The notes below the pieces were generated by a model, which searched no databases, was not told where the DNA came from, and saw only the letters and a list, made by a program, of their open reading frames with translations. The translations under genes and the position numbers were made by a program. A stretch of 64,000 nt of DNA from positions 1,860,001-1,924,000 of the forward strand of contig CATNEN010000031.1 in NCBI GenBank assembly GCA_950097015.1. The letters are read 5' to 3'. Shown here in pieces: positions 1 to 64,000 of this stretch. How positions within the stretch are numbered: position 1 is the first letter of the stretch; every line of letters begins with the position of its first letter. The stretch is from Macrostomum hystrix (taxonomy: Eukaryota > Animalia > Platyhelminthes).

Positions 1-3000
1 GGACTCGAGGGTCTACAACTCCGAGACGCGACTAGTCAGGGCTCTGAAATTTTACAGCCGTGTTCACAGATAATGTTTCCTTCCAGATCTGAGATTTCAG
101 CTTTTTTTGACCACCAGATTCAGTGAGGTGACGAAAAGTACTTTTAAAATGGGAGATATCAGAGTGGGGGGGACTCGAGGGTCTACAACTCCGAGACGCG
201 ACTAGTCAGGGCTCTGAAATTTTACAGCCGTGTTCACAGATAATGTTTCCTTCCAGATTTGAGTTTTCAGCCTCGTCTGACCACCAGATTCAGTGAGGTG
301 ACGAAAAGTACTTTTAAAATGGGAGATATCAGAGTGGGGGGGACTCGAGGGTCTACAACTCCGAGACGCGACTAGTCAGGGCTCTGAAATTTTACAGCCG
401 TGTTCACAGATAATGTTTCCTTCCAGATCTGAGTTTTCAGCCTCGTCTGACCACCAGATTCAGTGAGGTGACGAAAAGTACTTTTAAAATGGGAGATATC
501 AGAGTGGGGGGGACTCGAGGGTCTACAACTCCGAGACGCGACTAGTCGGGGCTCTGAAATTTTACAGCCGTGTTCACAGATAATGTTTCCTTCCAGATCT
601 GAGTTTTCAGCTTTTTTTGACCACCAGATTCAGTGAGGTGACGAAAAGTACTTTTAAAATGGGAGATATCAGAGTGGGGGGGACTCGAGGGTCTACAACT
701 TCGAGACGCGACTAGTTAGGGCTCTGAAATTTTACAGCCGTGTTCACAGATAATGTTTCCTTCCAGATCTGAGTTTTCAGCCTCGTCTGACCACCAGATT
801 CAGTGAGGTGACGAAAAGTACTTTTAAAATGGGAGATATCAGAGTGGGGGGGACTCGAGGGTCTACAACTCCGAGACGCGACTAGTCAGGTCTCTGAAAT
901 TTTACAGCCGTGTTCACAGATAATGTTTCCTTCCAGATCTGAGTTGTCAGCCTCGTCTGACCACCAGATTCAGTGAGGTGACGAAAAGTACTTTTAAAAT
1001 GGGAGATATCAGAGTGGGGGGGACTCGAGGGTCTACAACTCCGAGACGCGACTAGTCAGGGCTCTGAAATTTTACAGCCGTGTTCACAGATAATGTTTCC
1101 TTCCAGATTTGAGTTTTCAGCCTCGTCTGACCACCAGATTCAGTGAGGTGACGAAAAGTACTTTTAAAATGGGAGATATCAGAGTGGGGGGGACTCGAGG
1201 GTCTACAACTCCGAGACGCGACTAGTCAGGGCTCTGAAATTTTACAGCCGTGTTCACAGATAATGTTTCCTTCCAGATCTGAGTTTTCAGCCTCGTCTGA
1301 CCACCAGATTCAGTGAGGTGACGAAAAGTACTTTTAAAATGGGAGATATCAGAGTGGGGGGGACTCGAGGGTCTACAACTCCGAGACGCGACTAGTCGGG
1401 GCTCTGAAATTTTACAGCCGTGTTCACAGATAATGTTTCCTTCCAGATCTGAGTTTTCAGCTTTTTTTGACCACCAGATTCAGTGAGGTGACGAAAAGTA
1501 CTTTTAAAATGGGAGATATCAGAGTGGGGGGGACTCGAGGGTCTACAACTCCGAGACGCGACTAGTCAGGGCTCTGAAATTTTACAGCCGTGTTCACAGA
1601 TATTGTTTCCTTCCAGATCTGAGTTTTCAGCTTTTTTTGACCACCAGATTCAGTGAGGTGACGAAAAGTACTTTTAAAATGGGAGATATCAGAGTGGGGG
1701 GGACTCGAGGGTCTACAACTCCGAGACGCGACTAGTCAGGGCTCTGAAATTTTACAGCCGTGTTCACAGATAATGTTTCCTTCCAGATCTGAGATTTCAG
1801 CTTTTTTTGACCACCAGATTCAGTGAGGTGACGAAAAGTACTTTAAAAATGGGAGATATCAGAGTGGGGGGGACTCGAGGGTCTACAACTTCGAGACGCG
1901 ACTAGTCAGGGCTCTGAAATTTTACAGCCGTATTCACAGATAATGTTTCCTTCCAGATCTGAGTTTTCAGCCTCGTCTGACCACCAGATTCAGTGAGGTG
2001 ACGAAAAGTACTTTTAAAATGGGAGATATCAGAGTGGGGGGGACTCGAGGGTCTACAACTTCGAGACGCGACTAGTTAGGGCTCTGAAATTTTACAGCCG
2101 TGTTCACAGATAATGTTTCCTTCCAGATCTGAGTTTTCAGCCTCGTCTGACCACCAGATTCAGTGAGGTGACGAAAAGTACTTTTAAAATGGGAGATATC
2201 AGAGTGGGGGGGACTCGAGGGTCTACATCTCCGAGACGCGACTAGTCAGGTCTCTGAAATTTTACAGCCGTGTTCACAGATAATGTTTCCTTCCAGATCT
2301 GAGTTGTCAGCCTCGTCTGACCACCAGATTCAGTGAGGTGACGAAAAGTACTTTTAAAATGGGAGATATCAGAGTGGGGGGGACTCGAGGGTCTACAACT
2401 TCGAGACGCGACTAGTTAGGGCTCTGAAATTTTACAGCCGTGTTCACAGATAATGTTTCCTTCCAGATCTGAGTTTTCAGCCTCGTCTGACCACCAGATT
2501 CAGTGAGGTGACGAAAAGTACTTTTAAAATGGGAGATATCAGAGTGGGGGGGACTCGAGGGTCTACAACTCCGAGACGCGACTAGTCAGGTCTCTGAAAT
2601 TTTACAGCCGTGTTCACAGATAATGTTTCCTTCCAGATCTGAGTTGTCAGCCTCGTCTGACCACCAGATTCAGTGAGGTGACGAAAAGTACTTTTAAAAT
2701 GGGAGATATCAGAGTGGGGGGGACTCGAGGGTCTACAACTCCGAGACGCGACTAGTTAGGGCTCTGAAATTTTACAGCCGTGTTCACAGATAATGTTTCC
2801 TTCCAGATCTGAGTTTTCAGCCTCGTCTGACCACCAGATTCAGTGAGGTGACGAAAAGTACTTTTAAAATGGGAGATATCAGAGTGGGGGGGACTCGAGG
2901 GTCTACAACTCCGAGACGCGACTAGTCGGGGCTCTGAAATTTTACAGCCGTGTTCACAGATAATGTTTCCTTCCAGATCTGAGATTTCAGCTTTTTTTGA

Positions 3001-3314
3001 CCACCAGATTCAGTGAGGTGACGAAAAGTACTTTTAAAATGGGAGATATCAGAGTGGGGGGGACTCGAGGGTCTACAACTTCGAGACGCGACTAGTCAGG
3101 GCTCTGAAATTTTACAGCCGTATTCACAGATAATGTTTCCTTCCAGATCTGAGTTTTCAGCCTCGTCTGACCACCAGATTCAGTGAGGTGACGAAAAGTA
3201 CTTTTAAAATGGGAGATATCAGAGTGGGGGGGACTCGAGGGTCTACAACTCCGAGACGCGACTAGTCAGGGCTCTGAAATTTTACAGCCGTGTTCACAGA
3301 TAATGTTTCCTTCC
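1..3314. repeat. 170-bp tandem satellite, about 19.5 copies, running off the left edge
   Basis: The unit start GGACTCGAGGGTCTACAACT recurs exactly every 170 bp (1, 171, 341 ... 3231). Copies are near-identical, with two diagnostic variants (CAGCTTTTTTTGA vs CAGCCTCGTCTGA). The array ends abruptly at about 3314. Confidence 0.98.
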
Positions 3315-4747
3315 TTATCATTGCTCTCAGCTGTATATCATGTACGAGTAATAATCCTGCGAAGCGCAAAAGTGAGGTTATATTTTTAGTTTTTTTGATG
3401 AAGTTTACGATGATTATAAAAATAATAAATTATACAAACACATTTAATGAGGTGAGTTTTGAGTTGTGATTTTAGTAGTTGCGATATTTAGTAAACCGCT
3501 TTTTGTATTCGTTTACTTAGTTGGTTGAGCAAATTTGTTTTATTCTATGAAAAACATATATTAGAAAACGTTTTGTGAAAGTAAACGATTTTTTGTGTGT
3601 TGTGCGCAAGTCCGTCGATATTTATTAATTTTATTCTCAATAATGATATTTTCGGACCGATATATAAGTATTTCATCTGTTAGAAGTCTTTTTATTAGTT
3701 GCTTGTCGATTTTTTGTTGGCTATAACATAATTTTTTTCTGGTACTGGTTCTGGTACTGGTTCTGGTACTGGAAGTATAGACGTAATATTAACAGCACAT
3801 TGACTGTGCCTAGGACTACATAGGCCTTTTTTAAAATGGAATAAGAACTTAGGCCTAAGTACAAAGAAACTACAGCCAGTGTGTATGATATGAAGCTGCA
3901 CTTTTCAATGAACCTGGTACACTAAAGCTAAAGGCTTCGGTGATAAGTCACTTTGCAGACAACCATTTTGGCTACAAGTCCCTTTGGCAACAATCATTTT
4001 GGTGACTGTCAACAGATTACTATTTTAATTGGTGACACCTAATAGCAAATAAGTTTTTTAACGAGCGCCGATTTATTTTAGCAGAATGAAATGAGAATAA
4101 ACATAATTCATTCGACGGTAACATTCATGTTCAACAGTAAGTTATGAAAATGTGCTTGTACATTGACAATGGCCTGGACAGGTACCATTTTAATCAATAA
4201 TATTAAGTTAATCCGGCACTATCATTGAGTAAATTATAAAGTCAATGTACACAGTTGTCATATACACAATCATTAAAAAAGAGATATTGTGTAAAAGCAA
4301 ACTGGCAAAGGCGGGATATTATTTTATTGGCAATTATAGCAATAAAGGACAAAAAACCTAAATTTGTCAAAATTGTAATGGTCTTTTCAAAGCAGTGAGA
4401 TTTTTATTGTGGTAATATTAGTTTAATAAAGCATTGCAACATTTAAACATTAAACACGACAGAAGTTAGAGGGTTGGTGACTAGGCCTACTTTAGGTGAA
4501 AATGGGCGTCACGCTGCGACCCATGAGTACGCATGAATGTCATCGGAAGATTTTTTATGTTTTACAGGAAGCTACATAGTTAAACAACTAATGCAAATTA
4601 TTTTGACATCTAATGTAGTAGGCTTTCCAAGTACTTCAATTTTAGGTATTCATTTGCTTTTTTCGTTTCTTTGGCTTCCTGCTACGCCATGAGACGTAGA
4701 ATTACGTAGAAATAGCAGAATTTACGTAGAACAATAAACTTGTTTAA

Positions 4748-5387
4748 CAGTAGGACTTACCAACCCATTTTGCCGCCCGTTTTTATACCGAGGGGGGATT
4801 TCCCCCTGACAATTTTTTTTGGCAGAGCTCGAATGCTAACAGCGTTGGGTGGTGACTGATTGGTTGACAGACTAGGCGATGGTGTCCTGTGGTTGAGCTG
4901 CACCTAATATTTTGGTTTGAGCATTGAAATTTGAGAAATTCGCGTCATGGTGTCCGTCCATACGCTCGTAGTAGCTTAGTTCCACCTGTTGTAGCCCTTG
5001 AAGGTCCAGCAGTTTGTCTAGATAAAGGTAGGTGACCACCGAAGACGGAGATGATCCAGGCACACTCGGGTGACATGCTAATAAAGTTTGAAGGTCTGGA
5101 AAGGCCGCACTGAGGCGCAGTGCAAATTCGTGTATCCAGGGGTGTATGAAATAAATTAGGTCTAGCTCTTATAGGAAAAATCGAACCTTCGGCCAGAAAC
5201 ATTGAATAGGCCCTATCTCAACGGTCTAAAGATCTGGCGACTTGTTTCTTGTTTCAGAAGATGCGCAACAAAAATTTGGACCGTGTTCTTGAGTTTCATA
5301 ACTTTCATGTGCTTGGATTGTTCCATTTGGGTGCTGCAAAAAATTGTCAGGTTGGGGGTGGAATTCTCCCCGTTGGTAGTTCTACTG
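4748..5387 (+). mobile_element. Non-autonomous DNA transposon (MITE), TTAA-flanked, CAGTAG termini, copy 1
   Basis: Imperfect TIRs of about 17 bp (CAGTAGGACTTACCAAC / reverse complement CAGTAGAACTACCAAC). TTAA lies at both flanks (4744-4747, 5388-5391). Internal sequence is homologous to 15089-15686 (inverted) and 33010-33303. Confidence 0.85.
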
Positions 5388-6409
5388 TTAATATTGTAGG
5401 CCTATTGTAAATTGTTTTGTATTGTTTCAAATTTTAAATTATATACTGATTGCAGATCTTATATTATTTTTTCCTACGAATAAATTAAAAATAATCTGCT
5501 TCTCTTGTATATTATTTATATTCCAATGATTCCACTTCTGTTCTAGACAATACTTTTAATTTTTAGGCCTAGGCCTGGTGACTTAGCTAGGCCCTATGGC
5601 TATAGCTAGCTAGCTGGGCTTAGCTTTAATGTTAATTTTGCAGGTAGTCATATAATATGTTATGCATTGTGCAATGCTTTTATTCTATCTAATAGTTGCA
5701 CCACTTGGCCTTAGTCCTGAAGGCCTAATTAGTCATTTATTGATATAAATTGGTCACAATTTAAAGGAATTCTGGTTGTTTTGGCCTCAACCATTTTGAC
5801 ATAAAAGCGAAACCATAACTGCAGTGGTTAGTAGCTGTAGAATAAACTTTTTTCTTCCTAGGCCTAATGGCATTTGCTTAAATTACTTAGAGTTTTGTTG
5901 GGTGCTAGGCCTAGTCACTTCGTGGCTATGGTGGAGTTCCGTTCGTTATATTATTTTTGCAGTATTATGTAGTAACTAGGCCTAGGCCTATATACATACT
6001 ATATATCTGTATACACAATTTGTAGTCTAGGCTGGGAACAAAGTCTACGGCACTGGTTTGTTGTCAAGAGCCAAAGGGTATAGGCATAAAAAAGTTACAT
6101 ATATATTTGCTTTTCTTAAATGCATATCAAAATGAGGGCATTTGCATGGCCACATAACAGGCCAAGATAGATGATAATATACTCAACTCTATGCTATATT
6201 TTCTGTTGTACTATAGCCCTCCTTTCTCTTTCTAGGCTTAGGACCAAACAATGGCAGAGTTACTTCCAGTTTTACTGACTACCATTTTATGGCTAAAAGA
6301 GATCACAAAGATCACAAAGAAAAACTATAGTTATATTAACTTTTATATTAAATTTAAATATAAATTATATTGAAAAAAACTGAAAGTTAATTTAATGCTA
6401 TTTATTGCT

Positions 6410-6743
6410 TCACCTGGATGGACAACTCACCCACTCAAAACTTTGCCTAGTAAGTCTTGACTTGTGTCTGGAGCCATTCATATCATGCTCAGTGTTGACG
6501 CTCCTGCACTCCCTGCTGCACCAGATCAACTTGAACTGGCACCAGCTAGGCCTTTGTGTAAAGCATATAGAGGAGCAGATAAAGAGTCAGCTGCACTCTT
6601 GGCTTACTGCTTGAGTCCCCAATGCCAACCTTCAACCTCATTGTTGGACTGGATGGCCTGGCTATACTTGCTGACATTGTGAACTCCATGGACTGGGTTG
6701 ACAGCCACATTGCACTCATATAGGTGGCCAGGTCCAGCAACAA
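6410..6743 (-). CDS. Putative 3' part of a small spliced gene of unknown function (Cys/Trp/His-rich, about 90 aa visible)
   Basis: Exons 6743-6608 and 6545-6410 are joined by a 62-nt GTAAG..TAG intron, giving an open frame VAGPGHLYECNVAVNPVHG...WHWGLKHWCQFKLIWCSRECRS...WVSCPSR*. AATAAA follows 3 nt after the TGA. No 5' exon was assigned and no family recognised. Confidence 0.35.
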
Positions 6744-7285
6744 CTAGCATTAATAAAACATACATAAACATCAAGAGCACTGCTTAAATTTATGTAGCAA
6801 TTATAAGTACATTCACCCTGTAATAAAAAGTGGGATGGCAAGAAAGAATTTTCTATTTTTACATGAACTCTATTATTATTATTATTTAAGGGCCCTTCAA
6901 CAGTGACAAGGTTCTTATAAAACTTAATAGTAGGTAGTGAAAGTGAAAAAAATCAACTTTGAAAACTCAAAAGGTTTTACAATTTAAATAAACTTTACTA
7001 TAATAATAACTTGGTTGGGTATGATAATTATGTTTGATCTAGGTATCTGGGTTCTGTCTAGTTGTTAATATAGCTAATTCAATCCACATAAGAAAATTTT
7101 TCATGAAACCAGTTTTTTTAATGTGGAGTTTAAACCATGGAATACTTTAGCATATGTCTAGACACATTTTTCGAATTTTCATGTTTTAATTAAAAAGCAC
7201 TGCATAATTTAATTGCTTTTATCCCACAGATCTTGCAAATAGTTTTTCTATTGCGGTACAATTAGAAGGCTGTTTTCACAGCACT

Positions 7286-8689
7286 ATGGACACCAGCAGG
7301 TCTAGTGCATCTCCTCCTACAATGGTCATTCTCGCGCCACGCCACCAGGGCACTTCTGTACCAGCTCAGCAACAGCAGCAGCAGCTGGCTTACCAGCCTT
7401 ACCAAGCACCCACCCAGCAAACTTTTCAGCAAATCTCCTATCCGCAACAATCGCTTCAACCAATAAGCCAGCATCAGACATCATACCAGCCAACAGTTGC
7501 TCAGCAGGTCTTCCGTCATCAACAAATCCCTCAGCAGCAGATAACTTTCCAGCAGGTGCCTCAAATACAGTCTTATCAAATCACTCATCACCGAGTGCAG
7601 CAGCAGCAGCTACAGCATTTAACTCCAAACTCTATCCATGCCCAGCATCAGGCACAACAACCCCAGAGAGCTTATCACCAACTGGCAATCAACTCGGAAC
7701 CAACTCGGCCTCAACAGCAGACTCAACAGCAGCAACAGCCACTATCCACTAAGCCTTTGCTTATTCAATGCTATCGATTTGACGATTTCGATGGCGACTT
7801 GTCTAGCTTAGTGTCAGCAAATGGCAATAGCAGCAATGGCGCTTATAATCAAGCCAAGCAGTATCAGCAGCAGCGACTGATGCCGCAGGCGCAGAAGAAC
7901 CCAACAGGCAGTCGAAATTATGATGCCGACTACAACGAAGAAGACAACGAGGATTATAGCGAAGAAGATGATGACGATGAGGAAGATGATGATACTGCTG
8001 CAGATGAAGACGCTGAGCTGGACTTACCCATTAGTCAACTGTTAGCTCGCCGACGCACCCAGGCCTCTCGTCCGTCTCCTTCTCTCGCCGTCCAGTCGCC
8101 CTACGCTCTATTCTTTAAGGACACCCTGCCGCAGGTGAAACGCGACCAGCCGGCTGTGGCATTCGGAGAGGCCAGCCGCGCCATCGAGCACATGTGGGAC
8201 CGGCTTGGCCATGCCGCCCGTGGCGCCTATGTAAAGCGCAGCTCCGCCCTGCGCTCCGGCCAGCCTTATTCTTTGGCAGTGCCCGTCAACCTTGGTCACC
8301 GGCCGCAGCAACAGCAGCAGCAGCAGCTTCTTGAGCCGCAAGTGCTGTACCAGGCGGCTAGCAGAAAGCCTGTCGCTAAGCTAACCCAGCGGCCAGTGAA
8401 GCAGCGGAAACCGAAGCAGCTTACTGAAGGCCAGAAAGTAAACAAAGTTAAGAAAGACAAGCAGTCGGAGCAGCTTCAGAAGAGTCTGCCCGCGAAGAAA
8501 CCGAAAAAAGTCATTACAGAACAGGCCGGCATCTGTGCCAGGCACGGCTGCTCCAAGCCGGCCGTTGAGCACCCTCTATGGGACGGCGAGTACTGCTCAG
8601 CCGACTGCTGTCTGCTCCATGTTAGCCAGGTTCGCCTGCTGTTTGCCGGCATGTCTGCCGCTTCTCATGCCACAGCCTCGGCCTTATGA
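7286..8689 (+). CDS. TOX4: TOX-family HMG-box protein (TOX4-like), 467 aa, uninterrupted ORF
   Basis: HMG box SPYALFFKDTLPQVKRDQPAVAFGEASRAIEHMWDRL resembles the TOX [35 protein letters not shown] motif. C-terminal CARHGCSKPAVEHPLWDGEYCSADC resembles the TOX4 Cys-rich tail (CxRxGC...WDxEYCSxEC). N-terminus is Q-rich with an acidic tract. Confidence 0.82.
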   Translation: MDTSRSSASPPTMVILAPRHQGTSVPAQQQQQQLAYQPYQAPTQQTFQQISYPQQSLQPISQHQTSYQPTVAQQVFRHQQIPQQQITFQQVPQIQSYQITHHRVQQQQLQHLTPNSIHAQHQAQQPQRAYHQLAINSEPTRPQQQTQQQQQPLSTKPLLIQCYRFDDFDGDLSSLVSANGNSSNGAYNQAKQYQQQRLMPQAQKNPTGSRNYDADYNEEDNEDYSEEDDDDEEDDDTAADEDAELDLPISQLLARRRTQASRPSPSLAVQSPYALFFKDTLPQVKRDQPAVAFGEASRAIEHMWDRLGHAARGAYVKRSSALRSGQPYSLAVPVNLGHRPQQQQQQQLLEPQVLYQAASRKPVAKLTQRPVKQRKPKQLTEGQKVNKVKKDKQSEQLQKSLPAKKPKKVITEQAGICARHGCSKPAVEHPLWDGEYCSADCCLLHVSQVRLLFAGMSAASHATASAL

Positions 8690-9609
8690 ACTTGACCTGA
8701 GCTGAGCTGCCTTTGCGTCGGTCTTTCAGACTTGCTCCCCTCTGTCACGGGCCGTGTTGTCAATCAGAATCCACTCCTACAGGTCTAAGGCGTGTTACAC
8801 GCTATCTCCCCCACAATGTCAAGTTGTATTTGAACTGTTTGCGATTGTATTTACTAGGCCTATGTATATTTTTGCATTTTTATAGAATTTCTATTGTATG
8901 TATGTTAATCAAAAGAATAAAACTAATTGTAGTTAAAAAATGGTTCGAGTCAAGTTAATTACGGAGTTTTGAATTGCAGTACAGAAGTTATAGTAATCTA
9001 ATTTCATAAGAATTCATCTGTATATTGACATTTGAATTTGTGTATGCCTCACTACACGTTTTTTAACTATATATAATTTCTTACTTCTCAAAGAAAAGCC
9101 GTAAGATTTTAGCCGTTATCGTGTTTAAATTGTTACTAATCAAATTATATTACTGTTAGCCAAAAAATTATTGCACATTATTTACTACTAGTAAAAGTGT
9201 AAAAGAATCGGTACCAGACTAGCAATTTGAATATTTAGCACAGGGCATGTTCACACTAGCACGCAACTAAATTCGTTCCTAGACGATTTCAGTTTCAATT
9301 GCACAGTCTCACCGTTTGTAGATTGAATGCGAATGCTTATTCCACTGCCAATTTTATATGCTTGTTTTCTTCTTTGCCTCCCTGTAAAATCCCAGCTGAT
9401 GTTAACTTCAGCATCAAGTTTAAAATATAATTATTAATTCTGCCAGCACTGTATAATTGTTGCCGAGAGATCTGTCTGCGCTTCTTTCTACGAGTATTAA
9501 ACAACAATTTTAACTTAAGATCATGTTTGATTATGCTTTATTTATCTACCTGCTGCTGATGATCCAAGTCTAGTTTTCTTTAGTAAGATGTTTTTTGTGA
9601 GTCATAATT

Positions 9610-9847
9610 AATTACGCCAGCCCTAAATGGGGCCATATGTGCAGCCGACAACACTGCAGCTGCGGCCCATCTGAAAGCTGCGTACGGCTGTTCAGTCCAT
9701 GGATTGGGACACACCCACCCTCAATTACCCCAGCTAATGCTGGTACCTATTTAACGGCTGGGTTAACTGAAGCAATGCAACGCGGATCGAACTCCCAACC
9801 TTCAACCTGTCGGTTCGAGAGTCCGACGCCCTAGCCACTCGGCTGCA
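9610..9847 (-). mobile_element. tRNA-derived SINE family A, copy
   Basis: The reverse strand shows A-box- and B-box-like motifs (GAGTGG..GAGTTCGATCC). The body is homologous to 16171-16481 (GCATTGCTTCAGTT..CCCAG..TTAAAT.GGT.CCAGCA..AGCTGGG..CAGTCCATGGACTGAACAGC). Confidence 0.75.
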
Positions 9848-10456
9848 ATCATAATTATTATTTAGTAACAAAATAACTGTATTTAACACAGAGAAAACGG
9901 AACCGACTACTTGATTAGTAGTCGGTTATTAGAACAAGAAGCACTTAAAATTATGCATTTGCAGAATGTGCATGCTATCCTCGAAAAATAATTTACAATT
10001 ACCGTCGACAACGAAACAGATAAAAGGCTGCATTTTTTAATAGCTCGATACCATGGCTTGACGGTCTTGACGGTATTAAGTAGTGATAATTCTTGCACTT
10101 AACAATCTGTCGCTGGGTCGGCGTCATGTGATCAGAGCAGCGAGCGAGAGTCCAGTGCACTTTTATCCGTTTCTGTTAACTGTTAACGAGTATCTTGGTT
10201 TTCTAATCTGTTTTTACTTTACTGGCAGAATTGAAACTCGCGTTCGCTAAAAAAAGTGTATTTAGCTCTATAACGCGCAGAGGCTCAAAATTTAGATCTC
10301 GAAAATAATTTTCTCGGCTGTTTATATATACACTCAAACCGTACCTTGTGACTTCTGTCTACTAGTGGGTAGTCTATAACTAATGTACTTTTATCAACTT
10401 GGCGACAGTAGACCCACAAAGCCCTAGATGAGGCGATTTTTCTCGCTGTAGGCAAA

Positions 10457-11033
10457 TACGCTCATGTACACGGACGCTACCGTAGTGGGGTTCCCTAAAT
10501 TTCCCATCCCCCACATTTTACATGACCCAAATTTTGCAACCCCAAAATTTTCATCCCTAAAATTTCCCGTCCCCTACGTTTTACAGCCCATAAATTTTGC
10601 TACCCCCAAATTTTCATCCCTAAAATTTCCCGTCCCCTACGTTTTACAGCCCCTAAATTTTGCTACCCCCAAATTTTCCATCCCTAAAATTTCCCGTCCC
10701 CTACGTTTTACAGCCCCTAAATTTTGCTACCCCCAAATTTTCCATCCCTAAAATTTCCCGTCCCCTACGTTTTACAGCCCCTAAATTTTGCTACCCCCAA
10801 ATTTTCCATCCCTAAAATTTCCCGTCCACTTAATTTTGCTATCCCCAAATTTCCCACTCTCATATTTTAAAACCCTCATTTTCCCATACACAAAATTTCA
10901 CTACCCTCAACTCCGGCAAGAGCTGTGCTCCGTGCGCACTCTGAAAATTTGGGTACTTTTTAAACTGAGTTTTGATATGAAATTTTAGGAAACGCGCAGT
11001 TTGGATATCTGAAATTAGGGGATCACGAGCGTA
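10457..11033. repeat. About 60-bp tandem repeat array (about 10490-10910), possibly inside a TA-ended MITE
   Basis: The unit AAATTTTGCTACCCCCAAATTTTCCATCCCTAAAATTTCCCGTCCCCTACGTTTTACAGCCCCT occurs about 4-6 times with decaying flanks. A short outer inverted repeat is present (TACGCTCATG at 10457; CACGAGCGTA at 11024-11033, 9/10 match). Confidence 0.7.
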
Positions 11034-11821
11034 TGATTTTAAGAAAGTAAAATGCGCTTATTTACTGTATACTACCGACAATGCTTGACTTGTGAGTTCA
11101 AGACCGTGGTTCGTTTTGATTTCGATTCGTTTAGATCTGACAAAAATGTTGATTGTCTTCTAAATAAATGAAAACACAAGAAAAACTGTCAGTGGGAAAG
11201 ACAGATTCAGATTGTTAAATAGTAAGCAGTTTCAGTCGGAAAAATGCCATAGACAATAACAACTGTCAGTGGCAATGACAATGATTTTGAATTTTTTAAT
11301 TTTGCCCAGCGTTTCTTAACTAGAGCGCAAACGCTTTTACTCGTATAATGAAATGCGTAAAATTATATATCTCTTTATGATTGTATAACTTGCTCCAACG
11401 AGCTTAGATCAATTGAGCAATTTAAATTTCGCCTAATGTAGTCATTAGACTCCGAACTCTTATTAACGCACTTTAGGAACGTGGCCTACACGAGCATATT
11501 GCCCAGCTAATTAATCTGAGAATAATTAAAGCTCACAAATCATGCAGCATATCTAATGCTTTTATTAGAATCACAGCCAGACCAGCTGTGACCCAAGAGC
11601 ATGACGCCAAGCCATGGAAGACCTGCATGCGACCTTTAGCACCTGCCTGGTAACAGCATTATCGATCGAATCGTACACGCAGGCAGCAAGCGCCGCTTTC
11701 ATTGGTCTCTTATCGTTATCGCCAGGCCAATCGAACCCAGGATTGCACCTTATATAAGAGATCACTTGTCAGGTCAATAATTGACTGCTGTTGCTTTCAT
11801 AACCAGTTGGAAAAAAAGACA

Positions 11822-12465
11822 ATGAAACTGATCATTGCATCTGCAGCCATGCTGCTGCTGCTGGGATCATCATTTGTTGAGGCCCGCCCTCCCTACCAGG
11901 CCAGAATCCCCAACGGGGACAAAGTGAGCAATCCCTGCGAGAGCGGCAACCTGTGGCCTGGCGTTGGTCACTGGAATGTAAACGGCGGCGGCGAAAAGAA
12001 TCCCTTTGGCCTTGCCTTTGCAGCCAACGGGCTGGTAAGGCGTTGTTGGGATGGGATCTTTTGAACCTTAATTAACTAAAAAAACAACGAGTTGTCTTGA
12101 AACGCATTTCACCAGGCCTGGAACAGCACCCTGTGCCAGTTGGACTCGGACAATGACGGCAGGACGAATGGAGACGAGTTGGGCGATCCCCAGTGTGTGT
12201 GGACCCTGGGCGCCCCGCCCTCACGCACAGTAGGCATCACCCACCCGGGCGTCTGCGAGCCCGTCAACAGCCCGAAGTGCAGGCAGTTGAACGGGGATAA
12301 AATCCCTTGCGGCGCATCAGTAAGTGCTCCGCTGCCTTTAAGAATCGAGTCCCGGCTCGCAGAATACATTAACTAAAGTAGTGTGTACTCAAATTTCAGA
12401 ACGGCCTCCGAAGCGGTTTCGGCCTGCTGTGCTCGATGCTGCTAGCTCTACTCCTGCTGCGCTAA
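11822..12465 (+). CDS. Temptin-domain protein, 160 aa, with signal peptide and C-terminal GPI-anchor-like signal
   Basis: Exons 11822-12034, 12116-12319 and 12400-12465, all phase 0 with canonical GT-AG. Motifs RIPNG..PC...WPGVGH..GGGEKNPFGLAF and LCQLDSDNDGRTNGDELGDPQCVW...THPGVCEP match temptin and the temptin-like domain. N-terminus MKLIIASAAMLLLLGSSFVEA is hydrophobic; tail is GAS-NGLRSGFGLLCSMLLALLLLR*. Confidence 0.88.
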
Positions 12466-12767
12466 CTGAATGTTACTATCTCTATTACTTAAAGCAGTAT
12501 ATATCGCTTTCTACTCTGACCAGATATTAGCTTAAATAGAATTTGACCTGCGTTCTTGCAGATCGCAATTTCAGTGAAGGGGCACTTTCAGACTATGTGC
12601 AACTTTCTAAAGTAACTTTTTGCTTCGGAAATAACTCAATAAAAACGGATTTCCTTAAAAGCACACTCGAATGCTTGGCTTCATTTAGGAGCCTGTTTTA
12701 GTATTAAACTGTTTTAGTATTAGTATTTAACAATTCTCAATCTAGTGATCTCTAAAGTCACTGATCT

Positions 12768-13655
12768 ATTTGTGTCTACCAATGACTGATCTATGGGTGT
12801 CTACAATGACTGATCTATGGGTGTCTGAAATGACTGATCTATGGGTGTCTACAATGACTGATCTATGTGTGTCTGAAATGACTGATCTATGGGTGTCTGA
12901 AATGACTGATCTATGTGTGTCTGAAATGACTGATCTATGGGTGTCCGAAATGACTGATCTATGGGTGTCTGAAATGACTGATCTATGGGTGTCTACAATG
13001 ACTGATCTATGTGTGTCTGAAATTACTGATCTATGTGTGTCTGAAATGACTGATCTATGGGTGTCTACAATGACTGATCTATGTGTGTCTGAAATGACTG
13101 ATCTATGTGTGTCTGAAATGACTGATCTATGGGTGTCTGAAATGACTGATCTATGTGTGTCTGAAATGACTGATCTATGTGTGTCTGAAATGACTGATCT
13201 ATGGGTGTCTGAAATGACTGATCTATGTGTGTCTGAAATGACTGATCTATGGGTGTCTACAATGACTGATCTATGGGTGTCTGAAATGACTGATCTATGT
13301 GTGTCTGAAATGACTGATCTATGGGTGTCTGAAATGACTGATCTATGTGTGTCTGAAATGACTGATCTATGGGTGTCTACAATGACTGATCTATGTGTGT
13401 CTGAAATGACTGATCTATGGGTGTCTACAATGACTGATCTATGTGTGTCTGAAATGACTGATCTATGGGTGTCTGAAATGACTGATCTATGGGTGTCTGA
13501 AATGACTGATCTATGTGTGTCTGAAATGACTGATCTATGGGTGTCTACAATGACTGATCTATGGGTGTCTGAAATGACTGATCTATGGGTGTCTGAAATG
13601 ACTGATCTATGGGTGTCTGAAATGACTGATCTATGGGTATATGAAATGACTGATG
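12768..13655. repeat. 24-bp minisatellite (ATGACTGATCTATG(G/T)GTGTCT(GAA/ACA)), about 36 copies
   Basis: Direct inspection. It produces the spurious MTDLWVSE and SDTHRSVI ORFs. Confidence 0.97.
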
Positions 13656-14804
13656 TCTTGTTAATAATAATAGCATTTTGCATTGATCTTATTTTGTCAC
13701 CTGTTTCGATTCCTTAAGGCATAGATCAAGGTCAAGATTTACCAAGTATATCGATCTATAGTAGATGAAATAAGCAAGTTGATTGGAAAGCTTAGTGATT
13801 GGAAAGCCATCAGTTTTAGCTTGGCAACTAATCTGCCGATAAGAAAGCAAAGCCACAGCCCGGGCCATGGTAGACAGGTCAGGTAAAATTCTTAAATAGC
13901 TGAATCATGAGACACACAGAAAACTGTAATAAATGTTAAACAATTAGCTAATAGCGAGGGGTGCAAAGGTGCCTCCGCAGACAAAAACTAGAAATTCAAA
14001 ATCGGGGAATATCAAAGCTGAATAATTATTATTCGTCGCGCCGACGTAAGATATTTGTGGCATATTGTACAAAGACTTGTGTAAGATTAAATAAACTGTG
14101 TTTAATTTGGGCAAGAAATTGTTTTTAAAAAACTTTAATACAACTTTAGTTGTTGGAAACAATAAAATTGCAGCTTGAGAACTGTTATTAACTGTACGAG
14201 ATTCCTAGCAACATTGATATAAAGCGAAGGCTAGCATGCAGCTGCTTAAAATTGCTTACACAGATCCGATTAGTTAGTTCGCTATTTACTCAATGGGTGC
14301 GGTCGTTTTAAAATGAAAAAAATACACCCAGGGACCAGATGAGAAAAAATCAGATGATTAATTGTAGACACAATTGTAGTGACAAAATAAACATCAGAAA
14401 AAGAAACATAAAAGGAAGAAACAAAATATTTTTTCAGAAAAAAGTCAATTACAAAAAATACATTGTTCAACAAAAAACTGCGCAAAAAAGCGAGAGAACC
14501 AACCGAGCGAGCACGAAGCACCACGATATCGACAGAGAGAAGCATATGGGGAGAAATGATTGGGATGTGGGCGACTATGGGAGTTTCAGGTGCGGCAGGA
14601 TGACGAAAAACTAGCAGGCAAAGGGAAGACGCTAAAACAATCAGATTTGAAAATTGGGTGCTACTTAGCGACAACTGACAAATAAGCCAAAGCCTAAGCT
14701 AAAAAGCACAACTGCCTATTGCGGCGGCTATAGATGAAGGTAGGTCAAACGCTAGCCGCCGATATGTATAGAAAAAGTAAAAAACTAGAATAAATTTAAC
14801 GAAA

Positions 14805-15060
14805 TAGGGAGAGAATATTGAGGGGGAGTGAGGAGGAAAGAGAGAAGGGGAGCGAAGAAGGGACGGAGACACGAGAGTGGAGAGGAAAGAGAAGAGAGAA
14901 AAGAGGAGGGGACGGAGAGGGACAGAGAGTCTAGACTCTACCGGGGAAAATAGAGGGAGAGGGGGGAAGGAGAGAGGAGAGGAAAGAGAGAGGGACAGAA
15001 GATAGTGGACAAGGAAGAACAAAGGGGAGAGGGGACAGAGGAGATAGGAGTAAAGATTAG
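14805..15060 (+). repeat. Purine-rich (GA) low-complexity tract
   Basis: About 250 bp that is mostly G/A on the + strand, immediately left of MITE copy 2. Confidence 0.8.
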
Positions 15061-15088
15061 TCCGTGTGCGATGCAATAAGCTTATTAA

Positions 15089-15686
15089 CAGTAGAACGAA
15101 CTATCAAGCGGGGGGGGGGGAATTCCCCCCTGACAATTTTTTTTGCTGCACACGAACGGAACAATGCAAGCACACGAAACTCAAGAACACGGCCAACTTT
15201 TTGTTGCGCATCTTCTGAAACAAGAAACAAGTCGCCAGCTCTTCAGACCGTCGAGATATTCAATGTTTCTGACCGAAGGTCCGATTTTTCCCATAAGAGC
15301 TAGTGTATTTCATACACCCCTATACACGAATTTGCACTGCGCCTCAGTGCGGCCTTTCCAGACCTTCAAACTTTTATCAGCATGTCACCCGAATGTGCCT
15401 GCATCATCTCCGACTTTGGCGGTCACCGACCTTTATCTAGATCTATCTCTCTTATCTATCTAGACCTTCAAGAGCTACAACATGTGGAACTAGGCCACTA
15501 TGGACACCCTGACGCGAATTTCTCCAATTTCACTGTTCAAGCCTAACTATTAGGCGCAGCTCAACCACAGGACACCCTCGACTAGTCTGTCAACCAATCA
15601 GTCACCCCCAAAGCATTCAGGCGCTGGCAAAACATTCCCCCCCTTGGTATAAAAACGGGCGGCAAAATGGCTTGGTAGTCCTACTG
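15089..15686 (-). mobile_element. TTAA-flanked CAGTAG MITE, copy 2 (inverted relative to copy 1)
   Basis: Structure TTAA|CAGTAGAAC ... GTCCTACTG|TTAA (15085-15088, 15687-15690). Body is the reverse complement of 4748-5387 with substitutions and indels. Confidence 0.85.
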
Positions 15687-16170
15687 TTAAGCACACAACG
15701 GACAGGAAGGGGGGCCGCATCAGAAGGAGTAGATCTGCGATATAAAAAAACTAAAAACTATTTTGACAAAAGAAAACAACAAAACTCACACACGTACAGG
15801 TCGGCTGAAAAATGAGAAAAATGACTGCACTGTCTATATATATATATAGCACGCTTGCTGTGACTGGGAAGGCGAAAAGAAAGGTTAACGGGCTTTCTTA
15901 TAATACTCTGAGAAGCAGAAAAAGAACTATTTAATGTCGGGACACGCAGGTTGTATTCGCTTTGTGACAAATACGGGATGCCATGAAAATTGCTCCATTG
16001 CAGACGGGTCTATTGACGCGCACAATAGACCGAAAATTCAACTCACTGTGGCTGCAGTAAAATAGTCAAGAATAAGCAGCGTGACCAATAACTTTATATA
16101 TTACTAGAATTATAATAGATAGTAATAATAAGTGGAACTAGAATAATAATAACAGATAATAATTATAATA

Positions 16171-16481
16171 GGAGGTTGTAGCCTAGTGGTTAGAGCGTCG
16201 GACTCACGACTTGAAGGTCGGAGGTTCGATTCCCCACTCCACTGGAACGATTTGTGCCATTTAGCAAGACACTTAACTCTGCATTGCTTCAGTTCACCCA
16301 GTTGTTAAATGGGTGCCAGCATCAGCTGGGACAATTGAAGGTGGATGTGGCGTCCCCCCCAGTCCATGGACTGAACAGCAGTACGCAGCCTTCAGATGCT
16401 CCGCGCAATAGCTGTGGCTGTGCTGTCGGCTGCACGTCTGGCCCAATTGGGGCAGGTGTAATCAATTACTACAATTACAAT
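16171..16481 (+). mobile_element. tRNA-derived SINE family A, best-preserved copy
   Basis: Head GGAGGTTGTAGCCTAGTGGTTAGAGCGTCGGACTC...GGTTCGATTCCC carries A and B boxes. Central GTGCCATTTAGCAAGACACTTAACTCTGCATTGCTTCAGTTCACCCAG..TAAATGGGTGCC is CORE/Meta-like. Short AATTAC-like tail. Several other copies occur in the window. Confidence 0.85.
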
Positions 16482-16514
16482 AGATAAATATACATTGTAA
16501 TAAACTCTGAGATT

Positions 16515-16685
16515 CGTACTTCTAATCGAGAGGTCGGGAGTTCGATTCTATGCGCAAGTTAAGCACTTATTCCTGCATTGCTTCAGCTCACCTCAAAGGT
16601 AAAATAGGTGCTAGCATGAGCTGGGGTTGAATTTGTGGTGCAAGTCCAGCAGCCCCTAGTCCACGGACTGAACAGCTATGTACAG
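16515..16685 (+). mobile_element. SINE family A, degenerate copy
   Basis: GGGAGTTCGATTC B-box, GCATTGCTTCAGCTCACC and AGTCCACGGACTGAACAGC are shared with 16171-16481. Confidence 0.65.
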
Positions 16686-17073
16686 GTTCATTTACAACAG
16701 TGCAATTTTTCAGGCATCTAAACAAATTGAATAGATAATTATGGCTATTGTTAGGACTACAAAAACATCAAACGATTGTGAGTTACTAAAAAAATACTTT
16801 TGAATTTAATATGCGAAATAGTATCGCCAAGGAAAAAGGACTCCATTTGACAACCAAATACTGATTTGAAAACAAATTAAGCATTTGTTAATAGTCTAGC
16901 ACTAGAATTCTGCGGCAATTCGGTTATCCTTGTTCCCACCTGTGCTAACCTGCTTGTGGTGTAAATATAAATCAAATAATATACAAATTAATAAAATTAT
17001 TTTTTTGTTACAGTTCAAGACAAGCTGCTAAGGAAACAATCGCCAGTCACACAATTTCTGAAGGGAAGATAAT

Positions 17074-20000
17074 TTACATAAAGATTACACCTTTACTGGC
17101 CGTGTCGTTAGATACGGCCGCGACGGCGCAGCCATTGTCCGGCCCGGAGGTAGAGGAAGCGGCTGCCAGCATCTTTCTACGCGCCTCTCGCTTCATTTCG
17201 GCCAGTCTTTCCCGACGCTGTCGATCGGCTTCGCTGCTGGCACTGGCGACGCCGCCGCCTAAGCTCGACTTCTTTGCCGCTGGTCGTTTTGCGGCCGCGG
17301 CTTTAGTCGACTTTGCCGGCGACGCCGAGATGGACTCCACCACAGCGGTTGCCAAGGGAACAGTGGCCTTGACAACAAAGCCTGCTTCGCGTATTGACTG
17401 GCACTGTTGCAGCAGTTTAGTTAGGTCGTCAATCTGCAGGCCGCAGATGGCCCAGAAGCCGTTCAGATCGCAGTACTGGGTGACACCGCCGGACAAGTTG
17501 TCCTCGCATAGGCCGCGGAATTGGGCCAGCTTCTCTGTTAGGAACAGCTTGGCCTTGCCAACGGCCACGCGGAATATGCCGGCCACTGGCGGATGGGAAA
17601 TGTAGACAGCAGATGAATTGCGAAATACGGAGGGGTAAGTTGGGAAACAGAGACAGGGATTGGTAAACGCGGACAGGTATTAGGAAATGGGGACAGGTAT
17701 TTAGAAAAAGTGGACTGGTATTGGAGATGCGGACAGGTAGTAGGAAATGTGGAAAGGTATTAGGAAATGGGGACAGGTATTGCAGATGCGGACAGGTATT
17801 AGGAAATGGGGACAGGTATTGGAGATAAACACAGGTATTAGAGATGCGGACAGGTATTAGGAAATGGGGACAGGTATTGGAGATGCTGACAGGTATTAGT
17901 AAATGGGGACAGGTATTTAGAAAAAGTGGACAGGTATTGGAGATGTGGACAGGTATTGGAGATAAACACAGGTATTAGAGATGCGGACAGGTATTAGGAA
18001 ATGGGGACAGGTATTGGAGATGCGGACAGGTATTAGGAAATGGGGACAGGTATTGGAGATGCGGACAGGCATTAGGAAATGCAGACAGGTATTGGAGATG
18101 CGGACAGGCATTAGGAAATGCGGACAGGTATTGGAGATGCGGACAGGCATTAGGAAATGCGGACAGGTATTGGAGATGCGGACTGGCATTAGGAAATGCG
18201 GACAGGCATTAGAGATGGGGACAGATATTGGAAATGCGGACGGGTGTGTTGGGAATTGCGGTCAAACAACATAGCGCTCACCCTCCTCGGACATCTCCGG
18301 GCCAGCCTCATTTGCCAGAACTGCTTCAATCCAGCCGGTCTCTGCTCGAATCTTTTTCTCCTCCCGGTCGGCCAGCATTAAAAAGTATTTACCGGCGCAT
18401 TTCCCGCTACCAGACTTGCCCTCGTTGGTGTCGGCGGCGGCTGCGTCATCGACATCCTCGCCATCCGGCTCGGCTGCGTGCATCGCATCAAAGTTTAACG
18501 AGCGGGTCATGCCGGCATTTAGAATAGTGGCGCCTCGAATTGCCGCGCTAATCATGATCAGCGATGAGCGTTCGCGCGCTCTGGCATCGGCTAGAAGTGC
18601 GGAGGCGGCCGATTCTGAGGCGACAACAGCGGCAGCCGCGATGGCTGCGTCTGAGATTTCTCCGGCGCCGCTTGTTGCAGACGAGTCGCCTCCTGGTACG
18701 TCGCATTCGGTGCAGCTCTTTGTCTGTAGGATGAAGATTGGGGAGAGGTTGCAGACCAGTAGATCAAGCTTCAGAACAATGTTCTATGTTCTATATATAT
18801 TAAAAATCTATGTTCACGTTAAAGACATTGTCTAGTGCAGAAAAATAACAATACGAATGAAATTACCTTTCTGCGCATGTAGCCGGCCATTCTTCGACCG
18901 CCTGGCGAGGCGCGCCTGCTAGGCGTTGAACAGCCGATTGGCAGCGGCAGCAGCAGCTGGGCCTGTTGAATAACAGCGGCAGTGGCGGCGTGCGATGGCG
19001 AGGCACCACTGCGAGTTGGCCGCAAAATAACAGGCACTTCGGATGCAGCGGCTGCGGTGACATCAACGGCCACCTCCGATGCAGCGGCTGCGGCGGCATC
19101 AGCAGCTGCGGCGGTGACATCAACGGCCACATCGGAAGCAGCGGCTGCGGCGACATCTGAATCGGTAACGCCAACAGTGGCTAGCGATTGCGGCTCTTGC
19201 GGCGTTGTCTCCGAGGCTTCTAAAACAGAATGCCGTAAATCATTATCGATTTTAAGAAAGCCAACTAAAGTGCACGATGAGATTACCAAGATACTAGTAA
19301 AATGAAAGAAATATGAATAACTCACCAGACAATGAGTCGACAGCAGCAGCGGCAGGCTTCTGCGTCTCCGCCACTCCAGACAAAAGTTCATTTGGCAGGT
19401 TCTCACTGCGCGAGCGTTCGCTTTCTGTTGCCATGGTGACTAAAAATTGTTTGGAAAATGTCTTATTGTTTTATAGCAATTTTTTTGGAAGCAGGCACTG
19501 CAAATTGGATACTAAAAAGTAGAGTTGTGTTACTTATCAAGTGTCCTAATAATATAACTAAATCGATCCTGAAAGTTATTATAGCCATGACAGAAGGACG
19601 GAAATAAAACTTCACTAGTAAGTTAATTTTAGCTACACAAGATAAAATGTAGGAAAATTCGGCAGATTGAGCATTAGACTAGTTAATTATCAGTCCACTA
19701 GAGCTATTTTCTTATCTAGCGAAAACTTGTAGGAGCGTATTGCCACACTCACCGGTGACAATGGGACCGCGCAGCTGCGGCTTTGTCGACGTAACGCCAT
19801 TGTTGGGCCGCTCGTCAGATTTAACTTTTACAGCGTCATTAGCAACAGCATCAACTGGGTAGTCTACTGGCGCTGGTTCCGTTTGGTGCAAGGTTGTTGA
19901 ATTATTCGAGGCCTTAGCAACGGAAACGGACAGTCCGTTGCTATGGGCTACCGGTTGGGCAGTGGCTAAAGAGAATACGAAAATTTATTTGAATTGTATT

Positions 20001-23000
20001 GAAGGCAAAAGCAATACACCGTACTACTTGATACAAGTAGTTTATGCGTGCGCATTTACAATAATTTTTACTATTGCCGAAAATTGTGTAACACATAAAA
20101 TTATAGGCTGAGCAGTCAATCTTAACTAACCGAGCCGGCTGTTGAAAAAAACGATACAAAATATTTCATAAACAATAATAGAACTAACTATAAAATGAAC
20201 TAGGCAATCTGAATATTATTGGATACACATCTTGGACAGTTGAACTGAACCCGATTAAACTCCGTCTGCCTAGGCCCAACGCGCAGTGTAGAATTAGTTG
20301 AAGCGTTAAATGCGTATAAGAAAGGTTTCCTTATTTAAATTGCTACAGTCGCAGTCTATGCACCGAAGCCACAGGCTACAGCCAAACAGGTTCCAGTAAG
20401 GCTGGAAAGGAAATTAGAACGCATCGAGACAAACAAGTCTGGCTTGAGGGCTCCTCGGTATCAAAAGCATGAACTGCAATCAACAAACCCAGACATTATC
20501 AATAATGAGCTTCGTATTAGCTGAATTGAGATTGGAAATAATACAAGAAATTTCAAGAGTGTGACAATTTAAATAAAGACGTTTCTAAAGAACGGAGGAA
20601 TCGTACAGAAAGATGGAAGAAATGTTTTGTCCTGAAAACAGGTGAAATGAACTGAAAAATCCAGGGCATGTCCTGAAGAACAGAGGGCATGTCTTGAAGA
20701 ACAGAGGGCATGTCTTGAAGGACAGAGGGCATGTCTTGAAGAACAGAGGGCATGTCTTGAAGGACAGAGGGCATGTCTTGAAGAACAGAGGGCATGTCCT
20801 GAAGAACAGAGGGCATGTCTTGAAGAACAGAGGGCATGTCTTGAAGAACAGAGGGCATGTCTTGAAGAACAGAGGGCATGTCTTGAAGAACAGAGGGCAT
20901 GTCTTGAAGAACAGAGGGCATGTCCTGAAGAACAGAGGGCATGTCTTGAAGAACAGAGGGCATGTCCTGAAGAACAGAGGGCATGTCCTGAAGAACAGAG
21001 GGCATGTCCTGAAGGACAGAGGGCATGTCCTGAAGAACAGAGGGCATGTCCTGAAGGACAGAGGGCATGTCTTGAAGAACAGAGGGCCTGTCTTGAAGAA
21101 CAGAGGGCATGTCCTGAAGGACAGAGGGCATGTCCTGAAGAACAGAGGGCATGTCCTGAAGAACAGAGGGCATGTCTTGAAGAACAGAGGGCATGTCTTG
21201 AAGAACAGAGGGCATGTCCTGAAGGACAGAGGGCATGTCCTGAAGAACAGAGGGCATGTCCTGAAGAACAGAGGGCATGTCTTGAAGAACAGAGGGCATG
21301 TCTTGAAGAACAGAGGGCATGTCTTGAAGAACAGAGGGCATGTCTTGAAGAACAGAGGGCCTGTCTTGAAAAACAGAGGGCATGTCTTGAAAAACAGAGG
21401 GCATGTGCTGAAAAAAGATTATACAGTACTGAATGATTGCGGGAATGTATTGAATGATGGTGAAATGCCTGTGAGGTGTGAAAATGACTCTGGGAATGTC
21501 CCCAAGAATGGGAGACACGCTAACGCAAACGAAGATTATAAAAGATTGCGTTCTTCAAGAACGCAAGAGATATCAAGAAAAAACTGCATCAACTGAAAAA
21601 AGAATTATGAAAAACTAGCCGTGGCTTTAAAGCACAAAGGATGGATTATTATGCATGGAATCAGGAAGTCGGGCCTGATATTGGTCGCAATGAAGCGCAA
21701 AGCTACAAGCATAGAGAAAGGCTGTAAGCAAATGAAACTAATAATAGCAACTAACACATTCAACAATTTGAATTCGTAAACAATGGCCTAGGCTAAAGAT
21801 AACTCACCCTCACTGAGCGCTGTTGGCTCCTGACCGTTGGATCCGATTCTTTCATCCACAGGCGATCGCTTGATCTTCTTGGGCATTCTTAGCAGCTTTC
21901 TAAAACTGGGAAACCTGGACGAGTTGGACTTCTTTGGAGTGTCGCCGGCGCCAGCGGAGGTCACCGACGCCGAAGCGGCATCCTGACGCTGTCCGGACCG
22001 GAATCGGTTGAGAAACCCGAAATTTCTCTTACTGCCGCCGCTATTGCCGCTGGCACCGACTGCTGCTGCTGCTGCTGGCTGCTTGCCTGTTGAATCTGAC
22101 TCTGCACCCGATGGTCGACTGTGATTGTCGCCCCTGCTGTCTGGCGTCAGGACGCAGTCGTTTGAGGCGCTCTCAGACAGGCCGGCTTCGTTGTCCGACA
22201 TGTTCAGCGTGTCGTCCGCTGAGCGGCTGCGGCTAAGCCGCGCTGCGTCTTGCTGCTGCTGCTGCCTGGAAAACAATGAGTATTGGGTTATATACACCCT
22301 TGCGCTGACAGGATACTATATGTCAACAAAAAAGCATACAAAAAGCAAAATAGCGATACGTTTTAATGCATACAAAAGCTTTCATGGGGGCTGTACTAGT
22401 ACTAAGCGTTAGCTGGGGGCAATTGTGGCGCCCCAATTCCCAGTTCATGGGCTAAACAGCCGTATGCAGCCATCAGATGCTCTGTAGCCTATGGTGTGGG
22501 GACTATGATATCGGCTGCACATCTGGCACAAATAGGGCTCGATTACTAACGTTACCTATTACTCTAATATACTTTACGATGGAATATTTCTACTTATTTT
22601 TAGAACTACTCCTAATACAAGCAACATTTTTAAGTATCTCTGCAATATTGTCTGTGTAACAAATTTTAGGTTTTTGAGAATGTTTTGCAATTTAACAAGC
22701 TCTCTCCTAATCGAAAAACGCAAAAACTAATTTCTACCTATGAGCGGCGGCGCTCTGACGGCGCGGAGGCGGTATCGGTCTAGAGTCAACATCAAGGTCG
22801 GAGCCGACTGCGTCAGCTGCAGTATCCGAGGACACCTGGCACTTCAGCAAGTATGCGGCCTCCCTATTAATTTCTTGCCGGCGCTCAGTCATCATGGTCT
22901 GCAGTCGCGAGCTGAGCAACTCTAGACTATTGCCTAAAGAGGAATTAACAACTGGCAATGGCCTTGGCGACAGTGGCTGGTCTAGTGAGGCTGCAGATAC

Positions 23001-23261
23001 GGCCAGGTTGGTGGCAGCTCTCAAAGAGTTTGGCTTGCTAGCTGGCTTAGAAGCGGCTGGTGTATGGCTGCGACTATCCAGGAATGAGACCGGAGCATTG
23101 GTTGGTTGGTAATGGTTCACCTGGGCATACCTAGTGATGCGGTCTTGAGATTTGCCTGGTGTTAAGCTAGTCACCACAGAGCCGGTGTGCACAGGAACTC
23201 TACTGGACTGCAGCAGGGTGTACAGGCTTGTGTTGTGTGGCTGGTGGCTGCACATAAAACT
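17074..23261 (-). CDS. DLGAP: DLGAP/GKAP-family protein (SAPAP/HURP/Mars-like) with C-terminal GH1 domain, about 870 aa
   Basis: Seven exons (23261-22738, 22265-21808, 19965-19753, 19439-19326, 19219-18867, 18723-18282, 17585-17074) total 2616 nt with consistent phases 0/2/1/1/1/0/1. GH1 motif GKYFLMLADREEKKI...EMSEEVAGIFRVAVGKAKLFLTEKLAQFRGLC...DLNGFWAI is present. Further 5' exons are possible (for example near 25450-25560). Confidence 0.88.
17670..18235. repeat. 39-bp (19+20) minisatellite in the last DLGAP intron
   Basis: GCGGACAGGTATTAGGAAATGGGGACAGGTATTGGAGAT and variants, about 14 copies, lying within intron 17586-18281. Confidence 0.93.
20663..21410. repeat. 21-bp minisatellite (CATGTC(T/C)TGAAG(A/G)ACAGAGGG), about 35 copies, in a DLGAP intron
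   Basis: Direct inspection; lies in intron 19966-21807. Confidence 0.97.
22395..22535 (+). mobile_element. SINE family A, 3' fragment
   Basis: AGCTGGGG..CAGTTCATGGGCTAAACAGCCGTATGCAGCCATCAGATG..TCGGCTGCACATCTGGC is homologous to 16320-16450. Confidence 0.6.
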
Positions 23262-25184
23262 CTGAAAAATAAAACAAACATAATGGAATCTGAGTTCTGA
23301 GATTTAAATATTGCTTACAATATTGTGGTATTCAGAATGGCATTTTCAAGGATTTTTTGTTTTATAATGTGTAATATTGTATAATATATTACATATAAAG
23401 ACACATCCAACTAAAAAATTGCTTTTATAAAAAGTGCAGCATAAAAAATAAAAAAGTAAAGAAAAATTTCATATAAACTTTGAACTTTTTGACCTTAGAA
23501 ATTAGCAATAATTACCTTCTTAACATTTAATATTAGTATAGAGTAGCTTAAAAATAAATAAAAAAACTGTTCTATTAGTATATCAGTTACTACCTAAAAT
23601 ATATAATATTCAATATTCCTTACATTCTCTATATTGTTAAACATAAATTTACTAACTATATAATTAGCTAAATTTCTAAGCATTAATGAACCAATCAAGA
23701 TATAAAATAGCATATTTCAATGGCTAGCCAAGTAACTAGCCAAGAAAAAAAAGATTAATAATTGTGGCAATTGTAGCCACATAAGGTTTCTTTTTAGTTG
23801 ATGGAGAACAGGTAACATGCAGCACATTCCAAAAGATTATAATTTATAGGCTGGCACATGTACATGAGCTTAAAGCCCTATGCACAGTGCACACTGCCCT
23901 GGCCCAGTGCAAGTGCTAGTCAAAACATAAGGTTGGGGTGGCAGCCCTAGGCCTAGTGCCACATAGGGCGCTGGAGAGAGCAGCCGCCACATAATGTTAT
24001 ATTCCTTCCCAGAATACAATTTATTGCTTCTAGAAAAAAGGCTAGAGAAGTAGACAATGGGCCCATAAATATTATTAAGCAACACAAAAGCGTTTTTTAC
24101 TTAATAATGTTGCATCAATAAGTAAAATCAATAATTGTCTACTTAAGATCTACTTAAGACAATATCAGGTTAGATGAATGGTTCATTTCGATCAATTAGG
24201 CCTAGTATTAGTTTTATGAAGAAAGAAAAATACTCCATTGACATTAAGCATAAGATTTTCTCTAGATTTTATCAACACAAATATATATTAGATTAGCCAA
24301 GATATTTGTAAGATTTAGTAAGATTTGTGTTGTGTAGCACTAGTGACTAGTGCTATTCATAAGTTAGCTAGAGATAGCTGGACTTTGAGGTAAAGCCGAA
24401 ACAGTGCAAGTAAAAAATCGTCGTATGTGTAGCGTAAGCTCATGAAATGTAGCTAAATAAGCTAGTTCCATCGTTAGCCTTAGGTCCTAGCAAGCCACTA
24501 ATGCTATGCATATCCTTAATATTTACATGCGTTAGCAGTTATCATAGTCATCTCTATGGCTTTCGACAAATCAACTTGAGACGACGTCCGATTAAGCTAT
24601 TCGCGAGTTTTTTGAATATCAGATTAATATTTAGTCATGATTTCCGGTGCATCAGATGCGCGTTAATAGATATGATAAATAGATAAGTATTCCTCCAACA
24701 TTATTTTTGATAATATTAAAAGTAAGGAGCGTTTGCATTCTAAGTTCTATTATAGTTACAGTGTACTGACTGACTTTGTTAGTTTTTTACGCCTGTTTTC
24801 AAAGTAAGGCAACTTTGCTTTGCTTTGCTTAATTTTGCTTTCGATTTTATCGTCATGTACTTAATTATATGTTTATGACTTCATCCTGTTTTTAATTCTG
24901 CAGTTAAAATCTCTAAAAATGTCCCTTTTATAGAACATAAATAGACAGCTAGATTGTTTTTTGTTGCCTAAAGTTTTTTAAATAATGTAATATTTTTTTA
25001 CTTGCCTCGTTGCACTAAAAGGGCACCCGTTTTGACAGAGATAGGGTCTAAGAAACGGTAATCGAACATGCGCGACGGTCGCCTAATAGGCAACTCCGAA
25101 CATTTTCTTTGTTCCGAGAACATGTTCTTTTAAATTAATAAGGCTACTTAATGCATATTAATAAATTAATAACATGAAGAAAAA

Positions 25185-25315
25185 ACTATGCCTTCCTTGG
25201 CATGAGGTCAACAAACAATACAGAGTTAAACCATGTGTGTGTGTTAAACCATACTAGACATAGTATGGGTTTAACTCTGTCTTGTTTGTTGACCTCATGC
25301 CAAGGAAGGCATAGT
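25185..25315. repeat. 131-bp fold-back element with 48-bp arms (47/48 complementary)
   Basis: ACTATGCCTTCCTTGGCATGAGGTCAACAAACAATACAGAGTTAAACC (25185-25232) pairs with its reverse complement at 25268-25315. Confidence 0.92.
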
Positions 25316-26305
25316 AAAGTAGGAATTAAGTAAAGAGAAATGACTAATCACTATTCAGTGTAATAAAAGTAGTAGCCTTTACGAAAAACAGTATGCTAGA
25401 ATTTATAATTTAATACCTATTAAAAAGGGGCCGGTCGGACATACAATTAAACGGCTGCGCCGCAAAGGAGTTAGAGTTCCTGGCCTCCTGTGTCCATCAG
25501 CTAGCAGTCTGAAGTCACTCGGCCCCAACAGCACTGACCTTAGGAAGATTAACCTATCACGTAGTTCTATACACCTTTTGGCATGCATAATATTTATAGA
25601 CAGATTAAGCAGCAGTATGTTTAAGATTACTTCATGCGGAAATTAAAAATGCTGTAACTACGGTAACAACACTGCACTTTAATCTAGTCCTCTGCAAATG
25701 ATCCCCAAAATACCGCATTTATATGACTACACAGAATGAGAAACGCTCGATCATACTGTTTAATAATAACGAAAATACCCCCGCGACCGCGGAGAGTCAT
25801 AATTATTAAGCACGAAAACAGTCGAGGTTATACGCTCGTAATTACTAAATTAAAGATATTATGTTCCCACTGGTTATCAATTAGATAATATGTAATTTAA
25901 TTCATATTGTGTAATGTAGACCAACTTGCACAAATTTGTGTCAAAATTTGTGTTCAAATGTTAAAATACTATTGGCGCTCAATTACTGGTCGTCCAGCTA
26001 TTGTGTTAGATAATGCTATTTGTTTGCTTTTGAATAAATCAAAATATGAGTGCAGTGCAACTCGTCGCTTTGAGTGAAGGTATCCCATAGAGATCGAATA
26101 ATGGGACATATGCTCGGTAATATTGCAGATTTAATTCAGCATTTGCATTCAAACTTAAACAGCGGTCTGTACTCAAAAAGGACCGGTTTAAAAAGCGTCC
26201 ACTGCACCCGGCCGAGGCAAAAGACACGAATAAAAAACGACTTGCAGTCAAATGTCCACACGCAGTAGAACTGTAAGGACTGCGCAATGCGCGTATTGAC
26301 CAGCA

Positions 26306-26520
26306 CAGAGAAAGAGAGAGAGAGAGAGAGAGTGGGAGTGAGAGAGAAATAAATAGCAACACATAATAATCGGTCGGCGAGGAGAAACAGAAGGGAATCG
26401 GTAGGACTGGGGGTGGGCAAAGAAGCTCGGACATAATAATTTCTGCTGCACTTTTCAGCCTACATAGCACCCTCTTCCTCGCTCTTTGCACCCGCAGGCG
26501 AGAGAGAGAAAGAGAGAGAG
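26306..26520. repeat. (GA)n microsatellites between the divergent DLGAP and RNF217 genes
   Basis: GA runs at about 26306-26348 and 26500-26520. A regulatory role is inference only. Confidence 0.7.
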
Positions 26521-27480
26521 CTAGGGTTGGAGCGAGAGACGCGTTGCAAACAGCTGCAGACTGCTATGTACTATTAGATACGGCCTGACCGATCTACACC
26601 AATCTCAGTTCATTTTCAGCCCGCTGTATAGAAATCCCCGCTTGTACGCTTTTACTGAACTGCATTACTGTACTCTGCATTATGTGTTTCTATAAAGTTT
26701 ACAAAGTTTTGTATTTTAATAAGCATGTTTGTGCAGTAAGAAGAATGACATGATCATGACACTAAACACGTACACAAATGTGTGCGCATTCCAATCGATG
26801 CACTGGCTTTATTTCTCCTTATCTGTGAGTCCCTTAACAGTTTACGTATCGAGCTTTGTTTCGATTTAGTCTCATATTTTTGTCGTAGGAGCCATAGTGC
26901 TGAGCATGTGCTGTGCACGCAAAATTGTCCGGGAAGAGTCCTGCGTTCGAAAAGAAGTACCCCAGTTTCAGAGCTATTTCTGGAAACCCAAGAAGTGGAC
27001 GTTGCAGGCGACGGGAATTGCGTCCAGCGTGGCGTTAGCTGACGCATCCGTTTCTATTTTAATCTCTGGCGTAATGCTCCGTCGTGCTGATTCGCTGGAG
27101 GCCACTGACGCTGAAGGCGTATGAATAGGGAGGGTTGAGAGCTAGAAAATGATTTCATGTGCGCGCAAACTGCAAACTGGTTACGGGAATGTACAGGCGT
27201 ACAGTGTGGGTAAGAGAGACGTTTGGTTGAGGCACTGTTGGCATGCCAACTCTAGATGCAACGCGAGGAGGGGAGAGGCGGCAGGGGTCGGGGGGGACAG
27301 AGTAAAGCTCTGCAGCTTTCACTCCGCTTAGTAGGCAAGGCGTGCACTTCATGAGAGCGGCTCTGCGGGTAGAACGTACGTAGCGAATTGGCTGTATATA
27401 TGTAACGCGCCTCACACATCACACACTAGTCTAAGCTAAGTCTTTCTCACGATTTTGCTAGCCCAGACAGACGGACAAAA

Positions 27481-29870
27481 ATGACTGCAGAAGAGCCAGT
27501 TTCGCTACAAGAAATTAGCCTAACAGAGGGATGCGATCGAATTACTGTGGATAATGATGCAATCCACATGAAGCACAGTGAAACTGCGTCCGACGCCTGT
27601 GCCGCCCTGTCTGACAGTTATTCGGACAGCGAGTCAGACGATGAGTCGACCGATGAGCTAGACTTGGAACAACTAGACGTTCTAGCCAAACAGGACACAG
27701 AAGAAGCACTCGAACGTCTAAAGACGTGGGTGTGCAACAAATCGAGAAAGTTGTCGTTGTCCAGCCAAGATCGTGAAATTTTTGCTCGTCTTACTGAGAA
27801 GTATTTTAGTGAGCTCAAGTCCTTGAGCAGGGAGGTGGAGGCTAGATCACATCAGCCACCTGCTGAACCCGGTTCCTCCAATGAAGAGCGAACGGCTCAG
27901 TCGTCTAGTCAGCCACCGAGCCGAGCCCCGAGTCGAACGCCAAGCAAGGCGCCAAGCGTCTCATCATTATCGCGAGTGACCACCAGGGTCGTCAGCGAAA
28001 GTTCAAGTGAGGCTTTAGAGCATCTTTCAGTAAATGTCGAGGGATCCGCAGCATCCACGCAGGAGCGGCCTTGTTGGATGAACAAGATACTTCTGTTTCC
28101 TGAGCACGCGGCTCTGTTCAGGGACGACTCTGAGGAGCACACCATTCTTCTGGACGCCGTGCAGCACTTTCTGTCGGAAGAGCGAGACTACTTTTATTCT
28201 ATAAGTCTTATGTCTCTGTTTAAGATATTCAAGCATTTGTTATTGTATAATTTGGAGACTGAGTACGAATATGATGTCCGACACGATTCACAGTTCTTGT
28301 CTCGATCCACTGACACTCTAGTCTTCTACAAGAGCCTTTTTGACACTGGCCTCGCGCCGCACACCTTCAGGCAGGTCTACGAAAAGCTAACAGAAACGCA
28401 GAACCACCTGCAGATTAATGTAATCAACGATCGCATCGGTTATGCTGCAACAGCATACTACCATGACATCTTCATGCTTCCTGGCTTATTGAGCGAGTGC
28501 TTTCAGGCGTACCTGTCTAGAACCAGCGTGGCGAATGGCCTAGAACGAATGAATTTCCGGTGTCCTGCTACCTGTTCCCTGTGCCTATTAGATTCTGAGC
28601 TGGTGGTTTCACGGACCTGTTGTTCGCAACACGTTTGCTACAGATGCTACAATGAGTGGGTGCGCACGAAGGTTTTTGCTCGCACCGTTGAGGTAGGCTG
28701 CCCCTGCTGCAGTTGCTTCCTCACCGTCAACGAGATAATCGAGTTTCTGGGAGATAAGGCCGAGCGTTACTTCGAGATCCTGACCGATCTCAACGGTGAT
28801 CCCAACAAGAAGACTTGTCCACAGTGCAATCTAGTGACAAAGAATCCTAACGAAAAGGCCAACAAGCGTCTTGGTGGCGAGCTGACCCGCTGCCAGCGCT
28901 GCGAATTCAGCTGGTGCTTCCGCTGCCATTCGCCGCCACACCCGAACCTTTCCTGCAGCGCCAACACCAGCGGCAAGCAGATGCTGCGCGACTGGGGCCT
29001 GGAGACTTACTTTGACGGCTCGCAGTTTATTCGTAAGGCTCGAAAGTGCCCATCGTGCAAGGTCTATATCGAGAAGAATCAAGGCTGCAACCACATGACC
29101 TGCAACCGCTGTAATTATCAATTCTGCTACGTTTGCGGCAAGAACTGGCGCGCGGGAAACTTCGTCTTTGGTCGGCACAGCAGCCGACTGAGTATTTTTG
29201 GCTGCAAACAGAAACTGTTCCCAGACAGGCCGGCGCTACGCAAATTGGTCCGCGGCACTCTATTTGGTGAGTAGGCTGCCTGACTTTGTTTGCTATTCCA
29301 TCGATTTTTCCACACCAACAGATAATTTTTTTCTCAGTTTAGCAGTGCAAAAGAAGTAGTGTACGCGGTGTATCCAACTTATAGTTCAAATTTTTGAAAC
29401 GAGGTTCTGTCTGCTTCTTAGAAATTTACCAACTTTTTTTCTAATTTTTCTGTGGAACAAAACTTTAATAAGGTTTTTATATCCTCATGACGCAATCCTA
29501 GTCCTCCTAGTTACAGCTAGGCAAGTTATTTTTAGCAAGTTATTAATACTAAACAAGTTCTTCGGCATTTCCAAAATCAAGTCCAGATAAGCACAGCCTT
29601 ACGCCACCCTTTTACACTTCGCTGTATAGGACTTTAGATTTTCTGCTACGAAGTCCATAATGTGACCTGAGACTCAGCTTTCTTTCATTGGTATGTGGCT
29701 TATCGCACTTCCACTCGCACACAAACCCGATATTTTATAAATATTCTGCAGTGCTGGAGACCACCGGTATAGTGATTGCTGTGCCCATCGCGTTGGCCCT
29801 AGTTATCGGCCTGAGTCCTATTCTGGGCGCAATCGGTCTGGGTGTGGCCATCTACAAGTGCAAACACTAA
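27481..29870 (+). CDS. RNF217: RBR E3 ubiquitin ligase, RNF217-like, 634 aa, C-terminal transmembrane segment
   Basis: Exon 27481-29266 (phase 1 donor G|GTGAGT) plus exon 29752-29870. RING1-IBR-RING2 are present (CSLC..CCSQHVCYRC; KTCPQC..CQRCEFSWCFRCHSPPH; KCPSCKVYIEKNQGCNHMTCNRCNYQFCYVC). The RNF217-specific stretch HSSRLSIFGCK..PDRPALRKLVRG is followed by a hydrophobic tail. Confidence 0.92.
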
Positions 29871-32113
29871 GCAAGCCTCAAGAGCATTGGTAGCGCTTGA
29901 CCATCCCTTGCTCGCAGGCTTAGTCGCGTTGTTTTAATTTGCGGGGAAATCGTTAACGAGACAATTATTATTCTGTTTCAGTTTTACTAATGCCTTTATT
30001 ATTTGTTTTAAGGCTTGTTTACCACCGCGATTTCGAACCCACAACCAATTTCACATATTGGTCTTTCTGAGCGCGTTCAAATACTTTCTGTCTCCGCGTT
30101 GGTCCTTAACTGCCTCGTCAAATGTTGTGTTTTAATATTTCGCTGTGCTTTCTACTATGTAATTGTTGTTCATTCTCATTTTCTTATTCTACGTTTCTGG
30201 TCTTGCCTCATGAGTCACTGGTCTATGTTTTTTTTTGCGAAACCTATACAAGGAATCAATCTATTTTTCCTATGTACGGCTGAATTCGACCAATAATTTG
30301 AACAATACGCCCTGATTAACGTTTTAAATGATGGAATAATGCTAAATTATTTGTAGTCAGTCCCTGTACTCTGTCTGTTTCGTTTTCTCTTCCCACTGTG
30401 TTAGCGCACCCGAAGTTTTTAACTTGTAACCAAGAAGAAATATTTGCAGATGAAATAAATGCTCATTCGGAATTCGCTTCACATTCATGCAAGTCATTAT
30501 TCAGTTTCAACTCCTGCAGAACAAAGAAACCCCACCAGGTGTTCGCATTATTCAACTGTTTTTATCACCTTTCTTGATCAATTTAAAGTACTTAAAAGCA
30601 TGCTAGGAGATGTGTCATCCGGTAAAAGTTAAAGTAAAAGTGAGCCCTTTACTGTTGTATTCATAGGTCGATTATAAACAGCAACGACATTCGGGCACCT
30701 CTCATATCCGTGAAAATATTAAAACTAAGGTTTTAGTTCCATATAACTTTTCGGAATTTCTTATGGATGAGCAATCAGGTGTTAATACTGTTAAGTTCTA
30801 ACGTTTAAAGCCATTGAAATCTAGCATGGCCATATCAATTAATCAAGGCTGAATCAATTGACTCCGGGAGTGAGCATGCCGAAGTGTATTTACAGGACTG
30901 TGCATTGTTAGGCGCATTTCGAAGCATCCTTTGCAATTCTATCCGGCCACATTGTAGCCAGCTCAGGCCGGTGCAAAACGTGAGTCCTCAGCCATCATCG
31001 ATTGATGCTTCAATGTGAACCAGTCTGTACATTGCCAGATCTCGTCCTCTTATCTCTACCCCAACTCCAAGGTTGCTGAGCCCTAGCTGAAGCTGATGAG
31101 TACTCAGCCTCATCGCCCGGCCGTCTCTGCACTTATTGTAACCCTCCTATGCGGGCGCGACGGAGGCAGATGGGAACCGATGGGAGGAAGGGTGCGCACA
31201 CGGCTGCGCATGAGGCGGGGAGGCAGTTTTGAGGGCCAGCTGCTTGCAATGCCCGCTTGAATGGCGCTGGCGTCGCGCAGTTTTAGACCGCTAATGAAGA
31301 AAGCCGCAGCAGGCAAAGCAGATCTGATGCTGCTGGCCTCATTGAGCAGCCCAGCTCTGTGGAGGCAGTTTGCTCGCGTGCCTTTAGCGAGCGCGTGTCC
31401 GGAGGCTGCAACTGCTGCGTGCATTCACCCGACTGCAGGGGGCCCAGGTGTAGGCGCTAATACTCTCAGGCTGTGCTGAATCAATTATTTCTCACCTTAT
31501 GTGCTTAGCTTCTAAAGCACGAGTTTGCATTGCAAAATACGAATGCGAAAACATAAACCGTTTATAAACTATAATTAAATGTATTAACATAAGATTTATC
31601 GTAGACTTAACATTGATGTATTAACTAAACTATAATAAACTATATTTGTACCTAAAGTAATTTTTACCTAACGTTGTGAAAATCACATTCTGTTAGTCAT
31701 TATAAGTCCGAAACGAACTTTATATCACACATTAAGCTTTTGTGTGCTACACTTTTTTGCTAGTTTTTGTTAGTCTATGGTTGTTGTCTCGAATTTATCA
31801 GCCCGCGGGGCAGCGGGAAATAAATGATTTATTTACCTAGGGAAATAAATGAAAACATGCGTCACATAGACACTCGCCCGGGGCAAAAGGGGGATACGAT
31901 ATGTATCCCTAACTTGAAGCGGGCAAATGGACGAGGTCAGAAAATTTATTGATTATTGATTCGTTCGCTCTTTTAATTCTGTTTGTCTATGGTTGTGCTA
32001 TAGTTTTGTGTAATAGTTAATTTATTTGCATCGATGCAAAGTGAAATAAATAATTTATTGCACTAGTGCAAAAGCTTAAAAACATAGACAACTGCCCGGG
32101 GCAAGTGGGGGAT

Positions 32114-32739
32114 GGTTTACTCCCGATTCGCCGAATCCCGATTCGCCGAATCCCGATTCGCCGAAATTCCCGATTCGCCGATTCCCGATTCGCCGAAATT
32201 CCCGATTCGCCGAATCCCGATTCGCCGAAATTCCCGATTCGCCGAAATTCCCGATTCGCCGAATCCCGATTCGCCGAATCGCTAACATACCATTTGAATT
32301 TTGTATTTTATGGCGAATGCATTTAATATCATTCATTTTTTGGCGGGCGGATTCTAATATATTTTAATATTCTAATACTCTAATGTATCTAATATGTACC
32401 TGTGATGTTCTTTGCTCACTCAATCTATGTTCCAGAAAGTTAAAAAAGTTTAGAAGCAAGTTTACAAGTTAATGAATGAAGAAAGTGCATTTCATTTAAG
32501 TTAGTTTTTTTAATTTATTTCAATACAATAGAAATAGAGTTCCAATATTTGACCGACACTCAAAGAGGGCAATGGTTATGTGGTTTAATTTTAATTGATG
32601 ATAAAGTAAGATGTATTGAATCAGGATTCGGCGAATCAGGATTCGAGTCAGGAATTTCGGCGAATCGGGATTCGGCGAATCGGGAATTTCAGCGAGTCGG
32701 GATTCGGCGAATCGGGATTCGGCGAATCGGGAGTAAACC
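32114..32739. mobile_element. Mutator-like (MULE) MITE with long TIRs built from CCGATTCGCCGAA repeats, 9-bp TSD
   Basis: Termini GGTTTACTCCCGATTCGCCGAATCCCG... and ...CGGGATTCGGCGAATCGGGAGTAAACC. Identical 9-bp flanks GTGGGGGAT at 32105-32113 and 32740-32748. Confidence 0.9.
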
Positions 32740-33009
32740 GTGGGGGATACATTATTGATCGAGACGGCTTTGAAGTTGTACGCCTGCACAATCCTTTTGG
32801 TATACGAGTATGGCTAGACTAGAATCGCACTCTGAGACGCCACTGCCTATGTCTATGGCCCAAATCGCATCCAGCCATGTCGACTCATTGTTCCCACATA
32901 AAGCCGCAAGCCGTTGCGTCGATGACTCGGAAAGGCGCTCGTCGTTTTTCAAGCTACAAAAATAAGCAGTTGTTGCAGCCACAAGAGACAAGGCGCTAGT
33001 GTCTTAATT

Positions 33010-33303
33010 TCTTGGCAGCGCCAGAATGCTAACAACTCCGTTGGGTGGTGACTGATTGGTTGACAGACTAGGTGATGGTGTACTGTGGTTGAGCTGCGCC
33101 GAATATTAAGACTTGATCAGTGACATTGAGAAATTCGTGTCTGGGTGTCCAAAGTGACCTATTTCAACCTGTTGTTGCCCTTGAATGCCCAGCAAATCTG
33201 TCTAGATAAAGGTCGGTGACCACCGAAGACGGAGATGATGCAGGCACATTCGGGTGACATGCTGACAAATTTTGAAGGCCTGACAAGACCGCACTGAGGC
33301 GCA
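33010..33303 (+). mobile_element. TTAA/CAGTAG MITE family, internal fragment (copy 3)
   Basis: GGGTGGTGACTGATTGGTTGACAGACTAGG...CACCGAAGACGGAGATGAT...CCGCACTGAGGCGCA is homologous to 4820-5120. No termini remain. Confidence 0.8.
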
Positions 33304-33717
33304 TACGACAGTGCGTACGTGGTACGTGCTTCTGATGCTTGGTACGAAAAGAGGCTTGAAACCTAAAGTATTGCAGCAAAATGCTGATCTGTCTGGCTTA
33401 AAGTAAATTGGCCTAAGAGAAGTTGTTGCGAAGGTGTTGTGTATTTTTTAAATGATTGCTTAACATGAAAACATACGAAATACAGGAATTCGATCATTTA
33501 CCATACTGCATTTAGTATACACAATTATACAGGTGTAGATATAAATAGATTTTGAATTAACAAAAATTAAACAAAGGAATGAAAATTTGCTGTCATCAAG
33601 GAATCGTCGATTCTACTGGCTAAAAATGGCCAGGGTCGCGATACAATCGTCTCTAGACATGGAGAAATCACCTTGATTTGCGTCGGGCATAATGTATGTT
33701 GAGACTGCTCAAGCTGC

Positions 33718-36700
33718 TTATGAGACTGAGCAGCGATTGCTCGGAGACTGAAAAGGCAAAAATCTATGTTTTAAAATAAACCTGACCTTATCTAACTCTT
33801 ATCTCAACCTAATCTCTACTCAGCTTTTTCTCAATTAGGTTTGAATTGAAGTTAATCACCAAATACTATGTTGTTTGATTGCACCGTTTAGACAATTCGG
33901 TAGCGATAATTCTTACCTGGCATTCCAATTCAACACTGAGCAGGCTGATGTTACCATTTACAACCAGCCACTTGGCCTCCTTATAGTTGTTTAGGCCAAT
34001 GCTGTAGCGAGATACAACCTTCTTGTTGATTGCGAGCTGAAATGAGATTGACGTTAAAGAAAGAGAGTCGCCAGTTTTATAAGGCTACTAGCTTTTTTGC
34101 CCGTTGTTTTTGGGGCAGAAATTTAAAGCAAAGCAGTAAGCAATTCACGTCTCTGTATTAACTTTATAGTGAAGGTCACCATTTATTTATTTACTGCATT
34201 AATGAAAAGTGAAGAGTTTGTTTAAGGGCGTTTTAAGTAAAAAATAAGTGAAAAGTTTGTCCAAACAGCCCCCTCTTGATTACTTCTTTAGAAACATGTC
34301 TATTAGCCACTCCTCTATACAGTCAGTGGCAGATCCAGGAATTTTGTTTTGGGGCGGTCTGTCAGGGGAGCGCCATGAGAATCACAGAGGGGGTGCCAGC
34401 GGCCGAAAAAGGGCGCCAGGAGCCAAGAAAGGGCGCCAGCGGCTGAAAAACGGGAGCCAGCGGCTGAAAAAGGGGCGCCAGCGGCCGAAAAGGGGCGCGA
34501 GTGTTGCGACTGGCGCCCCTGGTGGGGGCATCTTATTCCCATGATTAAAATTTAGGGGGGCGACTGCCCCCCCGCCCCCCCCCTAAATCTGCCTCTGTAT
34601 ACAGTATGCATGTACACGCGTATACATAAGGAAAATAGCCATGGCATAACAATAACAATGTCAAAGAAACAAAATTTAACTGTTTCAGAGTTCAGAGTTA
34701 GACAGGTCAAGGTCAATTCGTGACTACTTTTCTATTAATTGCTTGCGAGTCACCTCAAGGCCTGGGGATACACCACATTCTTCGTTCTTCCCCTTGGTGC
34801 GAAAATGAATAGGCCAGCTGGAGTTCCAACACGGGAGCAGGCGACATAAAGCTGCCCATGCGAGAAGCAAGGAGTCTCCAGGTTGATGCCAGCCACCTTC
34901 AGCGACTGTCCCTGAGCCTTGTTAATAGTCATCGCAAAGCACACTCTCACAGGGAACTGCAGTCGCTTGAACTGAAATGGCAGATCCGTGGGGATAATTG
35001 GAATCCGGGGAACGAACACAGACTCTCCTCTGCCAGATCCAGTCATTATCGTGGCCTCAATCACGTGTGGGAAGAGCCGCCTGACTATCAGTCTGGTGCC
35101 GTTACACAGCCTTGGCGCATTCAGGTTGCGGAGGAGCATAATTGGTGCCCCAACTTTCAGCTGCAAGTTGTGCGATGGAGTTCCAGGAGGATCTAGAGAG
35201 TTCAGAAACTCAACAGGATACTCCACAGCGGTGTCATCAGTCAACGTTGTATCAATTGACTTGTAGGTGAAAACTGCACCTGGCAACTCCTGAAGCAGTT
35301 GGTAGTTAATTTCGTTGGCGGCATCATTTCTAGGACACAGAATTGCCCTCTCTGACAGCCAGTCAACGTCAGCATATCGAACCATCAGGTTCGGGTAAAC
35401 TTTTGCCTTGAGCTCCTGCACTGACTGCACAATGTTTCCGATTGTAGCGATCGATGACTGCCCATCCTCGGTGCTAATCTCCAGCAGACCATTGCCGATT
35501 CGCAATAGATTGGCAGAGAACTCATGAGCTGTTTCGTCTCCTTGAATTGTAGCTCTCATGTTTGTTCGTAGGTGCAACTTCACAACCGATGGCCACAGGT
35601 GAGATGATTTTAGGCAAGCATTAATCTCATCAGCAGGAGTGCCACGCGGAATCACAGGCAGCGTCTGTCTAAAGTCTCCAGACAGCAGCAGAGTGACACC
35701 ACCCATCAGTTGATCGCCAGCCTCTCTCTTTCTTCTATCCCAGGCTGGCTGGAGAGAAATATAGACCGGAGAGCCCTGCGCACTGGGACGCCACCGCACT
35801 CACCGCACTCAGTCTCAGTGCTGCTTGGGGGCCAGTAGACAGTCTAGGGGTTTGGGCTGTGTACATTCACGTCTTAAAATACAATGTACAGTCTGGGGCT
35901 TCGGCGCCCGGGGAAGGGAGGGGGTGGCTGTAATAAAATTTGGCCCGCAGAGTGGCGGAGGGGAGTTGGGGTGGCTGTCCTCGGAAAACAAAAAGTGACT
36001 CACTTTGAGATGATGCAGCTTTGCTCTGGATTGAGTAGAGATGTTCAAAATTGACAGCATTGTTGGAAAACATGTAAAGTGTAAGTGGATCAAATTTGGA
36101 GAAAATATGACAAAGTGGGGCGACGATATGTCGAATTGAGTGATTTTTTGACGATTTTTGAGCAGTTTTTTGCACTTTTGAGCAGGAAGGAAATGATTTT
36201 TCGGGAATTTGAGTAGCCTATTGCACTCAGCGTAGGTGGTTTTAGGTATGTGCAAAGTTTGGTGTGATTTGGTTGAGCGGTTTCGGCGTCTATAAAGACA
36301 AAAGGTTGCACACACACACACACACACACACAGACAGACAGACAGACAGAGTTTTCACTTTTATATATATAGATGGTTTTGACCTGTCTGCCAAAAAAAC
36401 CAAAACTCAAAATTTTGCCACCAGTGGGAAAGTCGATCAGCACTCATTCAGCATTCGACAAGCACTCATTCAGCATTCGACAAGCACTCATTCAGCATTC
36501 GACAAGCACTCATTCAGCATTCGACAAGCACTCATTCAGCATTCGACAAGCACTCATTCAGCATTCGACAAGCACTCATTCAGCATTCGACAAGCACTCA
36601 TTCAGCATTCGACAAGCACTCATTTAGCATTCGACAAGCACTCATTCAGCATTCGACAAGCACTCATTCAGCATTCGACAAGCACTCATTTAGCATTCGA

Positions 36701-39700
36701 CAAGCTCTCCGTCAGCGTCGACCAGCACTCTGGCAGCGTTCTACCAGCAGTCCATCAAAATGTATGGAATTCGTTACAACTCACGGCACAGTCGCCGTTA
36801 ACGTCCAGCTGCAGGTCAATAGTTCGAACCCCGCCTTTGCTTATCAGCGGAATCGGACATAGCTCAGCCAGTCGCGTCTGCTTGACATCGTTCATCCAGG
36901 CCAGGATGGCTTGTCGGCCGTCGTCCTGGAAGCTGAGTTCGCAAATCAGCGGCTTGACACCGCTGGAATTAGGACCAACAGCCAACGAGATCGTTCTGCT
37001 GAAAAGTCAATGAGATCAACCGGTGGTGATCGTGAACTATCGGCAATTATGGTGACGTAGATACAGCCTATAAGAGCCAAAATTACAAAGTTAAATTACA
37101 CTAACTCTGAGGGCATGGAAACGTTTTTTCGACAATAAGCAGGTAATCTTTATATTTGCAATGAAGTTTTGTGTAAAACTAAATGCAATTAAAGTGTTTT
37201 GGTCCTTGAGAAGTGAACATAAAAATGGGTACTCTCGGGTGTCCAGTAAACTTTGTAAACAAGTGTACCAAGTGTAACAATGTTTAAAACTTTTAAATTC
37301 CCCAAGAAGCTCAATAAGGAAGTGGTTTTTCTTTCGTCCGAAAAACACCATTTTAGAGTTGAATAAGACTCATACCTATTAATATCTAGCAAACCATCTT
37401 GCTCCCACATTTCTAATACATTCCGTCACCGTCGAACACCCCCGCTAGCTATTGTTTTGCGCTTAGCCTGTACCTGACAAGATACGCTCGTTTCACATAG
37501 ATCTGTTTATTTCGCTTTAAATTTAACCTTGACTTAAATGACCAAAATCGCAGCTTATCAACCCATGCGTGGGCGTATAGGTAGTGTGCTAGTAAAGCAT
37601 TCTACAGCCATAATCTTCCAGTCAATACAATCTTTAAATTAAAATTTGTTGCCTTCATCTAACGAGGTTACGAGTCAGACATAAAATTAGCACATGGCCA
37701 GCCCAGTGGGCTATTGTTGATAAATATAGATTCGCAGGGTGGCTAGTGCACTCACGAGCCAGATCTGCTGTCGCTGGTATAAATTTCAGTTTCCGACACC
37801 AGAGTGAGCCGGATCAGCCTATTGGGGTGGGCCTGGTCGATGGCTGGCAGCCGGTTGCAGTACGGCAGCCACAGGCTGGTCGGGAAGCTGGCGGCGAGGA
37901 AGACGGCGCCAGAGCCTGCCAGGTGTAGATGTGTCGCTAGGTCCGGGTCAGCCTGGTGGCGCATGCTGGCACAATGTCCTGTGTCTAATGTCACGTAATA
38001 GTCCTCGAGGCGTCGAACAATTATCGACTCAAACGCGCGCCCGAGAATTTCTTTTGAAGCGTCTTTGCCGCAGTGTGTGCGCCCGGACTCCGAAGGTGGC
38101 GGTTCCGCCGATTCCTCTTCGCTCTGCAGCCCACCAGTGATGGTGCTCAAAGCCATGCCGCCGATGCAGCTGCGGGCTTCGCGGTCTGGAGTAACTCTGA
38201 CTAGCAATGGGACATCCGCGTTGGCTTGGTCGTTGCCAGACCTCAGCGAGATGCGGCACTCGCTGACAGCTGTCGCAGATGTCGGTGAGGGCAGCAGCCG
38301 TGACCAGACCTTGATCTGGCTACCAACTGGCAGCTGCCTTGGCAAGGCGATCGTTGAGCTGGCTCGCTGGTGGGTTGAGAGACGTTATAGCAATGAGCAA
38401 CACCATATTTATAGTAGATAGTTTAATCTGTACATAGTAGATCTGGACTCAAGCAAAACCTCACCATTTCTTTGATTTCTAAACCTTCCAGCATTAGATC
38501 GCCTTCGATGTACATGCTCATGATTTTTTGTGAGTCGAGCTTCATGGTGTATGTCATCAGGTACTCGCCGTTTATGTGAATCTGAATTTTTTACGCGGAA
38601 TAAAAGTGTACAAGCCACCTAATATTGCAGTTCTCAATTCCTAATAAATAAATAATAGAGCACCGAGACTTTTTAAAGTATGCACTCGCAGTTCTAGGAA
38701 GTGTACTTTCTAGGGGAGTGAGGAGCAGAGCGGTCAACGCGTTTTGCTCTTGCACCAAGGTCCTTGAGCCTGATTCCGCGGCGAGGCCAATTTCATGTGG
38801 GGCGCAGCCTCGGAGAGAAAGCTTGGGGGCTTGTTGTGCAATTTACGCCATTGAGGGCCAACCTCTAGGGCACAGTGAAAGTGTTTTACTGTCACTGCCT
38901 GACGATGAAAAAGTCAGGACAGATGTACACACCTGTGTTAGCCTGCGAACGGTTGCATTAATACGTGTACTCCTAGGAGTCAGCGAAATGGGCGGAATTG
39001 CCTCTTCACTGGCTGCGGGTCTAGGATCACCAAATGATGTGCCATTGCCCGCAGCCCTCATGCAGTTATTATTATTATTGTGTACTTTCTAAGACGTGTA
39101 AACGACAGCTGTGGCGCAGTGTTCGTGCTAATTATCTGCTAAGCGAACAAATTGCTGGTTCCACATGATAGCCTCGTGTACTACCCTCACCTGGACCAAT
39201 TGTCCGTGTAGTGTCAGCAGGACGCTGCGCAAAGCTGCCAACTGGGGCACTTCGCGCTGCTCTACCTCACGGATGAAGCCACCGCCGCCGCCACTGCGAA
39301 GCTCCGGATCGGCGCGGCCCACAGAGGCCATGAGGCTGGAGATGCTAAGCGCGCAGATCATAGCCTCGCCATCGGCCAGGCCCAGCAACAGGCCGGTGGA
39401 GCTGCTCTCTGGCTGCACGCGAAGCTGTACGGACTCAACAAGGCTGAGCGGACAGGCCAGTTGTTCGCGCAGTGGCAGTTCCAAGCGCTCGTGAAATTCC
39501 ACGCTCGTGTACTCACATTCCGGGTGAAGAATGACGTGTGTGAAAGAGGACACGGCTACATGATGAGGAACAATGCACTCAGTGTCCATCAAGATTGCCT
39601 AAAAACAAATGGATTAAATTAATTCCAAATAGTTTTTCTTCATTAACTGAAGAGAACTAAACCTGACACGCTGCATGCATATCTTAATCTTAATTCTGTA

Positions 39701-42700
39701 CCGCATTCTTGTGTACAGCTGGCATTACTAGTAGCTGTGACTCTGGGGTACCCCTTTGTATTTCCTAGCCAAAGCTGGAACCTATAGTCTCCTATACGAG
39801 CGCGCATGCTTCGGTGCAACGGAAAGCATAGAGGGAAAGCCGAGTGCTAATTGCTGCACAAATAAACAAATAAACAAATAAACAAATAAACAAATAAACA
39901 AAAAAACAAATAAACAAACAAACAAAAAAACAAATACAGAAATAAACAAATAAACAAATAAACAAATAAACAAATAACAAGGGAGATTAATATTCTCCTC
40001 AATTTCGATGCCTAAATTATACTCTCGTATAAAAAATGTAAAGCGAATAAATTTATTTTATCTCTTACACATAGTCCCGATCGCCTAAACCGAATCTCAA
40101 GTCGAAATGCATCAATCAGACGCGGTGGCAGAAGCACCTTGGCTTCGCTGACGCAGTGGCCGCAGATCAGCTGGCTGGTCTGCAGTAGCGACGGCTTATC
40201 AGTACCGCCAGGCGCTGAAACTTGCAGCTCGAACGCTTGCGCTCCAGGCGAATAGTCAAGATTCTCGAGTGACAGTTTCAGTCTGATTTCGAATTGTTTA
40301 CGAATTCATATTATGCAAATCAATGATCACTGTGAACAAATGTGCTTATCGACTCACCTAGCCGTCGCGTTAGTCATGACTCCGCAGATCACAATGCTGT
40401 GCCCGTATCGAATTCGCACCGGTAGTCGCGCCGTGAACGGCGTCAACTAAAATCGAGAAAATTTTATTACCCACGTATCCTGATTCTGTTATAGAACAAA
40501 ATATTCGTATCAACAAATGCAAATGGGCAGCCGAGTAAAGGCTACAAAAATAATTTGAAGCAATCTATTTAAAAGGCTTTATCTTGGAATCCTACCGGCT
40601 TCAATGTTGAAAATTCTCTTTCAGTAGCTGGCCTATCGACAGTAGCAGCAATGGGTTCGTTGAGCGGCTTGAGCTTTGATACATCACTGCCGCACAGGCT
40701 GCCTTCGCTGCGATTCTGTTGCTCACTTTTGACCTGGCTGTTGTCGTCTGCCCCGATCCCTCTGCTTTGCCGACTATCTCCTCGCGGCCTTTTGGGCCTG
40801 ACTCTGCGACGGCCTGCTTTGGATCGTGTCGGTGTGGGCGCTGAAAACTTTTTGGCCAGTCTGTCCTTGAATGAATCGCTACTGCAGCAACTGCTGCTCC
40901 CGTCGTCACTGAGGGAGCTGTCGCTATCTCTGCTCGCTGCTCGGCCACCTTTGACGAAGCCGCTGGAGCCTTGGAGGTTGTAGGAAGTGTAGCGAAACAT
41001 GCCGAGACTAGCCGCACTCTCAGCCTGGGCTGGAGCCAGCTTAGTGCCTTGTATGTCAGCTGGCCCTGACATGGTGGAACCAGTCAGTCTGCTAGCAACA
41101 GCGTCTCGGCCGTGAATTTTCTCCATGGCTGCCCTCAGCTCGGCCTGCGGTTTCGCTAACCCTCTTTTATTCTTCAGCTTAGCTGCGGTATCCAGATATT
41201 CAGCAGGCAAGCCGAGGATTCTTGCATCAGTGTGTTGATTGTTAGCCACCTGGGATATAAAGAATAGTGTGGAAATGCGCTTTGACGATTCGCCTATTGA
41301 ATAACCTGTTACTTAGTTAGTAGTATATAAGAAAACAAACCACTCGTTTAGAAGATGCAACGAGTAAATTTTCATCCTCTAATAAGAAAACAAGGCTTGA
41401 GACATTTTTAAAGATTTACGAAGCAAGATTGCTTCTTTGCAGGGGGATGTACTTTAATCTAAATGGCTGTTGCAGAGGTCAGGAAGGGACTAAGCAACAC
41501 GCAATGAACAAACTGCTTTAAAAGAACGCTGTGTATACGTAGAAGTATTACGTCGATTAAATACTACCGTAGTAAGCACCCACTCGACTTTCTTTATTCA
41601 ATGCGGTCGTTTCATAAATGTAAGGGTAAATATATAGAAATATTTTCTTCCTGTAAAATTACCTACAAAGGTGGATTCACTTTAAGACTCCGCCCACACA
41701 CAGAAACAATATACAAGCAGATGTCTGCTGACCAATAACTTTTCAAATTCTGCGCATCAATCCGTTTATCACGCCTCACGTCTGTCAACAGCGGAAATGT
41801 GAATTAAATAGTCACTATGGCAAAGAAGCTCACAAAGTCATCCGCCAGGAGCTGCTGTCCGTCCTCATCGTCTTCTTGGCTTTCATCCTCGCTAGCTGAC
41901 AGGCGACCCGGCTGCTGGTCCACTTCATCCAAGCGGCTCTGCTCAATCGTGTCGAGAATTTTCTCCGAAAACTTCAGCTTTTTGCTTGGAAGCGCTGAAA
42001 AAGCAATCTGATGCACAGTCGGCATCGACTCGCTGGGCTCGCTTGAGACAATCTCTTGCATCTTTTGCGGAAAATCGCTAGCGACAAGAGCATTTCTTTC
42101 GGATTCAGAAGATGCAACGAGAAAATGTTGATCCTCTTCAAATAAATACTCTGGTCCTCGCAGCGCATTTGAACCCGACTCCAAATCAGCGAACTCGATC
42201 GATTTCAGCAGTACTGCAGGCTCTTCTGAATTTCCGCAGCTCTCTCGCCTCTCGATATTTTCGCCACGATCATAACCTTTCGTTTTGTCTTCTGGATCTC
42301 GATGTTCAATACAGCGTGAGGCTTTACTTAACGGTGTATTATCGTTAGCGACTTCACAATTTGCGCTGTGCCTGCTCCTGGCGTCTTCGACATTGAGCAA
42401 CTCATCTGTCCCCTTCGACAGAGGATTACCCGATGAAGCTGCATACACAGACAAGTTTTCATTTTGTAGCGTCTTAGCGATATGCTCAAAGGAACTTAAT
42501 TGGTCTCCTGGTTCGAACGATTCTTTCAGTGCTTTTGAAGGAGCTGCCACATCAGCAGCATATCTTGAATTAATGTGTTCTTCAATAATTAGTTTTGAAT
42601 CATCTTCACTCCGAAGATCGGCACCAATATGAGTCGAGAAATCCATTTGATTAGCTCTAGCAGAGAGCCCTAAGCTCTCTGAGCAGTTTTGTAAGTGGCT

Positions 42701-45700
42701 GATCGATTGATCATGCTGCTCCTTAGCTTCTTCCTTTCGAATGGGTATGACCACAGCGCAAAAACTTATATTTTCAGAAGGCAATGGCTCGGAATAGTCT
42801 TGTTGCATGCTGTTGGTGAGGCATTGATCCATATCAACTAAGGTATTATCATTTGAAGGCTGTCTTTCGAGAATTTCATCCAAATCAACATCACATATTT
42901 CGAGACCTAGGCTAGTGCTTTCTTCCAACAAATTTCTGCGATTTGATAGTTCAAAGTTATCTTCGACTAAACGCAAGAGTTCATTAGGATGCTCAATATG
43001 GTCAGTTGACAACGACCGCTTAAAAATATCATCCAGGTCACTTTCAGAAGAACTGCAAACGATCGACCTAGGATGCACACCTACATACTTCGGATAGCCA
43101 AATTTATCTTTCGACGTTTCGTCAACGTCAATATTCAGTACGTCCGGTTGTGAATCTGCCAAGAGAAGTTCGACCGACAAACTCTCCAGTAGAAAAGTAC
43201 TAAGTTCGGCATCAAAATCAATACTTTGAATAAATTCCTTAGTAGCATCCTCACGAACAACACGAACATCTCGCATCAACGCAGCCGAGCGGTGCGAATT
43301 AGAAATAACGCTAGCATTATGACATTTCAAGGAATCTTTACCTCCAGATGGCTCCGTTTCCAGCGAGACACCGTCTACCAAAACTTGATTTGAGTACTTC
43401 CTTTTATAACTTCCATCACGTCCTGCTTCTTCAACGCCATCAAAGTCAGTAAAATCGCAACTACCTCCATGCCGCTTAAAAACACCAAGAAACCGACCAA
43501 AGGCGCTCTTTATTGGCTTCGAATTCACTGAAATTGACACCTCCTCAGGACAAGCAGACCCAGTTTCATGTAAGTTATTCGACTTCTTATAATCAGAAAA
43601 CACCTCGACTCTCTGGACTTCGTAATCATCGTCAGATCGTTGCATTTGTCGAGCGAGCTGATCCTCGTCAGTCTGCAGTGCGTCCTTTGCCTTGTTCAAA
43701 GCATCAGATGACATGCTCTCGTCATGTCGCTGCTCGATCGGAGGTTCCGCTAGCTCCAATGATAGCAGCTGATCTTCGAACTCGATCTTGACATCGTCAG
43801 GCTCTTGCTCGAGTCGCCTCACCAACTCGGCAAGGTCAGCGTTCTCGACTGCCAATGTCTCGTCTTTCTTGACATCGTCATCATCGTCAGATCGTTGCAG
43901 TTGTCGAGCGAGCTGATCCTCGCCAGTCTGCACTGCGTCCTTTGCCTTGCTCAAAGCATCAGATATGCTTTCGTCATGTCGCTGCTCGATCGGAGGTTCC
44001 GCTAGCTCCAATGATAGCAGCTGATCTTCGAACTCGATCTTGACATCGTCAGGCTCTTGCTCGAGTCGCCTCACCAACTCGACAATGGCAGCGTTCTCGA
44101 CTGCCAATGTCTCGTCTTTCTCGACATCGTCATAATCGTCAGATCGTTGCAGTTGTCGAGCGAGCTGAGCCTCGCCAGTCTGCAGGTCGTGCTTTGCCTT
44201 GTTCAAAGCATCAGATGACATGCTCTCGTCATGTCGCTGCTCGATCGGAGGTTCCGCTAGCTCCAATGATAGCAGCTGATCTTCGAACTCGATCTTGACA
44301 TCGTCAGGCTCTTGCTCGAGTCGCCTCACCAACTCGACAATGGCAGCGTTCTCGACTGCCAATGTCTCGTCTTTCTCGACATCGTCGTCATCGTCAGATC
44401 GTTGCAGTTGTCGAGCGAGCTGAGCCTCGTCAGTCTGCAGGTCGTGCTTTGCCTTGTTCAAAGCATCAGATGAGATGCTCTCGTCATGTCGCTGCTCGAT
44501 CGGAGGTTCCGCTAGCTCCAATGATAGCAGCTGATCTTCGAACTCGATCTTGACATCGTCAGGCTCTTGCTCGAGTCGCCTCACCAACTCGACAATGGCA
44601 GCGTTCTCGACTGCCAAGGTCTCGCCTATTTTAGTCTGATCTGAATTTTTGAGCTTCTTCTGTGCTCGTGGAACTGACTCGCTGTTCGTCACTGTTTCTG
44701 TATACTCGTCAATTCGCCTACTCGAGTGACTTGCGTCTTGATCCTTGTGTAGATGAGGATTCACCATCTCTAGCGAAATTTTCTCATCATGAAGCGTGTC
44801 AGTTTCTAAATTTCGCAAATCGTCGGCCTGTCTATGAAGTTGCTTCCATTGTGTAGAGTGCTCATCGCGTTTGTCTTCGCCTAATTCCAGCGCACTGGAA
44901 CCATCTTCCGATGCAGTTCTGCCCCTGTCTTGCTCTCTCCATTGTGCCACTTGGCTTGATTGCTTCCTGCGAAAGCTTCCTTCTTTTTCGGCATTATCGT
45001 AGGTTTCAAAGTCTGAAACGTTATATGACCCCCTATGTCGTTTGAATACGCCCAAGAGCTTTCCGAACACGTTCCTTTTGTGCCTCGGCGAATTAGAGGA
45101 CTCGCGCGGCATCGTTGCCAAAGAATCAGAACTCAGACTCTTGTCGGCAATTGTAGCACTCACACTAATACTGTGTGGTCTTATTACTGGTTTTGCAGTC
45201 CTTGACAAATCCTCACCAGACGTGTGTCGCATCTTCACTCTCGTTTCAAGGGGCTGAAATTCTGCACTTCCGAGGGACAGCCGCTTTACTATCCGACTGG
45301 GCTTTCTTTGCTCAAGTTCAACAGACATACTCTCGTTTACATTGCTAACGAGAAGTTCAGAAGAAGACTCGCTTTGAACAAGGACTTCTTTATGCTCAAT
45401 AGCGCGCTCATATTCGAGCGATGTCTGCGCAGCAGCTGCTTCTAAAGAGCAGCTCACATCTTGAACGAGTTGAATTAGCTTTTCTTCAAGCTCCACTGAT
45501 AGCTGTTGATCTTCGAACTCGATCTTGACATCGTCAGGCTCTTGCTCGAGTCGCCTCACCAACTCGACAATGTCAGCGTTCTCGACTGCCAATGTCTCGC
45601 CTTTCTCGACATCGTCATCATCGTCAGATCGTTGCAGTTGTCGAGCGAGCTGATCCTCGTCAGTCTGCAGGTCGTGCTTTGCCTTGTTCAAAGCATCAGA

Positions 45701-48700
45701 TGACATGCTCTCGTCATGTCGCTGCTCGATCGGAGGTTCCGCTAGCTCCACTGATAGCAGCTGATCTTCGAACTCGATCTTGACATCGTCAGGCTCTTGC
45801 TCGAGTCGCCTCACCAACTCGACAATGGCAGCGTTCTCGACTGCCAATGTCTCGTCTTTCTCGACATCGTCGTCATCGTCAGATCGTTGCAGTTGTCGAG
45901 CGAGCTGATCCTCGTCAGTCTGCAGTGCGTCCTTTGCCTTGTTCAAAGCATCAGATGACATGCTCTCGTCATGTCGCTGCTCGATCGGAGGTTCCGCTAG
46001 CTCCACTGATAGCAGCTGATCTTCGAACTCGATCTTGACATCGTCAGGCTCTTGCTCGAGTCGCCTCACCAACTCGACAATGGCAGCGTTCTCGACTGCC
46101 AATGTCTCGTCTTTCTCGACATCGTCATCATCGTCAGATCGTTGCAGTTGTCGAGCGAGCTGATCCTCGTCAGTCTGCAGTGCGTCCTTTGCCTTGTTCA
46201 AAGCATCAGATGAGATGCTCTCGTCATGTCGCTGCTCGATCGGAGGTTCCGCTAGCTCCACTGATAGCAGCTGATCTTCGAACTCGATCTTGACATCGTC
46301 AGGCTCTTGCTCGAGTCGCCTCACCAACTCGACAATGGCAGCGTTCTCGACTGCCAAGGTCTCGCCTATTTTAGTCTGATCTGAATTTTTGAGCTTCTTC
46401 TGTGCTCGTGGAACTGACTCGCTGTTCGTCACTGTTTCTGTATACTCGTCAATTCGCCTACTCGAGTGACTTGCGTCTTGATCCTTGTGTAGATGAGGAT
46501 TCACCATCTCTAGCGAAATTTTCTCATCATGAAGCGTGTCAGTTTCTAAATTTCGCAAATCGTCGGCCTGTCTATGAAGTTGCTTCCATTGTGTAGAGTG
46601 CTCATCGCGTTTGTCTTCGCCTAATTCCAGCGCACTGGAACCATCTTCCGATGCAGTTCTGCCCCTGTCTTGCTCTCTCCATTGTGCCACTTGGCTTGAT
46701 TGCTTCCTGCGAAAGCTTCCTTCTTTTTCGGCATTATCGTAGGTTTCAAAGTCTGAAACGTTATATGACCCCCTATGTCGTTTGAATACGCCCAAGAGCT
46801 TTCCGAACACGTTCCTTTTGTGCCTCGGCGAATTAGAGGACTCGCGCGGCATCGTTGCCAAAGAATCAGAACTCAGACTCTTGTCGGCAATTGTAGCACT
46901 CACACTAATACTGTGTGGTCTTATTACTGGTTTTGCAGTCCTTGACAAATCCTCACCAGACGTGTGTCGCATCTTCACTCTCGTTTCAAGGGGCTGAAAT
47001 TCTGCACTTCCGAGGGACAGCCGCTTTACTATCCGACTGGGCTTTCTTTGCTCAAGTTCAACAGACATACTCTCGTTTACATTGCTAACGAGAAGTTCAG
47101 AAGAAGACTCGCTTTGAACAAGGACTTCTTTATGCTCAATAGCGCGCTCATATTCGAGCGATGTCTGCGCAGCAGCTGCTTCTAAAGAGCAGCTCACATC
47201 TTGAACGAGTTGAATTAGCTTTTCTTCAAGCTCCACTGATAGCTGTTGATCTTCGAACTCGATCTTGACATCGTCAGGCTCTTGCTCGAGTCGCCTCACC
47301 AACTCGACAATGTCAGCGTTCTCGACTGCCAATGTCTCGCCTTTCTCGACATCGTCATCATCGTCAGATCGTTGCAGTTGTCGAGCGAGCTGATCCTCGT
47401 CAGTCTGCAGGTCGTGCTTTGCCTTGTTCAAAGCATCAGATGACATGCTCTCGTCATGTCGCTGCTCGATCGGAGGTTCCGCTAGCTCCACTGATAGCAG
47501 CTGATCTTCGAACTCGATCTTGACATCGTCAGGCTCTTGCTCGAGTCGCCTCACCAACTCGACAATGGCAGCGTTCTCGACTGCCAATGTCTCGTCTTTC
47601 TCGACATCGTCGTCATCGTCAGATCGTTGCAGTTGTCGAGCGAGCTGATCCTCGTCAGTCTGCAGTGCGTCCTTTGCCTTGTTCAAAGCATCAGATGACA
47701 TGCTCTCGTCATGTCGCTGCTCGATCGGAGGTTCCGCTAGCTCCACTGATAGCAGCTGATCTTCGAACTCGATCTTGACATCGTCAGGCTCTTGCTCGAG
47801 TCGCCTCACCAACTCGACAATGGCAGCGTTCTCGACTGCCAATGTCTCGTCTTTCTCGACATCGTCATCATCGTCAGATCGTTGCAGTTGTCGAGCGAGC
47901 TGATCCTCGTCAGTCTGCAGTGCGTCCTTTGCCTTGTTCAAAGCATCAGATGAGATGCTCTCGTCATGTCGCTGCTCGATCGGAGGTTCCGCTAGCTCCA
48001 CTGATAGCAGCTGATCTTCGAACTCGATCTTGACATCGTCAGGCTCTTGCTCGAGTCGCCTCACCAACTCGACAATGGCAGCGTTCTCGACTGCCAATGT
48101 CTCGTCTTTCTCGACATCGTCGTCATCGTCAGATCGTTGCAGTTGTCGAGCGAGCTGAGCCTCGTCAGTCTGCAGGTCGTGCTTTGCCTTGTTCAAAGCA
48201 TCAGATGAGATGCCCTCGTCATGTCGCTGCTCGATCGGAGGTTCCGCTAGCTCCACTGATAGCAGCTGATCTTCGAACTCGATCTTGACATCGTCAGGCT
48301 CTTGCTCGAGTCGCCTCACCAACTCGACAATGTCAGCGTTCTCGACTGCCAATGTCTCGCCTTTCTCGACATCGTCATCATCGTCAGATCGTTGCAGTTG
48401 TCGAGCGAGCTGATCCTCGTCAGTCTGCAGGTCGTGCTTTGCCTTGTTCAAAGCATCAGATGACATGCTCTCGTCATGTCGCTGCTCGATCGGAGGTTCC
48501 GCTAGCTCCACTGATAGCAGCTGATCTTCGAACTCGATCTTGACATCGTCAGGCTCTTGCTCGAGTCGCCTCACCAACTCGACAATGGCAGCGTTCTCGA
48601 CTGCCAATGTCTCGTCTTTCTCGACATCGTCGTCATCGTCAGATCGTTGCAGTTGTCGAGCGAGCTGATCCTCGTCAGTCTGCAGTGCGTCCTCTGCCTT

Positions 48701-51700
48701 GTTCAAAGCATCAGATGACATGCTCTCGTCATGTCGCTGCTCGATCGGAGGTTCCGCTAGCTCCACTGATAGCAGCTGATCTTCGAACTCGATCTTGACA
48801 TCGTCAGGCTCTTGCTCGAGTCGCCTCACCAACTCGACAATGGCAGCGTTCTCGACTGCCAATGTCTCGTCTTTCTCGACATCGTCGTCATCGTCAGATC
48901 GTTGCAGTTGTCGAGCGAGCTGAGCCTCGTCAGTCTGCAGGTCGTGCTTTGCCTTGTTCAAAGCATCAGATGAGATGCCCTCGTCATGTCGCTGCTCGAT
49001 CGGAGGTTCCGCTAGCTCCACTGATAGCAGCTGATCTTCGAACTCGATCTTGACATCGTCAGGCTCTTGCTCGAGTCGCCTCACCAACTCGACAATGTCA
49101 GCGTTCTCGACTGCCAATGTCTCGCCTTTCTCGACATCGTCATCATCGTCAGATCGTTGCAGTTGTCGAGCGAGCTGATCCTCGTCAGTCTGCAGGTCGT
49201 GCTTTGCCTTGTTCAAAGCATCAGATGACATGCTCTCGTCATGTCGCTGCTCGATCGGAGGTTCCGCTAGCTCCACTGATAGCAGCTGATCTTCGAACTC
49301 GATCTTGACATCGTCAGGCTCTTGCTCGAGTCGCCTCACCAACTCGACAATGGCAGCGTTCTCGACTGCCAATGTCTCGTCTTTCTCGACATCGTCGTCA
49401 TCGTCAGATCGTTGCAGTTGTCGAGCGAGCTGAGCCTCGTCAGTCTGCAGGTCGTGCTTTGCCTTGTTCAAAGCATCAGATGAGATGCTCTCGTCATGTC
49501 GCTGCTCGATCGGAGGTTCCGCTAGCTCCACTGATAGCAGCTGATCTTCGAACTCGATCTTGACATCGTCAGGCTCTTGCTCGAGTCGCCTCACCAACTC
49601 GACAATGGCAGCGTTCTCGACTGCCAATGTCTCGTCTTTCTCGACATCGTCGTCATCGTCAGATCGTTGCAGTTGTCGAGCGAGCTGAGCCTCGTCAGTC
49701 TGCAGGTCGTGCTTTGCCTTGTTCAAAGCATCAGATGAGATGCTCTCGTCATGTCGCTGCTCGATCGGAGGTTCCGCTAGCTCCACTGATAGCAGCTGAT
49801 CTTCGAACTCGATCTTGACATCGTCAGGCTCTTGCTCGAGTCGCCTCACCAACTCGACAATGGCAGCGTTCTCGACTGCCAATGTCTCGTCTTTCTCGAC
49901 ATCGTCGTCATCGTCAGATCGTTGCAGTTGTCGAGCGAGCTGAGCCTCGTCAGTCTGCAGGTCGTGCTTTGCCTTGTTCAAAGCATCAGATGAGATGCTC
50001 TCGTCATGTCGCTGCTCGATCGGAGGTTCCGCTAGCTCCACTGATAGCAGCTGATCTTCGAACTCGATCTTGACATCGTCAGGCTCTTGCTCGAGTCGCC
50101 TCACCAACTCGACAATGGCAGCGTTCTCGACTGCCAATGTCTCGTCTTTCTCGACATCGTCATCATCGTCAGATCGTTGCAGTTGTCGAGCGAGCTGATC
50201 CTCGTCAGTCTGCAGTGCGTCCTTTGCCTTGTTCAAAGCATCAGATGAGATGCTCTCGTCATGTCGCTGCTCGATCGGAGGTTCCGCTAGCTCCACTGAT
50301 AGCAGCTGATCTTCGAACTCGATCTTGACATCGTCAGGCTCTTGCTCGAGTCGCCTCACCAACTCGACAATGGCAGCGTTCTCGACTGCCAAGGTCTCGC
50401 CTATTTTAGTCTGATCTGAATTTTTGAGCTTCTTCTGTGCTCGTGGAACTGACTCGCTGTTCGTCACTGTTTCTGTATACTCGTCAATTCGCCTACTCGA
50501 GTGACTTGCGTCTTGATCCTTGTGTAGATGAGGATTCACCATCTCTAGCGAAATTTTCTCATCATGAAGCGTGTCAGTTTCTAAATTTCGCATATCGTCG
50601 GCCTGTCTATGAAGTTGCTTCCATTGTGTAGAGTGCTCATCGCGTTTGTCTTCGCCTAATTCCAGCGCACTGGAACCATCTTCCGATGCAGTTCTGCCCC
50701 TGTCTTGCTCTCTCCATTGTGCCACTTGGCTTGATTGCTTCCTGCGAAAGCTTCCTTCTTTTTCGGCATTATCGTAGGTTTCAAAGTCTGAAACGTTATA
50801 TGACCCCCTATGTCGTTTGAATACGCCCAAGAGCTTTCCGAACACGTTCCTTTTGTGCCTCGGCGAATTAGAAGACTCGCGCGGCATCGTTGCCAAAGAA
50901 TCAGAACTCAGACTCTTGTCGGCAATTGTAGCACTCACACTAATACTGTGTGGTCTTATTACTGGTTTTGCAGTCCTTGACAAATCCTCACCAGACGTGT
51001 GTCGCATCTTCACTCTCGTTTCAAGGGGCTGAAATTCTGCACTTCCGAGGGACAGCCGCTTTACTATCCGACTGGGCTTTCTTTGCTCAAGTTCAACAGA
51101 CATACTCTCGTTTACATTGCTAACGAGAAGTTCAGAAGAAGACTCGCTTTGAACAAGGACTTCTTTATGCTCAATAGCGCGCTCATATTCGAGCGATGTC
51201 TGCGCAGCAGCTGCTTCTAAAGAGCAGCTCACATCTTGAACGAGTTGAATTAGCTTTTCTTCAAGCTCCACTGATAGCTGTTGATCTTCGAACTCGATCT
51301 TGACATCGTCAGGCTCTTGCTCGAGTCGCCTCACCAACTCGACAATGTCAGCGTTCTCGACTGCCAATGTCTCGCCTTTCTCGACATCGTCATCATCGTC
51401 AGATCGTTGCAGTTGTCGAGCGAGCTGATCCTCGTCAGTCTGCAGGTCGTGCTTTGCCTTGTTCAAAGCATCAGATGACATGCTCTCGTCATGTCGCTGC
51501 TCGATCGGAGGTTCCGCTAGCTCCACTGATAGCAGCTGATCTTCGAACTCGATCTTGACATCGTCAGGCTCTTGCTCGAGTCGCCTCACCAACTCGACAA
51601 TGGCAGCGTTCTCGACTGCCAATGTCTCGTCTTTCTCGACATCGTCGTCATCGTCAGATCGTTGCAGTTGTCGAGCGAGCTGATCCTCGTCAGTCTGCAG

Positions 51701-54700
51701 TGCGTCCTTTGCCTTGTTCAAAGCATCAGATGACATGCTCTCGTCATGTCGCTGCTCGATCGGAGGTTCCGCTAGCTCCACTGATAGCAGCTGATCTTCG
51801 AACTCGATCTTGACATCGTCAGGCTCTTGCTCGAGTCGCCTCACCAACTCGACAATGGCAGCGTTCTCGACTGCCAATGTCTCGTCTTTCTCGACATCGT
51901 CGTCATCGTCAGATCGTTGCAGTTGTCGAGCGAGCTGATCCTCGTCAGTCTGCAGTGCGTCCTTTGCCTTGTTCAAAGCATCAGATGACATGCTCTCGTC
52001 ATGTCGCTGCTCGATCGGAGGTTCCGCTAGCTCCACTGATAGCAGCTGATCTTCGAACTCGATCTTGACATCGTCAGGCTCTTGCTCGAGTCGCCTCACC
52101 AACTCGACAATGGCAGCGTTCTCGACTGCCAATGTCTCGTCTTTCTCGACATCGTCGTCATCGTCAGATCGTTGCAGTTGTCGAGCGAGCTGAGCCTCGT
52201 CAGTCTGCAGGTCGTGCTTTGCCTTGTTCAAAGCATCAGATGAGATGCTCTCGTCATGTCGCTGCTCGATCGGAGGTTCCGCTAGCTCCACTGATAGCAG
52301 CTGATCTTCGAACTCGATCTTGACATCGTCAGGCTCTTGCTCGAGTCGCCTCACCAACTCGACAATGTCAGCGTTCTCGACTGCCAATGTCTCGCCTTTC
52401 TCGACATCGTCGTCATCGTCAGATCGTTGCAGTTGTCGAGCGAGCTGATCCTCGTCAGTCTGCAGTGCGTCCTTTGCCTTGTTCAAAGCATCAGATGACA
52501 TGCTCTCGTCATGTCGCTGCTCGATCGGAGGTTCCGCTAGCTCCAATGATAGCAGCTGATCTTCGAACTCGATCTTGACATCGTCAGGCTCTTGCTCGAG
52601 TCGCCTCACCAACTCGACAATGGCAGCGTTCTCGACTGCCAATGTCTCGTCTTTCTCGACATCGTCATAATCGTCAGATCGTTGCAGTTGTCGAGCGAGC
52701 TGAGCCTCGTCAGTCTGCAGGTCGTGCTTTGCCTTGTTCAAAGCATCAGATGAGATGCTCTCGTCATGTCGCTGCTCGATCGGAGGTTCCGCTAGCTCCA
52801 ATGATAGCAGCTGATCTTCGAACTCGATCTTGACATCGTCAGGCTCTTGCTCGAGTCGCCTCACCAACTCGACAATGGCAGCGTTCTCGACTGCCAATGT
52901 CTCGTCTTTCTCGACATCGTCGTCATCGTCAGATCGTTGCAGTTGTCGAGCGAGCTGATCCTCGTCAGTCTGCAGTGCGTCCTTTGCCTTGTTCAAAGCA
53001 TCAGATGACATGCTCTCGTCATGTCGCTGCTCGATCGGAGGTTCCGCTAGCTCCACTGATAGCAGCTGATCTTCGAACTCGATCTTGACATCGTCAGGCT
53101 CTTGCTCGAGTCGCCTCACCAACTCGACAATGGCAGCGTTCTCGACTGCCAATGTCTCGTCTTTCTCGACATCGTCGTCATCGTCAGATCGTTGCAGTTG
53201 TCGAGCGAGCTGATCCTCGTCAGTCTGCAGTGCGTCCTTTGCCTTGTTCAAAGCATCAGATGACATGCTCTCGTCATGTCGCTGCTCGATCGGAGGTTCC
53301 GCTAGCTCCACTGATAGCAGCTGATCTTCGAACTCGATCTTGACATCGTCAGGCTCTTGCTCGAGTCGCCTCACCAACTCGACAATGGCAGCGTTCTCGA
53401 CTGCCAATGTGTCGGCTTTCTCGACATCGTCGTCATCGTCAGATCGTTGCAGTTGTCGAGCGAGCTGATCCTCGTCAGTCTGCAGTGCGTGCTTTGCCTT
53501 GTTCAAAGCATCAGATGAGATGCTCTCGTCATGTCGCTGCTCGATCGGAGGTTCCGCTAGCTCCACTGATAGCAGCTGATCTTCGAACTCGATCTTGACA
53601 TCGTCAGGCTCTTGCTCGAGTCGCCTCACCAACTCGACAATGGCAGCGTTCTCGACTGTCAATGTGTCGGCTTTCTCGACATCGTCGTCATCGTCAGATC
53701 GTTGCAGTTGTCGAGCGAGCTGATCCTCGTCAGTCTGCAGTGCCTGCTTTGCCTTGTTCAAAGCATCAGATGACATGCTCTCGTCATGTCGCTGCTCGAT
53801 CGGAGGTTCCGCTAGCTCCACTGATAGCAGCTGATCTTCGAACTCGATCTTGACATCGTCAGGCTCTTGCTCGAGTCGCCTCACCAACTCGACAATGTCA
53901 GCGTTCTCGACTGCCAATGTCTCGTCTTTCTCGACATCGTCGTCATCGTCAGATCGTTGCAGTTGTCGAGCGAGCTGAGCCTCGCCAGTCGGCAGTGCGT
54001 CCTTTGCCTTGTTCAAAGCATCAGATGACATGCTCTCGTCATGTCGCTGCTCGATCGGAGGTTCCGCTTGCTCCAATGATAGCAGCTGATCTTCGAACTC
54101 GATCTTGACATCGTCAGGCTCTTGCTCGAGTCGCCTCACCAACTCGACAATGGCAGCGTTCTCGACTGCCAATGTCTCGTCTTTCTCGACATCGTCGTCA
54201 TCGTCAGATCGTTGCAGTTGTCGAGCGAGCTGATCCTCGTCAGTCTGCACTGCGATTTTTTGTGCTTTTACATTCTCCTCGTCATGGGTTGTCTCGTTCG
54301 GAAATTGTTCCTTGTAAACATTTCGTGAAGCAGTCTTTTTAGAGTATTTTTGTTGTGGTAAATTATTTCCATACTGTCTGTTTTTAATTATTCTTTTCTC
54401 ATGCTTTTGATCTAGTTCGTAGGAACCGTGATGTTTCTTTGTTGCGGCTTTTAGCATTTTCAAGAACAAAATGGACCTCTTTAGCGATGCTGGACTGCCT
54501 ACATGCGTTGGTGTTGTTGGGCCTGACTCTCCTATTTCATTGTGTTCATTGTATTGTTTAGCTGCTCTTTCGAATTCCTTCAACTGGTCTGAGCTTGGAA
54601 GTGAATCTATCATTATTGTGAGGCTCTCGTAATTGAAGTCATTGTGATGGTTGGCCTGGAGAGTCGTTTTTACTGTGGCATCTTCTTCTGGAGGCCTGTC

Positions 54701-56875
54701 CCGGACTTCTTTGTTTTCATGATTTGTAGAGATGTCGGCTGCTGTTGGCTCTTTAGTGATCTGTTGCTTTGTACCAGCTTCATCTAGCTCTACCCACGCG
54801 GTCTCCACCAGGTCACTAGAATATTTTGTTTGATCTCCTTCCATCAGGTGCATTGAATGTGAGTGATTGCCTGTTTTGGTTCCTGTATTGGCATCGTGCA
54901 GGTCTGCTTTTCCTGGCCATTCCTGAGCGATGGCATCCTTGCGTCCATAGATACTGCTGCTGCCGTTCTTAGCGGATCCTAGCTGTATGTCAACTTCTAC
55001 CATGCTTATGACAGGCGATTCATCTTTGCGTCTGTATGTTGTAGATACTTTCCGCTGTACTGTCCCAGTGGAGTCCACGGGCTCAAAATCCACAACGCTA
55101 TTGAACTGTACAGTGCCTGGCCTGATGTACGCTGTGTCCGAATTTCGAAGTTGAGTGCGCTGCAGTGCTTTCTGTGAACTTGAGGTTTGGAATTTCTCCG
55201 GTTCTGATTGGCCCGTGCAACTCTGTCCAGTGTTTGGGTGTTTGTCAGCTTTGCTGCTCATGGGAATTGGCGGTCGGCCTAAGTTCTCGATTCTGGGCAG
55301 TGAGAGCCGTAGCTGCTTTATGTAGCTTGGCATGCTCTGTAGTCGGTCGTCTAAAATATTTAAAAAGACTTTGCTGTAAGGGCTCCTGGAAGTAGATCTG
55401 CTCTTTTTGTGTGACTTATAATTACAACTGATACAGTTTTAAACTTAAAATTATTGAACTGATTTTGAGTTGCTTGATTTATGGAAGACACTCCTCGCAC
55501 TTGTGTTTGCATTGCGCGATTCATCATTTGCGCTGAATTTAAAACAATAGGAAACGCTCACCTGGACGGCCTATCAGCTTCTGGTCGTCACTGGAGCCAG
55601 CCTGGCAGACTGGAATCGACTCACCCGAGTCACAAAATTCCAGCTCGATGAACTCAGCTTCGCCGTCCAGCATCACCTGGCAGATTGCGAGAAAATTGCC
55701 ACCGTGGGGCAGCTGCGCCAGGCTGCTGTCCTGTAGGCGAATCTGAATTTGTTTTCAAATCAACCAGAATTACCTATCGCCGTGCGAGGCAGGTGCGTGG
55801 ACTCTGCGTATGCGACTTGAAAGGTTAAGAACTCACATCGTAGCACTTTGGTTGCACTGCGACTCTGACGACAAATGAATACGGCGTTACGATGACATCA
55901 CCGCATTTGCCTCTACGGTTCGTCTGCTTGCCATTGCTGCGGTAGCTGATTTCGAATAGGCCTTCACTAGTCAGGCAGACATCTAGGAACTCGAGTTGCC
56001 AGTCCTCGGCTGCCAGGGTGACATTCAGCCTAGAGAGGCGTAGAATAGAGTTTGGTGTAGAATATAGAATATTTTTGTCTAATATAATAATAATAATGGT
56101 AATAATAATAATAATAATTGCAGCAGGGCCGTGGGCAATGCCACATCATTTGGTGACACTAGACCCTCAGCCATCGAGGAGGCAATTCTGCCCATTCCGA
56201 GCACACATGAGCTCACAGACACCGTACGCAGGCCACACTTAAACAGGTGTGTGCATCTGCCCTGACTTTCTCATCGTCAGGCAGTGTACACTCTCACTGT
56301 GCCTTGGAAGTTGGCCCTCAAAGGGCGTATATTGCACAACAGGCACCAAAGCCTTCTCTCCGCGGCTGCGTTACAAATGAATATGGCCTCACTGCGGAAT
56401 CGAGCTCAGGGGCATTGGTACGAGAGGTAAACGCGTTAACCGCTCTGCCACCGAGCCCCTAAATGCCTTATATATGAACTTATGTGTTTCATCTGGGGTA
56501 TTAAAAAAATAGTATTTTATATTTTATCTGCATATACTTTGCAGATGAAACGGCCGACTAAACTCTAAATCGCGTCTTTAGAAACAAAATTCAATGCCAC
56601 TCGTCATCATCTGACTCACGACTTTCCGTGCAGTACGCCCTTGGCTACAACAACGTCTCCAGTGATCAGGCTTGCTGACATATTGTGCACTAGCAAACTC
56701 TCCTGGATTGAGAAGAGGATTAAAAAGCATTCGTCATTGCCTGATATAAGAGATCACATCTCATGCACATCAGGTAAACTTTGATTTAACTTACTCCGCG
56801 AGGACACCGGCCCGCTTCAGCTGAGCTCGGCTCATTGCTTAGCCCGGCAGTCTTGGGCCCACGAAATTTCAACAT
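33718..56875 (-). CDS. Giant multi-galectin-fold protein with acidic tandem-repeat spacer, about 5,480 aa (14-exon model)
   Basis: Exons: 56875-56795, 56702-56620, 56029-55837, 55742-55625 (alternative donor at 55562), 55350-41834, 41249-40596, 40446-40358, 40282-40069, 39598-39191, 38581-38465, 38366-37756, 36998-36785, 34036-33917, 33747-33718. All junctions are GT-AG and phase-consistent (16,449 nt). Galectin-like strand patterns include PFTARLPVRIRYGHSIVICG, IHINGEYLMTY..IMSMYIEGDLMLEGL and LPRQLPVGSQIKV..FESIIVRRLEDYYVTLDTGHCASMRHQ. The first and last exons are least certain. Confidence 0.75.
34324..34597. mobile_element. hAT-type MITE nested in the Helitron, 8-bp TSD
   Basis: TIRs CAGTGGCAGATCCAGG / reverse complement CAGAGGCAGATTTAGG. 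Flanks TATACAGT at 34316-34323 and 34598-34605. Internal ~21-bp GGGCGCCAGCGGCTGAAAAA repeats. Confidence 0.9.
34750..35748 (-). pseudogene. Helitron RepHel PIF1 helicase, C-terminal half (5'-truncated, frame intact)
   Basis: Motifs [57 protein letters not shown]...LCNGTRL, FKRLQFPVRVCFAMTINKAQGQSL and FSHGQLYVACSRV. The Rep domain and helicase motif I are absent. Confidence 0.92.
36440..36703. repeat. 22-bp minisatellite (GCACTCATTCAGCATTCGACAA), 12 copies
   Basis: Direct inspection; intronic, between the Helitron 5' end and exon 36785-36998. Confidence 0.97.
38713..39079 (+). mobile_element. tRNA-derived SINE family B with (ATT)n tail and 12-bp TSD
   Basis: Flanked by GTGTACTTTCTA at 38701-38712 and 39080-39091. 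tRNA-like head AGCAGAGCGG...GAGCCTGATTCC. Homologous to 56081-56460. Confidence 0.85.
39860..39978. repeat. (AAATAAAC)n simple repeat, intronic
   Basis: Direct inspection. Confidence 0.9.
43621..54250 (-). repeat. Coding tandem array: about 31 x 255-bp (85-aa) units plus three 861-bp (287-aa) blocks
   Basis: The 255-bp period is visible throughout. Interspersed blocks lie at 50402-51262, 46367-47227 and 44627-45487, with a 1740-bp higher-order duplication. The frame stays open through the array and both unique flanks. Confidence 0.97.
56081..56460 (-). mobile_element. SINE family B, copy 2
   Basis: The reverse strand reads AGGGGCTCGGTGGCAGAGCGGTTAACGCG...GAGCTCGATTCC...CCAAATGATGTGGCATTGCCC..(ATT)n and aligns with 38713-39079. 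Confidence 0.82.
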
Positions 56876-59800
56876 TTAATTTACTCCTCGCTGCCTTCAC
56901 AGCGAGGAACGTCGCTCTCCGTTTACTTTACCAATTTTGAAAAGCCGCTTGCTCAAAAACAAGCAAGAGATCTGCTGTTGTTTTTACCTTTGCGCAGACC
57001 TTTTCAAGAAAAAAAGGTTTAGGGCTGGAAGGCGTTGACGTCCCGGCCCAGATAATGAATAGCGCCAAGTTGCTTGTGTGTGTGGGGGAAGCACATGCGA
57101 TATCTTTTGATAAGGCATTTTTGACATAGCAAAAACGCGTTCTTCTGATAAGGCCTGTTTCAGTAAAAGCTCTTAGAAAATGTAGAAAAATCTGCTTCAA
57201 TAATGCGCGCGTTTGACTGAAACGCTGGGATAATAAATGCATAACAGTCAAAAGTAATTTAGAACGGTGAAAAAAACAAAATTTCAAAGCCTATTTGTAT
57301 CACCGCTTTAAAGAATCGAAAGCATTCATTTAAATTACGGCACCCAAAAACGAATAAAACGCACGAGAGCCAAGCTAGAGCATGTTTTTGCTTTGATTAA
57401 TTATCTAAGCGATTCTAAAAGTACAGCTGCTATCGAAACTCACAGTCACAGGCATATAAATTAACATGTATTATAGTTGTATGGAGACAACAGGTAAAAA
57501 TATCAATAAAACTGTAAAGTATATCATACGCTCATAATCTACGAACTAATGCTTGACTTCTTAATGGAGTGCCATCATGGTGCTTTACGCTACGACCCTA
57601 GCAAAATCTAAAAGGCTCCTTGAATACAAACTGTCTTGCAAAAAACTGATCGCAATGTTACAAAAATTCTATTCTATATCTGGAGTTTATTCAAGCCAAT
57701 AATTAGCAAATTCTCTTATGTTTTGGGGCAATTTACATTCTCGCACTGTGGATAGTCAGAAAACTTAGAGTTTTAGATTTAAATACTGTGATACCCAATG
57801 AGTATCATGATTACTGGAGTCACTGGACTATTAAAAGTATACAGAACACTTCAACCGATGCCCCCTAGCTTGGTGAAGGGATAAAAATCCGAAGCAAAAA
57901 ATACAAAATATAATTTTGCTTATGTAGTTAAACAAGGTACAATAATATATTCGGCTCAAAAACTTTATATCTTTTTCATGGCAAGCAAATATATTCTAAT
58001 AAAGTAATATGCACAATTAAGAGTGAAGCTAGAATGATTTTATTTGACTTGTGCTTTCAATTTTCCAGTAAAATGCGAGCTTTTTAAAACCGAGCTCGAA
58101 TATTATCACTATTGATACTTGATGGCCTCCCTTGACCCCTAGACTTCTTTCCAGCCCAGATTAAATTCCTCAGAATCGTTTCTTTTTTAGTAAAGTGGGG
58201 AACGTTTTAATATGCAACTAATTCACCAACCGCTTACTACTCTTTAAAGACTGGTTATGTGGGGGCTTTTTAAGAAATTTTATAATATTACTAAAAGGTT
58301 TAAATTTTTAATTAAATTTAAAGGTTTAGTCCTGACGATTTAAAATGACCTTTTTGGATTTTGCATAGGCCTAATATTTCATAAAAAAGCACTTTTATAT
58401 ATGAGCCATAATATATACTGATATACCATATTAAGCTGTTATTTTGTATTTTCTTTAACTCTTATTTTTATGTAGAATTTTTTATATTTTAGCTACAGTC
58501 TGAATAATGTTGGATACATGACAGAAAAACAATCAGAAGGCTAGAGTGCATGATAAAAATATTTCTTGCATCATTTTGAGTTAAAATGTGAAGTAAAAGA
58601 TCAGATTTAGAGTTGTGACTCAGTTTTTGATTTTCAACATTACAAACTTGCTATAGCAATCCTCTAGTTTCACACATTTAAGATAAAAACTTTCTAAGCT
58701 ACTGCAAGTAAATTTATAATTAGGCCCTATGCAGGAGTTTCCAAATGATATGGCAGTATTTTGGCTATGTCTATGCCTATGGCCAAAACTAAATAGAGAT
58801 AAAATAAGAGCAGAAAGTCACTAGAAAGGAAATATGATTTTACTCTTGTCTTGTTATTTTGCCTTAGCTTGGCATGATAAATGGTGAGCTAAGTATTGGA
58901 AAGTTCACAAGTAAACCAGCAATATTTTCATGTCAAGTGTGTTTGATTTAAAGTTATAGTTAGGACATAGAAAAAGTCATGGTAACTAAAAGGTTAATAA
59001 TCAATTCTTTATATATGTGGCTATGAACTTAAATGTAACAAGGACCTAGTGCATACCCTATTGCCTTTATACTCAGCATGTAAATGGAAAAGTCAATATT
59101 TTATCAAACAAGTATTGATTTTGTCACTAAAAATGTACCCTAGCCCAACAATGCAAGCCTTTTGTGGGGTAGCTTAGTGGACTCATACAATTATATATTG
59201 GACAAAAGTTTACTTTAAGTGCACTTTATTAAGCTAGCTATCTGTATGATTTTTACAAATTGCTAGCTTGAAGACAGACTGCATGCATGATCAGTGGTCT
59301 TAAATAAATGATCATACACAACCAAGCTATGAGCGTACCACTATTTCTACTTGTAGTAGAAAGTGGAGGACTAGAAGTTAGGTTAGTCTATATGTATTTT
59401 AAGATGATGCTGAGTATGTCTAGGCCTATCTAAAGTGCCAGAATAGTTTAAGGTGTAGCATTTCTCTCTGACATAAAATAGTATAATATGCATATATGTT
59501 TGATGTTCCTCATCAGGGTGTTTTAAATTTAAAATATTTTTGTAAAAAAATTACATTAGCTTATTTAGGATTTCTACATGAATTTCTACATTTATTATTA
59601 TGTAAATTATTACTGTTAGATTGCTTTGTCAAGCATAGCTACAAGCAATACATAAATGCTATGCTATGTAGTTCAGTGACATACTTGATCGATACATTAG
59701 AAATCATTTGATTAAAATGATACCTTGGCCAACTTTTTCATTATCTTTGATAACTCTTCTGAACATAATTATTTATAGATATTATGTTAATGTTATGCCT

Positions 59801-59955
59801 ACAATCTTCAAACAACCAACATGCTAAAAACCAACTTCTAAATGGCAAGTATTATTCTGGGTAAAAAACATTCAAACTTACAGCTGCACAAAAACTGTTT
59901 TGCCACGTTTCCAGCAGCAACTGGCACTGCTGCCAGGCCGGGAGGCCAGTGCGCC

Positions 59956-62900
59956 ATGACCACCGCCTCTGATGGCGGCGAACAGGCCGTCTATTATGAC
60001 CCCGGCGAGCGCCTGGCCGCTCTAGTACTAGACTTAGTTGACGGCTTCCTGCTAGTGGCTAATCAAGCCGCCTTAGTTGCTTACGCTTCGTCTAATCTGT
60101 CCAAGTATCTGGCCTGCACCGCTGATCAGGTGCGCTTGCGACCACTAGCTTCACTGTTGCACGCCGAGGACAGGGGTCTGCTTCAGCCCTATCTGGATAG
60201 GCTCAATGGTGAGCATTTTTATTCTTTTATGCTTTTTTAGGAGGCTTGTGGACAAATGGCTGATTCAAATAAATTGAGTCTTCTCAGTGAGAGACTGTCA
60301 TTAGCCCAGTAACTTGTAGCTCCGAAATGCTTAGAGCTTGGGATTTCTGACCTAGAGTTTGGGAGGGAGTTCGATTCTCAACCCAAGGGAAGCCATTTTT
60401 TTTCAGCAGGATATTTGATTTTCCTAATTACATTAGTTTACCTAGCTGTAAAATGGGTTCTAGCATTAGCTCAGGTAGGAATTCGGCTGAGTATAACTGC
60501 CTCCCCAGTCCACGGACTGGACAGTCTTACACAGCTCTTGGAAGACAGATCTTTAGAAGGCTTTAAGCTAAGGTCTGATGACGCAACATCAGGAAGTATT
60601 TATTCAGCCGAGTAGGCTTGAATTAAATTCTCGATTCTCTCTCCTGTTAGACTCAACAGCGAAGCCGATTCTGCCGAGCCGCCTGCGCTTCCGACTGGAG
60701 GTTGGCGCCTTGGCTAGCGCGCCGACTACCTGCGTTGATGCCATTGTAAAATTGCAACAGTTTCCATTTAGCGAAGGTAAGTAACGAGTCTTTGAATCGT
60801 TTAAACAAATTTTAAAGTCTTCTAAATGTGTGTCAGAATTTCACCCGAATGCCGCAGACACCTACGAGCCTGCTCTAGTATGCGTCTGCCGCACGGCCAC
60901 TGCTCAGCCACAGCAACCAGCCACCAGGCAGTCTCCAAGCCTGCCAGCTGCTCAGCTACAGCAACCAGCCACCAGGCAGTCTCCAAGCCTGCCAGTTACG
61001 CCTGTATCTGCTGCCGCGGCTGCAGCAGGGATTCAGCAACAGCCGCAGTCAGCATCGGCCACTCTCCTGTGCGAGCTGAACCTACCGGATACTAGGGTCC
61101 TGCGATGTAGCTGCAGGTGCTGGCTTAAGCTGCTTCTTTTACAATAATTTTCATTTGGATTGACAAAGGATGAAACGGGGGCATTTTAAGCGCTCCCTTT
61201 AATATCTAATATAGTCTACTAACACTTTGATTTAGATCTTGAATGATGTCTCGAAATCAACGTAACTACAACGACAGATTCGAGTTATATCAGGCCAGAG
61301 GACAGATTATTCAATTGGTAAAGATATTGTCGACTAGGGCAGGAATAAAAAATTTATGCTTTTTTTATCAATACAGGCTATTTCAAAAAAAGAAATTATC
61401 TGTTAAACATTCGTGTTTTTTCAATATGAGTTTTATAGTATTGAAGCGCATCTAAGAAAATTCTCGCAATACACATCGTTAGCGCCCAATAAATATATGC
61501 ATGGCTTGCATGTCGTAATCCATTGTTTTCTTAAATCAATCAATTTCCATCGCTTATGTTTGATCTGCACCGCCGAACCTCGTTACTACCACTGCAGTCC
61601 CGAACTGACGGCTAGCCGGGGCATCCACGGTGACTACTTCCTTGGCAAGAACTGGAATCAACTGGTGGCCCCCTCCGACCGGGCCATCTGGCAGAGGCAT
61701 CTGGACACTGCAGGTGAGCGAGTTAGTTAATCTGGGAACATTTGAGAATACACTCTTTGTACTTTAATGATTTCTATTATTCATTCCGTTTCTTTCCTAT
61801 TTCTTCCCTACGCCTGTCTCCTTCCTCAATCCGCCTGTCTCCCTACTCACTCCGCATGTCTCCTTCCTCACTCCGCCTGTCTCCCTACTCACTCCGCCTG
61901 TCTCCTTCCTCACTCCGCTTGTCTCCCTACTCACTCCGCCTGTCTCCTTCCTCACACCCCAATGTCTGCTTCCTCACCCCAATGTCTCCTGCATCACTCA
62001 GCCCGGCTTTCCTGTCTGTTTCCATCAGTCAACCGCTGTGAGTTTCATATTTCATTCGCCCATACTTTCGCAGCGAGCAGTCCAGGCCGGCCGGCTAGTT
62101 CAATCTACCGTTGCCAGGTGGCGCCAGGCCGGGTGGCCTATGTGAAAACCTGCAGTCGAGTGGCCGGTCTCAACCTACTGAGCAGCACGCATAGCATTGT
62201 TGGGTGAGTCTGTCGTGTTCTGTATACTTATTTTGTTCTCGCTGATAGAAATATTCAGAATAATTAGCTTCGCAGCATAAGTATAGAGCCGCTTAATCAC
62301 AATTTTAAAAGTACAAGTAGGCTCTTTCTCTAAAATTTCGGTGTCTTTGAGGCACCCCTATTCTCTTAAATGATCTATCAGCGGTTCTCTGGCTCTTATC
62401 TGGTCCATAAGACGGACCTAAATTTCGTGACTGAGATGCTCGGAGATTGCAATAAAGCCACTCAAATATTCTGTACGACCTTTTAGCGAATGCGGCGGTG
62501 GTACGTCACCTGACCAGACAGCATCTCAGCAACAGCAGCAGCAGCCGTGGTGTCAAGTTCCGCCACCAAAGCCAGTTAGTCACACAGTCAGCAGTGACTC
62601 TGTACTGCTGGACCTTCTAGGCAACGGCGGCCCGCCGCTGACGCACCAGCTAAGCAACGGTGGCAAGCGGTACGCTGTCGACTCCTTAAACGGCGGCGAC
62701 ATCAGCAACGGCGAGGCCACGCCGCCAAAGATAATCGGCACGCCTCCGTCACTGCCGAGGCGAAACGGCAACGGTGCCGGCGTTGGCGGCGGAGGCTTCG
62801 CCGCCCAGATGAAGGAGCTGCCGGTGCCGCCGAATGTTCGACTGACGGTCGGCCCGCCGGAGCTGCCGCAGGACGTTGTAGACACCATTCTGGCTTTAGA

Positions 62901-63057
62901 GGATCAGCGAGCGGCCAGACAGTTTAATAGTCGCTCCAACGCGGCCGTCTCCTCGCCGGAGCTCCAACTACCAGAGGACGAAGCGACTCCGGTGTCTGTG
63001 CGCGACGCGTCCAGTCGTGTGTCCAGCGGCCTGCTCGAAAAGCTGCTCAGCGCGTGA
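59956..63057 (+). CDS. PAS-A/PAS-B/PAC protein with LxxLL motifs (bHLH-PAS/p160 NCOA-like, no bHLH seen), about 491 aa
   Basis: Exons 59956-60208, 60651-60776, 60837-61116, 61598-61713, 62074-62203 and 62487-63057 are phase-consistent (1476 nt). PAS-A LVLDLVDGFLLV...YASSNLSKYL...LLHAEDR; PAS-B/PAC GDYFLGKNWNQLVAPSD...IYRCQVAPGRVAYVKT. LLDLL and a terminal LLEKLLSA* are present. The start may lie in an unseen upstream exon. Confidence 0.8.
60320..60530 (+). mobile_element. SINE family A, degenerate intronic copy
   Basis: GGAGTTCGATTCTC B-box, TAGCTGTAAAATGGGTTCTAGCATTAGCT and CCCCAGTCCACGGACTG. Confidence 0.55.
61808..61975. repeat. 21-bp minisatellite (CTCCGCCTGTCTCC(C/T)T(A/C)CTCA), about 8 copies, in a PAS-gene intron
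   Basis: Direct inspection; within intron 61714-62073. Confidence 0.9.
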
Positions 63058-64000
63058 AGGGTCTACTGCTTTGTCATAAATCTAGCCGGACAGCCGATTT
63101 TCATGCCCCATCCTTTCAGTCCCATGCCCTACCAGGCATACGCTCGCACATTGCGGCTGCTTCTTGTAATCATCATTTTTATTCGTTACTTTTTATTTCC
63201 TTAGCTTCTGCGCGCTTCAAATTGGCACCAGACAAATAAGATTTGCCCAGGCCATCTGGATGATTTAGTTTACACTTGTATGCATCCCATTACTGGCAGT
63301 AGTTGTTGTAGGGCACGTAAGTTTATTATACAATTACATGGTTAAATATTTGTGTCTTAGGCCTGGAAAGTCTATCTCTATTGTAATAAATAAACTTAAT
63401 AGACTCAAGATGGACTCTCCGTGCTTGCTCTTGCGTGCTTTCCGTGCTTGCTCTTGTTCCTTTTAAATATCATCGACTCATTTTTCTTCACTTGCTAAGA
63501 AGCAGCCGTCAGTAAAAGGCTTATCGCAGTCTTGGGCATTGGTGTTTTTATTTGAACTTTATCATTTTACTATTTTTCACTATTCAAATGATGTTTTGAT
63601 TGAGCTGACTGCTTGCGTATATTGTTGAATAATATTTAACTATCTTTCGGACTCCAGCTATTTTGTTGACTAGTGTTTTCTATTGTTTGTGTTTTAGCTT
63701 TTAATAAATCTAGTTGCATATACATCATACCTAACAGTTGTCATTCAACCGCTAGCACGCGCACAACTTGCTCATCTACCATATCCCAGTATGGCTTATA
63801 TGTATATTTTCTTGATTTTGTAGTCCTATATTTATTTACACCCTCGGTCTCTCGTCCCTTGCGTGTGACCCAGGCTAAACCCAGGCAGAAATGTTAACTC
63901 TTGCATCATATGCTCACACCTTCATACCCACCTTCCTCTCTCCGGAGAACCGGTTCAAGAGTTCCTAGAAGCTGAATCAGAACACCGCCTGGTGTTGTTC

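Follow-up and report, generated by a model that had tools for sequence, protein, structure and literature searches.

A Macrostomum gene model joining galectin-like domains to a giant acidic repeat region, with a candidate role as a cytoplasmic tether or scaffold

The window, a 64,000-nucleotide stretch of Macrostomum hystrix DNA, carries on its minus strand an open reading frame of 4,509 amino acids (41804..55333), which raises the questions of whether so long a frame is a gene in itself and what its product might do. The initial annotation had proposed that the frame does not stand alone and that one gene encodes five galectin-like domains, the first of them set apart from the other four by a giant acidic repeat array. 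As described below, both proposals were supported by cDNA-like RNA contigs that splice exons 1–5 together and by a colinear orthologue in Macrostomum lignano.

The frame was found to constitute the fifth of 13 coding exons (Table 1), which upon joining gave a single frame that remained open over 5,510 codons, beginning with the ATG at 56875 and closing with the stop codon at 33866, with GT..AG borders at all 12 introns. The ATG lies in frame, and the predicted protein begins with MLKFRGP, compared with MMKFREP at the start of the M. lignano orthologue. On the downstream side of the giant exon, the splice-site reading showed that the phase-0 donor GTGAGC at 41834 joins the acceptor at 41249 in frame, as had been claimed. 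The phase consistency noted earlier thus held throughout, while the earlier counts of 14 exons and about 5,480 residues gave way to 13 coding exons and 5,510 residues. Rfam and tRNA scans of positions 33000–58500 and of intron 2 returned no hits. An open reading frame resembling an RBR ligase, with an IBR domain, was observed about 4.6 kb past the 3' end of the gene; this proximity may be a coincidence.

Table 1. Features of the galectin-like giant gene, in positions of the window
Feature	Positions	Strand	Evidence
5' UTR part of exon 1	56876..56967	-	RNA contigs begin at ~56958-56967; pieces 56794-56958/56967 in runs X2, X3, X4
Coding exon 1, aa 1-27, ATG 56875	56795..56875	-	RNA joint 56794/56701; MLKFRGP resembles M. 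lignano MMKFREP
Coding exon 2, aa 28-54, N-terminal galectin-like domain begins	56620..56702	-	RNA contig pieces and joints; tblastn to PAA89897.1
Coding exon 3, aa 55-119, N-terminal galectin-like domain	55837..56029	-	RNA joints 56619/56028 and 55837/55742; 65% identity to PAA89897.1 residues 50-121
Coding exon 4, aa 120-179, N-terminal domain ends	55562..55742	-	RNA joint 55562/55350, 211 nt skipped, GT..AG, 4/4 runs
Coding exon 5, giant, 13,517 nt, aa 180-4685	41834..55350	-	ORF; acceptor 55350; RNA cover unbroken to 54300; donor GTGAGC at 41834
Exon 5 layout: unique N-part, then acidic repeats with spacers, then unique C-part	41834..55350	-	
Repeat region	43604..54254	-	Tandem Repeats Finder; unit/spacer spacing in protein; spacer translation
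255-bp unit blocks (n=4)	43604-44624, 45489-46364, 47229-50399, 51264-54254	-	
864-bp spacer units (n=3)	44625-45488, 46365-47228, 50400-51263	-	
Coding exon 6, aa 4686-4903, unique Ser-rich region	40596..41249	-	tblastn to PAA89897.1 4956-5130; splice sites; motifs FRYxSYNLQG and RLAKKF
Coding exon 7, galectin-like domain D1 begins	40358..40446	-	tblastn to PAA89897.1; GT..AG
Coding exon 8, remainder of D1	40069..40282	-	69% identity to PAA89897.1; D1 profile vs nematode and human galectin CRDs, E 5e-10
Coding exon 9, bulk of D2	39191..39598	-	71% identity to PAA89897.1; D2 model vs galectin-3 CRD, Z 17.6, rmsd 1.9 A
Coding exon 10, final D2 strands	38465..38581	-	Pfam Gal-bind_lectin E 0.004 on window exon itself; 72% identity to PAA89897.1
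Coding exon 11, D3 and beginning of D4	37756..38366	-	55% identity to PAA89897.1; D3 profile vs galectin-16, E 4e-8; model vs galectin-7 and galectin-8N, Z ~17
Coding exon 12, mid D4	36785..36998	-	65% identity to PAA89897.1; tandem galectins align to model residues 292-595
Coding exon 13, D4 end and stop codon 33866-33868	33866..34036	-	tblastn to PAA89897.1 5677-5717; ORF closes

The 5' part of this model was supported by RNA. In the cDNA-like contigs of four public runs, exons 1–5 were spliced together; one contig of about 1.7 kb per run carried all four joints of Table 1 and continued into the first repeat with 0–2 mismatches. The phase-1 acceptor at 55350, previously proposed to fit the upstream galectin-like exons, was used in all four runs, whereas the donor at 55625 with which it had been paired was replaced in the RNA by 55562; both donors are in frame, and the one that is used adds 21 in-frame residues. 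Direct RNA evidence of splicing spans exons 1–5, and exons 6–13 were drawn from homology and splice sites. Between 40500 and 42500, 0.60–0.64 of the sampled sequence words were present in RNA runs of the same study, and 0.64 of all 31-mers there are wholly exonic; in the upstream part the corresponding values were 0.38–0.40 against 0.41 exonic by equal count, and placement of the read contigs there confirmed that the exons alone were present. This word-share test has the same outcome for exons spliced together and for exons expressed separately. The short-read contigs are too short to bridge the repeats, and the full-length single mRNA is accordingly a model rather than one contig. A 13.5-kb frame arising from an open 255-bp unit would be unsurprising by itself, and the status of the locus as a gene therefore relies on the RNA evidence together with the conserved orthologue.

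That orthologue, PAA89897.1 of M. lignano (UniProt A0A267GX50, BOX15_Mlig005900g1; 5,725 aa), was colinear with every exon. It shares the N-terminal galectin-like domain, the same repeat-unit and spacer motifs, the Ser-rich region, in which the exon 6 motifs FRYxSYNLQG and RLAKKF are kept in both species, and the four galectin-like domains; it differs in having a unit of 77 rather than 85 residues, 10 rather than three spacer modules, and unique regions just 25–49% identical to those of the window protein. A second, shorter M. lignano model (P0002) runs across the equivalent of the 41834/41249 junction, and a paralogue, P0011, has the N-domain followed by a roughly 950-aa linker and the four domains, in a similar exon layout. 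The M. lignano paralogues have shorter linkers and lack the acidic repeats. The name 'Protein SCAR' attached to P0020 was judged spurious, as Pfam gave it no support. Literature searches on Macrostomum with galectin and on Mlig005900 yielded nothing relevant. Hence the earlier statement that no family with this architecture is known was upheld in that no describing paper was found, and qualified in that the uncharacterised PAA89897.1, whose database name "Galectin domain-containing" is purely automatic, is already public.

The four downstream domains (D1–D4) were well supported as galectin-like folds, in accordance with the initial annotation. An AlphaFold2 (AF2) model of PAA89897.1:5120-5725 (pLDDT 72.6, pTM 0.62), predicted on the orthologue, which is 48–72% identical to the window's exons, consisted of four galectin beta-sandwiches, and its Foldseek and VIA-align matches were galectin CRDs; for D2 and D3, VIA-align gave Z values of 17–18 with rmsd of 1.9–2.4 A over about 130 residues. 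The same stretch scored 38.4 bits against Pfam Gal-bind_lectin (PF00337; cut-off 22.1), and the sole galectin match among the single exons of the window reached 17 bits, which is under the cut-off. Profile searches matched D1 (E 5e-10) and D3 (E 4e-8) to PDB galectins, the D2 and D4 profiles being weak (E 0.003–0.016), and the PDB sequences nearest to D3 were galectin-16, -13 and -10. Profiles were required for these matches; phmmer with exon 11 against PDB sequences found none.

The N-terminal domain, at about residues 35–160, was putatively galectin-like, with moderate support from its sequence. Its profile matched only galectin-3 or an adenovirus galectin domain in the PDB, at E values of at least 0.014 and over the C-terminal half only, and hhalign aligned it with D1 at E 3.5e-4 (probability 37%). 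The ESM feature score against Gal-bind_lectin clusters was 0.96, with 206 of 256 features shared. The AF2 prediction for PAA89897.1:20-720 was poor, with an overall pLDDT of 40.7 and only partial strands in the N-domain (pLDDT 56–81 over about 40 residues). The earlier assignment of this domain as galectin-like was thus favoured by the marginal profile matches and the language-model match, the predicted structure being too poor to bear on it.

Despite this fold, the H-x-N-x-R (H.N.R) and W-x-x-E-x-R (W..E.[RK]) motifs were missing in each of the five domains, in M. lignano as well as in the window protein. In D3, alignment with galectin-8N showed His→Leu, Asn→Arg, Arg→Glu, Asn→Ser and Trp→Gln replacements, Glu alone being retained, and D1 of the window protein appeared by eye to have Cys at the Trp position. 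The domains thus seem galectin-like in fold only, with the usual sugar-binding residues apparently lost, and because the canonical beta-galactoside-binding motifs are missing in all five, the name 'galectin' is valid here for the fold only. The protein had no signal peptide, as had been stated, and no hydrophobic or membrane segment, the top Kyte–Doolittle 19-residue mean being 1.48.

Comparison with known systems set these features apart. The top structural and profile matches for domain pairs were tandem-repeat galectins (galectin-8, -9 and -4; nematode LEC-1 and Tl-gal), which have two CRDs, measure about 280–360 aa in the matched entries and, according to the entry titles, were crystallised with lactose or other sugars bound. 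The non-classical members galectin-16, -13, -10, GRIFIN and HSPC159 share the galectin fold and are single-domain proteins of about 140 aa; several of them have an altered or lost beta-galactoside site. Tandem and four-CRD galectins together covered D1–D4 of the model, and the C-terminal block aligned end to end with four-CRD models in AlphaFold DB (E 1e-25; best model 555 aa). The mollusc four-CRD galectins likewise lack a signal peptide and consist of four galectin beta-sandwiches in tandem, and those of oyster (CvGal1 and CvGal2) keep most sugar-contact residues, bind glycans and act at cell surfaces (PMC7053492); in contrast, the window protein lacks the sugar motifs and has a fifth domain and 4,500 acidic residues in addition. 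The earlier view that known galectins have at most about four CRDs overlooked predicted fish proteins, which are likewise very large and contain many galectin domains: the Myxocyprinus 'lgals4' isoforms (P0005; 1,981 aa, 12 matched stretches), eel LOC118208806 (P0006; 3,214 aa, five matched galectin-domain stretches) and zebrafish si:dkey-151j17.4 (A0A0R4II06; 2,601 aa). These proteins are distant, with 26–29% identity over single domains, and were compared by domain matches rather than by their linkers.

The repeat region comprises about 37 tandem units of 85 aa (255 bp), which are 95–98% identical to one another, and three basic, serine-rich spacers of 288 aa; it has a net charge of -621 and a pI of 4.35, and its copy number is possibly affected by the assembly. 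Despite the different unit lengths and copy numbers, both species share the unit and spacer motifs. The best-conserved block of the unit is LVxxLxQxxDxVxIExEDQ, and the basic spacer modules are rich in R-x-x-S and conserved, with a core estimated from the alignment to be about 75% identical over 120 aa between the species. In the AF2 prediction of the orthologue, the linker and repeat region had pLDDT values mostly below 50 and only short helices, suggesting, from a shallow alignment, that the region is mostly disordered; this did not favour the 'rod' of the initial annotation. ESM Atlas searches with the repeat and spacer units gave no credible relatives (scores 0.66 and 0.82, low recognition), and Pfam matches obtained with three identical repeats (YmgB and others) were rejected as a summing artefact of the repetition. 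For the unique N-part of exon 5, a query of 383 aa gave no match in the protein database, probably owing to a length filter.

We consider, with slightly better than even confidence, that the locus is one real, expressed Macrostomum gene whose 5,510-aa product is made in the cytoplasm and, judging from its architecture alone, would act there as a giant multivalent tether or scaffold, which we infer to be its most likely role. In such a protein, the sugar-blind galectin-fold modules at both ends would function as heads that bind proteins or non-canonical ligands, with a long, flexible and mostly disordered polyanionic chain between them. This chain carries dozens of copies of short conserved motifs, namely the LAxxLQ helix and the LVxxLxQxxDxVxIExEDQ block, together with the R-x-x-S sites of the spacer modules, and gain or loss of repeats could shift the reach and valency of the intracellular tether.

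A more specific possibility is that the repeats form a polyvalent ubiquitin-binding array, in which each unit would present an MIU-like helix (D-x-L-A-x-x-L-Q with acidic residues after it) and the protein would bring ubiquitinated cargo to the targets of its galectin-fold heads, like a galectin fused to an autophagy receptor. Most units of both species contain LAxxLQ, with 30 copies in the window protein and 22 in the orthologue, and LAR(Q/K)LQ is kept between units that are otherwise 40% identical. The pattern agrees with features reported for MIUs, namely a conserved Ala on which the RNF168 MIUs critically depend (PMC2699339) and, in the canonical MIU, a highly conserved Leu-Gln (PMC5824887). 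A short AF2 helix was predicted on this segment in the orthologue, and the RBR-ligase-like frame beyond the 3' end would also fit, if not coincidental. On the other hand, the match comprises a six-residue motif only, phmmer with the 34-aa segment matched no PDB sequence, neither Pfam nor ESM Atlas returned a ubiquitin-binding family, and conservation within the unit is highest in another block. We therefore regard a ubiquitin-binding array as unlikely. A similarly small chance is given to the broader proposal that sugar-blind galectin heads, at least 30 putative ubiquitin-binding MIU-like helices and phospho-regulated basic islands are united in one cytoplasmic giant, or that the protein represents a new, macrostomid-specific class of repeat-tuned polyanionic tethers; if the MIU-bearing giant is real, one chain would merge the kinds of role that in vertebrates are divided among galectins and ubiquitin-binding autophagy receptors.

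Extracellular action, as a non-classically secreted lectin or a component of mucus or adhesive, seemed improbable to us as well. Galectins have no signal peptide and are exported unconventionally, and the colinearity of the C-terminal block with four-CRD galectin models, together with the cell-surface action of the oyster proteins, is consistent with this idea. Against it, the canonical sugar-binding residues are missing in five of the five domains, the sequences nearest to D3 belong to non-classical galectins, the R-x-x-S-rich basic spacers would resemble targets of cytoplasmic kinases, and we know of no precedent for a polyanion of some 600 kDa leaving cells in such a way. A factor for adhesive release, as might be imagined from the adhesive and releasing glands of M. 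lignano, was rejected as unlikely, since a signal peptide would be expected in a factor secreted from granules.

It is still less probable that the giant frame and the four-domain exons are separate genes, the former stopping at 41804 and exons 6–13 starting independently. The 41834/41249 join was read from the genome while the direct RNA joints cover exons 1–5, the stop lies 10 codons past the donor, and an internal Met in exon 6 precedes the first well-conserved stretch, all of which would suit two genes. Yet two M. lignano models continue through the equivalent point, the strong GTGAGC donor and a pyrimidine-rich acceptor match in phase, and paralogue P0011 unites the N-domain, linker and four domains in a single model; the word share also fits exon-only content with no 3' UTR extension past 41834, a test of weak power.

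Equally doubtful is that the repeats are a recent, largely neutral expansion or an inflation of the assembly, functionless filler tolerated between functional end domains. The near-identity of the units, the difference in copy number and unit length between the species, and paralogues that manage without acidic repeats point in this direction, as does the absence of a clear third-position excess among the array variants (33, 34 and 42 variable sites by codon position; 32 synonymous variants over 55 sites, and 94 non-synonymous ones over 200). However, thousands of codons stay open in both species, which also share the conserved motifs of unit and spacer, and the unique N-terminal part of exon 5 is transcribed and spliced. 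If the protein is only a lineage-specific filler, the value of the finding would lie mainly in a corrected annotation.

M. lignano is amenable to RNAi and in situ hybridisation, so that the question can be tested through the orthologue Mlig005900.g1. Most proteins with the galectin fold are small and contain between one and four domains; in the present protein, five are arranged around a polyanionic repeat region of 4,500 residues. The gene is transcribed and is conserved between two species of Macrostomum, with rapid change in the number of repeats and the length of the unit. Should the end domains serve for binding and the repeats provide docking motifs, the protein would be a natural example of reach and valency tuned by repeat turnover, and such heads would represent a new use for the galectin fold without its sugar site.

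The interior of the gene is a 4,509-codon ORF without interruption on the minus strand (41804-55333), and the exon chain proposed in the initial annotation was shown by tblastn against the window to be colinear, on either side of this ORF, with the ends of P0001 (PAA89897.1; BOX15_Mlig005900g1), the Macrostomum lignano orthologue. The final gene model contains 13 coding exons encoding 5,510 aa, replacing the 14 exons and ~5,480 aa originally counted; each exon boundary has GT at the donor and, at the acceptor, AG behind a pyrimidine-rich tract, and the exons, once joined, form a single open frame. The upper coordinate first assigned, 56875, is the ATG, and the resulting start, MLKFRGP, resembles that of the orthologue (MMKFREP).

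Coding exons and repeat blocks of the giant gene (window positions)
Feature	Position	Strand	Source
Exon 1	56875-56795	minus	
Exon 2	56702-56620	minus	
Exon 3	56029-55837	minus	
Exon 4	55742-55562	minus	
Exon 5 (giant)	55350-41834	minus	
Exon 6	41249-40596	minus	
Exon 7	40446-40358	minus	
Exon 8	40282-40069	minus	
Exon 9	39598-39191	minus	
Exon 10	38581-38465	minus	
Exon 11	38366-37756	minus	
Exon 12	36998-36785	minus	
Exon 13	34036-33866	minus	
Repeat block	43604-44624		Tandem Repeats Finder
Repeat block	45489-46364		Tandem Repeats Finder
Repeat block	47229-50399		Tandem Repeats Finder
Repeat block	51264-54254		Tandem Repeats Finder

The locus was present in four RNA runs, all from one 2020 study. 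Alignment of their contigs to 54300-58299 gave a ~1.7-kb contig in each run (n=1 per run; 0-2 mismatches), in the pieces 56794-56958/67, 56619-56701, 55837-56028, 55562-55742 and 54300-55350. In all cases, the skipped stretches were GT..AG on the minus strand, and the contigs derive from spliced RNA. The predicted phase-1 acceptor at 55350 is in use in them. On its 5' side the giant exon, as had been argued, does not stand alone as a gene. The donor predicted at 55625 was replaced by 55562, adding 21 in-frame residues; P0001 likewise has additional residues there (positions 160-190). Position 55625 is an in-frame GTGAGT on the minus strand and lies 63 nt upstream of 55562, the donor of all four contig sets; it may serve at a low level as an alternative 5' splice site, with loss of the 21 residues. 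The contigs end ~40 nt past 54300, at the start of the repeats, as expected of short-read assembly.

At the 3' side, the share of sampled words of 40500-42500 present in the same study's runs was 0.60-0.64, and 31-mers lying wholly within exons 5 and 6 make up 0.64 of all by our count, a test blind to whether 41834/41249 are spliced together or both expressed. Upstream, the share was 0.38-0.40 versus 0.41 by exon-only calculation, and there the exon-only content was verified directly by the contig alignment. In M. lignano, the equivalent junction is spanned both by P0001 and by an independent model of 1,166 aa, P0002, and the model of the paralogue P0011 also joins N-terminal domain, linker and four domains. 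From the word share and the M. lignano models, we infer that 41834/41249 are joined in one mRNA; this junction apart, the data demonstrated one spliced gene with a cytosolic product.

The introns and flanks contain further elements. A ~330-bp dispersed repeat occurs at 56130-56470 (intron 2) and, in opposite orientation, at 38725-39050 (intron 9), the copies being 78% identical. It had no Rfam or tRNA match, and its summed word depths of 3,500-7,600 and many partial contigs in the RNA suggest that the element is SINE- or MITE-like, very abundant and transcribed in numerous different contexts. Intron 8 holds a (ACAAATAA)15 microsatellite (39858-39977) and intron 12 a 22-bp minisatellite of 13 copies (36439-36730). 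A 349-aa open segment within the 2.7-kb last intron (34753-35799, minus) has Pif1 helicase and Pif1 2B domains (E 3e-19) and is probably an inserted Helitron fragment. On the opposite strand, ~4.6 kb past the 3' end, a 597-aa ORF with IBR domains (27481-29274, plus; E 4e-15) is probably an RBR-type ubiquitin-ligase gene. Elsewhere in the window, a 467-aa ORF at 7286-8689 (plus) has an HMG box (E 1e-5). Two stretches with both strands open for at least 300 aa (12766-13717 and 20553-21596), which yielded only low-complexity noise in Pfam and agree with a strong AT skew at 14-22 kb, are probably repeat arrays.

For the C-terminal module, Pfam Gal-bind_lectin scored P0001:5120-5725 at 38.4 bits (cut-off, 22.1). 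An AlphaFold2 model of the orthologue C-terminus, computed from an alignment in which P0001 was joined by three paralogues and by the exons of the window itself (48-72% identity to P0001), was all-beta (mean pLDDT 72.6, pTM 0.62). Foldseek matched it in the PDB to tandem galectins (E 1e-13) and single CRDs (TM ~0.8). VIA-align (Z 17-18) placed the second of the four domains, D1-D4, on the galectin-3 CRD (D2, 151-292; 1.9 A), D3 (292-446) on galectin-7 and -8N (~2.2 A), and D1+D2 on galectin-8. Tandem galectins among Swiss-Prot models span model residues 150-445, 292-595 and 10-443, and 4-CRD proteins among AFDB clusters span 13-595 (E 1e-25). Profiles against PDB sequences gave 5e-10 for D1 and 4e-8 for D3, and just 0.003-0.016 for D2 and D4. 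The predicted structure thus showed the galectin fold at the C-terminus, upholding four of the five galectin-like domains first described. The fifth, N-terminal domain is likely rather than established: Pfam found no match in it and its AlphaFold2 model was poor, and three weaker, mutually consistent lines point to the galectin family. Its profile matched, in the whole PDB, solely galectin-3 and one adenovirus galectin domain (E 0.014, C-terminal half only); hhalign aligned it with D1 over 123 columns (E 3.5e-4, probability 37%); and ESM Atlas gave 0.96, with 206/256 features common to Gal-bind_lectin clusters and that family forming 80/100 nearest matches.

The sugar motif was shown to be lost. 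Against galectin-8N, the sugar-contact His, Asn, Arg, Asn and Trp of D3 are Leu, Arg, Glu, Ser and Gln, a Glu being the sole contact residue retained; neither H.N.R nor W..E.[RK] occurs in any of the five domains of either species. W-x-x-E-x-R is retained in D1 of paralogues, and in our reading of the alignment its Trp position is Cys in the window and Pro in the orthologue. Judged by sequence under the classical definition, conserved motifs plus beta-galactoside binding, these are galectin-like folds rather than demonstrated lectins.

In the giant exon, whose product has pI 4.35 and net charge -621, four blocks of 255-bp units with 95-98% identity are set apart by three 864-bp spacer units; in protein, these are ~37 units of 85 aa, 33 with the anchor RRLEQEPDDVKIEFEDQ, and three 288-aa spacers, and the spacer motif occurs a fourth time in incomplete form. 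Orthologous units measure 77 aa in M. lignano, which has 10 spacers, and both species share LAR(Q/K)LQ and the block LVxxLxQxxDxVxIExEDQxxSxELxEPPI. Best conserved is the spacer core (~75% identical over 120 aa, by our estimate from the two-species alignment), KRLSLGSAEF ... RHTSGE ... RPHS(I/V)SV ... NVFGK(L/F)LGVFKRHRGSYNVSD ... SFRRKQSSQ, with many R-x-x-S sites. Linkers of the paralogues are non-acidic, without unit or spacer motifs. Within-array variation had no clear codon-position bias, a result expected of very young copies and of little weight. These features showed a fast-changing array with conserved linear motifs. The earlier term 'rod' was unsupported, since AlphaFold2 of the orthologue's first 700 residues gave linker and repeats pLDDT <50, except two short helices per unit, and ESM Atlas recognition was low for repeat and spacer alike; although the alignment was shallow, a better description is a flexible polyanion in which short helices occur.

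A search with the ORF's unique C-terminal region found one protein, P0001, which is 5,725 aa long and bears the automatic name 'Galectin domain-containing'. Among 1.84 billion representative proteins, P0001:5120-5725 matched only six, namely three M. lignano proteins, two fish multi-galectin proteins and one limpet galectin-domain protein, close relatives being confined to Macrostomum. The P0011 gene (NIVC01004292.1, 779-17176) is similarly organised: the exons of its N-domain and C-terminal galectin domains are small, its single linker exon measures 2.1 kb and its last intron is long, as in the window. It lacks the acidic repeats. Predicted fish proteins of 1,981-3,214 aa (Myxocyprinus P0005, eel P0006, zebrafish A0A0R4II06) have several galectin-domain stretches (12 in P0005, 5 in P0006), and giant multi-galectin proteins thus exist as gene models outside flatworms.

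The end modules would act as binding heads and the acidic array as a long, flexible, multivalent spacer, and the protein as a whole would be a giant tether or scaffold in the cytoplasm; kinases may regulate the basic, serine-rich modules. The repeats have also been proposed to carry MIU-like ubiquitin-binding helices. Their LAxxLQ-type motif has the Ala reported as critical in RNF168 MIUs (PMC2699339) and the Leu-Gln reported as highly conserved in the canonical MIU (PMC5824887); the likeness is, however, a six-residue match, and no profile support for this segment was found. That the protein is secreted, as a lectin or as part of mucus, is less probable because of the lost sugar site and the protein's size, even though galectins exit cells without signal peptides (PMC7053492). 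The architecture behind the proposed tether, five galectin-fold domains, the N-terminal one likely, around ~4,500 acidic repeat residues, is real and unusual. The M. lignano model is already in GenBank and UniProt as an uncharacterised entry, on which our literature search found no paper, and the tractable flatworm host makes the protein open to testing.
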